A stretch of 64,000 nucleotides of DNA from contig MEKT01000101.1 in assembly GCA_001767435.1 (NCBI GenBank), positions 13,054 through 77,053 of the forward strand. The letters are read 5' to 3'. The position numbers and the translations under genes were made by a program. Under the pieces are notes generated by a model that worked only from the letters and a program-made list of their open reading frames with translations, was not told the DNA's origin and made no database searches. Of this stretch, positions 1 to 64,000 are shown in pieces (positions within the stretch are counted from its first letter, which is position 1; the number at the start of each line of letters is the position of its first letter). Origin of the DNA: Acidobacteria bacterium RIFCSPLOWO2_02_FULL_65_29 (GTDB lineage: Bacteria; Acidobacteriota; Vicinamibacteria; Vicinamibacterales; CAVVIG01).

Positions 1-1484
1 GCCACGGCCAGCAGCTCCTCGTCGGGCACGCTGCTCCAGAGAAAAAACGCAAGGCGCGAGGCCAGGGCGACATCGCTCAGACGATAGGCCGTGCGCGGCG
101 CGACGCCCTGAGGATCGCGCTCGATGCGAAACAGGAATTCCGGACTCGTCAGCGTGGCCCGAAGCGCCATTTCAACGCCGGCCTCGAAGCCGCCGGAACG
201 GCGCGCGTCCGTGTAGAACCGGACGAGCGGCGCGATGTCGCCGTCGCCGACCGGACGCCTGTAGGCACGGCGCGCGAAGGCGGAAATGATCCGGCGCGCG
301 CACCGAACATCGTCACCGCCGACGGCGCGGCCGGGCGCCCCGGGGACAACGTCGGGCCTGCAGACGAAAATGCGGGCGCGACTTGGCGTCTCGCCGGGTC
401 CCTTCGGATCGAACGGACCCTCGATCGACACCGAATGCACCGCCGGCTGGACGCGCGGGTGGCGGTCCATGTTGAAGTGTGACTGGTACGGCTGACGCTC
501 GGTCTCGATGAGCGCCGAGTTGTTCCGCAGGAACGTCGCGCCGACGACGTGCGGACCCGATCCGACGCGCATACGCACGTCCAAACCTTGGTCGACGCCC
601 TCATCGGCGTAGTACGCGCCCGACCGGTTCCGATTCGGCGTGATGGTGAACACCTGCAGCCGCTGGCCGTCCAGCGTGATCTCCAGCTGGTGCGGTTCGG
701 TGAGCCCTTCCACGTTTTCATTGCGGTCCCGCGACAGCCGCACTTGAATCCGGTACTCGCCGTCGTTCGGGAATGTGTGGTCGACGGCTACGCCGCCTCG
801 CGTGCCGAGCGGCAGGCCATCGATGCGACCTTCCTGTGTCAGATCCGGCGGCAGCACCACCACGCGACCGACCGGCCGTGGCAGGGGGCTGCCCACGGCC
901 AGGCGGCTGATCTTCTGCGCGGCCGACAAGTAGCGCTCCATGAGCGTGGGCGAGAGCCCCGCCACGCTCACATTGTCGAACCCGTAGCTCGCATCGTCGC
1001 TCGGAAGCAGATCCGCGACGTCCACGTCGAGCGCCAGCAGGTCGCGAATGGCGTTCTGGTATTCGGTCCGATTCAGGCGGCGGAACGGATCGGTTCGACC
1101 GGGATCGGGATGAATGGCCGCATGCCGATCGAGGGCGGTTTCGAGAGACGTCAACAGGCCGGCGTACGCGCGCGCATCGGGCCGCGGCGAACCGGCCGGA
1201 GGCATGGCGCCCGCGCGCAGCTTGCGCACGGCCTTCTCCCACACGTCCGGGTTGTCATCGATGCGCTCGACCGAGACCGCGTCGAGCGCGAGCCCGCCGG
1301 TCTTCAACCGTGAGTTATGGCAGCCCACGCAGTACTTCTCGACGAGCGCCCGCTCGGCGGAGGCGGCAGACGCAACCGCCGCAGCGGCCGACGAGGGCTG
1401 CTGCGGATCGAACGCCGCCGGCACGGCAGCCGAAAAGGCCAGCAAGGTGCAGGCGGCGGCCGCCACCAGCCGCCGTTTCGTCAT
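1..1484 (-). CDS. DUF1587/DUF1592/DUF1595-type protein with N-terminal cytochrome c motif; 3' end lies outside the window
   Basis: Absent from the ORF track because it runs off the left edge. Own translation from the ATG at 1484: MTKRRLVAAAACTLLAFSAA (signal peptide), EKYCVGCHNSRLKTGG (CxxCH), FRRLNRTEYQNAIRDLL, SPEFLFRIERDP, LASRLAFFLWSSVPDEELL. Confidence 0.8.
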   Translation of the reverse strand, partial: MTKRRLVAAAACTLLAFSAAVPAAFDPQQPSSAAAAVASAASAERALVEKYCVGCHNSRLKTGGLALDAVSVERIDDNPDVWEKAVRKLRAGAMPPAGSPRPDARAYAGLLTSLETALDRHAAIHPDPGRTDPFRRLNRTEYQNAIRDLLALDVDVADLLPSDDASYGFDNVSVAGLSPTLMERYLSAAQKISRLAVGSPLPRPVGRVVVLPPDLTQEGRIDGLPLGTRGGVAVDHTFPNDGEYRIQVRLSRDRNENVEGLTEPHQLEITLDGQRLQVFTITPNRNRSGAYYADEGVDQGLDVRMRVGSGPHVVGATFLRNNSALIETERQPYQSHFNMDRHPRVQPAVHSVSIEGPFDPKGPGETPSRARIFVCRPDVVPGAPGRAVGGDDVRCARRIISAFARRAYRRPVGDGDIAPLVRFYTDARRSGGFEAGVEMALRATLTSPEFLFRIERDPQGVAPRTAYRLSDVALASRLAFFLWSSVPDEELLAV

Positions 1485-1561
1485 GGCGGTCTCCACTGCC
1501 CATTAAGGTAAGGCATTCGAAGGCCCTTGGCCACGGTTTTCCGCTCCGAGGGCGCTCCGAT

Positions 1562-1605
1562 GGGGTCTGACCCCACTCTGACCCCACTCTGACCCCACTC
1601 TGACC
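1562..1605 (+). repeat. 11-nt tandem array: GGGGTCTGACC followed by 3x CCACTCTGACC
   Basis: Read directly. It ends 19 nt before the ATG at 1625. The same array occurs at 48734-48766, in the same orientation relative to its downstream gene. Confidence 0.85.
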
Positions 1606-1624
1606 CGCCTATGATGGTGATCGA

Positions 1625-2284
1625 ATGGCCCTGGTCAAGCTGCTGGAAGCGCTCGGACGGCTTCCCGCCGAAATCTGGCTGCTCCCGCCCATTGTGATCC
1701 TGGCCACGGTGACGGCCATCGGCCTCATGCTGCGAAGCAGCAGGCTGCGCCGGTTTCGCGCCATCGCCGACCGTACCGGGCTCGAGGTGAAAGCGAAGAT
1801 TTTCGATGCCTCGGAAGTGCGTGGAACGTTCCGCGGCCGTGCGCTCGTGATGACGACGGCTTCCTCGCGCCGTCCGACGTGGCGGAAGACGTGGACGCTG
1901 GTGACGGTGGACGTGAAGAACCCGGAGTTCATCACCCTGCACCTGGATCACCAGGATGTCATGGACACCCTGCTTGCGTCGGTCGGGATGTCCGACATCC
2001 GGATCGGCGACGAGGCGTTCGACAGGCAGTTCGTGATCAGATCGAACGAGCCGGACCTGGTGAAGCAACTTTTTCAGAGCGCCGAGCTTCGCGAGGGACT
2101 ATTGCGCGCCGGTGTCGACCGCGTGGATCTCATCGGCTCGAAGCTGCATGCCTACTACACGCGCGAGGAACGCGATCCAGAGCACGCCGAGCTGTTCTTC
2201 ACGGCCGTGACACGTCTGGCCGAAGGCATCGACGCCCTCGAACACGACGACGTGCCTGAGATCATTCGTGTCGATCGACGATGA
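1625..2284 (+). CDS. hypothetical membrane-anchored protein
   Basis: 219-aa ORF with normal amino-acid composition and one N-terminal hydrophobic helix (IWLLPPIVILATVTAIGLML). No family recognised. Confidence 0.6.
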   Translation: MALVKLLEALGRLPAEIWLLPPIVILATVTAIGLMLRSSRLRRFRAIADRTGLEVKAKIFDASEVRGTFRGRALVMTTASSRRPTWRKTWTLVTVDVKNPEFITLHLDHQDVMDTLLASVGMSDIRIGDEAFDRQFVIRSNEPDLVKQLFQSAELREGLLRAGVDRVDLIGSKLHAYYTREERDPEHAELFFTAVTRLAEGIDALEHDDVPEIIRVDRR

Positions 2285-2377
2285 TGTGGGGGAATGCGCC
2301 GGACCGCTCACCGAGCGTCGGCGTCGAACAGGGCGTCCAGCAGTATAGAATTGTCCACTGGAACCGTGGAGGTCACC

Positions 2378-3508
2378 ATGACACAGGCACTTCTTCGAAG
2401 AACTATCGGCGTCGCGGCCCTGTCGATTGGGCTCGCCGGCTGCAACCAGGGCACGGACGCACAGGGCGGCGGCAAGCCGGTCCCGTACAAGGTTGGCACG
2501 TTCGACCAGAGCGGCCGCGCGTTTGTCGCCATCGTGCTCAACGAGACGCAGGTCGTCGACATCGGGCCGGCGAACGCGGCGTGGGAGAGTGGCAATGCCT
2601 CGGCGCCGAAGTTGGCGATGCCCGCGACGATGACCGATCTCATCACGCGGTACGAGGCCGAGCTCAAGCCGCGGCTGGCGGCCATCGCGAGCAGCGTGAC
2701 GGCTTCGTCGAGCGCGCCAGCTTACGCCTACGCAATCGACACCCTCAAGATTCTTCCGCCGGTGCGGCCGTCGGTCATCCTCAACGCGGGCGGCAACTAC
2801 GTCGAGCACACCGAGGGCATCGCGGCGCAGCAGCAGCGCGCCGGCGCCGCGCCGGCAGCCACCTCGCCGGCCGTCTCGGCGCCCGGCATCTGGGAGCGCA
2901 AAGCCGGCGACAACCGCGACAACCCCTACCTGTTCATGAAGTCGCCGACGGTCGTCATCGGGGCCAAGGATCCGATCGTGATGCCGCGCGGCCGCCAGAA
3001 CATCGATTTCGAATGCGAGTTCGACGTGGTCATCGGCAAGAGGGCCAAGTACGTGCCGATCGCCAGTGCGGCCGACCACATCTTTGGGTACACGATTCAG
3101 ATCGACGTGTCGGACCGCGGCGGACGCGGCGACAGGAAGATGGGCGGATCGGACTGGCTGGTCGGCAAGAACCACGACACGTTCGGCCCGCTCGGGCCCT
3201 TCATCGTGCCGAAAGAGTTCGTGAAGGATCCGATGAACATCCGTCACGTGTTCACGTTGAGCGGGCAGGTGATGCAGGACTCGAACACGAACCGGATGGG
3301 CCATAACATCTACGAGCTGCTCCACTACGCGTCGAACATCTTGACGCTCAACCCCGGGGACGTGGTGTCGGGCGGGAGTCCTGCCGGCACCAACATCGAG
3401 CGCGCCGAGCCGCGCTGGATGCGGGCTGGCGACACCGCCGTGTGCATGATCGAGGGCATTGGCGAGCAGACGCACTCGGTCGTCGCCGAGGCGTCGCAGA
3501 CGAACTGA
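2378..3508 (+). CDS. fumarylacetoacetate hydrolase (FAH) family protein, probable lipoprotein
   Basis: Start moved to the ATG at 2378, which has GGAGG 6 nt upstream. Signal peptide with lipobox (LSIGLAGCNQG). FAH-type C-terminal half: PYLFMKSPT, DFECEFDVVIGK, GYTIQIDVSDR, LNPGDVVSGGSPAGT. Confidence 0.85.
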   Translation: MTQALLRRTIGVAALSIGLAGCNQGTDAQGGGKPVPYKVGTFDQSGRAFVAIVLNETQVVDIGPANAAWESGNASAPKLAMPATMTDLITRYEAELKPRLAAIASSVTASSSAPAYAYAIDTLKILPPVRPSVILNAGGNYVEHTEGIAAQQQRAGAAPAATSPAVSAPGIWERKAGDNRDNPYLFMKSPTVVIGAKDPIVMPRGRQNIDFECEFDVVIGKRAKYVPIASAADHIFGYTIQIDVSDRGGRGDRKMGGSDWLVGKNHDTFGPLGPFIVPKEFVKDPMNIRHVFTLSGQVMQDSNTNRMGHNIYELLHYASNILTLNPGDVVSGGSPAGTNIERAEPRWMRAGDTAVCMIEGIGEQTHSVVAEASQTN

Positions 3509-3524
3509 CGCGGGGTCGAGTCCC

Positions 3525-4364
3525 ATGCGACTGCGGGTCGGCGCGGCGACAGACGTCGGACGTCAGCGCACGAACAACGAGGACGCGTACGCCTCGCTGC
3601 CTGACCAAGGCCTGTTCGTGCTGTGCGACGGCATGGGTGGAACCGCGGCCGGTGAAGTGGCCAGCCGCCTTGCGGTCGACACCATCGTGGGCCAGTTGAA
3701 GGCGGCCGAATCGACCGGGCGTGCCGACCCTTCGGGGGAGGGCGAAGACGGCTACCTGCTCGAGACCGCACAGCTCGCGGAAGCCGTGCGCCGGTCGAAT
3801 CGGTCGATCTACGAGCAGGCGCAACAGAACGCCGGCCAGGCCGAGATGGGGACCACGGTCGTCGGGGCCTGGATCAGGCAGAATATGGCCAGCCTCGCGC
3901 ACGTCGGCGACAGCCGGGCGTACCTCTGGCACGGCCATCGTCTCGAAGCGCTCACGAACGACCATTCACTCGTCGAGGCGCGGGTTCAAGCGGGTCTGTT
4001 GGATCGCGAGGAGAGCCTGAAGTCGGAAGACCAGAACATCCTGCTGCGGGCCCTGGGGCGCGAGCCCGACGTCGACGTCGACCTTCACGAGGTGCCTTTG
4101 CAACCGGGCGATTACCTCGTGCTGTGCAGCGACGGGCTGACCCGCATGGTTCCGGACGGGGAGATGGCCGAAGCGATTGCGCGTGTGCGTGAGCCTGAAC
4201 TGATTTGCCGCCACCTGGTCGATGCCGCCAATCGCAACGGCGGCGTCGACAACATCACGGTGATCGTGGTGGAAGTGGAAGAAGGTTGGTGGCGTCGCCT
4301 CTGGAACCGGTGGGGGCGACCGAGCGGAGGAGGACGGAATGCCACGGTTAGTCCTGCAGTTTGA
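3525..4364 (+). CDS. PP2C-family Ser/Thr protein phosphatase
   Basis: MRLRVGAATDVGRQRTNNEDAY, LFVLCDGMGG, LVLCSDGL, NGGVDNITVIVV. Start taken at the ATG at 3525. Confidence 0.85.
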   Translation: MRLRVGAATDVGRQRTNNEDAYASLPDQGLFVLCDGMGGTAAGEVASRLAVDTIVGQLKAAESTGRADPSGEGEDGYLLETAQLAEAVRRSNRSIYEQAQQNAGQAEMGTTVVGAWIRQNMASLAHVGDSRAYLWHGHRLEALTNDHSLVEARVQAGLLDREESLKSEDQNILLRALGREPDVDVDLHEVPLQPGDYLVLCSDGLTRMVPDGEMAEAIARVREPELICRHLVDAANRNGGVDNITVIVVEVEEGWWRRLWNRWGRPSGGGRNATVSPAV

Positions 4365-5160
4365 AGGCCGGACCCTGCAAGAGCAGGGGGTCGGAGCCAC
4401 CGTCACGATCGGGCGGCTCCCCGACAACGTTCTGGTGATCGAGAATCCCGCGGTGTCGGGCCGTCACGCGCGCGTGTTTCGCGAGGGCGACGACTTCGTC
4501 GTCGAGGATCTGCAGAGCACCAACGGCACCTTCGTCAACGAGAAGCGCGTGACGCGGCAGACGCTGCAGGACGGCGATGTGGTGCTCGTCGGCAAGCACA
4601 AGCTCGTGTTCGACCGGGCCGGCGGAGACGATGCGCCCGCGGAGGCCGGGCCGGCAACGCTACCCGACATGGGCGGCACGATGTATCTCGACACCAAGCA
4701 GCACCGGGCCATGCTGGGGTCGCTCAAAGCCCAGGTGGCGGCGGCGAAGGAGGCCGGAGCACCCGCGAAAGGCGCCGAGGGACCCGCGAAGGGCGCTGAG
4801 GCACCCGCGAAGGGCGTTGAGGCACCTGCGAAGGGCGCCGAGGCGCCAGCCAAAGTCGCCGCGCCGCAGAAGGTGGCCGTGCTGCGGGTCGTCTCCGGGC
4901 GCGCCGATCAGTCGGAGTACCGCCTGAGGTCCAACACAACGCTCATCGGCAAGTCGGACACGGCGGTCGTGCGCCTGAAGGGCTGGTTCAAGCCGAAGGT
5001 CGCGTTGGCTATCGCACGGACAGGCGACCGCTACGTGGCGACACCCCTTGGCGGCAAGACGCTCGTCAACGGCGAGCCGCTGCAGGGCCGCCGCGATTTG
5101 AAGGACGGCGACGTGCTGCAGGTCAGCGGATTGGTCCTGGAATTCAGCCTCCCACAGTAG
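4339..5160 (+). CDS. FHA domain-containing protein: two FHA-like modules separated by a repeat linker
   Basis: N-terminal FHA (TIGRLPDNVLVIENPAVSGRHARV, STNGTFVN) and a C-terminal FHA-like module (TLIGKSDTAVVRL, VNGEPL). Overlaps the PP2C gene by 26 nt. Confidence 0.85.
   Translation: MPRLVLQFEGRTLQEQGVGATVTIGRLPDNVLVIENPAVSGRHARVFREGDDFVVEDLQSTNGTFVNEKRVTRQTLQDGDVVLVGKHKLVFDRAGGDDAPAEAGPATLPDMGGTMYLDTKQHRAMLGSLKAQVAAAKEAGAPAKGAEGPAKGAEAPAKGVEAPAKGAEAPAKVAAPQKVAVLRVVSGRADQSEYRLRSNTTLIGKSDTAVVRLKGWFKPKVALAIARTGDRYVATPLGGKTLVNGEPLQGRRDLKDGDVLQVSGLVLEFSLPQ
4759..4853 (+). repeat. in-frame 21-nt tandem repeat, about 4.5 copies, encoding (A/G)PAKG(A/V)E
   Basis: GCACCCGCGAAGGGCGCTGAG-type units read directly inside the FHA gene linker. 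Confidence 0.8.
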
Positions 5161-5176
5161 CGCGACACCGACGCGA

Positions 5177-5427
5177 GAGCGCTTTTCGCCGGCGTGTAGT
5201 GCAGGACTTTAGTCCTGCCTGCCGCGGCACGCGTGCAGGTCTGAAGACCTGCGCTACACCATTCTGAAAACTGCTGTAGCCCGTTAGGCGGAACGAGGAC
5301 GACATTCTCGTTTCGACCAGCGTAACGGGCTGGAGCGCTTTTCATGCGCGTGTAGCGCGGGACTTCAGTCCCGCCTAGCGCCGGCCTATTGCAGGTCTAA
5401 AGACCTGCGCTACACGGAATCGAAAAC
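5177..5427 (+). repeat. two ~94-nt direct copies of a structured GTGTAG...CTACAC element flanking a ~60-nt hairpin
   Basis: Copy 1 is about 5177-5270 and copy 2 about 5333-5427. Each carries the hairpins GCAGGAC-TTTA-GTCCTGC (GCGGGAC-TTCA-GTCCCGC in copy 2) and GCAGGTCT-nn-AGACCTGC, closed by GTGTAG/CTACAC. A half copy lies inverted at 52836-52880. Confidence 0.75.
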
Positions 5428-5431
5428 GGCT

Positions 5432-6259
5432 CTAACCGAACTGAAACGCCGACACGGGTTTTCCGAGCAGCCGATCCTGATAGGTTCGTCTGCCTGGATC
5501 GTTCAGCGCGGCTCCGACGGCGACGTGCAACGGAAGCAGATGCTCCGGAGTCGGATGCGACGCCCGTGCGCCAGGTGCCCTCTGCCAGTCGGCCAGTTTC
5601 GTATCACGCGACACCGGATCGGGATCAGTCGCCGCGTCGACGAGCCACCGATCGAACTCCTCCGCCGCTCGATTGCTGTCGGGACGATCGGCAAAGAACT
5701 CGCGCAGGTTGTGGTAGCTCATTCCGCTCCCGACGATGAGCACGCCCTCGTCGCGGAGTGGCGCGAGCGCGCGGCCGAGGGCGAGATGCCGAGCGGCGTC
5801 TCGGCTGGCGTCGAGAGACAGCTGGACGAGCGGCACGTCGGCGGCCGGATACATGACCTTGAGCGGAATGAACACGCCGTGATCCAGGCCGCGGCTGCGC
5901 TCCTCGACCGAGGCGAAGCCGGCCCCAGCCAGAAGCGATCGAACGCGCGCGGCGAGCGACGGCGAACCGGCCACCGGGTAGGTGAGCCGATACGTGTGTT
6001 CGGGAAATCCCGAGTAATCGAAGAGCAGCGGCGGCCGCTCGGCGCCGTTGACAGCCAGGGGCGTCGCTTCCCAGTGTCCCGAGATCACCAGAATTGCCGA
6101 CGGCCGTTCACCGAGCGAGGCGTCGATGCCCCGAAGATACGACGCCATGCCATGCCACATGTCCGGCGGCAGGCCGGGCATCGGGTCCATGAAGAAGCAC
6201 GGTCCCCCGCCGTGCGGGATGAACAGCGTCGGCCATCGACGGGTGGACATGGTAATCAC
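5432..6259 (-). CDS. class III extradiol ring-cleavage dioxygenase (DODA/LigB-type)
   Basis: LFIPHGGGP, VISGHWE, LDHGVFIPL, VGSGMSYHN. Confidence 0.8.
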   Translation of the reverse strand: MITMSTRRWPTLFIPHGGGPCFFMDPMPGLPPDMWHGMASYLRGIDASLGERPSAILVISGHWEATPLAVNGAERPPLLFDYSGFPEHTYRLTYPVAGSPSLAARVRSLLAGAGFASVEERSRGLDHGVFIPLKVMYPAADVPLVQLSLDASRDAARHLALGRALAPLRDEGVLIVGSGMSYHNLREFFADRPDSNRAAEEFDRWLVDAATDPDPVSRDTKLADWQRAPGARASHPTPEHLLPLHVAVGAALNDPGRRTYQDRLLGKPVSAFQFG

Positions 6260-6267
6260 CGTGGTTA

Positions 6268-6307
6268 ACAGTCAACAGTCAGTCGACAGTCGACAGTCGA
6301 CAGTCAG
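6268..6307. repeat. heptamer tandem array (ACAGTCA / GTCGACA units)
   Basis: Read directly, between the dioxygenase start and the DoxX stop. Confidence 0.8.
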
Positions 6308-6353
6308 CGGAACTGTGACCTGTGAATTGTTGGCGATGTGTTCGTTCGCATCG

Positions 6354-6857
6354 TTACGCTGTCGCCGCCGGCGCCGGACGCCTGAGTGCCAGATTTGCCG
6401 CGCCACCGAGGCCACCGATTGCGAGCGCCGCCCACGAGATCGACGGCGTCCACAGAGGCGTGAGGCCGAGCACCGCGTCGAGCGAGTAGGCGCCGGGGCC
6501 GGTCAGCGCGAGCGCGGCTGCGCCGGCCGCGTACAAGAGCGGGAGCTCGATGCCGTTGCTCATGGCGAACAGCCCGTTTCGCCAGTGCACGCTCACGGCC
6601 GCCACGACCATCACGGCGAGCAGGATCGCGGGACCGACGGGGCCGAGCAGTCCAAACGTGATCAGCACGCCGCTTCCCACTTCTCCGACCGCTGCCGCGG
6701 CCGCGAACGCTCGGCCGGGCCTGAAGCCTAGTGTCTCGAACATTCCGCCCGCGCCGGCCAGCCCGTGGCCGCCGAACCACCCGAAGAGCTTCTGCGCGCC
6801 GTGGGCCGCCATAAGGGGACCCAGCACCAACCGAGCCAGCACCAATCCTGCATCCAT
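6354..6857 (-). CDS. DoxX family membrane protein
   Basis: The track ORF (266 aa) is trimmed to the ATG at 6857, which has AAGGAG 7 nt upstream. MDAGLVLARLVLGPLMAAHGAQKLFGWFGG is a typical DoxX N-terminus, and four hydrophobic segments are present. Confidence 0.85.
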   Translation of the reverse strand: MDAGLVLARLVLGPLMAAHGAQKLFGWFGGHGLAGAGGMFETLGFRPGRAFAAAAAVGEVGSGVLITFGLLGPVGPAILLAVMVVAAVSVHWRNGLFAMSNGIELPLLYAAGAAALALTGPGAYSLDAVLGLTPLWTPSISWAALAIGGLGGAANLALRRPAPAATA

Positions 6858-6908
6858 GGGCGTCGCTCCTTGATCGATCGGCCGCCGTCCGGCCGCACCG
6901 TAGGTATG

Positions 6909-6949
6909 ACTATAATTAGTATAGTTACTGTTTGTCAAGTAGCTACTTG
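6909..6949. promoter_or_regulatory. AT-rich divergent control region with two palindromes (candidate HxlR operator)
   Basis: ACTATA-ATTAG-TATAGT (6909-6925) and the perfect 14-bp palindrome CAAGTAGCTACTTG (6936-6949). This is the only AT-rich stretch between the divergent DoxX and HxlR genes. Confidence 0.4.
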
Positions 6950-6990
6950 CAATATCGATCTTCAACGCGTATCCTTGCTCGTAACGCCCA

Positions 6991-7371
6991 ATGCGAGATG
7001 CTCCCGAACCCGGGCCTGAGCTCTGTCCCCGGTTCCACAAGGCCAGCGAGCTCATCGGACGCCGGTGGACCGGCGCGATCATCTTCGTGCTGCTCCGCGC
7101 CCGGTGCCGGTTCGCCGCCTTGCGGGATGCGATCCCCGACATCACCGATCGCATGCTGTGCGACCGGCTTCAGGAGCTCGAGCACGAAGGCATCGTGGAA
7201 CGGACGGTCGTGCCGAAGACACCCGTGCGCGTGGAGTACGCGCTGACGAAGAAGGGCCGCGCCCTCGCGTCGGCCTTCGAGGCGATCTCCGACTGGGCGC
7301 ACAAGTGGGTCGTGCTGGACCAGCCGTCCGCCAAACACGAGAAGTCGGCGCGCGCCCGGCGCCGCGCCTGA
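6991..7371 (+). CDS. HxlR-family (MarR-like) transcriptional regulator
   Basis: CPRFHKASELIGRRWTGAIIFVLL, FAALRDAIPDITDRMLCDRLQELEHEGIVER, VEYALTKKG. Confidence 0.85.
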   Translation: MRDAPEPGPELCPRFHKASELIGRRWTGAIIFVLLRARCRFAALRDAIPDITDRMLCDRLQELEHEGIVERTVVPKTPVRVEYALTKKGRALASAFEAISDWAHKWVVLDQPSAKHEKSARARRRA

Positions 7372-7385
7372 AAGTCGAGGATTCC

Positions 7386-8288
7386 ATGTCTCTTCGGCCG
7401 GTCAAGCACGTCATTCAGTCGAAGCCGACGCTCGAAGGCGCCGGCGTGAAACTGCGCCGCGCCTTCGGGTTCGGCGACACCACCGACTTCGACCCGTTTC
7501 TGCTCTTCGACGATTTCAGAAACGACGCGCCCGAAAACTACCGGCGCGGGTTCCCCTGGCACCCGCATCGCGGCATCGAGACCATCACGTACGTGCTCTC
7601 CGGCAACGTCGAGCACGCCGACAGCCTCGGCAACCACGGCACGCTCGGCGACGGCGACGTGCAGTGGATGACGGCCGGCAGCGGCATCATCCATCAGGAA
7701 ATGCCCAAGGGTGATCCCCAGGGCCGGATGCACGGATTCCAGCTCTGGGCGAACCTGCCCTCCTCGTTGAAGATGACCACGCCGCGCTATCAGGACGTGT
7801 CGTCGGCCGACATCCCCGAGATCGTGGACGACGATGGCACGCGCGTGCGCGTGGTGTGCGGAACGTTTCAGGGAACGAGAGGCCCGGTGGATGGGATCGC
7901 CGCCGATCCGATCTACATCGACGTCTCGATCCCGGCGGGTCGCCAGAAGACCCTGCCCGTCGAGGTGTCACGCCATGCGTTTGCGTACGTCTTTGCCGGC
8001 TCAGGCGGCTTTCGGGATGCCTCCGACCCGCATCCGGTGAAGACCGACCCGCTCGACGGCGCCGTCAATCCAGCAGACAACGTGGGCAATCGATCGCTCA
8101 TCCTGTTCGACCGGGGCGACGAGGTGGTCGTGCGCGCCGGAGACGAGGGTGTTCGATTCCTACTCGTCTCGGGCAAACCCCTCGAGGAACCCGTCGCGTG
8201 GTACGGGCCGATTGTCATGAACACCGAGCAGGAGCTGCAACGTGCCTTCGCGGAGCTTCGCGACGGGACGTTCATCAGACATCCTTAG
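7386..8288 (+). CDS. pirin family protein
   Basis: Start at the ATG at 7386, downstream of GAGGA. FPWHPHRGIETITYVLSG, GDVQWMTAGSGIIHQEMP, GFQLWANLP, AWYGPIVMNT. Confidence 0.9.
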   Translation: MSLRPVKHVIQSKPTLEGAGVKLRRAFGFGDTTDFDPFLLFDDFRNDAPENYRRGFPWHPHRGIETITYVLSGNVEHADSLGNHGTLGDGDVQWMTAGSGIIHQEMPKGDPQGRMHGFQLWANLPSSLKMTTPRYQDVSSADIPEIVDDDGTRVRVVCGTFQGTRGPVDGIAADPIYIDVSIPAGRQKTLPVEVSRHAFAYVFAGSGGFRDASDPHPVKTDPLDGAVNPADNVGNRSLILFDRGDEVVVRAGDEGVRFLLVSGKPLEEPVAWYGPIVMNTEQELQRAFAELRDGTFIRHP

Positions 8289-8337
8289 AGAAGGCGATGG
8301 ACGCTCGCCTGGCACGTTCTATGGCACGATATGAACC

Positions 8338-8598
8338 ATGGTTACGACCATGGATCAGACTGGCCGCCTGGTCATCCCGAGTCAGATTCGGCGCGAAGCG
8401 TCGCTCCAGCCGGGCACACCCCTCGACGTTCGGTGGCGCGACGGCGTGCTTGAAATCGAGCCGCAGCCGCTTCCCGTGGTGCTCCAGCGAAAAGGCCGCC
8501 TGCTCGTCGCCACACCTACTGGCCGAGTTCCGGTCCTCCGGACCGCTACGGTTGAACGGACGCGGCGCGATCTGTCGGGCCGGCGCGGCAGGGACTGA
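8338..8598 (+). CDS. AbrB/MazE/SpoVT-type antitoxin-like DNA-binding protein
   Basis: GRLVIPSQIRREASLQPGTPLDVRWRDGVLEIEP is a swapped-hairpin AbrB-like motif. Confidence 0.7.
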   Translation: MVTTMDQTGRLVIPSQIRREASLQPGTPLDVRWRDGVLEIEPQPLPVVLQRKGRLLVATPTGRVPVLRTATVERTRRDLSGRRGRD

Positions 8599-8599
8599 C

Positions 8600-8692
8600 G
8601 TGCCCGCGTTTGCACTCGATTCGAGCTGCATGGTGGCCGCCGTGTGCTCCTGGCACGAGCACCACGGCGCCGCCGCGTCCACCCTGCCCTAG
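8600..8692 (+). pseudogene. truncated PIN (VapC-like) toxin remnant, 30 codons
   Basis: A GTG 2 nt after the antitoxin stop gives VPAFALDSSCMVAAVCSWHEHHGAAASTLP*. This resembles the first strand-helix of PIN toxins (xxLDSS..V). The rest of the domain is absent, and the stop shares a CTAG with the stop of the convergent TonB-receptor gene. Confidence 0.45.
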
Positions 8693-11600
8693 AAGCGGTA
8701 GCGGAACGTGAGCTGCCAGATCCGCATGAAGCTCGCCTGCGCCGTGATGCGGCTGAAGCTCGTCAGATCGGTCGCGTCCGTGTTCGCGCTGCCCGCGGCG
8801 AACTTCGCCGTGTTCGTGAGGTTGAGGATCTCGAAGCGGATCTCTCCCGCCTGGCTGCCCACGAAGCGGACATTTTTCGCCAGCACGACATCGAGGGTGT
8901 TGCGGAACTGCCACCGCGCGTCACCGTTGGTGCGCGGCGAGTTGCCGTACTGGCCCGCGCCGGGATTGGCGAACGCCGCGCGATTGAACCAAACCGCGCC
9001 CGGATGGTCCGCCGACGCCACGCGGTCGGCGTCGCCGCCGTCGATGTTCGGGTCGCCAGTGAGGTTCGGCCGCTGCCGGCCCCCGAGGAGCCCGAGGTTC
9101 GCGTCCGACACGCCACCGCTGATCGTCGCCTGCAACGGCGCGCCGCTCACCAGCTCGGCGATCGCCGTGAACGTCCAGTCGCCGAGCAGCATTTTGGCGG
9201 CACCGCTCGCCGGCCCCGGAATCCGGACGATCGGCGCCAGGACGATGCGATGCGGCGAGTCGAAGTTGCTCACGCCGTACTCGGCGTCCAGATCGTAGTT
9301 GTTCTGCGGCGTGGCCAAGCTCCTACTGTAAAAGCTGGTCTCGCCGAACTGGTTGTCCTTGGTGCTGCTCCAGGTGTAGTTGAAGCGACCGCCCCACCAG
9401 CTCGAGCCGGTCCGCTTGTCCAGCTTGATCGTCATCGCATGGTATTGCCGGCGCCCACCCTCGGTCACTTCGAACACGTTGATGTTTCCGAACTGCGGGA
9501 AGGGCCGAAGGAGCTGTCCACGGGCGATGGTCGCGCGTGTCCCGAACTCGCCAGCCCCGGCGACGCCGAAGAACGGGTTGGGGATCGACTGGCGGAGGGC
9601 TGCCGCGTCCCATGTCCCACCAGGCCCTGGGAACGCGGCGCGCGCCACGGCCGGGTCGATCTGGTTGATGTTGATCGCAGTGGAGTTGGTGCCGCCGAAC
9701 CCGAGGTCCCGCCCAGTGGCGCCCGTATAGCCGACGGTCACGGCCATGTTGCCGCCCAGCTCCCGCTGCACGTCGACCGAGTACTGGTGGACCTTGGACG
9801 CCCCTCGGTTCTGGTCGATGATGTTGAGGTCGCCACCGATGCCGGTCAACAGGCCGAGCGAGCTGCCGATCGGCGGGATCAAGCCGGCGGGGAACGGGTT
9901 GTCCAGGGTCGTGAGGGGCACCTCGGTCGTATCGGACGACTGGTTCAGGCTGGTCGTCCGCGTGAAGCCGATCTGGCCGTGCTCGGTCGCCGAGTACTGC
10001 CACGGCGCGGAGAAGAGCCCGTAGCCGCTGCGGACGACAGTCTTGTCGTTGAGCGTCCACGCGATTCCGGCGCGCGGTGATACCGTGACGGCCGGCAGAT
10101 TACCTTGCTCGGTCGGCGCGCCGTCAACGCCAGCGTAGAGTACGCCTCCCGTGATCGTCCGGCCCTCGAGCAGCGTCCCGGCCTTGTTGACCCGATCGTC
10201 GATCGGGTTCACAGCAGTCCGATCGAAGGCGACGGTCTGCCGGTTCTCCACCTCGCGGAGGCCGTCCTCGTGATCGAAGCGCACGCCAAAGTTCAACGTG
10301 AAGTTCGAGTTGACGCGCCAGTCGTCCTGAACGTAGGCGCCCCAGTAGCGCGCATACCACTCGAGCTCTCCGCGGTCGAAATCCACCCGTCCCGCCCTCG
10401 GCAGCCCGAGGAGGGCGCTCGCCAGCTCATGGCCGCTGTTCGCCACGCCGGTCCGGCCGGTGAAGGCGCGCGTGAAGGTGAAGTCCCCGGCGTTTTCACC
10501 AAAGGTCGTCGTCTTGATCCCCAGCCTGCGGAAGTCGGCGCCGGTTTTGAGCGTGTGGCTGCCCCACAGCTTCGACAGCGCACCGTTGATCGAATAGGGC
10601 CCCGTCCACCGCCGCCGGGACCCGGGCGATAGGCCGACGTCCCTGACCTGGTCGAAGTTGACATCCGGAAACAGATCGCGACCGTCCGGATGGATGGCGT
10701 TCACGAAGCTCGAGCTGAACCCGAGCGACGCGAGCCCGGGCTTGAAGGGCACTTTGTCGTTCTGATCCTGCCACGTCGTCCAGCCGTAGCGCAGCGTCAG
10801 GATGGTCGTGTCGTTCAGGATGTTCGTGTTATTGAGCACGAGGATGTGCGGCCGGCGCTGCAGGAGGTCGTAGGATCCGTCCATGAAGTCGTGCGACGGC
10901 GGCATCGATTCGGTGGCTGGCTCGGTCGTGGTGTTGTAGATGTAGAGGCCGCTCAGCGACCACGTGTCGGTGAACTTGTGCTCGGCCTTGAAGCTCAACA
11001 TGTCGGCTTTGTCGCGGATGCTGCCCGTCGTGCTCACGTTGTTCAGGTTGTCCTCGTTGGGGCCGATGGGATTGCCGCGGGTATCCTGGGTGGGAAACGC
11101 GTTGATCACGTTGAAGCCGACCTGACTGGCCGCCGGGTGGGTGCTCGGGATGATCGCTCCCGTGAACTCGCCGCCCGTCGCGATCGACCCCGTCCCGGTG
11201 GCAGGACACCGGGCGCTCGCGACGCCGCCCCGGCACCACGGGTTGAAGATCCGGACCGGCTGGCCGCCGATCGTCGTGGTGGAGAAATCACCGTTCCGCT
11301 GCTTCAGGCTCGGCCAGATTTCCTGGCGGTTCCGCGTCGTCGTGGAGCGATAGCCCTCGGTGGCCATCCAGAAGAACGTCCGGTTCCGCCAGATCGGGCC
11401 GCCGACCCCACCCCCATACGTGTGGAACTTGGCGTTGGCCAACCCCGTCTGCTCCTTGCTCAGACCGGCAACGGCGTTGAAATAGTTTTCCGACTGGCCC
11501 CACACCGGGCGGCCCTGGTAGAAGCCGGTGCCGTGGTATTGGTTGGTCCCCGACTTCGCCGTCGTGTTGAACACGCCGCCGCCCGTCCGCCCCATGTCCG

Positions 11601-12285
11601 CGTCGTAGGTGTGCACCTGCACCTTGACTTCGTCGATTCCTTCGATGGACGGGTTGAGCACCGCGCGGCCGGTCAGCTCGGTGATCGACACGCCGTCGAC
11701 CAGGTAGTTGTTGGCCCGGACGCCGCCGCCGCCGAGCGAGATGCGCGACGCGTTGGTCTGGTCCTGCTGCCGGTTGAACTGCGGGTCTCCCACCGGCATG
11801 ACCGTCGGGACCGTGATCGCGATGAGGAAGGCCGCGCGGCCGGGGGCCGGCAAGCTGTCGAGGATCTCACGGCCGAGCGAGTCGCCGACCGAGGCGTTCG
11901 AGGTCTCGATCAACGGCGACTGCCCGGTCACCGTGATCGACTCCTCGATCTGCCCGACTTCGAGGAGGATATCGAGCGTGATGAACGTCTGGGTCCCGAC
12001 CCGGATGCCTTTGTTCTCGTAGGTCTTGAATCCCTGGAGCACCGCCTTCACAGAATAGGTGCCCGGCGTCACGGCCGAGAAGTTGTACTGCCCTGCCTCG
12101 TTGGTCGCCGTCTCACGCGAGATGGCCGTGCCTTCGTTCGTGAGGGTCACGGTCACTCCTGGGATGACAGCGTTGGCGTCGCGCACCGCGCCTCGCAGAC
12201 CCCCGGTGAACTGCTGTGCGGCCGCGGCGGTCGCGCCTGCCATGATCAGAAGTCCGCAAAACCCAAGCGTTTGCAGCCGATGCAT
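8689..12285 (-). CDS. TonB-dependent receptor with N-terminal carboxypeptidase-regulatory-like domain
   Basis: The track ORF (1602 aa) is trimmed to the ATG at 12285, which has GAGGAGG 5 nt upstream. MHRLQTLGFCGLLIMAGATAAAAQ (signal), GVTVTLTNEGTAISRETATNEAGQYNFSAVTPGTYSV (CarboxypepD_reg), plug and barrel regions, and a C-terminal FRYRF. Confidence 0.9.
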   Translation of the reverse strand: MHRLQTLGFCGLLIMAGATAAAAQQFTGGLRGAVRDANAVIPGVTVTLTNEGTAISRETATNEAGQYNFSAVTPGTYSVKAVLQGFKTYENKGIRVGTQTFITLDILLEVGQIEESITVTGQSPLIETSNASVGDSLGREILDSLPAPGRAAFLIAITVPTVMPVGDPQFNRQQDQTNASRISLGGGGVRANNYLVDGVSITELTGRAVLNPSIEGIDEVKVQVHTYDADMGRTGGGVFNTTAKSGTNQYHGTGFYQGRPVWGQSENYFNAVAGLSKEQTGLANAKFHTYGGGVGGPIWRNRTFFWMATEGYRSTTTRNRQEIWPSLKQRNGDFSTTTIGGQPVRIFNPWCRGGVASARCPATGTGSIATGGEFTGAIIPSTHPAASQVGFNVINAFPTQDTRGNPIGPNEDNLNNVSTTGSIRDKADMLSFKAEHKFTDTWSLSGLYIYNTTTEPATESMPPSHDFMDGSYDLLQRRPHILVLNNTNILNDTTILTLRYGWTTWQDQNDKVPFKPGLASLGFSSSFVNAIHPDGRDLFPDVNFDQVRDVGLSPGSRRRWTGPYSINGALSKLWGSHTLKTGADFRRLGIKTTTFGENAGDFTFTRAFTGRTGVANSGHELASALLGLPRAGRVDFDRGELEWYARYWGAYVQDDWRVNSNFTLNFGVRFDHEDGLREVENRQTVAFDRTAVNPIDDRVNKAGTLLEGRTITGGVLYAGVDGAPTEQGNLPAVTVSPRAGIAWTLNDKTVVRSGYGLFSAPWQYSATEHGQIGFTRTTSLNQSSDTTEVPLTTLDNPFPAGLIPPIGSSLGLLTGIGGDLNIIDQNRGASKVHQYSVDVQRELGGNMAVTVGYTGATGRDLGFGGTNSTAININQIDPAVARAAFPGPGGTWDAAALRQSIPNPFFGVAGAGEFGTRATIARGQLLRPFPQFGNINVFEVTEGGRRQYHAMTIKLDKRTGSSWWGGRFNYTWSSTKDNQFGETSFYSRSLATPQNNYDLDAEYGVSNFDSPHRIVLAPIVRIPGPASGAAKMLLGDWTFTAIAELVSGAPLQATISGGVSDANLGLLGGRQRPNLTGDPNIDGGDADRVASADHPGAVWFNRAAFANPGAGQYGNSPRTNGDARWQFRNTLDVVLAKNVRFVGSQAGEIRFEILNLTNTAKFAAGSANTDATDLTSFSRITAQASFMRIWQLTFRYRF

Positions 12286-12528
12286 TGGTTCCTCCTCAGA
12301 AGTGGCGGAGCGCCAGCGCGCTCGAGCGATGTACCGTCGCCAAAACGAAAACGCCTCACGGTCGACTCGAACAACCCCATATAATGCCACTCGTCGGCCT
12401 TTCAAGCGGAAAAACATGCACGGCGGCCGAAGAAATGTGAACGGCGCAACAACTTCGTGGATCGCGGTCCGCCGGCCCGGTCGACGCTGGGGCACCGTAT
12501 GATGGCCCGCTCGCAGCCGTGTGCCGCC

Positions 12529-13701
12529 ATGACCCGCCCAGACACCGTAGACCGGCGGATGTTCCTCGCGTCGAGCGGGATAGCGGCCGCCGGCTTCGTC
12601 CTCGGCGGGTGCGCCGCGCGAGGGCGGCCTGCCGGGATTCCGCCACGCGCGCCCGTCCGGCTGGCGCCCGTCCACGCGTCCTGGGAGCGGATCATCCGCA
12701 CCACCGTGGGCCTCCGGCCCCATCGCGACGGCGGCTTCGTCCTGGCAGCCGCCAGGCTGAACGACAAGCTCATCATCCACAACTACGGCCACGGCGGCGC
12801 CGGCATGTCGATCTCGTGGGGCACGGGCGCGGCGGCCGCGGACCTGGCGCTCGCTCAACCGGTCCGCCGTGCGGCTGTGATCGGGTGCGGCGTGGTGGGC
12901 CTGACCGCCGCGCGCCAACTGCAGCGCCGGGGGTTCGACGTCACGATCTACGCGATGGCGGTGCCGCCCGACGTCACGTCCAGCATGTCGCTCGCCGGCT
13001 TCACGCCCACCTCGGGCCTCATCGAAGTCGATCGCCGCACGCCCGAGTGGGACGCGCAGTTCTCGCGCGCGGCGGCGATCGCGTACCGCCAGCTCCAGCT
13101 GCTCGTCGGCGCCGGCTACGGCGTGTCCTGGCTCCATCAGTACGCGCCAATGCAGGAGATTCGCCCGCCGCAGACCAGCTCGGATAGGCCCAACCTCGAA
13201 GCGGGCCTTCAGACCGAACGCGAGGTCCTCCAGCCCGGTGAACATCCCTTTCCCACGAAGTTCGCGATCCGGCGGACGACGCTGCGCATCGAGCCGTCGA
13301 TCTATCTGGAAGCCTTGATGCGAGACGTCAAGCTGTTTGGCGGCGCCATCGTCATCAGGAAATTCGACACGCCACGCGATCTCGCGGCCATTGCCGAGCC
13401 GGTCGTCGTGAACTGCACCGGCCTCGGCTCGCGCGAGCTCTTCGGCGACACCGAGCTCGTGCCGCTCAAGGGACAGCTCACGGTGCTCGTGCCCCAAGCC
13501 GACGTCGATTATCAGACATCCGGCGGCGTGAACCTGCCGTCAACGCCAGGCATCGGCATTCACATGATGCCGCGTGGCGACGGCATCGTTCTCGGCGGCA
13601 CGTCACAGCGCGATGTGTGGACGATGGAACCCGATGACGCCGAGCGGAAACGGGTCGTCGGGGGACACATCGAGCTGTTTTCGCGGATGAGAGCGCGATA
13701 G
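12529..13701 (+). CDS. Tat-signal FAD-dependent oxidase related to D-amino-acid oxidase, apparently circularly permuted
   Basis: MTRPDTVDRRMFLASSGIAAAGFVLGGCA (twin-arginine signal plus lipobox). IIHNYGHGGAGMSISWG lies before the Rossmann motif AVIGCGVVGLTAARQL, followed by VVNCTGLGS, PLKGQL and IVLGGT. The start is uncertain (12499, 12502 or 12529). Confidence 0.8.
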   Translation: MTRPDTVDRRMFLASSGIAAAGFVLGGCAARGRPAGIPPRAPVRLAPVHASWERIIRTTVGLRPHRDGGFVLAAARLNDKLIIHNYGHGGAGMSISWGTGAAAADLALAQPVRRAAVIGCGVVGLTAARQLQRRGFDVTIYAMAVPPDVTSSMSLAGFTPTSGLIEVDRRTPEWDAQFSRAAAIAYRQLQLLVGAGYGVSWLHQYAPMQEIRPPQTSSDRPNLEAGLQTEREVLQPGEHPFPTKFAIRRTTLRIEPSIYLEALMRDVKLFGGAIVIRKFDTPRDLAAIAEPVVVNCTGLGSRELFGDTELVPLKGQLTVLVPQADVDYQTSGGVNLPSTPGIGIHMMPRGDGIVLGGTSQRDVWTMEPDDAERKRVVGGHIELFSRMRAR

Positions 13702-13753
13702 AGAACAGGTGCTAGGGTTCTAGGGCGCAAAGGGGCTAGCGTGCTGGGGCAAT

Positions 13754-15442
13754 ATGAGACATTCCAAGCAAGCGGGCAACGTCGCGTCGATGACGAGGCG
13801 CCATTTCCTCGAGCGGTTCGGCGCCGTCGGGGGTTCCACGCTCGTCATGGGCGCCATGACATCGTGGGACTTGATGGGAGCTCAAGCGGGCCCTCGCCCG
13901 GTCTTGACGGGCAGACCCAACGGCACAAAGGTCATCGTCCTTGGCGCGGGCCTCTCGGGTCTGGTTGTCGGCTACGAGCTGGGCAAGCTTGGCTACGACT
14001 ACCGCATCCTCGAGGCCCGCGACCGGGTCGGCGGCGTCGCCTGGACCGTGCGTAAAGGGGCGGAGCACACCGAGATCGGCGGCGAACGTCAGGTGTGCAC
14101 CTTCGACGACGGGATGTACGTGAACGCGGGGCCATGGCGGATTCCGCACTTTCATACGGGCGTGCTGGGGTACTGCGAGGAGCTGAACGTACCGCTTCAG
14201 ATCTTCATCAACGAGGCCGAAGCGTCGTACTTCTATTACGAAAACAAGAATGTCGGACCGCTGGCGGGCAAGCGCGTGCGCCTGCGGGAAGTGAAGGCCG
14301 ACATGATCGGGTACACGGGCGAGCTGCTGGCCAAGGCGGTCGATCAAGGCCAGCTCGATCTGCCACTGACCGCCGAGGACAAGGAGCGGCTGCTCAACTT
14401 CCTGGCCGTCGAGGGATACCTCGACGACGGCGATCATTATGCGTACAAGAGAAACGAGATCCGTGGGCCGGGAGACCCGTACGATTTCAAAGCGCTTCTC
14501 CAATCCGGGTACGGCCTTCGCGTCCGATCGGTCATGGGCGGCACGGGGCAGGCGCCGATGTTCCAGCCGATCGGCGGCATGGACCAGCTGCCGAAGGGAT
14601 TCCAGAAACCGATCGGCAACAGGCTCACGCTCGGAGCCGAGGTCGAGTCGATTCATCAGACAGCCGACGGCGTGCGCGTGGTCTACAAGGAAACGAAGAA
14701 CGGACAGAAAAAGGAAATCACGGCGGACTACTGCGTCTCGTGCATGCCGCTGTCGGTTCTGCGCACGCTCGACGTCAACTTGTCTCCTGAAATGGCCGCG
14801 GCCGTGAAAAGCACCAGCTACAGCACCAGCGCCAAGATGGGTCTGCAGATGAAGCGCCGGTTCTGGGAAGAGGACGATCGGATTTTCGGCGGCCATTTGT
14901 ATTCAGACCTGCCGTTCGGAGAGTTCTCGTATCCCTCGAACGACTTTTTCGCGAAGAAGGGCGTGCTGCTCGGCTTCTACGGCGGGGGGCGTCAGTCCAA
15001 TCTCCACGAGGCGCCGATCAAGAGCCGGATCGAGCACGTGCTGACGCACGCCAGCAAGGTCCACCCGCAAATGCGACAGGAATTCGAGAGCGCGTACTGC
15101 GTCTGGTGGGAAAAGGTCAAATACAGCCTGGGCGCGTATGCCGGCGGCGTCGGGTTCGGCGGCGGTCCAGCCCAAGGCAACGCACAGGGCGACGCGGTCG
15201 CCCGAGGCGCAGGTGGTCGAGGCGGGGCGGGTGGCCGAGGCGGCGCGGGCCGGGGCGGCCCCGGACAGCGGGGCGGCGCGCAAGGCGGAGGGAACACCCG
15301 TATCGCGCAGCTCAACAAACCCGACGGCCGCATCTATCTCGGGTGTGCCGCGCTCAGTTCGTCACCCGCCTGGTTGGAGGGCGCCGTCGCCGCCGGGTGG
15401 AGCACGGTCAAGTCCCTGCACGAACGGGTGATGAGAGCGTAG
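13754..15442 (+). CDS. Tat-signal flavin-containing amine oxidase / L-amino-acid oxidase family protein
   Basis: TRRHFLERFGAVGG (Tat motif), KVIVLGAGLSGLVVGYELGKLGYDYRILEARDRVGG (FAD Rossmann fold), and a C-terminal RGG-rich insertion. An alternative start lies at 13790. Confidence 0.85.
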   Translation: MRHSKQAGNVASMTRRHFLERFGAVGGSTLVMGAMTSWDLMGAQAGPRPVLTGRPNGTKVIVLGAGLSGLVVGYELGKLGYDYRILEARDRVGGVAWTVRKGAEHTEIGGERQVCTFDDGMYVNAGPWRIPHFHTGVLGYCEELNVPLQIFINEAEASYFYYENKNVGPLAGKRVRLREVKADMIGYTGELLAKAVDQGQLDLPLTAEDKERLLNFLAVEGYLDDGDHYAYKRNEIRGPGDPYDFKALLQSGYGLRVRSVMGGTGQAPMFQPIGGMDQLPKGFQKPIGNRLTLGAEVESIHQTADGVRVVYKETKNGQKKEITADYCVSCMPLSVLRTLDVNLSPEMAAAVKSTSYSTSAKMGLQMKRRFWEEDDRIFGGHLYSDLPFGEFSYPSNDFFAKKGVLLGFYGGGRQSNLHEAPIKSRIEHVLTHASKVHPQMRQEFESAYCVWWEKVKYSLGAYAGGVGFGGGPAQGNAQGDAVARGAGGRGGAGGRGGAGRGGPGQRGGAQGGGNTRIAQLNKPDGRIYLGCAALSSSPAWLEGAVAAGWSTVKSLHERVMRA

Positions 15443-15481
15443 GAAGTTAGAAGTTAGAAGTTAGAAGTTAGAAGTTAGAAG
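15443..15481. repeat. heptamer array, GAAGTTA x5.5
   Basis: Starts immediately after the amine-oxidase stop codon. Confidence 0.9.
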
Positions 15482-15493
15482 GACTGCGAGGGA

Positions 15494-15521
15494 GTGACGA
15501 GCCAGTAATTCAGCTCGTCAC
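15494..15521. terminator. perfect 9-bp hairpin between convergent genes (candidate bidirectional terminator)
   Basis: GTGACGAGC-(10 nt)-GCTCGTCAC. No clear U-tract. Confidence 0.45.
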
Positions 15522-15534
15522 CCCACCTTCTGTA

Positions 15535-15596
15535 GCCGAGTCCCGAGTCCCGAGTCCCGAGTCCCTAGTCCCCAGTCCCTAGTCTCTAGTCCCTAG
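15535..15596. repeat. heptamer array (TCCCGAG / TCCCTAG / TCCCCAG, about 8 units)
   Basis: Read directly. The last unit contains the stop codon of the minus-strand receptor gene. Confidence 0.9.
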
Positions 15597-18500
15597 TAAG
15601 TCACCCGAAGCGTGATCTGCACGGACCGCATGTTGTTCGCCTGATTCCTGAGCTGGCCGAAACCCGAGTTCCCGAGCGCGGAGCTCGCGGGCGCGGCCCA
15701 CTGGACGATATTCAACGGATTCAGTAACTCGAAGCGGATCGACGCCGACGCTCGGCCCGGCAGTCCGACCTGTTTCGACGCCGACATACTGAACGCGTTG
15801 CGGAACGGCGACAGCACGCCGGGCAGCGTGCGCGGGGCGTTGCCGAAGCGGTTTCTCGCCACCGCCTGGAAGGCGGCGAGGTTGTAGTACCGGTTGTCCG
15901 TCGTGTTCTCCGTGATGCGCTCCGTGATATCGCCCGGAGTGAGGATGTCCTGACCGTCGACGAGGTTGGGCCGCACCGAACCGCCCATCAGGAATTGTCC
16001 ACCGGTGATGTTCTGGCTGACGCCCATCGGGAAGCCGCTCTGGAACTGCATCACGGCCGTGAGCGACCAGCCACCGAAGACCGCGTTGCCGACCCCGCCC
16101 TCGGACAGGAACCGCTTGCCGTCACCGAACGGGAGGAGGAGGGTCGGCGAAATCGTGACCTTGTGCGGCGAGTCGAGCAGGCTTCGACCGTACTCCGAGT
16201 CCGGATCGTAGTACTCGGACCAGGGCACCAGCACGTAACTGTTCTGGACGCCCGGGGCGCTCGAATAGTAGTTGCCCTGGCCGACCTGATTGTCCATCAG
16301 CCGACTGTAGGTGTAGCTGAAGTTCACGCCCCACAGGTTGTCTGTTCGCTTCCGCCCCTGAAAGATCAGGGCGTGATACTGCGAGCGGGCGCCGGTGGCA
16401 TCCGCCCACATCACATTGCCGAACTGCGGGAAGGGCCGCAGGAGCTGGCCGCGCTCGATGGTGGCTCGACTCGCGAACTGGCCGGCCTGGGGGATGCCGA
16501 AGAACGGGTTCGGGACCTGCGCCCGCGTGTAGCCGTCCGGCTGGCTCTGATATTTCGGATCGAGCTGGTTGATGTTGATGTCGGCCTGCCAGTCCTGGTC
16601 CGTCCCAGTCAATCCGGTATATCCAATTCCTAGCATCAGGCCGCCACCAAACTCACGCTGGAGATCGACCGAGTATTGCTGCACCTTCGGCGTCCCCTTG
16701 TTGGGAAGCCGGATGTTCGTGTCCGCGCCGACGTTGGTGAGCAATCCCAGCGAATCGCCGGTCGGCTGGACGAACCGTCCGGGGAAGGGATCGCTCAGTG
16801 ACGTGATGGGGACCGGGTTGGTCCCGGACGACTGTTGAAGCTGGGTCGTCGCCGAGTAGCCGTACTGCGACCAGCCCGTCGTGCCGCCCGCCCCATAATT
16901 CCAAGGCGCGACGTACAGGCCCCAGCCGCCGCGCAGCACGGTCTTCTCATTGAAACTGAACACCCCGCCGACGCGCGGCGACACTTGGACGTCGCGCGGC
17001 CCGCCCTGCTGTTCGGGCGCGCCGTTCTGGCCCGCGTACACGAGACCGCCGTTGATCTGCCGCCGCTGCCCGGTGATTGGATCGATGACGTTGACCAGGC
17101 TGTTCAGCGGACTGGCCGTGTCCAACGCAAAGTCGGTCGTGATGCGGTTTTCCCGCTCGCGCAGGTTGGTCTCGTGCTCGAGCCGCACGCCGTAGTTGAG
17201 CGTCAGCCGGCTGTTCACGCGCCAGTCGTCCTGCATGAACCCGGCGCTGTAGTTGATGTACCCGTCGAGGTCCGCGGAAATCGGGATGCTGCCGCTCGAC
17301 GGATAGCCGAGCAGCAGATCCGCCAGGGCGTTGCCCGTGAAGCGGCCGTCAAACGCGTACGTGCCCGTCGACGTGCCAAAGCTGGACGACCTGACGCCCA
17401 GGATGCGGTAGTCGCCGCCGTACTTCATGCTGTGGGTGCCAATCAGCTTGCTCAGCGCGGCGTTGAACCCGTACTGATAGTAGACGTTGTCCGACCGGGC
17501 GCTCCATCCCGTGCCCCGGTAACTGCCGCTTCCGGTGTATGACGTCGTGGGGAAACGATTCGAGTCCTTGAACTGGCTCGTGAAGCCAGGATTGCTCGGC
17601 CACAACGTGGCTGCATCGAACGGCACCGGCAGCTTGTTGCCGTCGGGGAATTCGTTCCAGCCACCTCGCAGCGCGAGAACGGTGGAAGAATTCATGACCC
17701 AGGTGTTGTTGACGACGATGGTGTGGTCGGCGCGCTCCAGCAGGAATTGGCTGCCGACGAACTTGTTCACCGGATTGTAGTTCGCGCTGTTCTCGGCAGT
17801 CACCTGCCGGAGATAGAACACGCTCATGGACGCCGCGTTGTTGAAGTTGTGATTGACCTTCGTCGTGAACTGGTACGCGTTGCTCGGCAGGAGGTCGGTT
17901 CGGCTGAAGTTCTGCGTGCCATCGTCGACGTCGCGGTCGGGCTCCGGCATGTAGCTCGCGATCGCGCTACCGGTGAAATTGATCCGGTTGGCCGGAATCA
18001 CGTTGCCTGGGAAACACCCCGCGCCCCCCGTCGTTGCGTTGCATGGGAGGCCGGACAGGGGATCCCTGATGTAGTACGGCCGGCCGCTGCGGGTGAGCGC
18101 CGAGAAATCGCCGCGCCGCGTGGCCATCGACGGTACCGTGAAGGCGCTCGCCTGCGGCTGATGGTTGATGTACTTCTCGCCGGCGAACCAGAAGAACGTC
18201 TTGTTCCGCAGAATCGGGCCGCCGATGCCGCCGCCGCCGTTTCGCCAGTACTCGGGCCTGAAGGTTTCGTTATTGAGCCGCGGAATCAGCAACTGATCCT
18301 GCAGGGTCTGAGGACGAAACACCGTGTAACCCGAACCTTCGAATCTATTGGCGCCCGCCTTCGCGGCCATGTTCATCACGCCGCCACCGGTGCGGCCCAT
18401 TTCGGCGTCGTAGGTGTGGATCTGGACCCTGGCGTCTTCGAGCGCCTCCATGCTCGGGTTGACCGACGACCGGTTCTGCATGTCGGTCGTCGGAAACCCG

Positions 18501-19096
18501 TCAATCAGGAAGTTGTTGGAGCGCACCGCGCCGCCGCCCATCGACAGGGAGGAGTTGCCCGACTGATCCTGCATGCGGTTCCAGTGCGCGTTGCCGCTCG
18601 CCACCACCGTCGGCTGCAGCGTCGCCATCAGGAAGACGCTGCGGCCCTCCGACGGCAGCTCCTTGAAGTCCGTGCTGGTGAGCGTGCCGCCCTGCGACGC
18701 GTTGGTCGTCTCGATGAGCGGCGCGTCGCCCGTGACGGTGATGTTCTCTTCGAGCGCTCCCACCTCCAACTGGATGTCGATGAGGAGGAACTGCTGCGTG
18801 CCGACCTGCACGTTCGGGTTTTCGTACGCCTTGAATCCCGGGACCTGCACACGCAGCGTGTAACGCGTCGGGTCGACGGCAGGAAACGAGTACTCTCCGA
18901 CCTCGTTGGTCACCGTGTCGCGGATCGCTCCGGTCGCTGGATTGATCAGTGCGACGGCCGCACCAGGAATCACCCCCTGGTTGTCCTTGACGGTGCCACG
19001 CACGCCGCCCTGGAAGGTCTGCGCACCGGCAATCGTCGGCAGGGTGACAAGTACAAACAGGCAGGTGACGGCGGACGCGAGGCATCGACGGAACAT
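15593..19096 (-). CDS. TonB-dependent receptor with N-terminal carboxypeptidase-regulatory-like domain, paralog of 8689-12285
   Basis: Start at the ATG at 19096, which has AAGGAG 7 nt upstream. MFRRCLASAVTCLFVLVTLPTIAGAQ, GAAVALINPATGAIRDTVTNEVGEYSFPAVDPTRYTL, and C-terminal ITLRVTY. Confidence 0.9.
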   Translation of the reverse strand: MFRRCLASAVTCLFVLVTLPTIAGAQTFQGGVRGTVKDNQGVIPGAAVALINPATGAIRDTVTNEVGEYSFPAVDPTRYTLRVQVPGFKAYENPNVQVGTQQFLLIDIQLEVGALEENITVTGDAPLIETTNASQGGTLTSTDFKELPSEGRSVFLMATLQPTVVASGNAHWNRMQDQSGNSSLSMGGGAVRSNNFLIDGFPTTDMQNRSSVNPSMEALEDARVQIHTYDAEMGRTGGGVMNMAAKAGANRFEGSGYTVFRPQTLQDQLLIPRLNNETFRPEYWRNGGGGIGGPILRNKTFFWFAGEKYINHQPQASAFTVPSMATRRGDFSALTRSGRPYYIRDPLSGLPCNATTGGAGCFPGNVIPANRINFTGSAIASYMPEPDRDVDDGTQNFSRTDLLPSNAYQFTTKVNHNFNNAASMSVFYLRQVTAENSANYNPVNKFVGSQFLLERADHTIVVNNTWVMNSSTVLALRGGWNEFPDGNKLPVPFDAATLWPSNPGFTSQFKDSNRFPTTSYTGSGSYRGTGWSARSDNVYYQYGFNAALSKLIGTHSMKYGGDYRILGVRSSSFGTSTGTYAFDGRFTGNALADLLLGYPSSGSIPISADLDGYINYSAGFMQDDWRVNSRLTLNYGVRLEHETNLRERENRITTDFALDTASPLNSLVNVIDPITGQRRQINGGLVYAGQNGAPEQQGGPRDVQVSPRVGGVFSFNEKTVLRGGWGLYVAPWNYGAGGTTGWSQYGYSATTQLQQSSGTNPVPITSLSDPFPGRFVQPTGDSLGLLTNVGADTNIRLPNKGTPKVQQYSVDLQREFGGGLMLGIGYTGLTGTDQDWQADININQLDPKYQSQPDGYTRAQVPNPFFGIPQAGQFASRATIERGQLLRPFPQFGNVMWADATGARSQYHALIFQGRKRTDNLWGVNFSYTYSRLMDNQVGQGNYYSSAPGVQNSYVLVPWSEYYDPDSEYGRSLLDSPHKVTISPTLLLPFGDGKRFLSEGGVGNAVFGGWSLTAVMQFQSGFPMGVSQNITGGQFLMGGSVRPNLVDGQDILTPGDITERITENTTDNRYYNLAAFQAVARNRFGNAPRTLPGVLSPFRNAFSMSASKQVGLPGRASASIRFELLNPLNIVQWAAPASSALGNSGFGQLRNQANNMRSVQITLRVTY

Positions 19097-19242
19097 GATG
19101 GTCTCCTTAACCAGAGCTTCCCACTCCGTGTCTCCGCGCTGGAGACAACGAGCCGAGCCTAAGCCCGCCACGGGTCGATGTCAATTTGAAGTGGCGGACA
19201 TGCCTCGCTCGTGACGCACCAATCTCGTTCCGCATAACGGGC

Positions 19243-19335
19243 TAGGCGCGCACGGCGCGCCTGCGAGGGAGCGGCGCGGGGCGTAGGGGTCCCCGCAAGC
19301 GACCGAGCCGGGGTGTGGGGCAGAGCCCCACGTTA
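19243..19335 (+). repeat. 93-nt double-hairpin intergenic repeat, copy A
   Basis: TAGGCGCGCACGGCGCGCCTGCGAGGGAGCGGCGCGGGGCGTAGGGGTCCCCGCAAGCGACCGAGCCGGGGTGTGGGGCAGAGCCCCACGTTA. Nearly identical to the copies at 38754 and 58258, and inverted relative to the copy at 54038. Confidence 0.85.
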
Positions 19336-19339
19336 ATTT

Positions 19340-19371
19340 GGGTGCTTGGGTGCTTCGGTGCTGGGGGTGCT
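19340..19371. repeat. octamer array, GGGTGCTT-like x4
   Basis: Read directly, abutting the stop of the TonB-C gene. Confidence 0.7.
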
Positions 19372-19374
19372 CGA

Positions 19375-20247
19375 TCATTTCAGCGTGAAGTTGACCGTGA
19401 CCGCCATGCGGACCGGCACGGCCTGGCCGTTGACGATCGTCGGCTGAAAGTGCCAGTTGCGGACCGCCTGCAACGCGGCTTCGTCGAGCATGGGAATCGA
19501 TCGCAACACCGTCGCGTCCACCACGTCGCCTGACGGATCGATGACCACTTCCGCGATGACCGTGCCTTTGACACCAGCGGCCTGCGCGTCGGGCGGATAG
19601 ATCGGCTGATCGAGGCGGGGCGGCGCGGTCAAGCCGCCCCCGACCCGGTACACGCCTTGCTCGTCGGGCCCGCCGGGAGCCGACGACGGCTGCCGTGATT
19701 GCGCGGTATCTGCCGTGTGCATCGCGGTCGCGCGCCGCGCGTAGAACTGCGCGAGCATCCTGAACACGTCGGTCTGGTCCGGATGCTGGCGTCTCGCCGC
19801 GAGCAGCGTTTCTTCAGCCGCCTCGATGAGCGCGCGATCCTCCTGGGCTTTGGCCAGTCGAAACACGGGGTCGAGCTCCGTCGGACTGAGACCGATGATC
19901 TCGCGGAGGACCGATTCGTACTGATCGTACTCGTCCAAGCCCGCGGGCGCGTAGATCCCGGCGAGGCCTTCGAGCGCGGCGAGCTGGTGCTCGGTCCGGA
20001 GTGCGAGGCCCGAGGCCCTCCGGTAGTGCCCAGCGGCTCGGTCCAGCTGTCGGCGTCGATCCCCCTCGTCTCTTGCGACTGCCGCCTGCCGCGCCTGTTC
20101 TTCGCCCTGGCACAACGCGACGACCGCGCCGCTCGGTCCACCCGCCAGCGCCTGGCTGCAGGCGGACGGGGCGAACACCGCCGACTTGGGCGGCTGGCCC
20201 TGCGGTTGGACAACGAGCGTCACCGCTGCGATCAGCTGTGCGACCAT
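19375..20247 (-). CDS. TonB C-terminal domain protein (energy transducer TonB-like)
   Basis: The track ORF (593 aa) is trimmed to the ATG at 20247, which has GGAGG 4 nt upstream. The C-terminus YPPDAQAAGVKGTVIAEVVIDPSGDVVDATVLRSIPMLDEAALQAVRNWHFQP is TonB_C-like. Confidence 0.8.
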   Translation of the reverse strand: MVAQLIAAVTLVVQPQGQPPKSAVFAPSACSQALAGGPSGAVVALCQGEEQARQAAVARDEGDRRRQLDRAAGHYRRASGLALRTEHQLAALEGLAGIYAPAGLDEYDQYESVLREIIGLSPTELDPVFRLAKAQEDRALIEAAEETLLAARRQHPDQTDVFRMLAQFYARRATAMHTADTAQSRQPSSAPGGPDEQGVYRVGGGLTAPPRLDQPIYPPDAQAAGVKGTVIAEVVIDPSGDVVDATVLRSIPMLDEAALQAVRNWHFQPTIVNGQAVPVRMAVTVNFTLK

Positions 20248-20291
20248 CAAGCCTCCGTACGGAGGATTTGACACCGATCCTCCGAGAATGG

Positions 20292-20348
20292 GCAATTGAA
20301 TCGGGTAATTGGATAATTGGATAATCGGGTAAGGGGATTGGATAATCA
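20292..20348. repeat. imperfect octamer array (ATTGGATA / ATCGGGTA)
   Basis: Read directly, between the TonB-like start and the PPK2 stop. Confidence 0.6.
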
Positions 20349-21221
20349 CTTCGCTAGCTGCCGTCCAATCTCCTTCAGCTGCCGCCGGGCGGCGGCGTCG
20401 AGCTCCGGGTACGTGAGCTTCAGCGAGGTCAGCGCGTCGATGATCGCCTGCGACACGATCAGCCGCGCGTTCTTCTTGTCGTCGGCCGGCACGGCGTACC
20501 ACGGCGCTTCGGCCGTACTGGTGGCCGACATGCAGGCCTCGTACGCGGCCATGTACTGCCGCCAGAGCCGCCGCTCCTCCAGGTCGCCCACGCTGAACTT
20601 CCAGTTCTTGTCCGAGTCCTCGATGCGCGCGAGAAGCCTCTTGCGCTGCTCCTTTTTTGACAGGTGCAGGTAGAACTTGACGATGCGCGTGCCGTTTCGG
20701 CCGAGGTGCCGCTCGAAGTCCACGATGGACTGATACCGATCCTTCCAGAAGGGACCGCGCGCGGTGGTGAAGCCGGGAATGCGCTGACCGCGGACGAGAT
20801 TGGGGTGCACGCGCACGACGAGCACCTCCTCGTAGTACGAGCGGTTGAAGATGCCGATGCGCCCGCGCTCCGGCAGGCAGGTCGTCGTGCGCCACAGGAA
20901 GTCGTGATCGAGATCGGTGGCGCTCGGGTGCTTGAAGCTGAACACCTGACAGCCTTGTGGATTGATGCCCGACATCACGTGCTTGAGGACGCCGTCCTTC
21001 CCCGCGGCGTCCATGGCCTGGAAAATGAGGAGCAGCGCGTACGAATCCGCCGCGTACAGGCGCTCCTGCAGCTCGCTCAGCTGGTCGACCTGGCGCTCCA
21101 GCAATTCCCCGTAATGGTCTTTCGAGTCGTAGACCGGCGCCACGTCGGTCGGGCACCGGGTCAGGCGGAGCCGGGATCCCTGCCGAACGCGGAAGCGGTC
21201 GGCATCGATTTTCGTTTTCAT
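20346..21221 (-). CDS. ppk2: polyphosphate kinase 2 (PPK2) family protein
   Basis: [15 protein letters not shown] (Walker A), [38 protein letters not shown]. Confidence 0.9.
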
Positions 21222-21263
21222 GCCGGAGAACTCTAGCAGGATCGGCCCGACGAGACGAGAACC

Positions 21264-21339
21264 CCCAGCCTCTAGCCTCTAGCCCCTAGCCTCTAGACTA
21301 GCCCCCCGGCCTCCAGCCTCCAGCCTCGAGCCCCTCCGG
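21264..21339. repeat. heptamer array (TCTAGCC / TCCAGCC, about 11 units)
   Basis: Read directly in the divergent intergenic region between PPK2 and PQQ dehydrogenase 1. Confidence 0.8.
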
Positions 21340-21477
21340 CGGTCGGCCCGGGGTTGGCCAACGAAGCCGCAGAAACCGCGCGCCGTCGGGTGGAACGGGT
21401 GTAGAGTGACCCCTGGAAAACTTCTTGTTCTGAGGTCCGGCCCCGCGTGCCGGACCGTCTCAAAAGCGGGGTGAAGC

Positions 21478-23682
21478 ATGGCGCGCACACTGTCTAGACA
21501 TCTTCTAAAGCCGATGTCCATGCGAACAAGGCAAGTGTTCGGCTTGCTGGTTCTGCTCGGCGGGGGAATCGCATGGCTCACGCCGCGTGCGGCGGGACAG
21601 GCGGGAAGCGCTGCCTTTCCCAGCACGGCCGCCGGCGACTGGACGCACTACACGGCCGACGCGCGGGGCAGCAAGTACTCGCCGCTCGATCAGATCAACG
21701 CGGCGAATTTCAACAAGCTCGAGGTCGCGTGGCGCTTCAAGACCGACAACCTCGGCACGCGTCCCGAGTACAAGCTCGAAGGCACGCCGCTCGCGATCAA
21801 GGGTGTGATCTACACGACGGCCGGCACACGGCGCTCGGTCGTGGCGCTCGACGCGAAGACCGGCGAGCTCATGTGGGCGTACAGCCTGCGCGAAGGCACC
21901 CGCGCCGCGATCGCGCCACGGCAGCTTTCGGGCCGGGGCGTCGCGTACTGGACCGACGGCCGGGGCGACGACCGCGTGCTGTTTGTCACGACCGGCTATC
22001 GCCTCGTCGCGTTGAACGCGAAGACCGGCCAACCCGTCGCCTCGTTCGGCAGGAACGGCATTGTGGACTTGAAGGAAGGCGCGGTCGTCGGCACGGGCCG
22101 CCAGATCGATCTCGAGACCGGTGAGATCGGCGTGCACTCGACGCCGCTGGTGGTCAAGGACACCGTCATCGTCGGATCGTCGATGAAGGAGGGCATGACG
22201 GTCGTCACGCACGACAACACGAAGGGCCTGGTGCGCGCGTTCGACGCGCGGACGGGCCGGAGGATCTGGCAGTTCAACACGATTCCGCGGCCCGGCGAAT
22301 TCGGCAACGAGACGTGGGAAGAGAACTCGTGGGCGTACAACGGGAACACCGGCGTCTGGACGCAGATGACCGCGGATGAAGACGCCGGCCTGGTGTACCT
22401 GCCGGTCGAGACGCCGACCTCGGACTTCTACGGCGGGCACCGGCCGGGCAACAACCTCTTTGCCGAGAGCCTTGTGGCCGTCGACCTGAAGACGGGCGTG
22501 CGCAAATGGCACTTCCAGTTCGTCCATCATCCGATCTGGAACTTCGACAACTCATCGGCGCCGCTCCTGGCCGATATCAATGTGAACGGCAAGGCGATCA
22601 AGGCCGTCGCCTCGCCGAGCAAGCTCGGGTGGCTCTATGTCTTCGACCGCATCACGGGCCAGCCCGTGTGGCCGATCGAGGAGCGGCCCGTGCCGCAGTC
22701 CGACGTGCCGGGAGAGAAGACGTCGCCGACGCAGCCCCACCCGACCAAGCCGCCGGCGTACGCGCGCAACTCGCTTCTGCCCGAGTACCTGATCGACTTC
22801 ACACCGGAGATGCGCGGCCAAGCGCTCGAGTTGCTGAAGCGGTATCGCTGGGAGCAATCGCCGTTTGGCCCGGCGGTCCTTGGCAGCGTCAACGGACGCC
22901 TCGGCGGCATCGGCGCGGGCACGGCCACCAACTGGCCCGGCGCCTCCTACGATCCGGAAACGCACACCGTGTATGCGCAAGCCGGCAACAACGGGTTCTC
23001 GGCGCGGTCTCTGGCGCCGATGCCGGCGGGGTTCTCCGACATCCGGTACGGGTCGGGCATGGAAGGGCGGCCGTTCCGCGAAGCACTCGGCCCCGGATTT
23101 GGCACGGCCGCCGAATCTCCGCTCGCCGGCGGCAGAGGCCGCGGAGCTGCCGCCGAACCGGCGCCTGCGCCCGCGGCGGCTCCGGCGGGCGGCGCGCCTC
23201 CAGCTGCCGCCGCAGGCGGAGGCGGCGGTCTGAACATCCAGGGCCTGCCGATCGTGAAGCCGCCGTACGGCGTGCTGTCGGCGATCAACCTCGATCGAGG
23301 CGAGTTGAGCTGGCAGGTCCCGCACGGCGATACGCCCGACGCGATTCGCAACCACCCGTTGCTGCGCGGGATGAACATCGGGAAAACCGGCCAGAGCGGC
23401 AGCGTCGGCTTGATGGTCACCAAGACGCTCGTAATCCTCGGCGACGGCCAGGTCACCTCGCCGCCGGGTCGGCCGCGCGGCGCGATGCTCCGTGCGTACG
23501 ACAAGAAGACGGGCCAACAGGTCGGTGAAGTCTGGATGCCGGCGCCGCAAAGCGGGTCGCCGATGACCTATGCGGTCGACGGCCGGCAGTACATCATCAT
23601 CGCCGTGAGCGGCGGCGCGTTTTCGGGTGAGTACATCGCGTTTGCGCTGCCACAAAACGAAGGGCGGCCGAGTCAGCAGTAG
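21478..23682 (+). CDS. soluble PQQ-dependent dehydrogenase, glucose/quinate/shikimate-like family, paralog 1
   Basis: KYSPLDQINAANFNKLEVAWRFKT, repeated xTGExxW propeller motifs, FVHHPIWNFD, and a signal peptide. An alternative start at 21520 (MRTRQVFGLLVLL) is possible. Confidence 0.9.
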   Translation: MARTLSRHLLKPMSMRTRQVFGLLVLLGGGIAWLTPRAAGQAGSAAFPSTAAGDWTHYTADARGSKYSPLDQINAANFNKLEVAWRFKTDNLGTRPEYKLEGTPLAIKGVIYTTAGTRRSVVALDAKTGELMWAYSLREGTRAAIAPRQLSGRGVAYWTDGRGDDRVLFVTTGYRLVALNAKTGQPVASFGRNGIVDLKEGAVVGTGRQIDLETGEIGVHSTPLVVKDTVIVGSSMKEGMTVVTHDNTKGLVRAFDARTGRRIWQFNTIPRPGEFGNETWEENSWAYNGNTGVWTQMTADEDAGLVYLPVETPTSDFYGGHRPGNNLFAESLVAVDLKTGVRKWHFQFVHHPIWNFDNSSAPLLADINVNGKAIKAVASPSKLGWLYVFDRITGQPVWPIEERPVPQSDVPGEKTSPTQPHPTKPPAYARNSLLPEYLIDFTPEMRGQALELLKRYRWEQSPFGPAVLGSVNGRLGGIGAGTATNWPGASYDPETHTVYAQAGNNGFSARSLAPMPAGFSDIRYGSGMEGRPFREALGPGFGTAAESPLAGGRGRGAAAEPAPAPAAAPAGGAPPAAAAGGGGGLNIQGLPIVKPPYGVLSAINLDRGELSWQVPHGDTPDAIRNHPLLRGMNIGKTGQSGSVGLMVTKTLVILGDGQVTSPPGRPRGAMLRAYDKKTGQQVGEVWMPAPQSGSPMTYAVDGRQYIIIAVSGGAFSGEYIAFALPQNEGRPSQQ
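21492..21540 (+). repeat. ~50-nt junction motif, copy i (GTCTAGACATCTTCTAAAGCCGATGTCCATGCGAACAAGGCAAGTGTTC)
   Basis: Shares about 80% identity by eye with 47530-47578 (minus strand) and 38696-43 (that is, 38696-38743, plus strand). Contains the hairpin GACATC-n10-GATGTC. Confidence 0.6.
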
Positions 23683-23684
23683 CA

Positions 23685-23755
23685 TAGTCGTGAGTCGATA
23701 GAATAGTCGTGAGTCGATAGTCGATAGTCGATGGTCGAGAATCGTGAGTCGAAAG
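23685..23755. repeat. heptamer array (TCGATAG / TCGTGAG)
   Basis: Begins 3 nt after the stop of dehydrogenase 1. Confidence 0.8.
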
Positions 23756-23786
23756 AGGTCATCTGGACGCATTGAGGAGTAGGACG

Positions 23787-25946
23787 ATGACGATGAAGAG
23801 AGCTATTCACAGTACGCTTCTGCTGGCGTTTCTCGTCGGGGCGGCCATGCTGATCATGCCGCGGGTGTCGGGCCAGACGCCCTCCGGGTTCCCGAGCACC
23901 AAGAACGGCGAGTGGTGGCACTACACGGCCGACAACACCGGGTCGCGCTTCATGCCGCTCGATCAGATCAACGGATCCAACTTCAACCAGCTCGAGGTCG
24001 CGTGGCGCTTCAAGACCGACAGCCTCGGGCCGTTTCCGGAATACAAACTCGAAGGCACGCCGCTGATGGTCAAGGGCACGATCTACACGACCGGCGGCAC
24101 GAGACGCTCGGTGGTCGCGCTCGACGCGAAAACGGGCGAGCTCCAATGGGTCTACAGTCTGCGTGAGGGCCGCCGCGCCGCGGTGGCGCCCAGGCAGCTC
24201 TCAGGCCGCGGCGTGTCGTACTGGACCGACGGCAAGGGTGACGATCGCGTCGTGTTCGTCACGACGGGCTTCCGGCTCGTCGAGCTCAACGCCCGGACCG
24301 GCCAGCCGGTACAGTCGTTCGGCAAAGCCGGAATCCTGGATCTCAAGGACGGCGTGCAGGTCGGCAACAACCAGCAGATCAACCTGGAAACGGGCGAGAT
24401 CGGCGTGCACTCGACGCCGACGATCGTGCGAGACATCGTGATTATCGGCTCGGCATTCCGCGAGGGCGCGACCGTGTCGACGCACAACAACACGAAGGGG
24501 CTCGTGCGCGGGTTCGACGTCCGAACGGGCAAGAGGCTCTGGACGTTCAACACCATTCCGCGGCCGGGGGAGTTCGGCGCCGAGACGTGGGAAGAAAACT
24601 CGTGGGCGTTCAACGGCAACGTCGGCGTGTGGACGCAGATCAGCGCCGACGCCGACGCCGGACTGGCGTACCTCCCCGTCGAGACGCCGACCTCCGACTT
24701 CTACGGCGGCCACCGGCCAGGCAACAACCTGTTCGCCGAAAGCCTGGTCGCCGTGGACATCCGCACCGGCCAGCGCAAGTGGCACTACCAGCTCGTGCAC
24801 CATCCGCTCTGGAATTTCGACAACTGCTGCGCGTCGCTGCTGGCGGACATCACCGTGGACGGCAAGGCCATCAAGGCCGTGGCGCAGCCGAGCAAGATCG
24901 GTTGGCTGTACGTGTTCGATCGGATCACGGGTCAGCCGGTGTGGCCGATTGAAGAGCGGCCGGTCCCGCAGTCCGACGTGCCCGGAGAGAAGACCTCGCC
25001 GACGCAGCCGCACGTGACGAAGCCGCCGCCGTACGCGCGCACGCACATGCGGGTACCGGACGATCTGATTGACTTCACGCCGCAGCTCCGCCAGCGGGCG
25101 CTCGAGGTCATCAAGCGCTATCGATACGAGCCGTCGCCGTTCATGCCGCCGGCGCTCGGCACCGTCGCCGGCCCGCGGTTCGGGGCGATCAACGCGTCGA
25201 CGGCCACCAACTGGCCCGGCTCCGCCTACGATCCGGAGACGCATACGGTGTTCGCGCAGGCCGGGAACACGGGAGCGTCGGCACGCTCGCTCGTCGCGCC
25301 GCCCACGGGCTTCACCGACATCCGCTACGTCTCGGGGATGGCCGGGCGTCCCTTCCGGGAGGTCTTCGGACCGGGGGATTGCTGCGCGGCAGATGCGGGA
25401 CGCCGGACGGCCGGGGATCGACAGGCCGAGCAGCCGAACGCACCGGCGGCGCCAGCGGCCCCGGTGGCCGATGCCGCTACTGTCGCCGCGGCCAACGCCG
25501 GGCTCAGCGTCGAGGGTCTCCCGATCACGAAGCCGCCCTACGGCGTGCTCTCGGCGATCAACCTCGATCGCGGCGAGCTCGTCTGGCAGGTGCCGCACGG
25601 CGACACGCCCGACAACATCCGCAACCACCCGCTGCTGCGCGGCATGAACATTCCCAAGACGGGCCAGGCCGGCACCTCGGGCGTCGGCTTGATGGTGACC
25701 CGCACGCTCGTCGTCATGGGCGATCCGCAGGTGACGACACCACCGGGACGTCCGCGCGGCGCGATGCTGCGGGCCTACGACAAGAAGACAGGCCAGGAAG
25801 TCGGCGCGCAACTGCTGCCGGCTCCGCAAAGCGGCTCGCCGATGACCTACATGGTCGACGGCCGTCAGTTCATCATCGTCGCCGTCGCGGGCGGCGCCGT
25901 GACAGGCGAGTACATCGCCTATGCGCTGCCACAGACTAGTCGTTAG
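23787..25946 (+). CDS. soluble PQQ-dependent dehydrogenase, paralog 2
   Basis: Start at the ATG at 23787, which has GAGGAG 7 nt upstream. MTMKRAIHSTLLLAFLVGAAMLIMPRVSGQ, and collinear with paralogs 1 and 3. Unique adjacent Cys-Cys (LWNFDNCCASLL, 24825-24830). Confidence 0.9.
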   Translation: MTMKRAIHSTLLLAFLVGAAMLIMPRVSGQTPSGFPSTKNGEWWHYTADNTGSRFMPLDQINGSNFNQLEVAWRFKTDSLGPFPEYKLEGTPLMVKGTIYTTGGTRRSVVALDAKTGELQWVYSLREGRRAAVAPRQLSGRGVSYWTDGKGDDRVVFVTTGFRLVELNARTGQPVQSFGKAGILDLKDGVQVGNNQQINLETGEIGVHSTPTIVRDIVIIGSAFREGATVSTHNNTKGLVRGFDVRTGKRLWTFNTIPRPGEFGAETWEENSWAFNGNVGVWTQISADADAGLAYLPVETPTSDFYGGHRPGNNLFAESLVAVDIRTGQRKWHYQLVHHPLWNFDNCCASLLADITVDGKAIKAVAQPSKIGWLYVFDRITGQPVWPIEERPVPQSDVPGEKTSPTQPHVTKPPPYARTHMRVPDDLIDFTPQLRQRALEVIKRYRYEPSPFMPPALGTVAGPRFGAINASTATNWPGSAYDPETHTVFAQAGNTGASARSLVAPPTGFTDIRYVSGMAGRPFREVFGPGDCCAADAGRRTAGDRQAEQPNAPAAPAAPVADAATVAAANAGLSVEGLPITKPPYGVLSAINLDRGELVWQVPHGDTPDNIRNHPLLRGMNIPKTGQAGTSGVGLMVTRTLVVMGDPQVTTPPGRPRGAMLRAYDKKTGQEVGAQLLPAPQSGSPMTYMVDGRQFIIVAVAGGAVTGEYIAYALPQTSR

Positions 25947-25967
25947 TCGTTAGTCGTTAGTCGTTAG
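25937..25967 (+). repeat. heptamer array, TAGTCGT x4
   Basis: The first unit encodes the last codons of dehydrogenase 2 (ACT AGT CGT). The second unit supplies its TAG stop. Confidence 0.9.
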
Positions 25968-25976
25968 AAGACCTGT

Positions 25977-26078
25977 CAGGGCAAAGAGCACAGGGCCGAG
26001 GGTTGAGGGAAGGGTCGAGGGACCGCCCTTCGCCCTTTGCCCTTTGCCCTTTGCCCTTTGCCGTCTGCCCTTGCCCCC
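25977..26078 (+). repeat. G-tract arm (six GGG runs) followed by a TTGCCCT heptamer array (about 8 units)
   Basis: GGGTTGAGGGAAGGGTCGAGGG (26000-26021) is directly followed by CCGCCCT TCGCCCT TTGCCCT x3 and further units. The two halves are partly complementary. Confidence 0.7.
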
Positions 26079-26162
26079 ACCCCCACATTGGCGCGATAAT
26101 CTTTCGCCGCACTTTTCGTGGAGCCTTTCCTCGTCACTGATCGGATCGGATGGGAGTGAGAT

Positions 26163-28355
26163 ATGAAGCGTAAAGGGTTCGCCAGTCTCGCGTTGCTCGT
26201 CGCACTTGGGGCGGCGGCCGTAGTCGTTTCGCCGCGGCTTTCGGGCCAGGCGACCGGTCAGCCGAGCACCAGGAACGGCGAGTGGCCGATGTACACGGCC
26301 GACTTGCGAGGCAGCAAATATTCGCCGCTCGATCAGATCAACGCGACGAATTTCAGCAAGCTGGAAGTCGCGTGGCGGTTCAAGACCGACAGCCTCGGCC
26401 CGCGCCCCGAGACCAAACTCGAAGGAACGCCGCTGATGGCCAAGGGCATCATCTATACGACGGCCGGCACGCGCCGGGCGGTGGTGGCGCTCGACGGGAA
26501 GACCGGCGAGATGAAGTGGATGCACAGCCAGGACGAAGGCGAGCGCGCCACGCGCTGGGCGCCGCGCCAGTTGTCGGGCCGCGGACTCTCCTACTGGACG
26601 GACGGCCGGGGCGACGAGCGGATCTTCTACGTGACGACCGGCTACCGGCTCGTGTCTCTCAACGCGAGGACGGGACAGCCGATCGCCTCGTTCGGCACGC
26701 GCGGCGTCGTCGACCTCAAGGTCGGCGTGGTGATCGGGAAAGACTCGCAAATCGATCTCGAGCGAGGCGAAATCGGCCTGCACTCGACACCGACCGTGGT
26801 CAACGACACGATCATCGTCGGGTCCTCGATGTTCGAGGGGCTCGGCTACCGCTACAGCACGAACTCCAAGGGCCTGGTTCGCGCGTTCGACGTGAAGACC
26901 GGCAAGCAGCTCTGGCGCTTCAACACGATTCCGATGCCTGGCGAGGTCGGCAACGAGACCTGGGAGAATGGCTCCTGGGAGTGGAGCGGCAACGTCGGCG
27001 TGTGGACGCAAATCACCGTCGATCCCGAGGCGAATCTGGTGTACCTGCCGGTGGAAACCCCGACCATCGACGAGTACGGCGGCAACCGGCCCGGCAACAA
27101 CCTCTTCGCCGAGAGCCTCGTCGCGGTCGATCTGAGAAATGGACAGCGCAAGTGGCACTTCCAGTTCGTGCACCATCCGCTCTGGGACCACGACCTGTCG
27201 TCGGCGGCGCTGCTCATCGACGCCACGATCGACGGCAAGCCGCGCAAGCTCGTGTCGGTCCCAACCAAGCAGGGCTGGCTCTATACGTTCGACCGGATCA
27301 CCGGCCAGCCGATCTGGCCGATGCCGGAAACACCGGTCCCGCAGTCGGATATCCCGAACGAGAAGACGGCGGCGACGCAGCCGATTCCCTCCAAGCCGCC
27401 GCCGTACTCCCGCACGTTTGTCGGCCTCGACGATCTGATCGACTTCACGCCGGCGCTCCGCGCGCAGGCGCTCGAGAACCTCAAGAAGTATCGCTGGGAG
27501 CAGGTGCCCTTTGTGCCTCCCGTGGCGCCGGGATCGAAGTACCTGGGAGCGGTCAACATCGCCAATACGGGCGGCGGCATCAACTGGCCGGGCGCATCGT
27601 TCGATCCGGAAACGGCCACCTTCTACGGTCAGGCCAGCAACTCGTCGGTCACCACGGCCAGCTTCAGCCAGGAGGAGTTCGACCAAATCCGTGTCGAGAA
27701 CCAGACCAGGCGGCTGCCTCGCTGGGAGGCCGAACCGAACTACGGACTCGGGCGCGGCCGCGGCGCGGGCGGCGGTGGCGGTCGTGGGGCGGAGCCCGGG
27801 GGTCGGGGCGTGCCAGGGGCGCCAGGGGCGCCCGGCGCCGCACCGGCGGCCGGCGGGTTTGGCGGAGGCGGCGGCAGAGGCGGCTTGACTGTGGGCCTCG
27901 ACGGCCTGTCGATCGTGAAGCCGCCCTACGGCGTGCTCTCGGCGATCGATCTCAACACGGGCACGCTGAAATTCCAGGTGCCGCACGGCGACACACCGGA
28001 TGCGGTCCGCAACCACCCGCTGCTTCGCAGCATGAACATCCCGAAGACGGGGCAGGGCGGCAGCGTGGGCCTCATGGTCACCAAGACGCTCGTCGTCGTG
28101 GGCGATCCACAGGTCACCGCGCCGCCCGGACGCGCGCGCGGCGCGATGCTGCGGGCCTACAACAAGCAGACCGGCGAGCAGGTCGGCGAAGTGTTGATGC
28201 CCGCGCAGCAAAGCGGTTCGCCGATGACGTATTCGATCGACGGGCGGCAGTACATCATCGTCGCGGTCAGCGGCGGCAACTACACGGGCGAGTACCTGGC
28301 GTTCGCGCTGCCGCAGAGCGAGATTCGTCCGACGACGGGGCAGGGACAGCAGTAG
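26163..28355 (+). CDS. soluble PQQ-dependent dehydrogenase, paralog 3
   Basis: MKRKGFASLALLVALGAAAVVVSPRLSGQ, KYSPLDQINATNFSKLEVAWRFKT, FVHHPLWDHD. Confidence 0.9.
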   Translation: MKRKGFASLALLVALGAAAVVVSPRLSGQATGQPSTRNGEWPMYTADLRGSKYSPLDQINATNFSKLEVAWRFKTDSLGPRPETKLEGTPLMAKGIIYTTAGTRRAVVALDGKTGEMKWMHSQDEGERATRWAPRQLSGRGLSYWTDGRGDERIFYVTTGYRLVSLNARTGQPIASFGTRGVVDLKVGVVIGKDSQIDLERGEIGLHSTPTVVNDTIIVGSSMFEGLGYRYSTNSKGLVRAFDVKTGKQLWRFNTIPMPGEVGNETWENGSWEWSGNVGVWTQITVDPEANLVYLPVETPTIDEYGGNRPGNNLFAESLVAVDLRNGQRKWHFQFVHHPLWDHDLSSAALLIDATIDGKPRKLVSVPTKQGWLYTFDRITGQPIWPMPETPVPQSDIPNEKTAATQPIPSKPPPYSRTFVGLDDLIDFTPALRAQALENLKKYRWEQVPFVPPVAPGSKYLGAVNIANTGGGINWPGASFDPETATFYGQASNSSVTTASFSQEEFDQIRVENQTRRLPRWEAEPNYGLGRGRGAGGGGGRGAEPGGRGVPGAPGAPGAAPAAGGFGGGGGRGGLTVGLDGLSIVKPPYGVLSAIDLNTGTLKFQVPHGDTPDAVRNHPLLRSMNIPKTGQGGSVGLMVTKTLVVVGDPQVTAPPGRARGAMLRAYNKQTGEQVGEVLMPAQQSGSPMTYSIDGRQYIIVAVSGGNYTGEYLAFALPQSEIRPTTGQGQQ

Positions 28356-28387
28356 TCGTTAGTCGTTAGTCGTTAGTCGTTAGTCGA
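28353..28387 (+). repeat. heptamer array, TAGTCGT x5
   Basis: The first three nucleotides form the TAG stop of dehydrogenase 3. Confidence 0.9.
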
Positions 28388-28389
28388 GA

Positions 28390-28420
28390 GGGCCCGCACC
28401 GCCGCGGGCCCTTTCTTTGT
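28390..28420 (+). terminator. Rho-independent terminator
   Basis: GGGCCCGC-ACCGCC-GCGGGCCC followed by TTTCTTTGT. Confidence 0.75.
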
Positions 28421-28499
28421 CCGCGGCGATCCTTGTTAAGATATAGAAGCGCTGTAGAAGCGCCGGTCCAATTTTTTGCCCTGACGTGGGCGAGGTCAC

Positions 28500-28934
28500 A
28501 TGAAGATCAAACTGGCAATCGCGATGCTCCTCGGGTTGGCGGCGGCTACGTATCAATCTGTGGCGGCCCAGGAAAAGTCGCAGTGGGACGGCGTGTACTC
28601 AGAGGACCAGGCCAAACGCGGCGAGCCGCTCTACCAGGAGCACTGCTCGAGCTGCCACGGCGCCGACATGGCCGGCGGCGAGATGGCGCCGGGCTTGACG
28701 GGCGGCGAGTTCGCCGCGAACTGGAACGAGCTCACGCTCGGCCAGCTCTTCGACCGGATGCGCACGTCGATGCCGCAGAACAACCCGGGCAGCCTGAGCC
28801 GGCAGCAGAACGCCGACGTCCTGGCATTCATGCTGTACAAGGGCACCGCGCCGGCCGGGGCAACCGAGCTGGCGACGCAGTCCGAAGTGTTGGGCACGAT
28901 CAAGTTCGTCGGAATGAAACCCGAGGGGAAATGA
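28500..28934 (+). CDS. c-type cytochrome (mono-haem), likely electron acceptor for the PQQ dehydrogenases
   Basis: Signal peptide MKIKLAIAMLLGLAAATYQSVAAQ, the haem motif CSSCHG, and a distal Met region (MPQNNPG). Confidence 0.9.
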   Translation: MKIKLAIAMLLGLAAATYQSVAAQEKSQWDGVYSEDQAKRGEPLYQEHCSSCHGADMAGGEMAPGLTGGEFAANWNELTLGQLFDRMRTSMPQNNPGSLSRQQNADVLAFMLYKGTAPAGATELATQSEVLGTIKFVGMKPEGK

Positions 28935-28936
28935 CC

Positions 28937-29000
28937 GAGGATTTGAGGATTTGGGGATTTGAGGATTTGAGGATTTGAGGATTTGAGGATTTGAGAATCT
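28937..29000. repeat. octamer array, GAGGATTT x8
   Basis: Fills the whole gap between the cytochrome c stop (28934) and the stop of the convergent gene (28999-29001). Confidence 0.9.
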
Positions 29001-30237
29001 ACGCGGCGCGCAGCTTGTGCGCGAGACGGTGCAGGAACAGCCCCACATCGGTCACGATGCCGATCGTTTGCGACGACCCGCGGTCGGCCAGCTTGGTGAC
29101 GACCGCGGGGTTGATGTCCACGCACACCATCTTCACCCACGACGGGAGCATGTTCCCAACCCCGATGCCGTGCAGCATGGTCGACAGCGACAGCACCAGC
29201 TTGACGTCGTCGAGGACAGCGGCATAGCGGTCCTGCGCGGCGCGCAGATCCATGATCGTGTCGGGCAACGGTCCATCGTCGCGGATTGAGCCCGCGAGCA
29301 CGTACTCAACCTCGTGGCGGATGCACTCGTACATCACGCCCGACTGCAGCACGCCTTGCTGTACCGCCTGCCGGAGACCACCCACGCGACAGATGGTGTT
29401 GATCGCGCGCATGTGGTGACGATGGCCGCCCTCGATGGCCATCCCCGTATCGAGATCCACGCCCAGGGAGGTCCCAAACAGCGCCTGTTCCACGTCGTGC
29501 ACGGCCAGGGCGTTGCCGGCGAGGAGGACGTCGACGTAGCCTTCGCGAATCAACTCCTGAAAGTACGGCGAGCCGCCCGTGTGGACGACCACCGGTCCGG
29601 CCACGACTGCGATGCGCCCGCCCTCGGCCTTGACGTCGCGCATCATCGCCGCAATGCGCGACACGCCAACCTCGACCCGCCGTTCGGACGAGATCTCGTT
29701 CGTCATGAAGGCGAACCCAAGCCGATCGCGGTCGCGGAACTCCGGCATCACGCGGATGCCGGCCACGCCGCACACCACCGCGTCGCCCGTACGGACGTCG
29801 CGCAGCTTGCGGCACAGTGCCTTCCCCCTGGCGACGACGACGACCGCGTCCATGCGCTGGTGCTGCACGTCGATCCACTTGCCCTTGAGCCGCACCAGCG
29901 TGCGGTGATTGGTGGTCGAGTAGAAATCGTCGGGCACGCAGCCGTCGCGCTCCGCGTCCCTGAGCAAGGCATCGTGCTGATCAGCCAGGCGGCAGCCGAG
30001 CGCGACGAGCTCTTCGAGTACTTCGCCGAGCGCTTGTTCGGTAGGAGCCGAAATCCGCATCGAAATCGCCGACGGCTCGTCGTTGCTTCGCCCGATCTTG
30101 AACTCGAGGACTTCGAACGACGCGTGGCGCCGGACAACGGTGTCGAACACGACGTTGAGGATTTGCGAGTCGATCAGGTGGCCCTCGGCCTCGACGACCT
30201 CGGAAAACGCCTGCGATGTCGAACGGGGAGACGCCAT
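28999..30237 (-). CDS. LOR/SDH-domain, TIGR00300-like protein (ornithine cyclodeaminase-type family)
   Basis: N-terminal GHLIDSQILNVVFDTVV...FEVLEFKIG, and central VVAGPVVVHTGG, LLAGNALAVHD, GGHRHHMRAIN. The family was recognised from memory and not searched. Confidence 0.65.
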   Translation of the reverse strand: MASPRSTSQAFSEVVEAEGHLIDSQILNVVFDTVVRRHASFEVLEFKIGRSNDEPSAISMRISAPTEQALGEVLEELVALGCRLADQHDALLRDAERDGCVPDDFYSTTNHRTLVRLKGKWIDVQHQRMDAVVVVARGKALCRKLRDVRTGDAVVCGVAGIRVMPEFRDRDRLGFAFMTNEISSERRVEVGVSRIAAMMRDVKAEGGRIAVVAGPVVVHTGGSPYFQELIREGYVDVLLAGNALAVHDVEQALFGTSLGVDLDTGMAIEGGHRHHMRAINTICRVGGLRQAVQQGVLQSGVMYECIRHEVEYVLAGSIRDDGPLPDTIMDLRAAQDRYAAVLDDVKLVLSLSTMLHGIGVGNMLPSWVKMVCVDINPAVVTKLADRGSSQTIGIVTDVGLFLHRLAHKLRAA

Positions 30238-30238
30238 C

Positions 30239-31501
30239 TCAGGCGAAAATCGGCAATGACAGCGGGGCCTGCACGTGGAAGTCGCTCTGGGCGACCTCGG
30301 CCAGCGCGCGATCGAGGACCGATTCGGAGCACTCTTCGAGCGTCGTCACGAACGGCAGCCGATCCTTCCGGAACTTCGGCAGCTGGAGCACGCCCTCGAT
30401 GTTGATCCCGTAGCGCGCATAGGCGGCGGTCACCTGCGCCAGGATGCCCGGCTTGTCGTTGACCGTGAAGCGGACGTAATGCGGCGCGACGAAGTCGCCG
30501 CTCACGATGTGAAATGGCGTCGGCTCGCTCGGGGGCGCCGCCTCGCCCGCCGCACGCCGAACCGACAGCACGTCGGACACGACGGCCACGGCCGTGGGCG
30601 ACCCCCCGGCGCCGTGCCCCGAGAAGGATGTCTCGCCGCCGAAGACCCCGCGCACCGTCACGAGGTTCTGGCTGCCCGCGTTCTGTCCGAAACCCGACGA
30701 GAGCGGCACGAGCGCTGGACGCACCGCCGCAAACACCGCGCCGCTGTCTTCGACTGATGCGCGCGCGATCTGCCGGATCGTACACCCCAGCTGACGCGCG
30801 TACTCGAAATCGACGGGCTCGATCGGACGAATAGACCGCGTCGCGATGTCGGTCACCCGCACCGGGCGGCGCAGGCCGACGGCGGCGATGATCGCCAGCT
30901 TGGCGGCGGCGTCCGCGCCGTCGAGGTCTTCGGTCGGATCGGCTTCGGCATAGCCCGCTTTCTGCGCCTCGGCCAGCGCGTCGCCGAACGAGACCGCGTC
31001 CGCCTGCATACGGCTCAAGATGTAGTTGCACGTGCCGTTCAGAATGCCGCGCACCTCGACCAGCCGGTCCCCGGCCAGGCCCTCCTGCAGGGCGCGCAGC
31101 ACCGGAATGCCGCCGGCCACCGACGCCTCGAACCGCACCTCGCGTCCCTGCGCGCGCGCCAGGTCGAGGAGCTCCGTGCCGTAGTGCGCCATCAGCTGCT
31201 TGTTGGCGGTCACCACCGACTTGCCCGCGAGCAGGGCGCTCCGCACCCATTCGTACGCCGGATGAAGTCCGCCGACGAGCTCGACGACGATGTCGGCGTC
31301 CGACGCAAGAATGTCTTCCACCACGTCGGTCCAGCGGACCGACGCGGGCACCCAGTCGACGCGCTTGGCGTCGACGTTGCGGTTGAAGATGTGCGTCAGC
31401 TGTACCTGTGGCACTTCGCCGCTGCACAGAATGCGCGCGACCGCCTGGCCGACAGTGCCGAACCCAAGCAGTGCCACGCGGGAGCCGGATGGCTTGGCCA
31501 T
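30239..31501 (-). CDS. hom: homoserine dehydrogenase
   Basis: RVALLGFGTVGQAVARIL, VVTANKQLMA, FEASVAGGIPV, ILNGTCNYILSRM, and a C-terminal ACT-like region. Confidence 0.9.
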   Translation of the reverse strand: MAKPSGSRVALLGFGTVGQAVARILCSGEVPQVQLTHIFNRNVDAKRVDWVPASVRWTDVVEDILASDADIVVELVGGLHPAYEWVRSALLAGKSVVTANKQLMAHYGTELLDLARAQGREVRFEASVAGGIPVLRALQEGLAGDRLVEVRGILNGTCNYILSRMQADAVSFGDALAEAQKAGYAEADPTEDLDGADAAAKLAIIAAVGLRRPVRVTDIATRSIRPIEPVDFEYARQLGCTIRQIARASVEDSGAVFAAVRPALVPLSSGFGQNAGSQNLVTVRGVFGGETSFSGHGAGGSPTAVAVVSDVLSVRRAAGEAAPPSEPTPFHIVSGDFVAPHYVRFTVNDKPGILAQVTAAYARYGINIEGVLQLPKFRKDRLPFVTTLEECSESVLDRALAEVAQSDFHVQAPLSLPIFA

Positions 31502-31503
31502 AA

Positions 31504-31582
31504 GAGTCGTTAGTCGCTAGTCGTTAGTCGCTAGTCGCTGGTCGCTGGTCGCGAGACGCTCGTCGTTGGTCGTTAGTCGTTC
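31504..31582. repeat. heptamer array (TAGTCGT / TAGTCGC / TGGTCGC, about 11 units)
   Basis: Starts 2 nt from the hom start codon. Same unit as the arrays at 25937 and 28353. Confidence 0.85.
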
Positions 31583-31656
31583 CCGCGGCAGCGGGCGGTC
31601 GCACTCGTCGACGCGGCAGCGACTATATCAGACGCCGCAGCCTTAGGACCCGTCCT

Positions 31657-31722
31657 CTGCCCTTTGCCCTTCTGCCCTTTGCCCCTTGCCCCTCTGCCCT
31701 TTGCCCCTCTGCCCTTTGCGCT
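31657..31722. repeat. heptamer/octamer array (TTGCCCT / TCTGCCCT)
   Basis: Same unit family as 26023-26078. Generates the spurious PLPLAPLPFAPLPFA N-terminal extension on the truA track ORF. Confidence 0.85.
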
Positions 31723-31735
31723 CGTAATATGTGCC

Positions 31736-32632
31736 GTGCCTCGCTTCAAGCTGACGATCGAGTACGCCGGCACGCGCTACAGCGGCTGGCAGATTCAGAA
31801 AAATGCGCGCACGGTCCAGGGCGAGATCGATCGCGCGGTCCGCGCGGTGACAGGACGCGGCGACTTCGAGCTGTACGGATCGGGTCGCACCGATGCGGGC
31901 GTGCACGCGCTGGCCCAGGTGGCGCACCTCGACGTCAGCACGAGTCTCACCGCCGAGGCGCTCGTCCCACGTCTCAACGACGAATTGCCGTCCGACATCA
32001 ATGTGCTTCGGGCAGCGGTGGTGCCCCACAGATTTCACGCCAGGCACGACGCGGTGGCACGGCGATACGTCTATCAGATCGCCAGACGCCGGACGGCCTT
32101 CGCCAAGCCGTTTGTCTGGTGGGTGCGCGAACCGCTCGATCTGACCCGGATGCGCGAGGCCGCCGCGGCGTTTGTCGGCATGAAGGATTTTCAGTCGTTT
32201 GCGGCGATGGACGACGACGAACGGGCAGGCGGGGCACCAAGCGTGGCGCGCAGGGCTGGCGGGACCGAAGGAGCGCGTACACCGGACCGAAAGTCGACGC
32301 TCGTGCTGGTCGAGCGTCTCGACGTGGTCGAGGCCGGCGATCTGGTGCTCGTCGGCATCGAGGGCTCGCACTTCCTGTGGAAGATGGTGCGGCGAGTGGT
32401 GGGGGTCCTCGTGGAAATTGGACGCGGCGGGCTGGCACCGTCGGCGGCGGCGGGCTTTCTCCTCGAGTCGTCTGGCGCACCGGCGCGTCTCACCGCACCG
32501 GCGTCTGGATTGTTTCTCGAGCGCGTGTGGCACCAAGGAGACGCCCGCGACGTGCCGCTCCGCGCTGCGACGCCGCTCTACGACGTCGGATCGAGGCGAA
32601 CGCCGAGCACGAGCCGCACGACCTCGCGGTAG
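31736..32632 (+). CDS. truA: tRNA pseudouridine(38-40) synthase TruA
   Basis: Start set at the in-frame GTG at 31736 (VPRFKLTIEYAGTRYSGWQIQ). GSGRTDAGVHALAQVAH contains the catalytic Asp. RRYVYQI is also present. Confidence 0.85.
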   Translation: MPRFKLTIEYAGTRYSGWQIQKNARTVQGEIDRAVRAVTGRGDFELYGSGRTDAGVHALAQVAHLDVSTSLTAEALVPRLNDELPSDINVLRAAVVPHRFHARHDAVARRYVYQIARRRTAFAKPFVWWVREPLDLTRMREAAAAFVGMKDFQSFAAMDDDERAGGAPSVARRAGGTEGARTPDRKSTLVLVERLDVVEAGDLVLVGIEGSHFLWKMVRRVVGVLVEIGRGGLAPSAAAGFLLESSGAPARLTAPASGLFLERVWHQGDARDVPLRAATPLYDVGSRRTPSTSRTTSR

Positions 32633-33642
32633 CTGCCGCGTCCGGCCTCGACGCGGTTCGCTTTCAGATACCGATCGTACACGTGCCAGCCGGCGTCGGC
32701 CACGATCGGACGGATGTTGCGGCGCGCGCGCTCGAACGCCGCGCGCAGGTCCGCGCGCGGACCCGCATCGAGGCGGGCGCTCACTTCCTGTCGATCAGCG
32801 TCCCTCAACCCAGCGACGACCTCCTGGTAAAGGAACATCCAGCCGCTGTATTGTGCGGCCACCGATCCTTTCGTACACGTCAGCCAGCCGACGAAGTTGG
32901 CCTCTCCTTCGTCGGCGAATCCGGCCAAGTGGCTCCATTCGTGCGCGATGACGTGAGATCGCTCGAAGGGCACGAGGTCGCTGACGACGAGCGTCTCGAG
33001 GAAGTAGGGATCGGTCATGCCCGCCACGCCGGCGGCCTTGAAGTACGAATCGAGTATCGACTGCTTCGGCCGACCCGGACGCGCCGGTCTTGCCACCCCG
33101 AGCGCGCGCTGCGCATCGGCGAACGCCCGCGCCAGAGAAGGATCGACGGGTTGGGCCATCACATCGCCTGCGTGAGCACTCGGAAAGAGTGCGTTGATCC
33201 TTTCGACGGCGCTGATCGCCAACGCGTGGGCGGCTTGGGGCGACACTCCGGCCGGATCGAAGCGGACCTTTTCGATCAGCGGAAGCCGCCGGTAGTTCAG
33301 ACCCCACGTCGCGAAGAAGGCCAGGGACAAGACCGCCAACGCCAGTGTCACTCGGACCAGCCAGTTGATGCCTGGCACTCGCAAGCCGGTTGTTCTGGCC
33401 ATGACGATCGCTCGGGCGGTCTGCCATGCGAACCACGCCGCGCCGGCGAGGAGGAACACGTCGACCAGCGCAATCGACGTACGGTTCGAGAGGCCCGTCA
33501 CGGCGCGCTGCACCAGCGGGAAGAGCGCGCTCGAATAGTACCGCTCGACCGCCGCGGAGGGCAGCGGCGCGAGTGCGGCGGCGACCGCAAGCGCGATCAC
33601 CGTGATCGAGGCCGCTCGCCAGAGCCTGGCTCCTTTAAACAT
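32578..33642 (-). CDS. DUF3810-like membrane metalloprotease-fold protein
   Basis: N-terminal TM segments, GLNYRRLP, and HEWSHLAGFADEGEANFVG (HExxH-like). Overlaps the truA 3' end by 55 nt in a convergent arrangement. Confidence 0.8.
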   Translation of the reverse strand: MFKGARLWRAASITVIALAVAAALAPLPSAAVERYYSSALFPLVQRAVTGLSNRTSIALVDVFLLAGAAWFAWQTARAIVMARTTGLRVPGINWLVRVTLALAVLSLAFFATWGLNYRRLPLIEKVRFDPAGVSPQAAHALAISAVERINALFPSAHAGDVMAQPVDPSLARAFADAQRALGVARPARPGRPKQSILDSYFKAAGVAGMTDPYFLETLVVSDLVPFERSHVIAHEWSHLAGFADEGEANFVGWLTCTKGSVAAQYSGWMFLYQEVVAGLRDADRQEVSARLDAGPRADLRAAFERARRNIRPIVADAGWHVYDRYLKANRVEAGRGSYREVVRLVLGVRLDPTS

Positions 33643-33735
33643 CGTCTAAAGCTCGTCTAAAGCCATGATCGTGACTTTCACCGACCCAGAGGCTTCGTTT
33701 CCTCGTCGGTTTGAGGCGCGAGCTTCGTTACTCGG
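33639..33735 (+). repeat. ~95-nt junction element, copy v, with an internal 11-nt duplication (TCGTCTAAAGC x2)
   Basis: ACATCGTCTAAAGC[TCGTCTAAAGC]CATGATCGTGAC...AGAGGCTTCGTTTCCTCGTCGGTTTGAGGCGCGAGCTTCG aligns with the reverse complement of 55127-55203. Confidence 0.6.
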
Positions 33736-34408
33736 CCTTCAGCTCGCGGCGGAAGAACGCCAGCGTCTTGGCCCAGGCGTCTGCCGCCGAGGCCGCGTCG
33801 TGCACCTCTGGCCGCGTGTCGTTGAAGAAGGCGTGCTGCGCGTGGGCGTAGGTGTGAAACTCATGGCGCTTGCCGAGCGCGGTCAGCTGGCGATCGAGCT
33901 CGGCCACGATCACCGGGGACACGAACGAATCCTTGCCGGCATAGATGCCAAGCACTGGCGCCTCGAGCGACGCGAGATCGGGCTTCACATTTGGATGGCC
34001 GCCATAAAACACCGCGCACGCGCCCACAGACCGGTTGGCGCATGCCGCGTACAACGATAGAGCGCCGCCCATGCAGAAGCCGATCGTTCCCACTTTCCCG
34101 CCGATCACGGTGGGGAGCGATCGGAGATGCGCGACCGCGCCAGCCAGGTCGCGAGCCGCCTCGTCTATCCGCAAGCTCATCATCAACTTGCCCGCTTCAT
34201 CGGGGGACGTTGCGCTCTTTCCGCGATAGAGATCCGGCGCCAGCGCCACGAAACCCGCATCGGCGAACCGGTCGCTCAGCCGTTCGATATGGGGCACGAG
34301 GCCCCACCACTCCTGTATGACGATCAGGCCGGGTCCCGGCGTGGCCGGCCTCGCCAGGTAGCCAGAAACCAAGTCGCCGTTGCTCTTGAATTCGACTCGT
34401 TCACCCAT
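33728..34408 (-). CDS. dienelactone hydrolase family protein
   Basis: GLIVIQEWWGL, APDLYRG, GTIGFCMGG (nucleophile elbow), YAHAQHAF. Confidence 0.9.
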   Translation of the reverse strand: MGERVEFKSNGDLVSGYLARPATPGPGLIVIQEWWGLVPHIERLSDRFADAGFVALAPDLYRGKSATSPDEAGKLMMSLRIDEAARDLAGAVAHLRSLPTVIGGKVGTIGFCMGGALSLYAACANRSVGACAVFYGGHPNVKPDLASLEAPVLGIYAGKDSFVSPVIVAELDRQLTALGKRHEFHTYAHAQHAFFNDTRPEVHDAASAADAWAKTLAFFRRELKAE

Positions 34409-34463
34409 ATCGCCTCCGTGTAGTGGTCAAGTTCTTGGCCGCCATATTTGCCTTCGGTCGAAT

Positions 34464-34492
34464 TTGACTACTGTGTCCTAAAGAGTCATAAT
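34464..34492 (+). promoter_or_regulatory. sigma70-like promoter candidate (TTGACT-17 nt-CATAAT)
   Basis: Read directly in an AT-rich gap, about 38 nt upstream of the ATG at 34530. This is the first gene of the plus-strand EPS block. Confidence 0.45.
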
Positions 34493-34529
34493 ATTTTTCT
34501 CGTCCTGGCGTTCAGATCGGCCGATAATC

Positions 34530-35090
34530 ATGGCCGTGGGGCTTAGTATGCACCGTCTCCAGGCGGTTGGAATCAGCCTGCTGGCCGCGTCGATGTCAGC
34601 GATCGTCGCGACCGGCCAAACGCCGGAGTCGTCGCCGCTTGCGACGACTCGCCTCACGCCGGCACGGGTCCCGCGCGTGCTTCCGGGCACTCGCGAGTCG
34701 GCGTTCACGACTATCCACGGCAACGCGCTCGACTTTACCAACAACGCGCTGCCCGACAACAGGGTGCGCTTGCGTGACGCTCGCTTCGGCGGCATCGTGG
34801 AGTCGCAGGTCACCGACAAAGCCGGCATGTTTTCGTTCCGCTCGCTCGACCCCGGTACCTATGTGGTGGAGCTTGTCGCCGAGGATCGCGCGGTGCTGGC
34901 GGCGAGCCAGCTGCTGAGCATTGGCGCGGGCGAAGTGCTGTTGGCCGTGGTCAAGCTGCCGCTCAGGATTCCCGCACTCGGCGGATTACTCGCTCATACC
35001 GCGCAGCAAGCCGCAGCCGTCACATCGGCCGCGGCAGCCTCCGGTGTCCTGTCGACGAGCGTGACGGGTGTCGATGCGAGCGCCCGGTAG
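34530..35090 (+). CDS. secreted carboxypeptidase-regulatory-like domain protein
   Basis: Signal peptide, then RVRLRDARFGGIVESQVTDKAGMFSFRSLDPGTYVVEL. Confidence 0.7.
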   Translation: MAVGLSMHRLQAVGISLLAASMSAIVATGQTPESSPLATTRLTPARVPRVLPGTRESAFTTIHGNALDFTNNALPDNRVRLRDARFGGIVESQVTDKAGMFSFRSLDPGTYVVELVAEDRAVLAASQLLSIGAGEVLLAVVKLPLRIPALGGLLAHTAQQAAAVTSAAAASGVLSTSVTGVDASAR

Positions 35091-35096
35091 TTTCGG

Positions 35097-37361
35097 TTGC
35101 GGCTGATGAGCGAGTCGTCACCCGCCCACCCGACGCCTGCGAGCGCACCGACCTCTTCGGGAGCGCCCCGAGCGCCCCAGCCGCTCACCTACGCCGTCGA
35201 CAAGGACGTGCACATCCTCGATCGGCTGGCGGTGGTCTACCGCTACAAGCGGATCGCGCTGTCGGTCTTCCTCCTCACCGCGCTCGCCCTGATGATTCAG
35301 GGGTACTCGGGAGAGCAGGTGTTCCAGGCCAAGGCGCAGGTGCTCATCGAAGACGAGCGCTCGACCGCCATGCCCGGGATCGCGGCGGCCGACTACTACC
35401 AGGATCCGATTCCCTACTACAACACGCAGTACCGGATTCTCCGCGGCCGCGATCTCGCGCGGCGCGTGGTCAAGCGGATCGACTTGCAGAACGTGGCCGA
35501 GTTCAACGGCACGGCCAAGCCGGCCGAGACGCCGGTCACGAAGGCGCGAGACGCCGGCGACCGGCTGCTCCGGTTCCTCGCGCGCACGCCAACGCCGATC
35601 GCGGAAGTGCCGAAACCCGACGAAACCGCCGACGAATCGGCGCTCGTGAGCAGGTTCCTCGGCCGCGTCCAGGTCGTGCCGGTCGCGGAGAGCAAGCTGG
35701 TCGACGTCTACTTCACCTCGGCCGACCCCCAGTTCGCGGCGACGGCGGCCAACGCGCTCGCCGACGAGTACGTCGCGTCCAATCTCGAAGTGAAGATGCA
35801 GGGCACGCAGAGCATGCTCGACTGGCTCGAGAAGGAAGTGGCGACCCAGCAATCGAAAGTCGAGCAGAGCGAACGCGATTTGGCCGAATATCGCGACCGC
35901 GAGAACGCGATGTCGCTCGACGAGAAGAACAACATCGTCTTGTCGCGGTTGAACGCGCTGAACGATGCGGTGCTGCGGGCCCGCACGACGCGGATAGAAA
36001 AGGAATCGGTCAACAATCAGATCAAGTCGCTGGGCACAACGCCGGTCGATTCGATTCCGGCCATCGCGCAGAACGCCCAGGTGCAGCTGCACAAAGCACA
36101 GCTCTCCGAGCTGCAGCGGCAGAAGGCGCAGCTGTCGGAGCGGTACGGCGAGAAACATCCGGACATCATCAACGTCAACGCGCGGCTGGGCGACGAACAG
36201 CGCCAGCTCGACCTGGAAACCGCCAAGGCGCTGCAGACGGTCAGGAACGAGTACGAGCGCGCGGTGCTCGAGGAGCGCACGTTCGCCGCGAACCTCGAGG
36301 AAGCGAAGAAGGACGTCCAGGATCTGGGCCGCAAGAGCGTCAGCTACAACGTCCTCGAACGCGAGGCCCGAAGCAACCGGACGGTCTACGAGTCCCTGCT
36401 CCAGCGCGAAAACGAGCTTCGGGTATCGAGCAACAGCCGCGCCAACAACGTCCGCGTCGTCGAGCGCGCCGAAGTGCCGGCGGGCCCGCTGACGCCGACC
36501 GGGCGCCGCACGTGGCTGCTGTCGTTTGCCGTCGGGCTCGTGGCGGCCATCTCGGTGGCCTACGGTCTCGACTACATGAACGACACGATCAAGACACCGG
36601 AAGACGTCACGCGAATGCTGAAAATGACGTTCCTCGGCCTGATCCCGTCGGTTCGAGGGGACAAGCACCCGGTGCTCGCCTCGTCGCACGCGCCGCACGA
36701 TTTCAGCGAGGCATTCCGCAGCTTGCGGACCTCGATTGCCTCCCGTTATCCGGGCGAAGGCGCCAAGACGATGATCGTCACGAGCGCGCAGCCGCTCGAG
36801 GGCAAGACCACGACGGCGGCCAACATCGCGATGGCCCTCGCGTACGGCGGCGCTCGCGTGCTGCTGATCGACGCCGACATGCGCCGGCCGGGCCTCCACC
36901 GGTCGCTGCGTCTGACGAACGACCGCGGGTTGTCGCAGATTCTGACCGGTCAGGCCCGCGTGCGCGACGTCATCCAGCGGACCGTCGACCCGAATCTGCT
37001 GGCCATCACAGCCGGACGAACGCCGGCCAACCCCTCGGAGCTCTTGTCGTCGGAGCGCATGAAGACGCTCATCACGAACCTGCGGCACGGGCCGTTCGAC
37101 TGGATCGTGATCGACACGCCGCCGGTACTGGCCGTGACCGACGCCGTGATCCTCGCGCCGATGGTGGCCGGCGTGACCTTCGTGATCGGCGCCGAAATGA
37201 CGAGACGGCGGCTGGCCGAGCGCGCGCTCGAAACGATCCTGGCCAGCCATCCGAAGATGGTCGGTGTCGTCCTCAACAAGGTCGACTTCGCGCGGAACAA
37301 GTACTACTATTCGCGCTACTACGGACACCAGTACAAGAGCTACTACGCGCGGGTCGGCTAG
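35097..37361 (+). CDS. polysaccharide co-polymerase / tyrosine autokinase (Wzc-type)
   Basis: A Wzz-like N-terminal region with long coiled coils, the P-loop VTSAQPLEGKTTTAANIA, VLLIDADMRRP, and a C-terminal Tyr cluster NKYYYSRYYGHQYKSYYARVG. Confidence 0.9.
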   Translation: MRLMSESSPAHPTPASAPTSSGAPRAPQPLTYAVDKDVHILDRLAVVYRYKRIALSVFLLTALALMIQGYSGEQVFQAKAQVLIEDERSTAMPGIAAADYYQDPIPYYNTQYRILRGRDLARRVVKRIDLQNVAEFNGTAKPAETPVTKARDAGDRLLRFLARTPTPIAEVPKPDETADESALVSRFLGRVQVVPVAESKLVDVYFTSADPQFAATAANALADEYVASNLEVKMQGTQSMLDWLEKEVATQQSKVEQSERDLAEYRDRENAMSLDEKNNIVLSRLNALNDAVLRARTTRIEKESVNNQIKSLGTTPVDSIPAIAQNAQVQLHKAQLSELQRQKAQLSERYGEKHPDIINVNARLGDEQRQLDLETAKALQTVRNEYERAVLEERTFAANLEEAKKDVQDLGRKSVSYNVLEREARSNRTVYESLLQRENELRVSSNSRANNVRVVERAEVPAGPLTPTGRRTWLLSFAVGLVAAISVAYGLDYMNDTIKTPEDVTRMLKMTFLGLIPSVRGDKHPVLASSHAPHDFSEAFRSLRTSIASRYPGEGAKTMIVTSAQPLEGKTTTAANIAMALAYGGARVLLIDADMRRPGLHRSLRLTNDRGLSQILTGQARVRDVIQRTVDPNLLAITAGRTPANPSELLSSERMKTLITNLRHGPFDWIVIDTPPVLAVTDAVILAPMVAGVTFVIGAEMTRRRLAERALETILASHPKMVGVVLNKVDFARNKYYYSRYYGHQYKSYYARVG

Positions 37362-38709
37362 TGGCCGCTCCGGCCACGCGGTTGCGCTGGTCGCCCTGGC
37401 CGGCTGGGCGCTCTTTGCCTTTGCCGGCGCCTATCGCTGGACCGTTGTCCCCCTCATGGCCGGCGCCGCGATTCTGGCCGCCTTCGTTCGTCCGTCACTC
37501 TTTCGCCCGCCACATCGCCTGGTCGACGCGTCGATCGTGGCGTGCCTGCTGGTCACGGGTGCGCAGCTGATTCCGCTGCCGCTCGCCGTGCGCGCAGCCA
37601 TCTCCCCCGCCGCGGCGGAGGTCGAACGCCAGCTCCTCTTCGATGCCGGCGCATCCACCCGTCCGCTGTCGCTCGACGCGGCGTCGACGCTCTGGGCGCT
37701 GGCGAGTGGGACGGCCATGGCATTGATCTTCTGGAGCGCGCGCTCTGTGTTTGCGCGCGGCGCGGGACTCCGCGTGGTGGCGCGGTGGACGGCCTGGTTC
37801 GGGCTCGCCTTGGCCGCCGTCATGTTCGTCCAGCGGGCGGCGACGCCCGGGCTGATCTACGGCTTCTGGACGCCGATGACCAGGGCATCCCATCCGACTC
37901 CGCTCGGCCCGTTCGTCAACCGAAACGACATCGCCACGTGGCTGATGCTCGCGTGTCCGCTCGTCGTTGGGTACCTCATGGCACGGTGGTCGTCTCGGGT
38001 GGCGCGGCCGGGCGGTCGCCGCAACATCGAGACGTTCGTCGATTCGCGGGCGCTCTGGCTCGGCATGTCGGCCTGTCTGATGATTGCCGCGCTTCTGGCG
38101 TCGCTGTCGCGGTCGGGCCTGTTCGGCGCCGCCGTGGCCGTCTGCGTGTTCGCCCTTCTGGCGCGCCGGCGCGTGTCGGGCCGTCGCCTCGGCTGGAGCC
38201 TGGCCGCCGTCGGCCTCGCCGTGGCGGTCGCCACGATGTACGTGAATCTCGACGCGCTCGCGCAGCGGATCAGCGACACCCTGCCGTCAAATCTCGGGGG
38301 GCGCCTCGCCGTGTGGCGCGAGACGTGGCCGATGGCGCGCGACTTCCCGCTCACGGGCATCGGTGTCGGGGCGTTCGAGCGCGGCATGCTGGTCTACCAG
38401 CAGAGTACACGGCTGATCTTCTTCAATCACGCGCACAATGAGTACCTGCAGGTGCTGGTCGAAGGCGGGTGGCTGCTCGCGGCGCCGGCCGCGATTGCGA
38501 TCGTTGTGGGCTGGTGGGGTGTGCGAGCGCGGCTTGGATCGGATCGCACGCCGATGTTCTGGGTACGGGTCGGAGCGGCGAGCGGGTTGGCGGCCGTCGC
38601 GGCGCAAAGCCTCTGGGACACGGGCCTCCGGATGCCGGCCAGCGCGGTACTGTTCGCGATCGTCGCGGCGGCCGCGCTCCACGACGATCCAGCACCAGAC
38701 ATCTTCTAA
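37264..38709 (+). CDS. O-antigen ligase / polymerase (Wzy/WaaL) family membrane protein
   Basis: Multiple TM helices, and NHAHNEYLQVLVEGG, which is typical of the Wzy_C family. The start is uncertain: GTG at 37264 overlaps Wzc by 98 nt, and the next in-frame ATG is at 37456. Confidence 0.75.
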   Translation: MSSSTRSTSRGTSTTIRATTDTSTRATTRGSASGRSGHAVALVALAGWALFAFAGAYRWTVVPLMAGAAILAAFVRPSLFRPPHRLVDASIVACLLVTGAQLIPLPLAVRAAISPAAAEVERQLLFDAGASTRPLSLDAASTLWALASGTAMALIFWSARSVFARGAGLRVVARWTAWFGLALAAVMFVQRAATPGLIYGFWTPMTRASHPTPLGPFVNRNDIATWLMLACPLVVGYLMARWSSRVARPGGRRNIETFVDSRALWLGMSACLMIAALLASLSRSGLFGAAVAVCVFALLARRRVSGRRLGWSLAAVGLAVAVATMYVNLDALAQRISDTLPSNLGGRLAVWRETWPMARDFPLTGIGVGAFERGMLVYQQSTRLIFFNHAHNEYLQVLVEGGWLLAAPAAIAIVVGWWGVRARLGSDRTPMFWVRVGAASGLAAVAAQSLWDTGLRMPASAVLFAIVAAAALHDDPAPDIF

Positions 38710-38743
38710 AGCCCCTGTCCCTACGAATGAAGCAAGTCTTGGG
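38696..38743 (+). repeat. ~50-nt junction motif, copy ii (degenerate)
   Basis: CAGACATCTTCTAAAGCCCCTGTCCCTACGAATGAAGCAAGTCTTGGG. Its TAA is the stop codon of the ligase gene. Confidence 0.55.
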
Positions 38744-38753
38744 TTTTAACAGT

Positions 38754-38846
38754 TAGGCGCGCACGGCGCGCCTGCGAGGGAGCGGCGCGGGGCGTAGGGG
38801 TCCCCGCAAGCGACCGAGCCGGGGTGTGGGGCGGAGCCCCACGTGA
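38754..38846 (+). repeat. 93-nt double-hairpin intergenic repeat, copy B
   Basis: Near-identical to the copies at 19243 and 58258. Confidence 0.85.
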
Positions 38847-38887
38847 GCTCGTTTGCGCGGCTGTAGACCGTCTGTCAGAATCGCTCG

Positions 38888-39709
38888 GTGTCGTCGAGCG
38901 CGAAGCCGTTCTCGCCTGCTGGGTCGGCCCGAGCGCTTGGGTACGCTCTGCTCTGGCACAGCGCCGACGCGCTCGCGCGCGCCGCGAACGGCTGTCTGTA
39001 TCTCGCCGCGGGTTTTCTCCGTCAGAACGAGCTTCAGGCCGCCAGCGCCCTTCGGTGGGTGAACTTCGGCGTGTCGGCCGCCGGCGACGCCGAGATCGGC
39101 CTCACACCGTCCGAGCGGCGTCTCTACCTCGAGGTGCTTCATCCAGCCGATCGCGTGCTCCTGGTCGGATGCGGCACCGGACGCGATCTGATCGGTCTTT
39201 GCGAGTTGGGTTTCGAGGTCACGGGCATCGACCAGGCGGCAGAGCTGGTCGAGATTGCGCGCCAGAACCTCGCGCGTCGCGGACTCACGGCGAGCGTGGC
39301 TCTGGAGCGGGCCGAAGACATCGAGCTACACGACCAGTACGACGCGATCGTGTTCTCCAACGGCTGCTATTCGTTCCTGCGGCCGTCGGCCTCGCGCGTC
39401 GGCATGCTCGCTCGCATGAAATCCCGCCTGTCGAACGGCGGCCATGTCGTCATCGCGTACACCGCGTTCGCGAGGCCATCGGCGCTGTCCGTGCGGTTGA
39501 CGGACATCAGCGCGCGCCTGAGCGGTGCGGACTGGCGACCTGAACGCGGCGACTGCTTTTCGCGCGATCATCTCGGCCGTCGTGTCCTCCGGTACGAGCA
39601 CGCGTTCCGCCCCGACGAGGTGGCCGCGGAATGCGCGGCCGCTGGACTCAGGGGCATCCGCGACGATCCCGGCGATCCGCCGCTTCGCTTCCTAGTGGCC
39701 GTTCCCTGA
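38888..39709 (+). CDS. class I SAM-dependent methyltransferase
   Basis: RVLLVGCGTGRDLIGLCELGFEVTGID (motif I) and AIVFSNG. The start is uncertain. Confidence 0.75.
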   Translation: MSSSAKPFSPAGSARALGYALLWHSADALARAANGCLYLAAGFLRQNELQAASALRWVNFGVSAAGDAEIGLTPSERRLYLEVLHPADRVLLVGCGTGRDLIGLCELGFEVTGIDQAAELVEIARQNLARRGLTASVALERAEDIELHDQYDAIVFSNGCYSFLRPSASRVGMLARMKSRLSNGGHVVIAYTAFARPSALSVRLTDISARLSGADWRPERGDCFSRDHLGRRVLRYEHAFRPDEVAAECAAAGLRGIRDDPGDPPLRFLVAVP

Positions 39710-40730
39710 CTGGCAGGCTCGGACGCCCTTCGAAGTCCGCGAGCAGCGTATCGCACACGTCAGACAACGCCGAAAGCCTGCGAGGGTAGATCAAGCGACG
39801 AACGGCCACGTCGTTCACCAGACGCGCAGCAAGGGCGAACTGGTTCGCGGAGCGCTCCCGATCGAGCGCAATCAGATTGAAGAGCCCTCGGATCACGCCG
39901 AGAAACGCTTCCCGGCCGAGCAGAGGTTCGACACGCGCTCGACAAGAGCGAGCGTCTCCGACGGGCCTCGACAGCACATAGATCGCCCTGAGTGGAACGG
40001 GGCGACCCAGGGCCTGACCTGTGCCGAGCGGCAAGACGAGCTTCGGCGTCTGGTGATGCATCGGAACGCCTTCCGCGCGCGATCCCAGGAGCTTGGAGGC
40101 CACCGACGGAAACAACTTGATCCGGGGAACTCCGGGCTGCACGAGCCATCGCCCGAGCCGTCGTTTCAAGGCCACGACATCATCGGTGAGGACGGGGAAT
40201 CCTCGGGAGAGGAGCGCGGCGCCAAGCGTGGATTTCCCAGCGCCGCAGTCGCCCAGGAACACAACAGCCTCGCCGTCAATCACGCTGGCGGTGCCGTGCA
40301 GGGGCTCGACGCCCAGGGCGACGAGCGAGCAAGACAGGACCTGGCCGATCAGGTAGACGTCGAACGAGCCCGCGGTGGCGTGCTCCAGGCGGCGGTAGAG
40401 GATGCGACGGCCCTCAGGGGAAACCAGGAACTCGAACAGTCCGCGCCAACGCAGGTAGACGCCGCCGCCGGCCAGCCGGCGAGCGCAAAACCAGCCTGGC
40501 TGGCGCCGATCGGCGGCGGCCTCGCGGCGCGCGATCGCAAATCGATCCGCAGGCGCGTGCATGATCCGGACGTCGGGCCGGGTCGTCGGCCCGGCGCGCC
40601 GGCAGGAGAGCGAGAGGGTACTGGCCAGGGAGAGGCCGTACACGCGATAGCTGGTGGTGGAGGCCGCGATCCTTTTACGGCGCGGCCGTCGTCCTCGTCT
40701 TGGGACTGCCACCATCAGCCCTGTTGCCAC
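39648..40730 (-). CDS. HprK-related P-loop kinase (lasso-cluster kinase type)
   Basis: YRVYGLSLASTLSL N-terminal region and VVFLGDCGAGKSTLGAALLSRGFPVLTDDVV (HPr kinase-like P-loop). The start is uncertain (GTG 40730, ATG 40715 or a later GTG). Confidence 0.8.
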   Translation of the reverse strand: MATGLMVAVPRRGRRPRRKRIAASTTSYRVYGLSLASTLSLSCRRAGPTTRPDVRIMHAPADRFAIARREAAADRRQPGWFCARRLAGGGVYLRWRGLFEFLVSPEGRRILYRRLEHATAGSFDVYLIGQVLSCSLVALGVEPLHGTASVIDGEAVVFLGDCGAGKSTLGAALLSRGFPVLTDDVVALKRRLGRWLVQPGVPRIKLFPSVASKLLGSRAEGVPMHHQTPKLVLPLGTGQALGRPVPLRAIYVLSRPVGDARSCRARVEPLLGREAFLGVIRGLFNLIALDRERSANQFALAARLVNDVAVRRLIYPRRLSALSDVCDTLLADFEGRPSLPVRERPLGSEAADRRDRRGCP

Positions 40731-40833
40731 CCTTCGTCATCGTCAGCGTCTTGAGGTCCCCGTATCGCACGAGCTTGGGCTTTCGATAGGGACGCCTCGT
40801 ACCGGCCCGCTGCGCTGCTTTTTTCTGCGCCAC
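40675..40833 (-). CDS. candidate lasso-peptide precursor (52 aa), not listed as a separate ORF in the track
   Basis: GTG at 40833 with GGAGGAG 7 nt upstream, and TAA at 40675-40677. Product: VAQKKAAQRAGTRRPYRKPKLVRYGDLKTLTMTKGGNRADGGSPKTRTTAAP. The leader fits YxxPxLx3Gx5Tx. Sits between the cyclase and kinase genes. Confidence 0.6.
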   Translation of the reverse strand: MAQKKAAQRAGTRRPYRKPKLVRYGDLKTLTMTKGGNRADGGSPKTRTTAAP

Positions 40834-42785
40834 CAGTGTTCTCCTCCAGTCGGTCTCGTTGCCGCTTCCCTGGCCTCCCCACCGCTTGCGAACAGACGCA
40901 ACCACAGCTCGAGACCAAACGCGTCGGCAAGGTCCCACGCGCCCGTACAGTCGACCGGCGTCAGGTCGGCGGACAACTGCGCGACGGCCGGGCCGAGCCG
41001 CCCGGCGTCGAAGTACCCGAGCTTCACGCCAAGCGAGTCGGCGGTCAGCGCGCGCGCGATGCAGGCGGCATCCCGGCCAACGCCGAGGTTGATGAAATCG
41101 CTGAAATCCGCCTTTCCCTGCCGGGCGTACACCAGTTCGGGCAGCACACCCCGCATGGCCTCGCGCGCGAGCGCGCGCGGCGCGCCGCCCCACGCGTGCA
41201 TCTCCCCGGGAATCGCCATCAGGAAGGCCAGCAGCTCCCGATCCAGAAACGGAAAGGCCACATCCTGACCGAACAGCGCGGCGCTCTTATTGTGCCACTC
41301 AATGCAGTGCACATGGTACTTGGAGCGGGCCTCCAGGTACACGGCCCGGGCGTGCGCCGAATGGAACCCGTGACCGATCGTGGCGGGACGGCCGGCGAAC
41401 CGAAGCGCTCGCCGGAGAAAACGGTCCGAGAACCACGGCCTCGGGCGTTCGACGCCGAGTAGCCGGCGTCTGATCCATTTCAAGGGAGGCACGAGCGAGG
41501 CCGGCACGTGGTACCGGGCCAGGTCCACGAGCAGGCGGCGCAGGAGCACACCGGCTTCGACCTCGCCGAGCCACCGCGCGTGTTCGCGCGCATGCCGATA
41601 GACGGTGCGCCAGGCGCCCCGGTGAAACAGATCGACGAGGTACGCAGGTGAAAACAGTACCTGGTCGCCCCAGTGACCCGTCAGCAGCACCCGCGCGCCG
41701 CGGGACGCCGCGACGCGGTGCAGCTCCCGGCTGAGTCCCCACATGTAGTCGATGAACGGCGCTTCAGCGGCGCGGATCTGCTCCTCTGCGCCCTGCACGA
41801 GGCCGACGAACGGCTCCACAGCGATTCGCTCGATCGGCAGGCCGTACCTGGCCTCGATGGCGTCCACGTAGCGGCCTTCGTCGATTGGCGTGCCGGCGGG
41901 GCCGACCCATGAGATGCCGATGAGCGCGCCGCAGATCGCCGGCCGCGCGCGCCTGATGGCGTCGGCCTGACACGCAATCGAAGACGAATCGAGCCCGCCG
42001 CTCAACGAGACGGCCACCGGACCAGCCGCGCGAATGCGCCGCCGAACGGCGCGCGCAAACACTTCGCGAAACGCCTCCTGATAGTCGCCGAGGGTGCGAA
42101 GCGTGAGCGTGCGCCCGGTGTCGAAGTCCCAATAGCGTCTCGTCACGGTCCGCTCCCTCGTCGTCACACAGAGGTGGGCCGGGACGAGTGCGGCGACGTG
42201 TTCGAAGCAGGTGATCTCCTGCCGATCGATGGGCCGCGAGCTGACGAGCAGATAGTCGGCGATGCCCTCCAGGTCGGGACGCGCTGGCACCTGCGGATGG
42301 GCCAGGAGGGCCTTGATCTCGGACGCGAATACAAATACTCGATCGGTTCTGGAGTAGTACAGCGGCCGAAGGCCGATCGAGTCGCGGACCAGCAGCAGAT
42401 GCTGCCTCCGCTCGTCGAACAGGGCGATCGCGAAATCGCCGTTGAGATGCTCGGCAAATCCCTCACCCCACGTTTCGTAGGCCGCGAGCGCGAGGGCGGC
42501 GTCGCTCGTCCCGGGCGGCACCCCGATCGCCGGCATGAGCTCGTCGCGGTTGTCGAGCCGCCCATCCATCATCAGGTGGACGCCGCCGTTGCCCTGCAGG
42601 GGTTGAACTTCGCCGTCCTCCTCCGGTGTGACCCGGCAGCGCTGATGCGAGAATCCCAGCGAGCCATCGACGTATCGGCCTTCGCCGTCCGGGCCACGGT
42701 GACGGAGCGTGTCGCTCATGCCGATCAACACCGCTCGATCCAGCGGCCGGCCGTCCAGGTTCCAGACGCCGACGAGTCCGCTCAT
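40743..42785 (-). CDS. asparagine-synthetase-like lasso peptide cyclase (C protein)
   Basis: Starts MSGLVGVWNL, with Ser in place of the Cys2 nucleophile. Contains an AsnB-type synthetase core (VAVSLSGGLDSSSIA PP-loop) and a conserved-looking end, LELWLRLF, followed by a ~45-aa low-complexity tail. Confidence 0.85.
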   Translation of the reverse strand: MSGLVGVWNLDGRPLDRAVLIGMSDTLRHRGPDGEGRYVDGSLGFSHQRCRVTPEEDGEVQPLQGNGGVHLMMDGRLDNRDELMPAIGVPPGTSDAALALAAYETWGEGFAEHLNGDFAIALFDERRQHLLLVRDSIGLRPLYYSRTDRVFVFASEIKALLAHPQVPARPDLEGIADYLLVSSRPIDRQEITCFEHVAALVPAHLCVTTRERTVTRRYWDFDTGRTLTLRTLGDYQEAFREVFARAVRRRIRAAGPVAVSLSGGLDSSSIACQADAIRRARPAICGALIGISWVGPAGTPIDEGRYVDAIEARYGLPIERIAVEPFVGLVQGAEEQIRAAEAPFIDYMWGLSRELHRVAASRGARVLLTGHWGDQVLFSPAYLVDLFHRGAWRTVYRHAREHARWLGEVEAGVLLRRLLVDLARYHVPASLVPPLKWIRRRLLGVERPRPWFSDRFLRRALRFAGRPATIGHGFHSAHARAVYLEARSKYHVHCIEWHNKSAALFGQDVAFPFLDRELLAFLMAIPGEMHAWGGAPRALAREAMRGVLPELVYARQGKADFSDFINLGVGRDAACIARALTADSLGVKLGYFDAGRLGPAVAQLSADLTPVDCTGAWDLADAFGLELWLRLFASGGEAREAATRPTGGEHWWRRKKQRSGPVRGVPIESPSSCDTGTSRR

Positions 42786-42863
42786 GGGAGTGGGAGTATA
42801 CTTTCGAGGTCGCCAGCGGCAAAGCTGACAGGGCCGACAAGGCCGACTCCCCCGCTATAGGGC

Positions 42864-43160
42864 ATGACTCGACGCTCCATTCCCGACTCGGCGATGCTCG
42901 AAGCCGACGGTGAGGTCCTGGCCACGCACTTCGCCGAGGAAGTCGTGGTCCTCAACCTGCGAGACGGCGTCTACTACGGCCTCGAGGACGTTGGGGCCCG
43001 CATCTGGCATCTGCTCCAGCAACCCATCTCCATTGTCGGTCTTCGCGACGCGCTCGTCGCCGATTACGACGTCGAGCCGACCCGGTGCGAACGAGACGTT
43101 CGCGTGCTCGTCGGCGAGCTCGCCGCCAAAGGTCTGATCAAAGTGCGTGAGGACGCGTGA
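42864..43160 (+). CDS. PqqD-family RRE protein (lasso B1)
   Basis: VVVLNLRDGVYYGLEDVGARIWHLLQQPISIVGLRDALVADYDVEPTRCERDVRVLVGELAAKGLI. Confidence 0.85.
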   Translation: MTRRSIPDSAMLEADGEVLATHFAEEVVVLNLRDGVYYGLEDVGARIWHLLQQPISIVGLRDALVADYDVEPTRCERDVRVLVGELAAKGLIKVREDA

Positions 43161-43618
43161 TCGCGCGCACTGCCCGATTCCGAGCGCTCGGTCGAACGGA
43201 CAGGAAGCTGGTGCTGGAAGCCGCCGGCCTGCTGACGTGCGCGTGGCTTGGCGTACGGTGCCTCCGGTATCCGACACTGTGCGCGTCGTTGGAGCGGTGG
43301 GCAGCCTCGACCCGCACGCGTCACCATCGACGAGAACGAGCTACGCCCGATGCGATCGCTCGCGTTGTGTGGGCCATGAGTGCCGTCGCACGACAGTTCC
43401 CGGCATTCCGAACCTGTCTCGTCGAGGCGTTGGCCGTGCACGCCATGCTCAGGCGTCGGGGGCTTCCCTCCGAGATGCGGCTGGGCGTTCGCACCCCGGG
43501 TTCCCAGGCAGCCTCGCTTGTGGCCCACGCCTGGGTCGAGTGCGACGGTGTCGTCGTGGTGGGCAACGATCGGGATTTGCCGCAGTACGCAGTACTGTCG
43601 GCGATAGGGCGGTCGTGA
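43157..43618 (+). CDS. lasso peptide B2 leader peptidase (transglutaminase-like cysteine protease)
   Basis: FRTCLVEALAVHAMLRRRGLPSEMRLGVR and LVAHAWVECDGVVVVG (Cys/His/Asp). Its GTG start overlaps the B1 stop as GTGA. Confidence 0.85.
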   Translation: MIARTARFRALGRTDRKLVLEAAGLLTCAWLGVRCLRYPTLCASLERWAASTRTRHHRRERATPDAIARVVWAMSAVARQFPAFRTCLVEALAVHAMLRRRGLPSEMRLGVRTPGSQAASLVAHAWVECDGVVVVGNDRDLPQYAVLSAIGRS

Positions 43619-44757
43619 CGACGGCAGGGTCATCGGCGCGTCAGACTGGCGCGCTGGCGGCGCTCCTCCGGGGTGAGGAAGTCCCCTGGCGCAAGCTGGC
43701 GAACACTGCCGACGATCTGGTGCTGGCGTGCGAGCAGGAGGACCTCACGGCGCTCGTCTACCGGACGCTTGACTCCAGCCGGACGTGCCACGATTGGCCC
43801 TCGACGGCGCGGGACGCCATCGCCAGGACCGCTCGACACGACGCAGTGCGGGAGGAGCTGCGCCGCCGAGAAATCGCGACCGTCCTGGGAACCCTTGCGC
43901 GCGATCGCATCTACCCGATCCTGTTCAAAGGCGCGGCGCTCGCCTACAGCGTGTACGAGACGCCCTCCGCAAGGCCACGCAGCGACACCGACCTGCTGGT
44001 TCGCCGCGAGGATGTGGAGGCGGTCAGGCGCGTGATGAGGGGACTGGGGTACGCCGCCACTCCGTATTGCGACGGCGAGCTGCTCTTCTGCCAGTTCGAG
44101 ATGGCGAAGACCGACAACTTCGGGGTGGACCACGCCTTCGACATCCACTGGAAGATCAGCACGCAGGCTCTCTTCGCGGACATGCTCGACTACGAGACCG
44201 TGACGAGAGAGAGCGTCCATCTGCCGGCCGTGGCACCGGAGGCCAGGGCAGCGGGTCTCGTGCACGCTCTGCTCCTGGCATGCGTGCACCCCGCCATGCA
44301 CCACCGGAACGAGGAGCGCCTCATCTGGCTGTACGACGTCCACCTGCTCGCCTCGCAGCTCTCCTCCAGCGAGCTCGAACGCTTCACCGCCCTCGCGCTC
44401 GACAAACGCGTCGCCGCTGTCTGCCGTCATCAGCTCGACCTTGCACGGTGGCGGTTCCAGACGGTCATCCCCGAGCGCGTGCTCCACGCACTCTCGACGC
44501 CGCCCTGGCTCGAACGATCGGCCGAGTACCTGCCGCGCGATCGACGGTGGCACCACGAGCTTCTGAGCTCGATGCGCGCCTTGCCGCGCTGGCGCGATCG
44601 CGCCCAGCTTGCCCGCGAAGTGCTGCTCCCCAACTCCCGCTACATGCTTGCGGCCTACGGCGTCGGCGCCGGCAGACGAAGCGTCGCCCTCCTGCCGGCG
44701 CTCTACGTGCATCGCGCGCTGTACGGTACCTGGAAGATCTTGCGCGGCTGGAAGTAG
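43615..44757 (+). CDS. uncharacterised nucleotidyltransferase family protein (PF14907-like)
   Basis: The in-frame GTG at 43615 overlaps the B2 stop as GTGA. ILFKGAALAYSVYETPSARPRSDTDLLVRREDVEAV, FDIHWKIS. Confidence 0.75.
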   Translation: MTTAGSSARQTGALAALLRGEEVPWRKLANTADDLVLACEQEDLTALVYRTLDSSRTCHDWPSTARDAIARTARHDAVREELRRREIATVLGTLARDRIYPILFKGAALAYSVYETPSARPRSDTDLLVRREDVEAVRRVMRGLGYAATPYCDGELLFCQFEMAKTDNFGVDHAFDIHWKISTQALFADMLDYETVTRESVHLPAVAPEARAAGLVHALLLACVHPAMHHRNEERLIWLYDVHLLASQLSSSELERFTALALDKRVAAVCRHQLDLARWRFQTVIPERVLHALSTPPWLERSAEYLPRDRRWHHELLSSMRALPRWRDRAQLAREVLLPNSRYMLAAYGVGAGRRSVALLPALYVHRALYGTWKILRGWK

Positions 44758-44766
44758 CAGATGCTG

Positions 44767-45933
44767 CTAAGCCAGGGCGGCCCTGAACAGCACGCGGCGG
44801 GCGGGGGGATGCTTCAGCAGGGCGACGATGAACTCGCGGTGGCGATTGAAGGTGGCGGTCCGGCGTACGATTGGCATGATGCCGTCTGTCCGTGCCAGCT
44901 CGAACAGCCGATCGATGTCGCCGTCCGAGAGGCGGCGCGCGATTCTACGCAGAATCAGCTGCCAGCGTAGTTCCGACCCGAGCCGCCCGCGCCACGCGGT
45001 CTCATAGGCCGCGAGCGCATCTCGATGCACCTGGTCGGTGGCAAGCGCCTTCACGAGCGTTTCGGCGGCGAGCTCCCCGCTCAAGAGACTGTAGTAGATG
45101 CCGCCGCCGGTCGTCGGCTTCACGAGTCCGGCCGCGTCGCCAAGCACCAGGACGCGGTCGTCGTACGTCCGCTTGATCGGCGCGAGCGGCAGGATCTTCA
45201 GGCGGGGCGAGCAGCCTTCGCCGACGCGAACCCCCCAGCGCTTGGCAATCGACCCGAGCATCAAGCGATAGTGGCGGCTGGCGTCGCCCTCGCACATCAC
45301 GCCGACGCGCACACACGTGCGATCCGGCCGCTCGACCGGCACGGCCCAGGCGAAGCCTCCCGGCGCCACGTAGGCGCCGAAATGCACTTCAACGGGACCG
45401 ATCCGCCCGGCCGGCAGCTCGGCCTGCGCCGACTGCAGCATCATCCGCGGCAGCCCGAGGCCCAGCCGCTGCTGAAGCGCGTAGTTGGCGCCGCATGCGA
45501 GCACGACGACGCGGGCCCACGTGTGGCCGTCGCCCGCCGTCAGGCGCACGCCTTCGCGCTCGACATCGATCGAGGTCACGCGGGCGTGTCGTATGCACAC
45601 CCCGGCACGCTCGGCGTCATCGGCCAGCGCGCGATCGAACAGCGTCCGATCGATCACCACCGCCTCGACCTCCGGCGTGGAGTGCTCGATGGTGTCGCCC
45701 GACGGCGAATAAAAACGAACGGTGGTGAGCTCGTTCAAGACGGTGTGGGACGACAGCCCGAACGCGTCGAAGGCATCGCGCGCGAGGACCCCGGTGCAGT
45801 GGACGGGCTCGCCGATATCGGGATGCTCCTCGAAGAGCACGACGCGCCAGCCGGCCCGTGCGATCCTGAGACCTGCAGAGAGGCCTGCAGGACCGCCGCC
45901 GATGATTGCGACGTCGCTTTGATCGTGGTTCAC
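44767..45933 (-). CDS. geranylgeranyl-reductase-family FAD-dependent oxidoreductase
   Basis: DVAIIGGGPAGLSAGLRIARAGWRVVLFE, GDAAGLVKPTTGGGIYYSL. Confidence 0.85.
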   Translation of the reverse strand: MNHDQSDVAIIGGGPAGLSAGLRIARAGWRVVLFEEHPDIGEPVHCTGVLARDAFDAFGLSSHTVLNELTTVRFYSPSGDTIEHSTPEVEAVVIDRTLFDRALADDAERAGVCIRHARVTSIDVEREGVRLTAGDGHTWARVVVLACGANYALQQRLGLGLPRMMLQSAQAELPAGRIGPVEVHFGAYVAPGGFAWAVPVERPDRTCVRVGVMCEGDASRHYRLMLGSIAKRWGVRVGEGCSPRLKILPLAPIKRTYDDRVLVLGDAAGLVKPTTGGGIYYSLLSGELAAETLVKALATDQVHRDALAAYETAWRGRLGSELRWQLILRRIARRLSDGDIDRLFELARTDGIMPIVRRTATFNRHREFIVALLKHPPARRVLFRAALA

Positions 45934-46080
45934 GTGTGATAGGTCCAGACGGTCGCCGGGTCGGCCGATTATACGAGCATTCGCGCGCGGCAGCCTACTC
46001 GATGGTCCTCGCCAGGCCGGTTCGAAAATCGGTGCGCGCGCGAAAACCGCCGCCCCGGGTCACGTGAGGCGCTCCCGATT

Positions 46081-46905
46081 TCACGATGCCTCCGTCTGCC
46101 GGTTCTCGACGGGCTTCCGCAGGACGAACCAGACCTGCGTGGCCAGATGCGGGCCAAGCCACGGCAGCGGCGAGGCCACGGTCTTCTCGAGCACGAACCG
46201 TCCGCGAAGACGCGCCCGAAGCGACATCCAGTTGAAGCCCTTGTGATCGTGAAACGGCGAGGCGCCGGCGGCGCCAGACACAGGCCGAACCAGATGCTGC
46301 CGCTCGCCCGCCCACACGCTGCGCCAGTACTCGCCTAGCGTGTAGGGGCTCGTGCCCGGATAGTCGCCAATTCCGCGCCACCCGGCCAGTCGGCGCGCGG
46401 CCTGCTTGACGAGCAGCGGCAGGCCGGTTTCGACAGGAACGCTCACCAGCAGCGTGCCGCCTGGCGCCAGGACCCGCCATAACCGATCGATCACAGCGTC
46501 GAGGACGACGACGTGCTCGAGCACCTCCATACAGACGACGCCATCGTACCGCGCTCGGTGCTCGTCATCGTCGAGTGCCGGGACCAGCGCGAAGCGGAGC
46601 CCCCGGCGCTCGCCCAGCCGTGCCTGGCAGTCGCTGACCTGAAACTGGTCGATCTCGACACCGAGGGCCTCGACAGGCGGTGACGGTCCAGCCGAGAGCA
46701 GCGCGAGGAACGTTCCGTCGCCGCATCCGTAGTCGAGAACGCTCTGCCCGGCGAACCGCGCGGCCAGGCGAAGGCCGACCTCGAAGCGGCGCCGATGGCT
46801 CCACGCGATCAGAGGATCCCTGCAGAAGATCTGCTTGGTCGCGTAGTGCCCCTCGCGGAGCGCGGGATCGACGCCCTTCAGAACTTCCGCTCCCGAGCTT
46901 CCCAC
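46081..46905 (-). CDS. class I SAM-dependent methyltransferase
   Basis: SVLDYGCGDGTFLALL, VVCMEVLEHV, LAPGGTLLVSVP. Confidence 0.8.
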   Translation of the reverse strand: MGSSGAEVLKGVDPALREGHYATKQIFCRDPLIAWSHRRRFEVGLRLAARFAGQSVLDYGCGDGTFLALLSAGPSPPVEALGVEIDQFQVSDCQARLGERRGLRFALVPALDDDEHRARYDGVVCMEVLEHVVVLDAVIDRLWRVLAPGGTLLVSVPVETGLPLLVKQAARRLAGWRGIGDYPGTSPYTLGEYWRSVWAGERQHLVRPVSGAAGASPFHDHKGFNWMSLRARLRGRFVLEKTVASPLPWLGPHLATQVWFVLRKPVENRQTEAS

Positions 46906-47486
46906 GCGCCTCGGAGGGTGATCCAGAACGACACGAGAATGAGCCTGAGATCGAGGAGCAACGATCGCCGTCGGATGTAGAGCAGATCGAAACGGAACTT
47001 CTGGCGGCGCGAGACGTCGCGAGGCGCGTAGATCTGCGCGATGCCTGTGAGGCCCGGTGGCACGGAGGTCCGCTCGGGGAAGCCGGGAATGGCGTGAAGC
47101 GGCACACGCGCGCCGTTGGCGTCCACCTCGATTTCTTCTGGCCGGAGCGCTCGCGGGCCGACAACGCTCATATCGCCGCGAAAGATGTTCCAGAGCTGCG
47201 GCAGCTCGTCCAGGGCGGTGGCCCGGAGCAGCGTACCAACGCGCGTGACGCGGGGATCGCGCTCGACAGCCTGTACGGGGCCCACACCGCGCTCGGCGTC
47301 GGGAATCATGGAACGGAACTTCAGCGCGTCGAACGCACGCCCGCCCTCGCCGACGCGGCCTTGCGCATAGAACACGGGGCCGCCATCCTCGATCTTGATC
47401 GCCAGCGCGATCGCCACCGAGAGCGGTGCGGACAGGACCAGACCGAGGCCCGATAGCACAACGTCCAGCGCGCGCTTTGTGGTCAC
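46878..47486 (-). CDS. priming polyprenyl-phosphate sugar phosphotransferase (bacterial sugar transferase family)
   Basis: KRALDVVLSGLGLVLSAPL, GGPVFYAQGRVGEGGRAFDALKFRSM, DELPQLWNIFRGDMSVVGPRA. Confidence 0.9.
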   Translation of the reverse strand: MTTKRALDVVLSGLGLVLSAPLSVAIALAIKIEDGGPVFYAQGRVGEGGRAFDALKFRSMIPDAERGVGPVQAVERDPRVTRVGTLLRATALDELPQLWNIFRGDMSVVGPRALRPEEIEVDANGARVPLHAIPGFPERTSVPPGLTGIAQIYAPRDVSRRQKFRFDLLYIRRRSLLLDLRLILVSFWITLRGAWEARERKF

Positions 47487-47529
47487 GGTAGCGAAGCTTC
47501 GCCTACATCGCCGAGTAACGGGCCCGTGA

Positions 47530-47578
47530 GAACACTTGCCTCATTCGCTTGGACATCGGCGTTGCAAGATGTCTAGAC
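47530..47578 (-). repeat. ~50-nt junction motif, copy iii
   Basis: The minus strand reads GTCTAGACATCTTGCAACGCCGATGTCCAAGCGAATGAGGCAAGTGTTC. Its TAG is the stop of the upstream glycosyltransferase, and it lies 40-90 nt upstream of the sugar-transferase start. Confidence 0.6.
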
Positions 47579-48733
47579 CTCGGCGCGCGTCGCGCGCGAA
47601 TCGGCCAGCGCTTCCGGCGCGTGAATCGCGCGCTCGACCACGTCTTTGAACGTCGCGACCATCCGGTCACGCGTGAACAGATCGGCCGCCCGCGCGGCCG
47701 CGCCGCGTCCGAGGCGCGCGCGAAGGTCGGGGTCCGCCGCCAGACGGCCGAGCGCAGCGGCCAGTCGCCCCGCATCCGCCGGCGGCACGACGAGGCCGCT
47801 CACGCCATCCTGGTTGACCCACGGCACCCCGGTCGGAAGATTCGTGCTCACCACCGGAATGCCCGCGGCCATGGCCTCGACCTGCACGACCCCAAACGCC
47901 TCGGTTTTCGCAACCGATGGCAGCACGAGCACGTCCGCCGCCTGGTAGTACGCCGGCAGGTCCTCGTCCGACACGCGGCCCAGAAACCGCACGCGGTCCT
48001 GGATCCCACGCGCGATCGCGCGCTGCCTGAGCTCGGGCTCGAGCGGACCGTCGCCAACGAGCAGCAGCGTGCCGCCCGATTGCGCCGCAGCATCGATGAG
48101 CACGTCGACGCCCTTGTAGTACACGAAGCGCCCGACAAACAGCACCCGCGGGCCGGGCACCGAGGCCTTCAGCCGGTCACGGATCGCGCGTTGGCCTTCG
48201 GTGAGATGACGAAATCGATCGATCGGTACGCCGAACGGAATGACCACCACTCGGCGGGCCTGCTGCACCAGCGGTGAATGGTCGGCGAGATGGGGACTCG
48301 AGACGATGACGCATTCGGCCCGGCGATAGAGCGCGCGCTGCACGTGCCCATAGGTGTGCGGCGCCCAGAACGGACGCACCAAATCGCTGTGATGCCAGAC
48401 GATCAGCCGTGCCGCCGGCGTACGCAGGAACAGCGCCGCGCCGGCCACGGGATTGGGCTCGTGAAGAACGACGCAGTCCGAGCGCAGACGCCAGAGATGC
48501 GCTGGATACGTCGGGCACAGCGGCACGGACGCCACCGCGCCGAATGCCGCCGCGCGCACGACATCGACCGCGCCCACGCGCTCGTGGATCGTGCGCGGGG
48601 CGTCGTTGGCCGCGACGACACGCACGTGCCACTCCTCCGCCGTGCCCCAGCACAGGTCGGCGATCACGGTTTCCATGCCGCCGCGTACCGGCGGATAGAA
48701 CTTGGCGGCGTGGACGACGGTCAGGCGTGGCAT
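47573..48733 (-). CDS. glycosyltransferase family 4
   Basis: MPRLTVVHAAKFYPPVRGGME, EAFGVVQVEAMAAGIPVVST. Confidence 0.9.
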   Translation of the reverse strand: MPRLTVVHAAKFYPPVRGGMETVIADLCWGTAEEWHVRVVAANDAPRTIHERVGAVDVVRAAAFGAVASVPLCPTYPAHLWRLRSDCVVLHEPNPVAGAALFLRTPAARLIVWHHSDLVRPFWAPHTYGHVQRALYRRAECVIVSSPHLADHSPLVQQARRVVVIPFGVPIDRFRHLTEGQRAIRDRLKASVPGPRVLFVGRFVYYKGVDVLIDAAAQSGGTLLLVGDGPLEPELRQRAIARGIQDRVRFLGRVSDEDLPAYYQAADVLVLPSVAKTEAFGVVQVEAMAAGIPVVSTNLPTGVPWVNQDGVSGLVVPPADAGRLAAALGRLAADPDLRARLGRGAAARAADLFTRDRMVATFKDVVERAIHAPEALADSRATRAEV

Positions 48734-48766
48734 GGTCAGAGTGGGGTCAGAGTGGGGTCAGACCCC
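48734..48766 (-). repeat. 11-nt tandem array: the minus strand reads GGGGTCTGACC followed by 2x CCACTCTGACC, then the ATG
   Basis: Contains the stop of the upstream glycosyltransferase and directly abuts the ATG at 48733. Confidence 0.85.
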
Positions 48767-49914
48767 GCCGCCACCGTGAGATACACGCCGGCCAGCTCGG
48801 CGGCGAAGCGCGCCCACGTGAATCGGCCCGCCCACACCACGCCTCGCGCCCGGCGCGTGGCGAAATGGTCGCGATGATCGGATCGCTCCTGGATCAGGCG
48901 TCGCGCGGCTCGTGCCCACGCCTCGCGGTCAGAAGGAACGCAGAATTCGGCGGCCGGACCACCGACCTCGCGCAGCGCCGGCAGATCACTCGCCAGCACG
49001 GGCGTGCCGCACGCCAGCGCCTCGACGATAGGCAGACCGAAGCCTTCGCGATCCGAAGGCAGCACGGCGATCGCGGCACGCCGGTAGACGGCGGCGAGAA
49101 GGCGATCGTCGATGGGCGGCAGCACCGATACCCGACCGTCGAGGCGGAGATCGCGCCTCAACCGGTCCTGTTCCGTGGTGAACGGGCCACCCACCCGTAC
49201 CAGGCGCACGCGATCGACGTGTGGCGCGAGGTCCGCGCACAGGCGAAGGACCCGATCGAGATGCTTGCGCGGCGCCGAGCTGCCGACGTGGAGGATTTCG
49301 ACGGCTCCCGCCGGCGCGGCCACGAGCTCGGCCGCACCGCGATCGGCATCCGGGTCGGCGTCGGGCCGGAACTGGGCGCCGACGCCGATGGGCGTCACAA
49401 TCACGCGATCGGCCGGCGCCAGATTCCGCGCCAGGATCTCGTCGCGCACAGCGGAGGTGTCGCACGTCACGTAGGCCGCCCGTCGCAATCCGTCGAGAAT
49501 GTGACGAGTCATCGCCCTGAACAGCGGCGACCGTGGATCCTCGGCGGGAGCCAGCACCGATCGAAACGTATCGAGATCGTGGCACGTGACGACCGCGCGC
49601 CCAGGCGGCAGCCGGCGTACGAGCTGAGAATAACTGTGATCGACGACGTGGAACACGTCGTACGAGGAGGCGAGTCCGGCGACGTGCCGCGGGTAGTCGA
49701 CCAGGCGGTTCAACCCTCGATCGACGTTGACCGCTGCCGCACCGGAAAGCCACCGCATCGCGCGTGGTGTAAACGGTGGGCACGCGGCGGACGCCTCGAT
49801 CGTCGAGGCGTGATCGGAGGCGAGCGTCGCGAGCAGCCGATCGGCGACCCGATCCATGCTCGGCCAGCCTTCTTCACGGAAGTCGGCGCAGACGGCTACA
49901 CGCACCCGCCTCAA
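48736..49914 (-). CDS. glycosyltransferase family 4
   Basis: VRVAVCADFREEGWPSMD, EGFGLPIVEALACGTPVLASD. The start is TTG at 49914 (TTGA overlap) or GTG at 49905. Confidence 0.85.
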   Translation of the reverse strand: MRRVRVAVCADFREEGWPSMDRVADRLLATLASDHASTIEASAACPPFTPRAMRWLSGAAAVNVDRGLNRLVDYPRHVAGLASSYDVFHVVDHSYSQLVRRLPPGRAVVTCHDLDTFRSVLAPAEDPRSPLFRAMTRHILDGLRRAAYVTCDTSAVRDEILARNLAPADRVIVTPIGVGAQFRPDADPDADRGAAELVAAPAGAVEILHVGSSAPRKHLDRVLRLCADLAPHVDRVRLVRVGGPFTTEQDRLRRDLRLDGRVSVLPPIDDRLLAAVYRRAAIAVLPSDREGFGLPIVEALACGTPVLASDLPALREVGGPAAEFCVPSDREAWARAARRLIQERSDHRDHFATRRARGVVWAGRFTWARFAAELAGVYLTVAAGSDPTLTPL

Positions 49915-51065
49915 GCCAGAGCCCCATCGACGAGCCGGCGGAAGAAGTCGGCGTGCTGGCGCGCGACGACCGGCCAGTCGTACCTGGACACCGCCGCCAG
50001 CCGGCCGCGCGCCGACAGATCGCGCCTGAGCGCCTCGTCACCAAGGACCTGCTGCAGCGCGCGCGTCCAGGCGGCCACGTCCCCTTCCGCCACGATGATG
50101 CCGCTGCCGCCGACGACGTGCGGAATCTCGCCGCTGTCGGAGGCCACGACGGGCACGCCGCATGCGAACGCCTCGATGAGCATGCGGCCGAACTGCTCCC
50201 GCCACTTCGGCGTCGACTGGCTGGGCGCGGCCAGAACGTCCATGGCGTTCAACCAGCGTGGGACGTCTTGGTGCCTGACCTCGGTATTGATCGCCACGCG
50301 GGCGCCGTGGCGCCGCGCCCAGGCGCGCAGGGTAGCTTCGAGGGGCCCCGCCCCAATGATGAGCGCCCGCCACGGCAAGGCGACGCGATCCAGCGTCTCG
50401 GCCAGCAGCGTGACGCCTTTTTCCGGCACCAACCGCCCAAGAAACCCCACGACCGGCACCTCGTCGCGCCACCCGAGCGACGCACGGACGGCTGCGCGCG
50501 TCTCGGGATCCGGGGCAAACCGGATCGTGTCGACCCCGGGCGGAATAGTGCGCACGCGGCTGGGCGGAACACCGCGATCGGTCAGCACATCGAAGACCGT
50601 TCGCCCGAACGCGATGAACCCGTCGGCGCGTTTGAATGTGCGCCGCTCGATCCAGTTGAACGGAGGCGGGTAGCGCTTGGCAATGTTTTGGAACGTGGCA
50701 AACACGAGCGGCACGCGCGCCGACGTCGCGAACGCAACCTCAGCGGCCGCGGCAACGTAGGGCTCCTCCCAGCAGTGGACAAGGTCCCAGGGCCGACGGA
50801 GAAGCTCGAAAAGCGGACGGCCGTACAGCATCAAGTGAACCGGCTGTGTGAAATACGCAGGCAGCCGAGCGAGCGTGCACTGCTCGCCAGGTTCGGCGGT
50901 GGTGACATGCCAGCCGAAGTCGCCGTGGAAACGCGCGGGAGCAGCCGCCGTCACGTCCCATTCCCCGGCGGCCGCCAGCTCGTGTGCGAGGCGCCGATTG
51001 ACGCCCACCGAATACGAGTGACCGATGGTCAGGAGCCGCCGGGGCCGACCTGCGCCGCCGCTCAT
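49911..51065 (-). CDS. glycosyltransferase family 4
   Basis: RLLTIGHSYSVGVNR, REQFGRMLIEAFACGVPVVASDSGEIP. Confidence 0.85.
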   Translation of the reverse strand: MSGGAGRPRRLLTIGHSYSVGVNRRLAHELAAAGEWDVTAAAPARFHGDFGWHVTTAEPGEQCTLARLPAYFTQPVHLMLYGRPLFELLRRPWDLVHCWEEPYVAAAAEVAFATSARVPLVFATFQNIAKRYPPPFNWIERRTFKRADGFIAFGRTVFDVLTDRGVPPSRVRTIPPGVDTIRFAPDPETRAAVRASLGWRDEVPVVGFLGRLVPEKGVTLLAETLDRVALPWRALIIGAGPLEATLRAWARRHGARVAINTEVRHQDVPRWLNAMDVLAAPSQSTPKWREQFGRMLIEAFACGVPVVASDSGEIPHVVGGSGIIVAEGDVAAWTRALQQVLGDEALRRDLSARGRLAAVSRYDWPVVARQHADFFRRLVDGALA

Positions 51066-51138
51066 ACCGGGACGCTGGTGGCCGGCACCGGGCGACCGGC
51101 GGCGCTGTGGATGATGTCGAGTCGGTCAGCGGTTCGCG

Positions 51139-51867
51139 TCACGTGGTGGCGTCGGTTTTCTCGAACGCGTGAACGTTTTTCTTGTACCACGGCGGCAGCG
51201 CCAGCGCCGCCAGCGCCGCCCTCAATTCGTCGTCACACGGCGACAATCGGAACCCGCGCTCTGCCAACCGCGCGATCCAATAGCTCGCCGGGCGCTCGTT
51301 GACGTGCAACGTTCCGCCTTGATTCGGATGCGCCGCTGAGAAGATCAATCGAGGTGCGCAGGTGAGGATGTCGAGAAGCTTGCCGCAGTGCCAGGAAGGC
51401 AGATGCTCGGCCACTTCGAGACAAAGAGCCAGATCAAAGGGTCCGGCTTCTCTCGAAAAGGCCAGTGCCTGCCTGCGGGTGAGCGCCACGATGTCGAGCG
51501 GACTGACCAGGAGCTGGTGTGCCTCGGTCCGAGCGATCGCCGTGGGCGAATCGTCGAATCCTCTCAGCGTCAGGCGAGGGTCGGCCGCGGACAACGCTCG
51601 GAGCGCCAATCCCTGCCCGCAGCCGATGTCGACGATCGACGAAGACGGAAAGAGCCGAAGCACGAGACGGGCGAAACCGTCCCAGTCGCCGGTGTCGTGA
51701 AAGTCCCAGAACTGCGCGTCGTAGACCTCGGACCCCGGACGCCATCGCGTTCGCAGTCGTTCGGCGTACCATCGGCCCAGTTCCAGAGTGTTTCGCGCAC
51801 GGCAGGTCGCGTTGGGAAAATAGCGTCTCAGCGCGTTTAGCCGACGGTGAGCCCAAGCGCGATTCAA
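51139..51867 (-). CDS. class I SAM-dependent methyltransferase
   Basis: SIVDIGCGQGLALRAL, LALCLEVAEHL. The start is proposed at the TTG at 51867, just after the stop of the upstream GT2 gene; the track ORF extends to 52050. Confidence 0.7.
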   Translation of the reverse strand: MNRAWAHRRLNALRRYFPNATCRARNTLELGRWYAERLRTRWRPGSEVYDAQFWDFHDTGDWDGFARLVLRLFPSSSIVDIGCGQGLALRALSAADPRLTLRGFDDSPTAIARTEAHQLLVSPLDIVALTRRQALAFSREAGPFDLALCLEVAEHLPSWHCGKLLDILTCAPRLIFSAAHPNQGGTLHVNERPASYWIARLAERGFRLSPCDDELRAALAALALPPWYKKNVHAFEKTDATT

Positions 51868-51892
51868 TGGAATCGATCCGGTGTGCCGTCGT

Positions 51893-52807
51893 TCACGGGG
51901 AGGCGGCCGGAGGAGCGACGAAGGCGGGCCACGTACGGCGGAGACGCCGCCATCGGCGGATGCTCGACCAGCGCATCGGCTGTCGATCGCGCCGGATGCC
52001 GGGCAGCGCCGCGGCCAGCTCCCCAAGAATCCATCGCAGCCCGCCCGCATCGTCGACCTTGCCGTGCCGCCGCATCGCGACGTAGCGCGCCAGTCGCAGC
52101 GGCACGGTCAGCAGCGCCATGAGCAGCGGTTCGTTGTACAACGCGCTCAAACAATCGTTCCGAACGACGTACCGCAGATACCGCGACTCGCTGCGACCGG
52201 ACGGATCCGGCACGTGCGCCACGCGCGCGTGCGGAAGGTAGACGACGTGGTAGCCGGCGTTCAGAAGTCGCAGGCAGTAGTCCTTTTCTTCCCCATAGAA
52301 ATGAAACGACTCCTGATAGCCGCCGAGCTGGAGAAACACGCTCCGCCTGAGCAGGTGCGCGAAGCCGATGTAGGCGGCCACGTAGCAGACGTACTCCACG
52401 GGCGAGGGCTGCATCGCCGCCGGCCACGGCGAGCCATCGGCTTCCGCCTGCGCGCAGGCCACTGCGCCGACATCCGGGTTCTTCTGCGCAACATCGAGGG
52501 CGTGTCGCACGGCGCGGGCGTCAATCAAGTACGCATCGTCATCGAGCAGCAGAACGTATTCGGTCGAGGCGAGGCGCATCATCGCGTTGCGGGCGACGAT
52601 GTACCCGCTGCCAGCGGGTTGCTCCATGAAGCGGATCTTGTCCGCGATCGCCTTTGGCGCTTCACCGAGCACCGGCCCGACAGGCGGGTCGCTCGCGTCG
52701 TCGACGACGATGATCTCGGTAACCATGTCGTTGATGAGCGCTATCGACGCGAGACAGCGTACGAGCGCCTTCGGGCGGTTTCGTGTCGCAATCCCCACGG
52801 TCAGCAT
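51893..52807 (-). CDS. glycosyltransferase family 2
   Basis: MLTVGIATRNRPKALVRCLASI, EIIVVDDASDP, VLLLDDDAYL. Confidence 0.9.
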   Translation of the reverse strand: MLTVGIATRNRPKALVRCLASIALINDMVTEIIVVDDASDPPVGPVLGEAPKAIADKIRFMEQPAGSGYIVARNAMMRLASTEYVLLLDDDAYLIDARAVRHALDVAQKNPDVGAVACAQAEADGSPWPAAMQPSPVEYVCYVAAYIGFAHLLRRSVFLQLGGYQESFHFYGEEKDYCLRLLNAGYHVVYLPHARVAHVPDPSGRSESRYLRYVVRNDCLSALYNEPLLMALLTVPLRLARYVAMRRHGKVDDAGGLRWILGELAAALPGIRRDRQPMRWSSIRRWRRLRRTWPAFVAPPAASP

Positions 52808-52835
52808 CTAGTGTCCCGTCCCGGTGGTTCGTCGT

Positions 52836-52880
52836 CAGGCAGGACTAAAGTCCTGCACTACACGCCGGCGCAAAGCGCTC
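52836..52880 (-). repeat. half copy of the GTGTAG...CTACAC element
   Basis: The reverse complement, GAGCGCTTTGCGCCGGCGTGTAGTGCAGGACTTTAGTCCTGCCTGAC, matches 5177-5222. Confidence 0.7.
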
Positions 52881-52887
52881 TCGGCTT

Positions 52888-54033
52888 TCAGCGGCCAGGG
52901 CGGCTGGCGGCGATCGCTTTCGTGTAGACGTCGAGGGTGCGCTCGGCGGTTCTGGTCCACGTCATACCGCGCACCTGCTCGAACGCCGTCTCTGCGCATC
53001 GGGCGGCAAGAGTCCGATCGGCCAACAGGCGATCCAAAGCCGCGGCGAGAGCGGCCGGGTCGCGTGCCGGCACGAGCAGCCCGGTGCGCTCCGGCACGAC
53101 CAGCGAGGCCGCGCACCCGACGGGCGTGGCGACGACGGGCAGCCGTTGGCTCATGGCTTCCACGACCACCATCCCGAAGCCTTCGTAGGTCGACGGCCAG
53201 GCGAGCACATCGTGCCTCCGGTAGGAAGCCATCACCTCGTCTTCGGGTACGCGATCGCGCACGGTGAGAAATGGACGGGCGTCGGAGGGAAACGCGGAGC
53301 GAATCTCGCCCTCGGGCACGGCGCCGCCGAGCACGGTCAGGTTCACGGTCCGTCCCGAGCGAATCAGCCGCGAAAACGCCTCGGCGAGATACGTCACGCC
53401 CTTGACCGGCGTCCACGTGCCACAGAAGAGGATGCCGCCGCCGCGCGGCGCGTCGGGAAGTGGCGAGCTGTCCAGAAATCTGGCCGAGACGCCGTGCGGC
53501 ACCACGTCGATTTCGGCCGCCGGCTTCCATTTCCGCTCGAGGGCGAACGCACGGTCGCCGTCGTTCGGCAGCAGGAGCCGATCGGCGGCGCGGGCGGCGG
53601 CCGACACCTGCGAGAGGCGCACGGCTGGATGGAACCAGCGGCGGGTCCACGGTTTGGCGGCGAGACCCGCCGCGGCATCGTCGAGCATCCGTCTGTAGTT
53701 CAAGTGCTCGAGGCCGTTCGAGCGCGACACGACAGCGGCGCCGCCAACGGAGCGTCGTCCGAGCGATGCAATCCAGAGCCCCTCAGCGCTCGCCACGTCG
53801 ACGACGTCGTAGGGTCCCCGCGCCTTGCACGCACGCGCCACGGCCCGCCAGGCGGCCACGGGACCGAAGGCCTGATGCAGATGGAACTGTCTCGGGGCGG
53901 CGCCTATATCATCCGACAACAGCAGATCGCAGGTGTGGCCGAGCTCCCGGAATTCCTCGTGGAGCTTGGTCAGCACTTTGGTCGATCCCAACCGCGGATC
54001 GCGAGGATAGTCGCCGACGAGGAGGATGCGCAC
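52888..54033 (-). CDS. glycosyltransferase family 4
   Basis: MRILLVGDYPRDPRLGSTKV, EGFGMVVVEAMSQRLPVVATPVG. Confidence 0.9.
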   Translation of the reverse strand: MRILLVGDYPRDPRLGSTKVLTKLHEEFRELGHTCDLLLSDDIGAAPRQFHLHQAFGPVAAWRAVARACKARGPYDVVDVASAEGLWIASLGRRSVGGAAVVSRSNGLEHLNYRRMLDDAAAGLAAKPWTRRWFHPAVRLSQVSAAARAADRLLLPNDGDRAFALERKWKPAAEIDVVPHGVSARFLDSSPLPDAPRGGGILFCGTWTPVKGVTYLAEAFSRLIRSGRTVNLTVLGGAVPEGEIRSAFPSDARPFLTVRDRVPEDEVMASYRRHDVLAWPSTYEGFGMVVVEAMSQRLPVVATPVGCAASLVVPERTGLLVPARDPAALAAALDRLLADRTLAARCAETAFEQVRGMTWTRTAERTLDVYTKAIAASRPGR

Positions 54034-54037
54034 GAAC

Positions 54038-54262
54038 TAACGTGGGGCTCCGCCCCACACCTCGGCTCGGTCGCTCGCGCCGTTCGACAGGCTCACGACG
54101 CCCTGAGCTCGTCCAAGGGCGAGGACCCCAACGCCCCGCGCCGCTCCCTCGCCCTTCGACCCTTCGACTTGGCTCAGGCTCGTCCCGAGCTCAGTCGAGG
54201 GACGACAATGCCCAGGGCGTCCCGAGCATCGTCGAGGGACGCAGGCGCGCCGTGCGCGCCTA
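54038..54262 (-). repeat. expanded (225-nt) inverted copy of the 93-nt double-hairpin repeat, copy D
   Basis: Both termini and the central GGACCCCAACGCCCCGCGCCGCTCCCTCGC match the reverse complement of the 93-nt consensus, with two internal insertions of about 47 and 85 nt. Its terminal CCTA provides the stop of gene 54260-55126. Confidence 0.8.
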
Positions 54263-55126
54263 ACTGCCAGGCTCACCGCGAGCGGCGGCGCGCAGCCGCC
54301 GGAAATGGAGGCGCGCGCGAAGCGCGCGCGCCGACTGCCGCAGAGCCTCGCTGGCCGATGGACGCCAGACGAACACCTCGTCGCGCAGCCTGGTCTCGTC
54401 GCCGACCGGGGCGCCTCGAGCGCGGAGCTGCTCGAGCCGATCCCAGTATTCGCACCAAAGCGCGAAGTACCGCGCGTCGAGCGCCGCCATGAATCCGTTG
54501 TACTTTGCGCTCGGCGCCGCGTCGTTCCACCGCGACTCGTGCCGCTCGTGAAGGATCAGCCGCTCGCGGTTGAGGATGATGCCGTCGGAATGGCACATCA
54601 TGACGGCCGTGTACACGTTGTCCCAGCAGGCGGCGCCAATCACGTACGGCCGGAAACGGCGACAGTGGCGCTGCCACCAGGGCACGGAAAAGACGAACAT
54701 GTCGACGCCCGCAGTGAGTGGCGCGTCTCGTTCCGAATCGACGTCGAACCGATCGACGTCGTGGCGCGAAATCGCATACGTCTGTCGGGCACGACGCGCG
54801 ATGGCGTCGAGCGCTCCTGGAAGCACCAGGACGTCGGAATTGATGTAGGCGAAGTATTGATGCCCGCGTGTGGCGGCGACGCACGCGAGAGCGTCGAACA
54901 GCTCACGCGTGAGCGGCTTGCGCCGCTCGCCCTGGCCGGCGACATCGTTCGAGTCCCGGGTGAGCACGTGCATGGTTTCGATACCGGGCAGCTTGGCATG
55001 CGGTTCCGTCTCAAACTGAACGTTCAAGGCTTCGATGCCGCCGAGCCGAGGCAGCGCGTCCACCGCCAGCTGCTGGCGCCGCATCGCCGCGGCGTCGCCG
55101 GCGTAGAGATGAGTGCCGATCAGCAT
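54260..55126 (-). CDS. hypothetical protein of the EPS operon (possible GT-A-like fold)
   Basis: 288-aa ORF with normal composition. YFAYINSDVLVLPG and GVDMFVFS are reminiscent of DxD-type glycosyltransferases. No family is confidently recognised. Confidence 0.55.
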   Translation of the reverse strand: MLIGTHLYAGDAAAMRRQQLAVDALPRLGGIEALNVQFETEPHAKLPGIETMHVLTRDSNDVAGQGERRKPLTRELFDALACVAATRGHQYFAYINSDVLVLPGALDAIARRARQTYAISRHDVDRFDVDSERDAPLTAGVDMFVFSVPWWQRHCRRFRPYVIGAACWDNVYTAVMMCHSDGIILNRERLILHERHESRWNDAAPSAKYNGFMAALDARYFALWCEYWDRLEQLRARGAPVGDETRLRDEVFVWRPSASEALRQSARALRARLHFRRLRAAARGEPGS

Positions 55127-55203
55127 GTCAGGTCGCGAAGCGTCGCCTCACACCGCCGAGAAAAACGAAGCCTCTGTCAGGATCATGGCCTTAGAAGATG
55201 TCT
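55127..55203 (-). repeat. ~77-nt junction element, copy iv
   Basis: The minus strand reads GACATCTTCTAAGGCCATGATCCTGACAGAGGCTTCGTTTTTCTCGGCGGTGTGAGGCGACGCTTCGCGACCTGAC, then the ATG at 55126. It forms the last 18 codons of the upstream GT4 gene. Confidence 0.55.
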
Positions 55204-56362
55204 GCAGAATCGGCTCGAGCCGATCGACGTGAGCCGCGAGCGTCATCTCGCGCGCGATCCGATGCGCTCCCGCGCGAAGCGCCGAGAGCCTTGCCGGATC
55301 GCCGAGGAGCGAAGCGAGCGCGTCGCCGAAGCGGATGTCGGTCGCCGGCGGCGCCACGGCCACGCCGTTGACGCCGTCGGTCAGCCACTGGCAGATACCG
55401 CCGACGTCCATGGCGACGGCCGGAACACCGAGCGCACCTGCTTCGAGTCCGACGAGCCCGAACGGTTCGGGCCAGAGGCTGGGCAACGCGATGAGCGACC
55501 CGTCGCGCACGAGCGTCCACCGATCGGCGCCGCTCACCCATCCGGTAAACGTGCACGGCACGCGGAGACGGCCGGCGAGCGCCTCCCAGCCCGGACGCTG
55601 CGGGCCGTCGCCGATCATCGTCAGGCGGATCGAGCGGCCAAGGCGCGAACGCGCGCGGTCGACAGCACGGATCAGCAGATCGCCGCCTTTGAGCGTGGTC
55701 ATCCGTCCAAGAAACACGACGTGCGGGTCGCCCGGAGCCGCCGACACGCCCGCATCGCCGGCGCAAGTCGGAAAGAGCGCGTTGACGTGCACGCGGGTGG
55801 CCTCGCATCCGTGGCGCACGTACTCGCGCCGCATGTGCTCGCTCGCCACGACCATGGCGGCGTAGGCGTCGAACGCTGATCGCTGGGCCCGCGCCCAGCG
55901 CCATCCGCCGACGAGCGCCAGCGGACTCAGCCGGCCGCAGCGGCGCGGCAGAAAGAGCGCCGCGCACGAGGGACCGAACGTGCGATCGCACGCCACGGGA
56001 CGCGGGAACGCGTGCATCTTGAGCCCGCTGATGCAGGTGCCGAAATAGCCGTGCATGAACTTGACGACGGGCGCGATCGCGCCGAGACCAGACTCGATCT
56101 CGAGGTCGTGCATGTTGTGCGAGTAGCACACATCGGGCGACCACCGGCGCACCTCGTCCAGAGGGGTTCCGGGATTCGAACCCGCAAGATGAAACCGAGG
56201 CAGCCGCCGAAACACGCCGCCCGCCTCGCTGGTGCCGCTGTCGGAACAATAGGCGAAGGCGAGGGCATGGCCGCGCGCCTCGAGAGCCGCGATGACCGCC
56301 TCGAGATAGGCTTGCACCCCGCCGACGTCGCTGATGCCGTCGTTGGCGATCAGGATGCGCAT
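55148..56362 (-). CDS. glycosyltransferase family 4
   Basis: MRILIANDGISDVGGVQAYLE (ATG at 56362), EPFGLVGLEAGALGVPAVAMDVGG. Confidence 0.85.
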   Translation of the reverse strand: MRILIANDGISDVGGVQAYLEAVIAALEARGHALAFAYCSDSGTSEAGGVFRRLPRFHLAGSNPGTPLDEVRRWSPDVCYSHNMHDLEIESGLGAIAPVVKFMHGYFGTCISGLKMHAFPRPVACDRTFGPSCAALFLPRRCGRLSPLALVGGWRWARAQRSAFDAYAAMVVASEHMRREYVRHGCEATRVHVNALFPTCAGDAGVSAAPGDPHVVFLGRMTTLKGGDLLIRAVDRARSRLGRSIRLTMIGDGPQRPGWEALAGRLRVPCTFTGWVSGADRWTLVRDGSLIALPSLWPEPFGLVGLEAGALGVPAVAMDVGGICQWLTDGVNGVAVAPPATDIRFGDALASLLGDPARLSALRAGAHRIAREMTLAAHVDRLEPILQTSSKAMILTEASFFSAV

Positions 56363-57384
56363 GATCGAGGCACCAGCCTGACGCACTCGCCCTCGAGCGA
56401 CCAGGGATCCTGGCCCGGCGTGAGCGGCGCGATCTGCAACGACTGCGCGTGGAGCTCCGCGAGCACGTCATCCTTCGTGACGCCGATGAGGGGCCACACC
56501 GACGGGTGCATCTCGACAAACAAGGCCAGCGTGTCCCGGCGCCGCCGTCCGATCGTCTCGCGCGCGCCGCGCAGCGCGGCGAGCTCCCACCCCTCGACGT
56601 CGATCTTGATGAAGTCGGGCTCGATCCGCTCGCGCGCGCAGAAGCGGTCGATGCTCACGACGGCGACGCCTTCCCCGGCGCCCGCGTCGGACAGCAGCCC
56701 GTGGTGAACGTCTGGCGTTGCACCGAGACGGGCGAGGCGCCCCGCCGGCAAGGCGCGACGACCGAGAATACCGGGAGTATTTGAGCGAGGAGCAACGTAG
56801 TCGGCGGGGATGCATCGCCCGTCGAATGCAGCCAGACGTTCACCACGGGCTGCTAAGGCGGTCAGGCGGCTCTCGCCGGCCGTCGGAGAGATCGTCAGGC
56901 GCGCGATGCCGTCGCGATCGGCGACGGCGGCGGCCACCGCGCACACGACGTGCTGCAGGTGATTGAGCGCGATATGACGCGTGAGGCCATCGAACACGTC
57001 AGGCGCCGGCTCGAACGCGTAGACCCGTCCGCCCACGCCGACCCACTGTCCGAGCAGCACCGAGTAGCTGCCGACGTTGGCGCCGACGTCGAGAGCGACC
57101 GTCCCTGGCCGGACCGTGGATCGGAATGCCTCGTACTCCGCCGGATTCCACGACATGAACCGGTGCGCGGGATGCACGTAGACGACTTCGCCGTGGGGCA
57201 GCGCGCTCCGTAGACCACGGCCACCCGTCTGCAGCATCAGCAGGGCGTGATAGAGGCGCTTCAACCAGGTCCGCGCGCGAGGCGCGACGCTCGACTGCCC
57301 GATCAATTCGCCGGCGGCTTCGAGGGGGCCCTTGCGCCGAAACGACGCGGACGGCGCGGTGGGCAGCGGATGGCGCTCGCTCAT
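56350..57384 (-). CDS. FkbM family methyltransferase
   Basis: The ATG at 57384 forms an ATGA overlap with the upstream stop. VALDVGANVGSYSVLL, VYAFEPAP, DFIKIDVEGWELAALRGA. Confidence 0.85.
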   Translation of the reverse strand: MSERHPLPTAPSASFRRKGPLEAAGELIGQSSVAPRARTWLKRLYHALLMLQTGGRGLRSALPHGEVVYVHPAHRFMSWNPAEYEAFRSTVRPGTVALDVGANVGSYSVLLGQWVGVGGRVYAFEPAPDVFDGLTRHIALNHLQHVVCAVAAAVADRDGIARLTISPTAGESRLTALAARGERLAAFDGRCIPADYVAPRSNTPGILGRRALPAGRLARLGATPDVHHGLLSDAGAGEGVAVVSIDRFCARERIEPDFIKIDVEGWELAALRGARETIGRRRRDTLALFVEMHPSVWPLIGVTKDDVLAELHAQSLQIAPLTPGQDPWSLEGECVRLVPRSCAS

Positions 57385-58250
57385 ATCCCCCGCTTCAGGA
57401 CCTGAGCCGCGGTCGCCACCCATCCGCTTGCGGTCGTGCGCCGCCACCAGGTCTTGCGCCTCCGCGCCGCGCTCCGGCGAATGTCCTCGTCCCAGCGCTG
57501 GTGAAACAACAGACCATTCTTCAGCACGCGCTGCTTGTCGTTGTCCGACAGCACGCCAATGGTGGTGCTGCCCAGATGCACGTAGGCGCCGGCTCGCTCG
57601 TAGCCGTAGGTCGCGACCTTCCAGCCGGCCCGCCGGATGCGATACGCCAGATCGGCTTCATCCCACTCGGTCGGCACGAACGCTTCGTCGAGGAAGCCGA
57701 CCGTGTCGAGGCACGCGCGGCGGACGATCCATGGGCGAATAACGACATCGACTTCCTGCAGACGGACCCAGTTGAGCGGCCTCGGCCCGATCGTGCTCTG
57801 GAGACGCTTCCAGTCGACCAGATCCTCCCAGCGCTCGATAGGCTCGTCGATCGGATGGCAATTCAGACCACGGCTGAGACTGACAAGGCCGAGATCGGTG
57901 TGGCGCGCGAAGGTGGACACCAGCTCGGGCACGAGCCATCCGCTGCGCAGCAGCATATCGTCCTGCCACGCCATCAGGAGCGGCGCGTGCGCTTCGCGGA
58001 AGCCCCGGTTGGTCGCGCGCAGCTCGTGGACGTTGTCTTCGTGAACGACGCGAAGACGAGCTCGACCCCACGGAGTAACCGCTCGCTCGCGCAAGGCTAC
58101 CGTTGTGCCGTCGCGGCAGCCGTCTTCCACAACGACGAGCTCGACCGCCACGTCGGCCGCGAAACGTTCCCAGCCGTCGAGACACTGAGTCAGGACCTTG
58201 ACGTTGTTGAATGTCGGGATCACGACCGAGAGCAGAGGCGTGTTCCGCAT
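57381..58250 (-). CDS. glycosyltransferase family 2
   Basis: LLSVVIPTFNNVKVLTQCL, ELVVVEDGCRDGT, MAWQDDM. Confidence 0.9.
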   Translation of the reverse strand: MRNTPLLSVVIPTFNNVKVLTQCLDGWERFAADVAVELVVVEDGCRDGTTVALRERAVTPWGRARLRVVHEDNVHELRATNRGFREAHAPLLMAWQDDMLLRSGWLVPELVSTFARHTDLGLVSLSRGLNCHPIDEPIERWEDLVDWKRLQSTIGPRPLNWVRLQEVDVVIRPWIVRRACLDTVGFLDEAFVPTEWDEADLAYRIRRAGWKVATYGYERAGAYVHLGSTTIGVLSDNDKQRVLKNGLLFHQRWDEDIRRSAARRRKTWWRRTTASGWVATAAQVLKRGI

Positions 58251-58257
58251 GACGGCC

Positions 58258-58350
58258 TAGGCGCGCACGGCGCGCCTGCGAGGGAGCGGCGCGGGGCGAA
58301 GGGGTCCCCGCAAGCGACCGAGCCGGGGTGTGGGGCGGAGCCCCACGTTA
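58258..58350 (+). repeat. 93-nt double-hairpin intergenic repeat, copy C
   Basis: Fills the gap between two co-oriented EPS genes. Its terminal GTTA supplies the TAA stop of gene 58348-59541. Confidence 0.85.
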
Positions 58351-59541
58351 GAAGATGCCTTTGAGCGCCGCGATCGTGTGGCGCAGATCGAACCGGGCGT
58401 CGTACAGCGCGGCCCCGCGTCGCGCGAGATCGGCGCGCCTCACCGGATCGTCGAGTAACGCCGCGGCCGTCGCCGCCAGCGCGTCCAGGTCGCCGGCGGG
58501 CACAAGGGCGGCGGCGGCGGCACCGCGCCAGATGGGCTCGGTCAGCGACCCCTCGGTCGTCACCACCGGCACCCCGTGCGCGAGCGCCGTCATCGCGCTC
58601 GTCCGGCGGCTGCTGATGCCGTCGGGGTACGGTTGCAGCATCAACGCGCACGCGCGAATGTGGCGCGACACGTCGTCGGCCTCGAGCGAACCGGCCGCGA
58701 CGACGCGTTCGGTGAGCTCCGGGTGCTTCGCGACGAGATCGGCGCGCGCCGCGGCGCTTCCCTGGCCCATGAGGAGCACGCGGCAGTCGGCCCGCGCCAG
58801 AAGCCCGACGACCGCGGCCTCGACGAGTGGCGCGATCAAGTCGCCGTAGGTGCCGAAATGGCCGACGAGGGGACGCCCCTGTCCGTATCGGACGGCGATT
58901 TCGTCGGCCGCCCGGCGATCGTCCACGACGGCGATCGCGGTTGGCACGGGCAGCCACGCCACAGGCGTGCCCGCACGCGTGACTGCGCCGACGCCGGCCC
59001 GCCAGGCTGGAATGGACACGAACGCGCGTTCCGCCGCGCCTCCCACGAGCCAGGCCATGACGCGATTGACGGCCGCCAGGAGGTTGCGGGCGATGCCGGC
59101 CGCTCGGTCGAACGGATACGCCACCTCGTGAAACATCACCCAGACCCGGTCGCGCCGGCGTGATCGAAGCCACAGGCAGAAAGGAAGGTTGGCGGCTTTC
59201 CAGCCGAACGCGTGGGGCACGTACTGAACGAGCACTCGGTGAGGGCGCCGCGCGCGGTCCAGCGCCTCCGACAGGCGGCGGAGCGACCGCGGGCCGTACC
59301 AGTCCGGCAGGCGTCGCAGCTCCACACGCGGATCGCCAGGAGCGCCCAACTCAGTCGCCGGCGGCGCCCAGACGACGACATGGTCCCCTGACGCGGCCAG
59401 GCCTCGAGCGACCAGCCGGGTGTAGTCGCTCACGCCACCCGGCTGCGGGGGATATTCACCGGTGAGGATGTGCCATTCGAGCACGGCAGCCGCGGGCGCG
59501 GGAACGGCTGCTGGCCGCACGATGGCGGCCTCGCCGGTCAT
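58348..59541 (-). CDS. glycosyltransferase (GT-B fold, family 1/4-like)
   Basis: The track ORF (687 aa) is trimmed to the ATG at 59541 (ATGA overlap with the flippase stop). WHILTGEYPPQPGGVSDYT, SSRRTSAMTALAHGVPVVTT. Confidence 0.8.
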   Translation of the reverse strand: MTGEAAIVRPAAVPAPAAAVLEWHILTGEYPPQPGGVSDYTRLVARGLAASGDHVVVWAPPATELGAPGDPRVELRRLPDWYGPRSLRRLSEALDRARRPHRVLVQYVPHAFGWKAANLPFCLWLRSRRRDRVWVMFHEVAYPFDRAAGIARNLLAAVNRVMAWLVGGAAERAFVSIPAWRAGVGAVTRAGTPVAWLPVPTAIAVVDDRRAADEIAVRYGQGRPLVGHFGTYGDLIAPLVEAAVVGLLARADCRVLLMGQGSAAARADLVAKHPELTERVVAAGSLEADDVSRHIRACALMLQPYPDGISSRRTSAMTALAHGVPVVTTEGSLTEPIWRGAAAAALVPAGDLDALAATAAALLDDPVRRADLARRGAALYDARFDLRHTIAALKGIF

Positions 59542-61109
59542 AGGCGATCCAGCGCCCCAGTGGCGGGCGCCCCGCCGGCGGACGATGTCGGCGGCATCAG
59601 CCCCGCCCGCACGAGCCAGAGTGCGACCCGCGCGTCGAGCGGAAGCCCGACGTAGAGTGGGCGCATGTGCCACAGGTACGCGAGCGAGATGGCCGCAGCG
59701 ATGGCCGCGGACAGCATGAGGTCGATCGTGCGATGGAATGCGCCCGCGGTCGCGGCCAACACAACGAGGAGGCCTGCGCGGGTGAGCCACGGCGTCAGCA
59801 GATCGCGCGCCAGGTGCCGCGCAGTCAACTCGGTCGCCGGCCGCAAGAGGAGCACGCCCGCGGGAATCGACGTCGCCAGACTCGCGAGCAGGCCTGCGAC
59901 AGCGATGCCGTTCAGCCCCCACCAGTTCCCGAAGACCAGCGCGAGCGCGATCTGCGCAATGCCGTTCACGAGGCCGGCGACGCCGACCCGCAGACGATTG
60001 CCCAGCACGGAGGCCGTCGTGATGAACCCGTGCGACAGCGAGTACAGCACCACGCCAACGGCCATCAGCGCGTTCAGAGAACGTCCGCCGAAGAACTCGA
60101 GGCCGACCCAGCGCGCCACGAAGGCGGGATTGAACGCGAGCAAGCCGCAGAGCGCCGCACCGCTCAGGAGCAGGTGCAGCCGCAGCATCATCAACACCAC
60201 CTCCCGCAGGCGTTCGACGCTGCGCCGTTCGCCGTAGAGCTGAGCCAGCGCCACGAGGGCGCTGTCGGGCGTCACCCACGACAGCTGCATGGTCACCTGG
60301 CTGAGTTTGGCCGTGCAGCTGTAGATCGGCACCCACTCCGGGTGGCCGAGATAGGTGATCACGATCGCGCTCGTCGCGGCAAGCATCTGCCAGCCGATCG
60401 CGGCCAGCCACGTGCCCGCTCCGTTGGTCAGGAGGTGCCTCGCCTCGGCGAGGCTAGGGCGCGACCACCCCGTCATGACATCGGGCGCGATCCTTCTGAG
60501 GCGCGCGATGCTGGCCGCAAACGTGATGAACGGCGGCAGGCCGGCCGCAACCGCGAGGGCGTACAGCCCGTACCCGTTGATGAGGAGACCGATGGTGATC
60601 GCCAGGGTCAGGATCGAGTGCGCGATCGACAGCGCGCCGTTGAAAAATGCGTCCTGCAGGCCGCCAATCGCGGCGCGGAACACACGAAAGGGGTGGCCGA
60701 TGGCGTTGACGGCCACGAGAAACGCGAACGGCGCGCCGACCAGCAGCCGATCCGCCTCGGTGAAACGCAGCACGGACGGCAGAACGCTCCACAAGAGCAG
60801 CGCCACACCTGCGTACACGGCGGCAAGGCCGCCGCCCAGCCAGACGCCGTGGCCGATCAGCCGCCGCATGGCGGCGCGGTCGTTCCGGCCGTCGGCTTCC
60901 GCGATCATCCACGGCAGCACGCCGAGCACGCCCAGGTCGGCCATCCCGGCATAGCCCAGGAGCTCTCCCGTCGCGAGCCACAGGCCCCACGATCGCGCGC
61001 CGAGGTAGTGGAGCGTCAAGGGGACGAGGACGATCCCGGTGAGAATCGCCAGGCCGAACTGCACGTAGGTGAATCCCGCGGTCACGGCGGCTTTCTGGAT
61101 GCGGCTCAC
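59538..61109 (-). CDS. polysaccharide/oligosaccharide flippase (Wzx, MOP superfamily)
   Basis: GTG at 61109 (GTGA overlap with the upstream stop). About 12 or more hydrophobic helices throughout. Confidence 0.8.
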   Translation of the reverse strand: MSRIQKAAVTAGFTYVQFGLAILTGIVLVPLTLHYLGARSWGLWLATGELLGYAGMADLGVLGVLPWMIAEADGRNDRAAMRRLIGHGVWLGGGLAAVYAGVALLLWSVLPSVLRFTEADRLLVGAPFAFLVAVNAIGHPFRVFRAAIGGLQDAFFNGALSIAHSILTLAITIGLLINGYGLYALAVAAGLPPFITFAASIARLRRIAPDVMTGWSRPSLAEARHLLTNGAGTWLAAIGWQMLAATSAIVITYLGHPEWVPIYSCTAKLSQVTMQLSWVTPDSALVALAQLYGERRSVERLREVVLMMLRLHLLLSGAALCGLLAFNPAFVARWVGLEFFGGRSLNALMAVGVVLYSLSHGFITTASVLGNRLRVGVAGLVNGIAQIALALVFGNWWGLNGIAVAGLLASLATSIPAGVLLLRPATELTARHLARDLLTPWLTRAGLLVVLAATAGAFHRTIDLMLSAAIAAAISLAYLWHMRPLYVGLPLDARVALWLVRAGLMPPTSSAGGAPATGALDRL

Positions 61110-62083
61110 CGGACGTTTCCCAGCGAGAGCGTGGCATACGCCTGGAGATTCAGCGCGAGCGGCGTGCGCACGCCTCCCGGAAGCCGGGCCACGGCGTACA
61201 CGCCGAGCCGAAACAGGTTCGACGGGGCGCGGCGCACCGCGGATCCGCCGCACGGCAGTTCGGGCGCGGCCGCGCCGACGTCGACCTTCGCAAAACCGGC
61301 ACGCTCGAGCGCCAGCGTCAGGGAGCGCGGAGTGAAATGGTTCACGTGGACGAGATTGCCGGCAAGCGAGATTTCACGAGACGGCACGAGGCGCGCGAGC
61401 AGGCGTTCCTTGTGCCACTGGCTGCGGCCGCAGGGCACCTTCACCGCAATCGACCCGCCGACAACGAGTGTCCGCGCGGCGGACGCGACGAGCGCCACCG
61501 GGTCGGGAACGTGCTCGAGAACGTCCGTCAACGCGATCGCGTGAAAACGGGCGCCGGCGCCGGCAAGCGTGTGCGCGTTGGCCTGGTGCACCGTCGCGCC
61601 GGTGCGGCTCGCGGCATAGGCCGCCGTGCGTGGATTGAGCTCGACGCCTTCGACGTCCCATCCCTCCTTCCGGGCGAGATGCAGAAATCGTCCCGCGTGC
61701 GCGCCGATGTCGAGCAGCCGCCTCGGCCGTCCAGGCACGCGCCGATCGAGCTCGCGGAGAATGGCCTGGAAGATGAAGTCCTTGTCGCCCGACTCGAACT
61801 CGCGGACGATCCAGTCGGCCGACCAGCGCTGATCGTACATCCGCTCGAAGAAGCGCGGCAGCGTGGGCAGCGCGTCGGGCTGCGCGAAACCGCACGCGCG
61901 GCAGCGCACGAGCCGTCCGGTCCGACCGGTGTAGGCATCGAGCTCAGGATCCTGCTTGGCGTACTCGTGGTAGTCGAACCGGTACTCGTGGAACGGCGTC
62001 AGGACGGTGCCGCCGCAGATCCAGCATTGGCTCACGGGCTGAAACATCGTGTCCACGTCGACGCGTGACGCGACGGACATCAT
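61106..62083 (-). CDS. class I SAM-dependent methyltransferase with N-terminal Cys4 zinc-ribbon-like motif
   Basis: ATG at 62083 (ATGA overlap). CWICGG...CRACGF, RLLDIGAHAGRFL, AIALTDVLEHV. Confidence 0.8.
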   Translation of the reverse strand: MMSVASRVDVDTMFQPVSQCWICGGTVLTPFHEYRFDYHEYAKQDPELDAYTGRTGRLVRCRACGFAQPDALPTLPRFFERMYDQRWSADWIVREFESGDKDFIFQAILRELDRRVPGRPRRLLDIGAHAGRFLHLARKEGWDVEGVELNPRTAAYAASRTGATVHQANAHTLAGAGARFHAIALTDVLEHVPDPVALVASAARTLVVGGSIAVKVPCGRSQWHKERLLARLVPSREISLAGNLVHVNHFTPRSLTLALERAGFAKVDVGAAAPELPCGGSAVRRAPSNLFRLGVYAVARLPGGVRTPLALNLQAYATLSLGNVR

Positions 62084-63219
62084 GCCGATCTTTCCACGCA
62101 GTCGACGATGTCGCGGGCCATCGTGTCCCAGGTGCGGGCGCCCAGCTCGCTCGCGACCGGGGCCACCAGCGATCGAAATCGATCGATGCCGCTCCGCCAT
62201 CGCCTCAGGCACTCCGCCAGCTCCGGCCCATCGTCGGGATTGCGAACGAGCAGATCGGCCAGGGCTGGCGGATACCGCTCGGCGACACCTGCCGAGGCGC
62301 TGACGAGCGCCGGAATGCCTCGGCACAGCGCTTCGTGCACCGACAGACCGTAGGCTTCATAGCGGGCCGGGTGCACGAGCGCGTCGAGCGCCGCCAGAAT
62401 GTCTGGCACGTCGGGGCGAAACCCGAGAAAGCGGATGCGATCGTCAAGACCCGCGGCGCGCGTGCGCGCCTGCCAGGCCGGCTGCTCCGCGCCGCTCCCG
62501 ACGACGACCAGGTCGGCGTCCCAATCGCTCCGAGCGCAAAGCGCCCGCCAGGCGGCGAACACCGTGTCGAAGGCTTTCCGGCGATCGCCAAGCGCGCCGA
62601 TGAAGCCGACGAGCGGCCGCTCGGCGCTCCGGGCGAGCGCCCGTCTCGCCGCCGCGCGCTCGGTGCCGCCGACCGGAGCAAAGCGCACGGGGTCGGTCCC
62701 GTAGTAGACGACGTGCACGCGATCGTCGGGGATGCCGAGACGATCGACGACGTCGGTTCTGGTGCGGCGGCTGTTGCAGATGATCACCCGCGCTTCACGA
62801 AGCGCCGCCTTCTCCGCGGCCAGATCGCGCCTGAGCGCGAGCGCGCCCTTCAGGCGGCGACCCGTGCCGGCCTCGACCTGGGGCGTGTACGCGGCGTGCA
62901 GGTAGTGCACCCAGTTGGCGGCCGGCAGGCGGCAGTTCCCACCATTGACGAGCGCGCGGACGCCGCGAGGCCGCAGGCGGCGGAACTGACGCCGGCCCGT
63001 GCGCGACAGGAGCGGGCCGCCAAACAGATGGCTCCCAAACGGCCGCCAGACGCGGTGTACGGTCACACCCGGCACGTCCGACAGGTCGGGCCATGCACGA
63101 TGTGTGACGAGGTGCACTTCCGATCCGCGCGCGCCGAGGTACCGAGCGAGCGCGTGGTTCGCGGCGTCCATCCCGCCGAGCGGGGTCAGATCGCCCGCCA
63201 CCAGCAGCCACGGCGTCAT
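62080..63219 (-). CDS. glycosyltransferase family 4
   Basis: ATG at 63219 (ATGA overlap). MTPWLLVAGDLTPLGGMDAANHALA, YEAYGLSVHEALCRGIPALVS. Confidence 0.85.
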   Translation of the reverse strand: MTPWLLVAGDLTPLGGMDAANHALARYLGARGSEVHLVTHRAWPDLSDVPGVTVHRVWRPFGSHLFGGPLLSRTGRRQFRRLRPRGVRALVNGGNCRLPAANWVHYLHAAYTPQVEAGTGRRLKGALALRRDLAAEKAALREARVIICNSRRTRTDVVDRLGIPDDRVHVVYYGTDPVRFAPVGGTERAAARRALARSAERPLVGFIGALGDRRKAFDTVFAAWRALCARSDWDADLVVVGSGAEQPAWQARTRAAGLDDRIRFLGFRPDVPDILAALDALVHPARYEAYGLSVHEALCRGIPALVSASAGVAERYPPALADLLVRNPDDGPELAECLRRWRSGIDRFRSLVAPVASELGARTWDTMARDIVDCVERSA

Positions 63220-64000
63220 GTGCGGCGCGGCCGCCGTGTCATGGCGCCGTGCAGCGCGCCTTCGAGGAACCAGTACTGCAGGCCCACCTGCGTGATGAAC
63301 GGCACGAAGCTGAACACGAGCGCCAGCGTGCCGATGTTCACCGCAGCGACGGTCGCAGCCCAGAAGCGATCCTCCTGGGCCGCAAGGCTCATCGCGAGCC
63401 GCCATTCGTACCACGCGGCGAAGGCCAGCGCGAGCGAGTAGAGTCCCAGCAGGACCAAGCCGCCGTCGAGCAGCCACCCCGATGGCTGCACTTCGGCCCA
63501 GATTTCCGTCGACTCGAGGTTCGATCGATCGCCGAAATAGCCGCGCATCATGCCCCAACGCGCGAGACCCGCGCCAAAGGGATACTGGCTGGCGAGCTCG
63601 GCGAAACCGGTCTCGAGCTGCTGGCCGCGACTCGCGTAATACAGGCTCCGCGGATCCTCGGCGAGGAGCGTCGAGAAGCGCTGGCGGATCGACTCACCGC
63701 CAATCACGGTCGACGCGGTGAGCCCGACGACGACGACGCCTGCGCCGAGCGAGGCGAAGGCGGTGAGCCTGGCCTTCTGGTTCTGAAACAGCAGGGCGGC
63801 CGCGTACACCGCCATCATGCCGAGCGTGACAACGAAATTGGCGCGGACGTGGCTCAAGTAAATCGCCGAGATACCCGCGAGCGAGAACATCAGCGCGATC
63901 GCGCGCTTCCACCACGCGAACTTCTCGAGCGCAAACACGAGCCCGAGCAGCGCCGCGACCGTGCCGGGCCCGCACACGGCCCCCGGTGTGTCGAACAACC
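63216..64000 (-). CDS. O-antigen polymerase (Wzy)-like membrane protein; 5' end lies outside the window
   Basis: The ORF stays open to the window edge. Multiple TM helices and the periplasmic-loop motif PFGAGLARWG. Confidence 0.7.
   Translation of the reverse strand, partial: LFDTPGAVCGPGTVAALLGLVFALEKFAWWKRAIALMFSLAGISAIYLSHVRANFVVTLGMMAVYAAALLFQNQKARLTAFASLGAGVVVVGLTASTVIGGESIRQRFSTLLAEDPRSLYYASRGQQLETGFAELASQYPFGAGLARWGMMRGYFGDRSNLESTEIWAEVQPSGWLLDGGLVLLGLYSLALAFAAWYEWRLAMSLAAQEDRFWAATVAAVNIGTLALVFSFVPFITQVGLQYWFLEGALHGAMTRRPRRT

Follow-up and report, generated by a model that had tools for sequence, protein, structure and literature searches.

In cyanobacteria, the STRR sequences reportedly described by Mazel et al. 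in 1990 have the units CCCCAGT, TTGGTCA and CAACAGT. Long-unit simple sequence repeats (LSSRs, units of 5–11 nt; Mrazek et al. 2007), heptamers foremost, are summarised in two papers as typical of large high-GC genomes, for example those of Xanthomonas, Burkholderia and Actinobacteria (PMC4679880, PMC4692102, citing Mrazek 2007). Rehm et al. (2015) found the G-rich heptamers GGGAATC in Xanthomonas and GGGGA(C/T)T in Nostoc PCC 7120, intergenic and genome-wide, with the G-rich strand sense in the roughly 50 bp that follow a stop codon, and antisense upstream of ORFs (PMC4692102). These heptamers have a preference for about four units, are depleted between divergent genes and occur in inverted pairs; their length and sequence differ among close relatives, and they have no link to any functional class of genes (PMC4692102). 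TAACTGA direct repeats are known from marine Beggiatoaceae, cyanobacteria and Bacteroidetes (MacGregor 2015; PMC4679880).

The window analysed here is a 64,000-nt stretch of a Vicinamibacterales MAG (5.5 Mb, 65% GC, 97% complete) from a soil or aquifer acidobacterium. Between its positions 6250 and 31736 an array is present at 11 of approximately 14 gene junctions (Table 1), while the second half of the window is nearly array-free though it has many gaps of 70–230 nt. Every array listed in the original prediction was recovered by Tandem Repeats Finder (TRF), to within 1–3 nt of the given coordinates, and TRF also found two that were missing from that list, at 13708-13749 and 25999-26022. The same arrays are found in the independent JGI, ENA and Logan assemblies, and because they are identical there, an assembly artefact is excluded. 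The arrays had been described as lying exactly in intergenic gaps. Independent gene calls on the population contigs do place all of them outside ORFs or at the very edge of one, but "exactly" is too strong, as four of them overlap an adjacent gene's stop codon or provide it (15593-95, 20346-48, 25944-46 and 28353-55).

Table 1. Repeat arrays and associated hairpins in the window
Position	Strand	Array or element	Location	Method	Remarks
6267-6306		AACAGTC x6 (AACAGTC/GTCGACA heptamers)	DoxX stop to LigB start, both genes minus strand	TRF	
~6313-6340 (element 6267..6345)		Degenerate inverted partner, ACTGTGA-type		Fold	Predicted hairpin with AACAGTC array
13708-13749	+	Weak GGTGCTAG-like octamers	Fills 52-nt DAO/amine-oxidase gap, from 6 nt past DAO stop	TRF, 64% matches	Sense strand G-rich
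15443-15481	+	GAAGTTA x5.6, 100% matches	Begins at base right after amine-oxidase stop	TRF	G>C on sense strand; two units (exactly 14 nt) shorter in contig L083
15493-15528		Hairpin, 12-bp stem	Between GAAGTTA and CCGAGTC arrays		
15536-15597	-	CCGAGTC x8.9 (CCGAGTC/CCCTAGT; minus strand GACTCGG/ACTAGGG)	Provides TAG stop of convergent outer-membrane barrel gene	TRF	G-rich on sense strand of that gene
19338-19371		TTGGGTGC octamer x4.1	3 nt past TonB stop (minus strand)	TRF	C-rich on TonB sense strand, polarity-rule exception; unchanged among strains; contig L080 terminates directly beside it
20292-20348 (TRF core 20306-25)		ATTGGATA/ATCGGGTA octamers, degenerate	PPK2 stop (overlapped) to TonB start, minus strand	TRF	Second polarity-rule exception; unchanged among strains
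21265-21332		TCTAGCC/TCCAGCC heptamers	Divergent PPK2/PQQ1 gap	TRF	Internal 5-nt indel in one strain
23680-23752	+	TAGTCGT/TAGTCGA	First bases are TAG stop of PQQ dehydrogenase 1	TRF	Two 5-nt indels in one strain
25937-25967	+	TAGTCGT x4.4, 100% matches	Encodes last three codons and stop of PQQ dehydrogenase 2	TRF	Identical in 3 strain contigs (plus window)
25975-26078	+	Hairpin element: 5' arm 25975-26022 degenerate, G-rich AGGGCAA-type; 3' arm 26023-26078 (TRF 26025-26076) TTGCCCT x7.6	5' of PQQ3	TRF, fold	
28353-28387 (TRF 28353-28386)	+	TAGTCGT x4.9, 100% matches	First TAG is PQQ3 stop	TRF	
28389-28424		GC-rich hairpin and T-run	Just 3' of TAGTCGT array at 28353		
28937-29000 (TRF 28937-28995)	+	GAGGATTT x7.4-8	Fills convergent cytochrome c/LOR-SDH gap, from 2 nt past cytochrome c TGA	TRF	Identical in 6 strain contigs (plus window)
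31504-31582 (TRF 31505-31581)		TAGTCGT/TAGTCGC/TGGTCGC	2 nt 5' of hom start codon, minus strand	TRF	One assembly's scaffold interrupted by Ns within array
31654-31719	+	TTGCCCT-type	17 nt 5' of truA start	TRF	Single T/C SNP among strains; relatives have small ORF at same place

The intergenic DNA of the whole genome yields 508 TRF rows of period 7 and 342 of period 8. Three order-3 Markov simulations of intergenic sequence yield 0, 0 and 0 rows of period 7 and 1, 0 and 0 of period 8. A chance origin is excluded. There are approximately 691 heptamer and 403 octamer arrays in the genome, against a single array with period 5 and 12 with period 6; they occur at a density of about 200 per Mb, make up about 50 kb in total, and are present in approximately 24% of gaps of at least 40 nt. 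Arrays of period 7 and 8 are about 80% intergenic, and those of periods 3, 6, 12 and 15 are 84–93% coding. A unit length indivisible by three, together with the stop codon found in most units, would explain why arrays last only in untranslated spacers.

The arrays belong to a known class of bacterial repeats. They share with LSSRs, as summarised in PMC4679880 and PMC4692102, the predominance of heptamers, a large, high-GC genome in a host that is not host-adapted, the exclusion from ORFs of units that are not multiples of three, and slippage as the proposed origin. Compared with the LSSRs of those summaries, which do not list the phylum of the present host, the acidobacterial arrays stand out by a very high density and by peaking again at 8 nt. 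The supposition that they are unusual in a GC-rich non-cyanobacterium is not supported, since both papers summarise long-unit repeats as typical of large high-GC genomes. Every trait listed above for the Xanthomonas and Nostoc heptamers is seen again. Unlike those one-family repeats, however, the acidobacterium has dozens of unit families, with octamers equally prominent, and most of its units have no G-tract and no capacity to form quadruplexes, and yet obey the same rules.

Just 85 unit classes, out of 1172 possible ones, account for the 691 heptamer arrays, and the unit families are connected by point mutation. The octamer GAGGATTT is found at 137 loci with unrelated flanks, and TAGTCGT makes up 61 arrays. 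The statement that families differ from site to site is true locally, but genome-wide a few dozen families recur. So few classes, so widely dispersed, require some copying or strong sequence selection beyond independent births by slippage. The copy number does not decay but has its mode at 4–5 units, which could reflect a preferred functional length of around 30 nt.

We propose, with a probability of roughly 55%, that the arrays are slippage-driven long-unit simple sequence repeats of the LSSR/STRR class, with transcription polarity acting as a filter. Replication slippage would add or remove one 7- or 8-nt unit per step. MutS and MutL are both present in the genome, and loops of 7–8 nt should evade their repair; the near-absence of units of 1–6 nt may be explained by this escape. 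Arrays would grow within a spacer up to a constraint, mostly the end of the upstream ORF, and an array reaching that ORF would often end up supplying its stop codon.

Slippage was followed in population contigs with 99.4–99.99% identity over reliably aligned stretches, and the slipped-strand length variation that had been suggested was indeed found. The two arrays that vary by whole units are both perfect: TAGTCGT at 28353 has 4, 5, 9 or 10 copies, and GAAGTTA at 15443 varies as given in Table 1. Interrupted arrays are stable between strains, and the majority of arrays in the window are unchanged among 3–6 strain contigs. Over 21.2 kb with 14 SNPs, five of the six indels lie in array spacers, the sixth being a hexamer tandem duplication. 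Unit-step polymorphism within one population would also be a property of contingency loci, where changes in copy number toggle neighbouring genes by classical phase variation. We regard this as extremely unlikely, because the polymorphic arrays follow stop codons, where length alters neither reading frame nor promoter spacing, because the neighbours belong to everyday metabolism and housekeeping (PQQ dehydrogenases, amine oxidase, hom, truA, ribosomal proteins), and because around a thousand loci far exceeds any known contingency set.

Orthologous spacers have turned over among relatives. The hom leader of 17 Vicinamibacterales relatives carries different arrays or none, and the cytochrome c/LOR-SDH gap of relative G153 has no array. 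Array densities among the sampled relatives lie between 0 and 325 per Mb, with other units in use. The amplification of families is species-specific: GAGGATTTx3 has 203 hits in the studied genome, but among 150 genomes of the order only three contain it, with 1–6 hits. Most of the arrays are probably filler that is dispensable and turns over fast, and would affect the length or structure of UTRs only incidentally.

The arrays are anchored to stop codons. Of the distances from array to gene 3' end, 39% fall between -20 and +10 nt, and in roomy gaps 59 arrays adjoin the stop and 26 the start. Where an array abuts a stop codon, its sense strand has G>C in 200 cases against 27. This rule is independent of stop-codon content (66 vs 4 for arrays with stops on both strands, 29 vs 10 with stops on neither), and is seen in solo arrays (134 vs 22) as well as in partnered ones (66 vs 5). 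The orientation tracks gene direction and not GC skew, 3' flanks without arrays are slightly C>G, and arrays are depleted between divergent genes. C-rich arrays adjacent to starts are the 3' arms of hairpins (55 vs 12), solo ones being unbiased. The polarity rule at stop codons is new for this genome, the same rule having been reported for Xanthomonas and Nostoc heptamers by Rehm et al. (2015). The TAACTGA repeats (PMC4679880) are also short intergenic heptamer arrays, of 2–6 or more copies, associated with ribosomal-protein operons and assembly breaks, but they are a single family lying mostly just 5' of starts, whereas the acidobacterial arrays are stop-anchored and of many families; no TAACTGA array was found in the genome.

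Under the slippage proposal, a filter linked to transcription would operate past the point of ribosome release and allow only the G-rich, C-poor strand in mRNA. A C-rich arm would be allowed only if it forms the 3' side of a hairpin and can pair immediately with the G-rich arm. Rho is the likeliest agent; it is present twice in the genome, and unstructured, untranslated C-rich RNA would be a rut-like loading site for it. Alternatively, expansion may be promoted by R-loops with G-rich non-template strands.

The strict polarity and stop-codon anchoring would also fit functional RNA-level elements in UTRs: terminators, 3'-end stabilisers or Rho insulators resembling REP/BIME, with SD-like GAGGAUUU arrays holding or recapturing ribosomes for translational coupling. 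The length mode and the variants mirrored between hairpin arms (see below) point the same way. So do the presence of GAGGATTT on the sense strand in 59 against 14 co-directional gaps, the few arrays that run right up to a start codon (for ribosomal proteins, that of L36 and that of L28, for example), and the use by a related genus of a different SD-like octamer, GAGGAAGT, likewise sense after stops. This genome shows no enrichment of canonical terminators 3' of genes, so that another 3'-end device could serve. Despite this we consider such a role unlikely. The spacers of other genera (the G153 gap, the hom leaders) keep neither position nor unit, three quarters or so of the gaps of at least 40 nt and nearly all of the window's second half do without an array, and co-existing strains differ in copy number with no visible compensation. 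Rfam gives no match for the arrays, searches of the genome turned up neither CsrA nor Hfq, two evident candidates for binding, and the 16S 3' end (anti-SD) is absent from the MAG.

An inverted partner, forming a hairpin, accompanies 388 of the 1094 arrays (approximately 35%), against 19 with shuffled units. Variant units are common to both arms in 350 cases against about 29 expected, which fits selection for pairing. Hairpin-forming inverted pairs, hundreds of copies, and a position at gene 3' ends or between cistrons, often a few nucleotides from the stop, are shared with the REP/BIME and REPIN elements of Enterobacteria and Pseudomonas. It could be argued that the arrays are mobile but non-autonomous, of a REP/REPIN- or MITE-like kind, and moved by a dedicated nuclease or transposase, which would explain one unit at more than 100 loci in few, dispersed families. 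Length is fixed in the AAGAATT (31–32 nt) and CACGAAGA (24 nt) elements, whose edges are conserved in part. Arrays of the same family lie within 3 kb of each other twice as often as expected (67 vs 36), and they bracket a GxxExxY PD-(D/E)XK gene and three of eight four-helix-bundle genes. Such bracketing is rare, however (26 gene-array combinations, around 20 distinct genes), and expected by chance for abundant families. The arrays have an internal tandem periodicity and vary in length by unit steps, which is slippage and not transposition. Most families lack conserved boundaries, and the flanks of the large families are uninformative, with neither terminal inverted repeats nor target duplications. 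No IS200/IS605-type Y1 transposase gene (Y1_Tnp, as in the RAYT of REPINs) was found in the 97%-complete genome, while control genomes gave hits. Mobility therefore seems improbable.

The core AGTC/GACT recurs in 16 of the 50 heptamer families, where 3.7 would be expected (z = 6.9), which hints at a sequence-specific partner. It is shared with the Nostoc unit GGGGACT (PMC4692102) and with the classic STRR1 and STRR3 units. The arrays might then act as DNA, as G-quadruplexes, cruciforms or tandem sites recognised through an AGTC-type core by a nucleoid or regulatory protein; about 190 arrays carry G3+ tracts, and the preference for four units agrees with the case for G4 made by Rehm et al. We find this very doubtful. 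Most families (GAGGATTT, TAGTCGT, GAAGTTA, AAGAATT and AACTGTC among them) cannot form G4, yet have the same 4–5-unit mode and polarity, and symmetric binding to DNA would not predict a polarity that follows transcription. The AGTC enrichment may instead reflect common descent of families related by point mutation.

The likeness to STRR sequences that had been proposed is correct as to structure, namely tandem 7-nt units, each dispersed over many intergenic loci. The arrays are not STRR in the strict sense, as the host is not a cyanobacterium; other units dominate here, and octamers occur too. CCCCAGT and CAACAGT, which we take to be the STRR1 and STRR3 units, are present literally at 15570-76 and 6273-79 as had been noted, and are minor families of 4 and 12 arrays genome-wide. 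Relative G153 has CCCCAGT as well, and a Luteitalea MAG has TTGGTCA.

Each array listed in the original prediction was recovered by Tandem Repeats Finder, with offsets of 1–3 nt, together with two arrays beyond that list, and the observation extends to the whole genome. Gene calls on population contigs (contigs of other assemblies that encode exactly identical proteins) together with Pfam give the gene order LigB, DoxX, HxlR, pirin, a TonB-dependent-type barrel, DAO, amine oxidase, a second barrel, TonB, PPK2, three tandem PQQ dehydrogenases (PQQ1 to PQQ3), cytochrome c, LOR/SDH, homoserine dehydrogenase (hom) and truA. Between positions 6250 and 31736 at least one array is found in 11 of the approximately 14 junctions, so that most junctions are indeed occupied. 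The arrays had been placed exactly in the gaps. Their location is intergenic, but four of them supply or overlap the stop codon of the neighbouring gene. Two array hairpins, formed by inverted partner arrays, and two stop–array–terminator arrangements are also present, and Rfam gave no matches in 5000–33000. The three PQQ paralogues, with pairwise nucleotide identities of about 72–76%, each have a TAGTCG(T/A) array directly 3′ (21520–28387). From 32500 to 64000 there are almost no 7- or 8-nt arrays despite many gaps of 70–230 nt, so that arrays are unevenly spread along the chromosome.

Coordinates of arrays and associated features, as window positions unless a contig of the source genome is named
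Location	Feature	Polarity rule	Population contigs
1566-1606, 48734-48762	11-mer family TCTGACCCCAC and its reverse complement		
6267-6345	Array hairpin		
6273-6279	CAACAGT		
13708-13749	Array beyond the original list	Obeyed	
15443	Perfect array, GAAGTTA x5.6	Obeyed	Two units fewer in one contig
15443-15597	Stop–array–terminator		
15536	Array	Obeyed	
15570-15576	CCCCAGT		
15593-15595	Stop codon supplied or overlapped		
19338	Interrupted array	Exception	Unchanged
20292	Interrupted array	Exception	Unchanged
20346-20348	Stop codon supplied or overlapped		
21183	PPK2 5′ end		26-nt deletion in one contig
21293	Array spacer		Indel
23679, 23698, 23771	Array spacers		Indels
23680	Array	Obeyed	
23783	PQQ2		In-frame 6-nt tandem indel (GACGAT)
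25937	Perfect array, TAGTCGT x4.4	Obeyed	
25944-25946	Stop codon supplied or overlapped		
25975-26078	Array hairpin, interrupted	Obeyed	Unchanged
25999-26022	Array beyond the original list		
27812	PQQ3		In-frame 9-nt tandem indel (GCCAGGGGC)
28353	Perfect array, TAGTCGT x4.9	Obeyed	Indel in array spacer
28353-28355	Stop codon supplied or overlapped		
28353-28424	Stop–array–terminator		
28937	Interrupted array	Obeyed	Unchanged
31504	Interrupted array		Unchanged
31654	Interrupted array		Unchanged
C125:1197-1583, C221:4951-5385, C23:229-465, C232:13443-13859	Bracketed four-helix-bundle and GxxExxY genes (source genome)		

Tandem Repeats Finder was run on the whole assembly (5.51 Mb, 239 contigs, 65.4% GC), and identified 691 non-redundant arrays of period 7 and 403 of period 8. 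Other periods gave 1 array (period 5), 12 (period 6) and 157 (period 9). About 80% of the period-7 and period-8 arrays are intergenic, with mean coding fractions of 0.20 and 0.18, against 0.84–0.93 for periods 3, 6, 12 and 15, the split being based on a crude in-house gene caller. Order-3 Markov simulations of intergenic DNA gave 0 and 0–1 rows where 508 and 342 are found for periods 7 and 8, and the genome-wide check proposed with the original prediction thus puts intergenic arrays far above expectation. In total the arrays make up about 50 kb, and 675 of the 2775 gaps of at least 40 nt contain them.

The largest families are GAGGATTT (137 loci), TAGTCGT (61), CGTGTCTT (55), AAGAATT (49), TAGTCGA and AACTGTC (47 each), GAAGTTA (45), ACCCGATT (37) and TTGCCCT (34). 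Only 85 of the 1172 possible heptamer classes are in use, the top heptamer families having 45–61 loci each. Apart from AAGAATT and CACGAAGA, the main families have unrelated flanks, carrying about 0 bits of information, and a larger mobile element as the carrier of the arrays was rejected on this ground. The most frequent copy number is 4–5 units, also for units that have no G-tracts; for TAGTCGT, runs of 3, 4, 5 and 6 units number 24, 34, 33 and 9. Arrays of the same family occur at twice the expected frequency within 3 kb, with no excess farther out. An inverted partner array lies at most 120 nt away for 388 of the 1094 arrays (35%), compared to 19 when units are shuffled. Of 50 heptamer families, 16 share an AGTC/GACT core (3.7 expected), which may reflect descent since the families are related by point mutation. 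Mirrored variants are in excess between hairpin arms, in a count biased by alignment. An 11-mer family, with 10 intergenic arrays genome-wide, provides a third unit length beside 7 and 8.

The units CCCCAGT, TTGGTCA and CAACAGT are those of cyanobacterial STRR elements. Both CCCCAGT and CAACAGT are literally present in the window at the sites predicted. Genome-wide they are minor families, with 4 and 12 arrays respectively, and TTGGTCA has none. The STRR-like reading is supported in that tandem heptamers are present with one unit dispersed over many loci (691 arrays in 85 classes). The hosts differ, STRR being hosted by (heterocystous) cyanobacteria, whereas here the closest matches at the hom locus are Vicinamibacterales/Vicinamibacteria (Acidobacteriota) MAGs, at 80–88% protein identity; identity to Terriglobales is about 55%. 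Descriptions of heptamer arrays (STRR, LSSR) go back to 1990, and no function or mechanism is known to have gained acceptance.

Such arrays had been thought unusual in a GC-rich non-cyanobacterium. This was not borne out: as Mrazek et al. (2007) are summarised in PMC4679880, heptamers are the most frequent long-unit SSR, large high-GC genomes are the typical hosts, and polymerase slippage is the proposed cause. The LSSRs of that summary share three features with the arrays here, namely head-to-tail units of 5–11 nt longer than chance, units that are not multiples of 3 outside ORFs with multiples of 3 tolerated inside, and close strains that differ by slippage steps. GGGGACT is a heptamer unit in Nostoc (PMC4692102). 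Rehm et al. (2015; PMC4692102) described two intergenic repeats, GGGAATC (Xanthomonas) and GGGGA(C/T)T (Nostoc), whose G-rich strand is sense up to 50 bp after a stop or antisense upstream of an ORF. Few were in divergent gaps, inverted pairs occurred and four units were preferred; the arrays are transcribed, vary between close relatives and have no known function. The class is thus already known from Rehm et al. (2015) and MacGregor (2015) (PMC4692102, PMC4679880). In the literature covered by our search there was no link of such repeats to Acidobacteria, and the string CCCCAGT was absent from the papers covered.

The arrays here are anchored to gene 3′ ends: 39% of array-to-3′-end distances fall within −20 to +10 nt, and where a co-directional gap leaves 60 nt or more free, the array abuts the stop in 59 cases and the start in 26. 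Divergent gaps are depleted, with 0.61 arrays per kb against about 1.0 elsewhere. A clear strand rule accompanies this position. Among arrays within 10 nt of the stop in co-directional gaps, the sense strand has G>C in 200, against 27. The rule holds for solo arrays, which have no inverted partner (134 against 22), and for partnered arrays, the arms of hairpins (66 against 5). Arrays that adjoin the downstream start and are C-rich on the sense strand are hairpin 3′ arms (55 against 12), and solo arrays beside a downstream start have no bias (27 against 36). Array-free 3′ flanks are slightly C>G, and therefore the rule is no general compositional trend. Nor is replication strand the cause: GAGGATTT is oriented with the gene whichever sign the local GC skew has. 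Stop-adjacent units often carry a sense-strand stop codon (102 against 19), which is largely a consequence of how ORFs end; arrays supply the stop codons of many genes, perhaps a few hundred. Three-frame stop codons were rejected as the cause of the orientation, because the rule persists with stop content controlled (66 against 4 with stops on both unit strands, 29 against 10 with stops on neither).

Sense-G after stops, divergent depletion and 4–5 units are thus shared with the heptamers of Rehm et al. (2015). Those have a G3–4 tract in each unit, so that four units can form a quadruplex, but here GGG/CCC families account for only about 190 of the 1094 arrays, and GAGGATTT, TAGTCGT, GAAGTTA, AAGAATT and AACTGTC contain no GGG/CCC. 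What is added is a new phylum, many families, octamers, and rules that are kept by non-quadruplex units. Since post-stop position, G-rich mRNA strand and 4–5 units hold without quadruplex ability, the quadruplex explanation is weakened.

The population contigs are 99.4–99.99% identical to the window over reliably aligned stretches, with one 1.4-kb fragment at 97.9% (gapped BLAST alignment). They bear out the suggestion of slipped-strand length variation: in the window and six contigs the TAGTCGT array at 28353 has 4, 5, 5, 5, 5, 9 and 10 copies between identical flanks, and the GAAGTTA array also varies. Compared over 21.2 kb, one contig differs from the window by 14 SNPs and 6 indels, all of the indels being at repeats. 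Five are in array spacers, and the remaining one duplicates a hexamer in tandem at the PQQ2 5′ end. The interrupted arrays marked in the table are unchanged among the strain contigs. The deletion at the PPK2 5′ end is repeat-mediated, and shortens the gene call to 265 aa. Contigs also break at or inside arrays (L087 ends at 15467 and L080 at 19375), and L057 and L050 have an N-run inside the array at 31504. Arrays break short-read assemblies of this lineage, which may account in part for the division of this MAG into 239 contigs.

Between genera the arrays are not conserved. The hom upstream spacer in 17 relatives contains GCTGACA, TTGGTCA/CGACCAA, GCGACTG, CTGAATT or GGGCAGG-type arrays, or none. 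In the closest genome sampled (about 83% nucleotide identity) the cytochrome c/LOR-SDH gap is free of arrays, and others lie close by. Array density in sampled family members ranges from 0 to 325 per Mb with differing units, and the Terriglobales loci examined have no arrays. GAGGATTTx3 has 203 matches in the source genome; among 150 others of the order, only 3 have any, with 1–6 matches. The arrays could serve as strain markers for this abundant, uncultured soil and aquifer lineage.

We hypothesise, with a probability of about 0.55, that the arrays are long-unit SSRs driven by slippage, that they survive where spacers go untranslated, and that a filter linked to transcription sets their orientation. 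Slippage itself is demonstrated by the unit-step alleles in pure arrays, and such steps would lengthen and shorten the arrays. Loops of 7–8 nt may escape mismatch repair. MutS prefers small loops, which would fit the near-absence of arrays with 1–6-nt units, and both MutS and MutL are present. The favoured candidate for the filter is Rho, which would load on a C-rich unstructured repeat, resembling a rut site, just behind the released ribosome. A penalty on such sites would explain why an array there is either G-rich only or has a C-rich arm that pairs at once with a preceding G-rich arm. Rho is favoured because there are two rho genes and no enrichment of canonical terminators after genes: a hairpin with a T-run follows 6.7% of arrays and 6.2% of all stops, and is found at 6.5% of mid-gene positions (whole genome). 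The stop–array–terminator is therefore no general architecture; termination probably depends on Rho for the most part, or else relies on hairpins that lack a T-run. The alternative candidate to Rho is R-loop-promoted expansion of G-rich non-template DNA. That the rules are kept by non-quadruplex units points to the transcription–translation boundary as what organises the arrays, by way of Rho loading or R-loops.

With Vicinamibacterales added to Xanthomonas and Nostoc (PMC4692102), three phyla now show stop-anchored sense-G polarity, which here is independent of quadruplex potential and stop content. It could thus reflect an undescribed general transcription-coupled process, creating and orienting 7–8-nt arrays where ribosomes leave the mRNA. 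We regard this as unlikely. R-loop-driven expansion of G-rich non-template DNA would be one candidate, and another would be a dedicated sequence-specific factor with AGTC-type units as its target, by which arrays are copied from one locus to the next. If true, heptamer arrays would report on Rho and R-loop biology and not be random junk.

The slippage model leaves unexplained why unit families with unrelated flanks are so few, as well as the mode at 4–5 units, the AGTC/GACT core (possibly descent) and the mirrored hairpin-arm variants (alignment-biased). These four features keep alive the readings that the arrays are functional RNA elements or mobile elements, against which stand the results of searches for the machinery. 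CsrA was not found in the genome, which rejects a CsrA sponge for the GGA-bearing GAGGAUUU arrays, nor was Hfq. REP/REPIN elements with RAYT are imperfect palindromes, often in inverted extragenic pairs, with a cognate, repeat-flanked gene for an IS200/IS605-type Y1 transposase. Such a system is excluded as such: there is no PF01797 (Y1 transposase) match in this 97%-complete genome, the same search finding the family in six control genomes. As to the palindrome, an inverted partner is found for 35% of arrays, and only AAGAATT (31–32 nt) and CACGAAGA (24 nt) have a fixed length; these two look more REP-like than the other families. A cognate gene bracketed by each family was also rejected, the 26 gene–array combinations (about 20 distinct genes) being mostly ordinary, such as QueD, L16 and thioesterase. 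Phase-variation contingency SSRs belong to switchable surface or restriction genes, where they occupy either the 5′ coding part or the promoter spacer; here the arrays are anchored after stops and their neighbours are metabolic and housekeeping genes, and this explanation is very unlikely.

The source genome is of value mainly for its clean polarity rule and for testing how heptamer arrays originate, in an unusually rich natural data set of about 1,100 arrays, dozens of families and co-occurring strains in public metagenomes.

Arrays of a single family stand on either side of three of eight four-helix-bundle genes (23S_rRNA_IVP / Avd-like), and the same holds for one of three GxxExxY PD-(D/E)XK genes. 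Such genes, small and possibly selfish, may use array-rich spacers as insertion sites or move together with them.

At the hom start (31499–31520), array units …AACGACTCTTATG immediately precede the start codon, with no recognisable Shine-Dalgarno motif. This echoes MacGregor's remark that spacers with repeats seldom contain canonical RBSs (PMC4679880); the 16S 3′ end, with the anti-SD site, is absent from the MAG assembly. Upstream of hom, conceptual translation gives a small acidic ORF ending in ...EEAGYGYGV* in at least eight Vicinamibacterales relatives, and the DNA motif for this C-terminus is visible in about 15 of 17 hom leaders (31583–31728, minus strand, compared with the hom-locus relatives L001–L035). 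In most relatives the ORF is followed by a conserved GCGTGGTACGCT motif resembling an extended −10 element. The source genome has only a relic of the ORF, GGCTGCGGCGTCTGA (31627–31641), preceded by an in-frame TAA, and the TTGCCCT array sits where the relatives have the body of the small ORF.

Follow-up and report, generated by a model that had tools for sequence, protein, structure and literature searches.

A CTAG-associated mosaic repeat behind the gene-junction module of a Vicinamibacteria genome

The short module shared by several gene junctions of the window (the whole 64,000-nt stretch analysed) is very likely, with a probability of roughly 0.85, the 5' arm of the first hairpin in a mosaic repeat that is non-coding, non-autonomous and CTAG-directed. 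This repeat is a new family of ordinary selfish DNA, of the REP, BIME, MITE or PATE kind, and not a dedicated control cassette. The window copies are in all likelihood old remnants, which now contribute stops, C-terminal codons and probably one start codon by accident.

Organization of the repeat

The module, ACATCTTCTAARGCC, matched the window six times against 0.69 expected (15-mer, at most three mismatches), a number that none of 100 shuffles reached, so that the similarity reported in the first-pass annotation is above background. Genome-wide, 36 exact matches were recorded, 68 with at most one mismatch and 97 with at most two. All five element sequences described there were present at their places. 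The module itself is real; yet it is not the free-standing unit it was taken for, but the left (5') arm of M1, a palindrome of about 65 nt. M1 is followed by a GC hairpin (M2) and a second palindrome of about 70 nt (M3), together forming a mosaic repeat of 150-170 nt (about 160). A genome scan with an nhmmer profile, as the annotation had recommended, recovered about 82 loci with unrelated neighbour genes in this soil acidobacterium. The two "families" previously distinguished turned out to be related: D corresponds to the left part of subfamily A, and E to a subfamily B with an internal deletion.

In the subfamily A consensus, M1 reads ACATCTTCTAAAGCCG-loop-CGGCTTTAGAAGCTGTCTTAG and is followed by M2 (TGCGGCCGC-AAAG-CGGCCGCC) and M3 (TAG-TAGCGAAGATTCGCC...CTCGGCGGTTTGAGGCGAAGCTTCGCTAC). 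At least three M1 variants occurred in the genome and exchanged modules; the C-type differed in its stem and displayed the same architecture. The termini were the best-conserved parts, and internally deleted copies retained both of them. The right end, GGTTTGAGGCGAAGCTTCGCTAC, contains GAGG, and the right-terminal 30 nt or so, which lay outside the search pattern, were nearly invariant in more than 15 species. The stops TAG and TAA stand in two of the three reading frames of the left arm, and TAG or TAA occurs at the right end, reading inward. Pairwise identity of copies was 0.87 in the source genome (G000) versus 0.94 in Luteitalea Dino_bin50; copies just 87% alike suggest that the family is now inactive in the source genome.

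The loop displayed a conserved sequence, TGA(A/G)GCAAGT. The hairpin GACATC-n10-GATGTC, noted earlier as a hallmark of family D, is present in subfamily A only, and it is overridden in full-length copies, where the left arm pairs with a right arm no longer present in the window copies. Likewise, the mini-ORFs opened by the loop ATG, once considered possible leader peptides, were not conserved among 100 full-length copies: the ATG motif was missing in 33 and replaced by TTG in 15, and the ORF of ATG-bearing copies covered 5 or 9 codons or remained open through the element, depending on the subfamily. With the ATG absent or replaced in 48 of the 100 copies, the conserved short ORF of a leader-peptide attenuator was not found.

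Remnants in the window and their effects on genes

All five window copies were truncated or deleted remnants. They are given below together with a possible sixth, in refined coordinates that count the flanking TAG as host sequence.

Copy i, 21498..21545, plus strand: subfamily A remnant covering HMM positions 1-51, from the M1 left arm through the loop to nt 6 of the right arm
Copy iv, 33639..33731, plus strand: subfamily B with an internal deletion; the M1 left arm carries an 11-nt duplication and is fused to the M3 right half
Copy iii, 38699..38753, plus strand: degenerate remnant of subfamily A, comprising the M1 left arm plus the loop
Copy ii, 47488..47572, minus strand: subfamily A with an internal deletion; the M1 left arm plus loop is fused to the M3 right half
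Copy v, 55132..55201, minus strand: subfamily B with an internal deletion; the M1 left arm is fused to the M3 right third
Possible M1 left-arm remnant, 58348..58360, minus strand: 13 nt, AGGCATCTTCTAA, 12/13 matches

Copy i follows a TAG (21495-21497) and is located within the 5' part of the ORF for PQQ dehydrogenase 1. The ATG at 21520, in its loop, is likely the start codon of this gene, as had been proposed: the resulting start, MRTRQVF..., gives a signal peptide of 27 aa, compared with 29-30 aa in two paralogues. Copy iv is antisense to its neighbour genes, which are 3 nt apart in relatives. Its 3' terminus holds the stop of a dienelactone hydrolase gene (TAA, 33728-33730, minus strand) and its 5' terminus contains the ATG that opens the minus-strand ORF 32578-33642.

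The O-antigen ligase (Wzy_C) runs three codons (D-I-F) into copy iii and ends at the TAA of the arm (38707-38709). Copy iii had been placed upstream of the priming sugar transferase; a methyltransferase gene follows it, and the copy concerned is copy ii, which spans the gap from a GT4 stop TAG (47573-47575) to the GTG start (47486) of the transferase gene (Bac_transf, 46878-47486). The orthologous flanks of copy ii were contiguous in genome G024. Similarly, it is copy v (55132-55201), not copy iv, which provides the 18 final codons of a GT4 gene (QTSSKAMILTEASFFSAV) and its TGA stop (55148-55150), and this copy ends 5 nt short of the next ATG (55126). The earlier view that stops of the module terminate genes was borne out, for stops in or at the module, for the ligase and for the GT4 gene at 47573, and extends to the one at 55148.

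A further glycosyltransferase had been suggested as possibly ending within GGCATCTTCTAA at 58348. This sequence agrees with the arm at 12 of 13 positions and supplies the TAA stop of gene 58348-59541, but no nhmmer profile match covers it; it may be a remnant of the repeat. Directly after it lies M0, a separate repeat unrelated to the M1-M2-M3 family.

Insertion behind CTAG and the accumulation at gene junctions

Comparison of filled sites with empty ones in relatives placed the element directly 3' of (C)TAG, and no target duplication had to be assumed. The left-flank consensus in the source genome was C in 25, T in 26 and A in 30 of 31 copies, followed by G. At least eight loci filled in this genome had contiguous flanks in relatives (among them C237, C165 and the sites of copies ii and iv), and the genome in turn lacked the element at 17 of 19 syntenic loci that are occupied in other species. 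In the filled-versus-empty comparison of L111 with C117 of the source genome, excision restored the orthologous N-terminus. At C16a, relatives read ATC TGA (C/T)C ATG and the source genome ATC TAG, the element, then TT ATG; at C207, C44b and C33, the last of them an atpE/atpF junction, the stop was kept at the same codon in relatives. The TAG at these four loci is the native stop of the neighbour gene rather than a stop brought by the element, and insertion after TAG without duplication reproduces both the stop position and the spacer length of relatives. A duplication of TA or CTA was considered and disfavoured: left and right TA did not co-vary, TA persisting on the right of copies whose left side reads GA or AA, and the TA model would remove the conserved stop codons of the same four loci. 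One subtype (L111) displayed CTAG at both ends, which also fits a target duplication of 2-4 bp.

CTAG was 8-fold under-represented in the genome; outside the elements, 55% of its sites were intergenic and 20% lay on stop codons, according to gene calls from a crude purpose-made caller. This depletion and concentration in spacers and TAG stops imply that CTAG-directed insertion alone places copies at junctions. The bias towards junctions was indeed confirmed (88% of element bases were intergenic), and 13 of 52 intact left ends abutted the TAG stop of a sense gene. In the mechanism we propose, the element would insert directly 3' of (C)TAG without a required target duplication and would land at gene junctions because CTAG is scarce and found mainly in spacers and TAG stops. 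Copies would then decay by truncation and internal deletion, incidentally supplying stops, codons and one probable start. By analogy with IS200/IS605 and REP/RAYT systems, movement may involve single-stranded hairpin DNA cut by a trans-acting enzyme.

The distribution could also reflect a host-selected device for operon junctions, a "stop/restart cassette" that ends the upstream frame and restores downstream expression through the conserved right end. The near invariance of this end across species is in its favour, as is an ATG at most 8 nt beyond it in about 10 of 31 full-length copies, where base composition leads one to expect an estimated 2-3. A predicted sense start occurred within 10 nt of 8 of 52 right ends. 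Copies in tandem spacers were more often sense than antisense (28 versus 14, p = 0.04), and the repeat was enriched in divergent and depleted in convergent spacers; the latter held 2 of 74 copies against 14.6% of CTAG sites (p = 0.0014), which the CTAG rule leaves unexplained. Yet, proximity to start codons follows from insertion at the stops of tightly packed operons. Furthermore, the loci are unconserved between species, relatives bridge these junctions by spacers of 2-10 nt or by an overlap of the stop codon with the next start, the boundary TAG belongs to the host gene, and copies decay by deletion. The GAGG of the right end lies at least 14 nt from the element end, too far for normal Shine-Dalgarno spacing. 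Neither a sigma-70-like promoter nor an intrinsic terminator was found in the one full copy scanned, which also speaks against the promoter-carrying repeat suggested earlier. A junction device therefore appears very unlikely, and the dedicated cassette of the first-pass annotation gives way to some 82 mobile repeats adjoining unrelated genes throughout the genome.

Folding, mobility and relationship to known elements

A full-length copy of subfamily A folds at -85.8 kcal/mol (z = -8.0), and subfamily B reached z = -6.5. Compensatory changes were present in the stems of M1, M2 and M3, for instance at M1 columns 19/68 (GC in 54 and AU in 43 sequences) and M3 columns 136/203 (GC in 62, AU in 37). 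Taken with the conserved loop and the many copies within operons, which must be co-transcribed, these folds could indicate that the repeat works chiefly as RNA, either as cis-acting structured transcript segments or as small RNA genes, its spread being secondary; processing or stability sites, like Correia or ERIC elements, are among the proposed roles. Such palindromes fold as well on either strand and as DNA, however, and covariation lay chiefly between subfamilies, thus representing few independent events. About one third of the tandem-spacer copies are antisense to their neighbours, and promoter and terminator were both missing from the scanned copy. A search of Rfam 15 with five loci holding full-length copies (E <= 1) gave no family match beyond a weak one to the snoRNA SNORA52 (E = 0.33; 21 bits versus a gathering score of 71), taken for chance. 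A primary function as RNA, processing and stability sites included, is accordingly judged highly improbable, and a selfish mosaic repeat is retained as the preferred interpretation.

Several candidates for the mobilising enzyme were considered. The RAYT or Y1 transposase domain (PF01797) gave no match in the source genome, which is 97% complete and split into 239 contigs. The search for a RAYT/IS200 partner, extended to 40 relatives and five element-bearing metagenome-assembled genomes (MAGs) with flanks scanned by profiles and arm regexes, yielded 28 Y1 loci in the relatives and MAGs; these had no element arms within 1.5 kb, the sole exception being a degraded IS200 fragment of G037 beside one M3-like copy. 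A TnpB omega-RNA origin was discarded, PF07282 being absent from the five element-bearing genomes. IS110 (bridge-RNA) transposases were present, with sequences unlike the element: nine DEDD transposase matches were recorded in the source genome, and within 2.5 kb of these, nhmmer and blastn-short detected nothing meaningfully similar to the element. No end pairs 0.3-6 kb apart, as in an autonomous copy or parent IS, were found in G000 or G045; in the latter, each left end had its right end about 151 nt away. Finally, a gene enclosed by two inward-facing copies on C44, beside polA, encodes a 338-aa protein without Pfam family that does not resemble a transposase. An enzyme outside current transposase models may move the family, and perhaps M0 too, and/or the right end may have been co-opted for downstream expression. 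We regard this as rather unlikely; if true, it would represent a (C)TAG-directed system that reads hairpins, is specific to Vicinamibacteria and inserts precisely behind TAG stops within operons. In any case, a family with clear ends and target and no recognisable transposase is a tractable place for enzyme hunting.

Similarities were observed with three kinds of elements. PATEs (palindrome-associated transposable elements) are non-autonomous IS200/IS605 derivatives. Like them and IS200/IS605 elements, the repeat displays a hairpin at each end, no terminal inverted repeats of the whole element and no required target duplication; internal deletions retain both ends, and insertion occurs directly 3' of a fixed tetranucleotide, here (C)TAG. 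It differs from IS200/IS605 in the lack of TnpA (PF01797) in the source genome, of a detected TnpB (PF07282) and, among the genomes searched, of an autonomous copy with these ends. In IS608, cleavage sites lie outside the hairpins, whereas the hairpins extend here to the very termini.

REP/REPIN sequences and BIMEs are known from Enterobacteria, Pseudomonas and Stenotrophomonas (SMAG, the GTAG repeats) (PMC3184786, PMC3116915). As in REPs and BIMEs, the units are imperfect, GC-rich palindromes outside genes, with copy numbers in the tens to hundreds, and, as in BIMEs, they combine into mosaics with modules shuffled between copies. The M3 arms consist of GTAG plus a palindrome (GTAG-CGAAGCTTCG), and the two of them, GTAGCGAAG(A/C)TTCGCC inverted around a spacer of about 35 nt, form a REPIN-like doublet; M1 has CTAG/CTAAG feet. 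Unlike REPs, the units are far longer (65-70 nt), belong to a defined 150-170-nt composite of fixed polarity, insert 3' of CTAG and are nearly absent between convergent genes, a location in which REPs usually abound. Also unlike REP/RAYT systems, the source genome has no PF01797 RAYT gene, and none was flanked by the element in the genomes searched.

Bacterial MITEs include Correia/NEMIS of Neisseria, ERIC, Nezha and the Rickettsia RPE (PMC3184786, PMC2229807, PMC10969869). With these, the repeat shares a size below 200 bp, many copies, stable predicted folds and a location at gene boundaries; like RPE and some ERIC or Correia copies, it may be fused to reading frames and alter gene ends. In contrast to classical MITEs, its left end (ACATCTTCTAA...) is unrelated to the reverse complement of its right end (GTAGCGAAGCTTCG...), palindromy residing in M1 and M3 each and not in the ends of the whole element. 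Clear target-site duplication, parent IS and promoter motif were not found either.

The mobile DNA of the host phylum is barely described, and no description of Vicinamibacteria or Luteitalea repeats was found in the literature searched. The family is confined to genomes of Vicinamibacteria (Acidobacteria gp6), where it is patchy and forms lineage-specific subfamilies. It matched 7 of the 41 genomes searched (the source genome and 40 relatives), at positions mostly unconserved between species. A search of a contig database returned 104 stretches; among the matches listed, one bore the label Actinomycetota, and the titles of all others referred to MAGs of Acidobacteria gp6, Vicinamibacteria or Luteitalea.

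One insertion rule combined with a word bias of the genome can thus mimic a "junction element" without regulatory purpose. Gene callers can go wrong in these genomes where a stop or start codon lies within the repeat or next to it; here this concerns the C-termini of the three GT/ligase genes, the PQQ dehydrogenase 1 start and the ORF at 33642. The repeat also breaks short-read MAG assemblies, many copies being located at contig ends in G019 and G037.

Anatomy and subfamilies of the repeat

The five junction sequences described in the first-pass annotation were all present at their positions in the window, and the module they share stood clearly above background: with up to three mismatches, ACATCTTCTAARGCC matched six times against 0.69 in dinucleotide-preserving shuffles (n = 100), none of which reached six. 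The genome holding the window (G000; 5.5 Mb, 65% G+C, 239 contigs; the window is C101:13054-77053) displayed 36 exact occurrences and 68 with at most one mismatch, so that the observation reaches far outside the window. Inspection of these matches with their flanks showed ACATCTTCTAARGCC to form the left arm of M1, a long imperfect palindrome (CTAG-ACATCTTCTAAAGCCG - loop - CGGCTTTAGAAGCTGTC-TTAG), mostly succeeded by a GC hairpin, M2 (GCGGCCGC-N4-GCGGCCGC), and a second palindrome, M3 (GTAGCGAAGATTCGCC ... CTCGGCGGTTTGAGGCGAAGCTTCGCTAC). Seed alignments gave sharp boundaries and composite lengths of 157 nt (subfamily A) and 172 nt (subfamily B). The element represents a new family within an already known class of small, hairpin-rich, non-autonomous repeats; no Rfam family matched it, and no paper on such repeats in Vicinamibacteria was found. 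Of the two families distinguished earlier, D (about 50 nt) corresponds to the initial 50 nt or so of subfamily A, and E (about 80-95 nt) is subfamily B with its middle deleted, the M1 left arm plus CATGATCGTGAC being fused with the right-hand portion of M3.

A third M1 variant, found at three loci in G000 and also in the related genome G036, displayed a wholly different stem (AGCCGTGCTTGCACGG / CCGTGCAA..GGCT) in an unchanged architecture. Modules were also exchanged: B-type M1 is joined to A-type M2 and M3 on contigs C44 (position 4226) and C165, and the reverse combination occurs on C50. The genome scan with nhmmer profiles proposed in the annotation returned 87 hits at 82 loci. About 30 hits were end-to-end copies (28 exceeding 135 nt, the remainder internal-deletion forms), 21 comprised the left part only and 19 M3 only. 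Since some apparently left-only copies retain the final 10-15 nt of M3, and a copy on C205 consists solely of 17 nt of left end fused to 17 nt of right end, internal deletions preserve both termini.

Insertion behind (C)TAG and placement at gene junctions

At 19 loci the element was present in another metagenome-assembled genome (MAG) between blocks collinear with G000, and 17 of these were empty in G000; at the two filled in both, C41:1899 and C18:18613, the G000 copies are shortened. At one filled locus (L111), the spacer is 150 nt longer than at its empty counterpart on G000 contig C117. Removal of the element leaves GTG GCG ACT AG/A CTG CCG CCG ACG GAA GTC GTG ATC ATT GGG (slash, joint), whose frame, M-A-T-R-L-P-P-T-E-V-V-I-I-G, matches MPTRLPETDVVIVG of the empty orthologue; the empty site contains a single CTAG. 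Conversely, the joined flanks of 16 G000 loci were searched in 40 relatives; these belong to different genera, so that empty sites were inferred across flanks of 70-80% identity. Flanks of C16:122071 were contiguous in some 20 or more relatives, and contiguity was also recorded for C33:2366 (the atpE/atpF junction), C207, C44:5424, C237, C165 and window copies ii (in G024) and iv.

These junctions also located the left boundary. On C16, relatives read ...TTC AAC ATC TGA (C/T)C ATG GCT... and G000 reads ...TTC AAT ATC TAG, 167 nt, then TT ATG GCT.... The stop on C207 is CAC TGA in relatives and CAC TAG in G000; polA on C44 stops at the same codon (GGC TAG or CCC TGA in relatives, CAC TAG in G000), and atpE on C33 likewise terminates at the boundary TAG. 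Stop codons stand at the same place in relatives, and the boundary TAG is therefore the host gene's own. By these comparisons, the element proper extends from ACATC to ...CG(C/T)TAC, immediately 3' of (C)TAG. A TA target duplication would delete conserved stop codons, and left flanks in GA or AA still face a right TA; for one subtype, ending in CTAG, a target duplication may have occurred. In another relative, G006, an unrelated 69-nt insert follows ...AATATC TAG at the junction equivalent to C16:122071 (C2:1482741-1482811, locus L153), where the same TAG-stop junction seems to have been targeted independently by another sequence.

Placement was tabulated against our own crude codon-usage gene calls (4782 genes, 87% coding density), by which 88% of element bases were non-coding. 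Spacers were divergent at 30 loci, tandem at 42 (28 copies sense with the genes, 14 antisense) and convergent at only 2. Among 52 intact left ends, 13 adjoined the TAG stop of a sense-strand gene, three genes ended at a TAA within the arm and one extended deeper into the element. The flank preceding ACATC displayed C in 25, T in 26 and A in 30 of 31 cases, then G; the right end is invariably ...TTCG(C/T)TAC, followed by variable sequence.

The junction habit is explained by the (C)TAG target. CTAG is about eightfold depleted in G000 (2177 sites against some 17,600 expected from base composition), and its sites outside elements are 55% intergenic, 20% overlapping a stop codon and 25% coding. 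Insertion behind CTAG and loss of disruptive insertions would therefore yield an intergenic repeat with about a sixth to a quarter of copies adjoining a TAG stop, to be compared with the observed 13 of 52. Tight packing of operons, where the next start lies only a few bases on, explains the frequent occurrence of start codons just past the right end. The CTAG rule does not account for the scarcity of copies in convergent spacers, where 2 of 74 loci lie, compared with 14.6% of the CTAG sites available (p = 0.0014). The rarest tetranucleotides in G000 are TTAA, CTAA and TATA, and stop-codon usage by our gene calls is TGA 2370, TAG 1538 and TAA 733.

Conserved hairpins, host genes and regulatory readings

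Consensus A folds into three hairpins (-85.8 kcal/mol, z = -8.0) and consensus B folds with z = -6.5. An alignment of 100 full-length copies, 26 from G000 and 74 from more than 15 other MAGs, displayed compensatory changes in M1 (columns 19/68: G-C in 54 sequences, A-U in 43, broken in 3) and in M3 (columns 136/203: G-C 62, A-U 37; columns 133/206: G-C 81, C-G 10). They fall chiefly between subfamilies and thus represent few independent events. Palindromic DNA, moreover, can fold on either strand. The changes show selection for the hairpins but do not tell RNA from DNA as their acting form. In some lineages M2 was swapped for other GC hairpins (CCCCGC-GGAG-CGGGG, GCCCCGC-TTC-GCGGGGC). Besides the search pattern, the loop word TGA(A/G)GCAAGT and the terminal 30 nt or so, CTCGGCGGTTTGAGGCG(A/G)AGCTTCG(C/T)TAC, were best conserved, and the M1 stem keeps a T·C mismatch (GACATC vs GACAGC) in all genomes searched.

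Pfam matches and translations assigned the window copies as follows.

21498-21545 (+), copy i: within the 5' end of PQQ dehydrogenase 1; loop ATG at 21520 (translation)
33639-33731 (+), copy iv: antisense; lies between a dienelactone hydrolase gene and its neighbour, two genes with a spacing of 3 nt in relatives, and contains the stop of the former and the likely ATG of the latter
38699-38753 (+), copy iii: last three codons (DIF) and TAA stop of the Wzy_C ligase (Pfam, translation)
47488-47572 (-), copy ii: fills the 86-nt gap from the TAG of a GT4 gene to the GTG of the Bac_transf gene
55132-55201 (-), copy v: last 18 residues and TGA stop of another GT4 gene; ends 5 nt ahead of the next ATG

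From the loop ATG at 21520, PQQ dehydrogenase 1 would begin MRTRQVFGLLVLLGGGIAWLTPRAAGQ, with a 27-aa signal peptide parallel to those of 29-30 aa in its two paralogues; a longer alternative ORF from 21478 traverses the element arm in frame. With either start, element sequence has become coding. The three PQQ dehydrogenase paralogues stand in tandem at window positions 21478-28355; all have signal peptides of their own, and only the first has a repeat-built 5' end.

Regulatory readings of the element are not supported. A leader peptide had been suggested from the M1-loop ATG, which is unconserved: it is absent in 33 of 100 copies, with TTG instead in 15, and where present opens 5 or 9 codons, or a frame open to the end, according to subfamily. 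As for a promoter, a full copy scanned contained no sigma-70-like site, nor did it contain an intrinsic terminator. The proposed stop/restart cassette is apt as a description: next to the host TAG the left arm offers a TAA in another frame, the other strand of the right end a TAG or TAA reading inward, and that of the left end an ATG reading outward (GATGTC). A dedicated function is unsupported; loci are unconserved and the main stop is host-derived, for which reasons stop/restart effects were taken as side effects.

Distribution, age and relation to known systems

Among 41 genomes (G000 and 40 relatives), the composite was abundant only in G019, from the same family, and G037, from another family of the same order; M3 pieces occurred in G020, G036, G002 and G021, and the other 34 genomes gave no match. 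In a search covering a single genome from each species, the complete M1 hairpin was recovered in 104 stretches. The titles displayed were of Acidobacteria gp6, Vicinamibacteria, Vicinamibacterales or Luteitalea MAGs from soil and groundwater, with one exception labelled Actinomycetota. Subfamilies are lineage-specific, G037 having dozens of copies of a GACATCTCCTAAGGCC variant, many at contig ends. Pairwise identity of full copies was 0.87 (A) and 0.86 (B) in G000, with a maximum of 0.94, against 0.94 (maximum 0.98) in Luteitalea sp. Dino_bin50; on this account the family looks old, and is probably inactive, in G000 and looks younger in Dino_bin50.

Each end of the element carries a hairpin, the whole has no inverted repeats, insertion takes place 3' of a tetranucleotide, and the 3' end (CTAC, TTAC or CTAG) is target-like. 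By analogy, this anatomy comes closest to the single-strand HUH transposition of IS200/IS605 PATEs and REP/RAYT, and the element appears to move in that manner. The partner gene that defines those families was not found, and on this ground the element is not counted among them. PF01797 (Y1/RAYT/IS200) was not found in G000; 25 of the 41 genomes carried it, in a pattern not evidently tied to the presence of the element, as did all five element-bearing MAGs examined. No element arms lay within 1.5 kb of PF01797 loci, except at one broken IS200 gene in G037 with an M3-like copy next to it. This degraded IS200-type tnpA (C25:11650-12700; locus L134, 2150-3200) retains N-terminal YHVVFIPKYRRK and C-terminal ARGHFVSTV motifs, its middle being missing and its frame shifted; the M3-like copy lies 15 nt past the stop, and part of an M3 left arm (CTAGCCGCGAAGATTCGACC) about 500 nt upstream. 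No other physical connection of the repeat with a Y1 transposase was seen, and this one could be due to chance. The right end of a second IS200 in G037 was unrelated to the element, TnpB was absent from the five element-bearing genomes searched, and no IS-sized pairs of element ends were found in G000 or G045. IS110 transposases were present but unrelated in sequence to the element; DEDD transposases gave nine matches in G000, and an IS110-type family occupies contigs C16, C48, C56 and C93, with copies 82-92% alike and several at contig ends.

G000 also harbours a dispersed repeat unrelated to M1-M3, here M0, a GC-rich unit of at least 91 nt (CGTGGGGCTCCGCCCCAC...GGCGCGCCGTGCGCGCCTAG, running on into CCCGTTATGC) with a left flank that is usually CT(C/A)A. 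Its window copies are:

19242-19332 (-): M0
38754-38843 (-): M0
54041-54262 (+): M0, split form
58257-58347 (-): M0

Full copies in G000 number about 45 and are 97-100% identical; some 30 others have a split form made of three blocks parted by inserts of about 40 nt. M0 is far more uniform than the M1-M3 family, and its spread is therefore probably the more recent. An M1-M3 element at C163:48192 used the terminal CTAG of an M0 copy as its insertion site.
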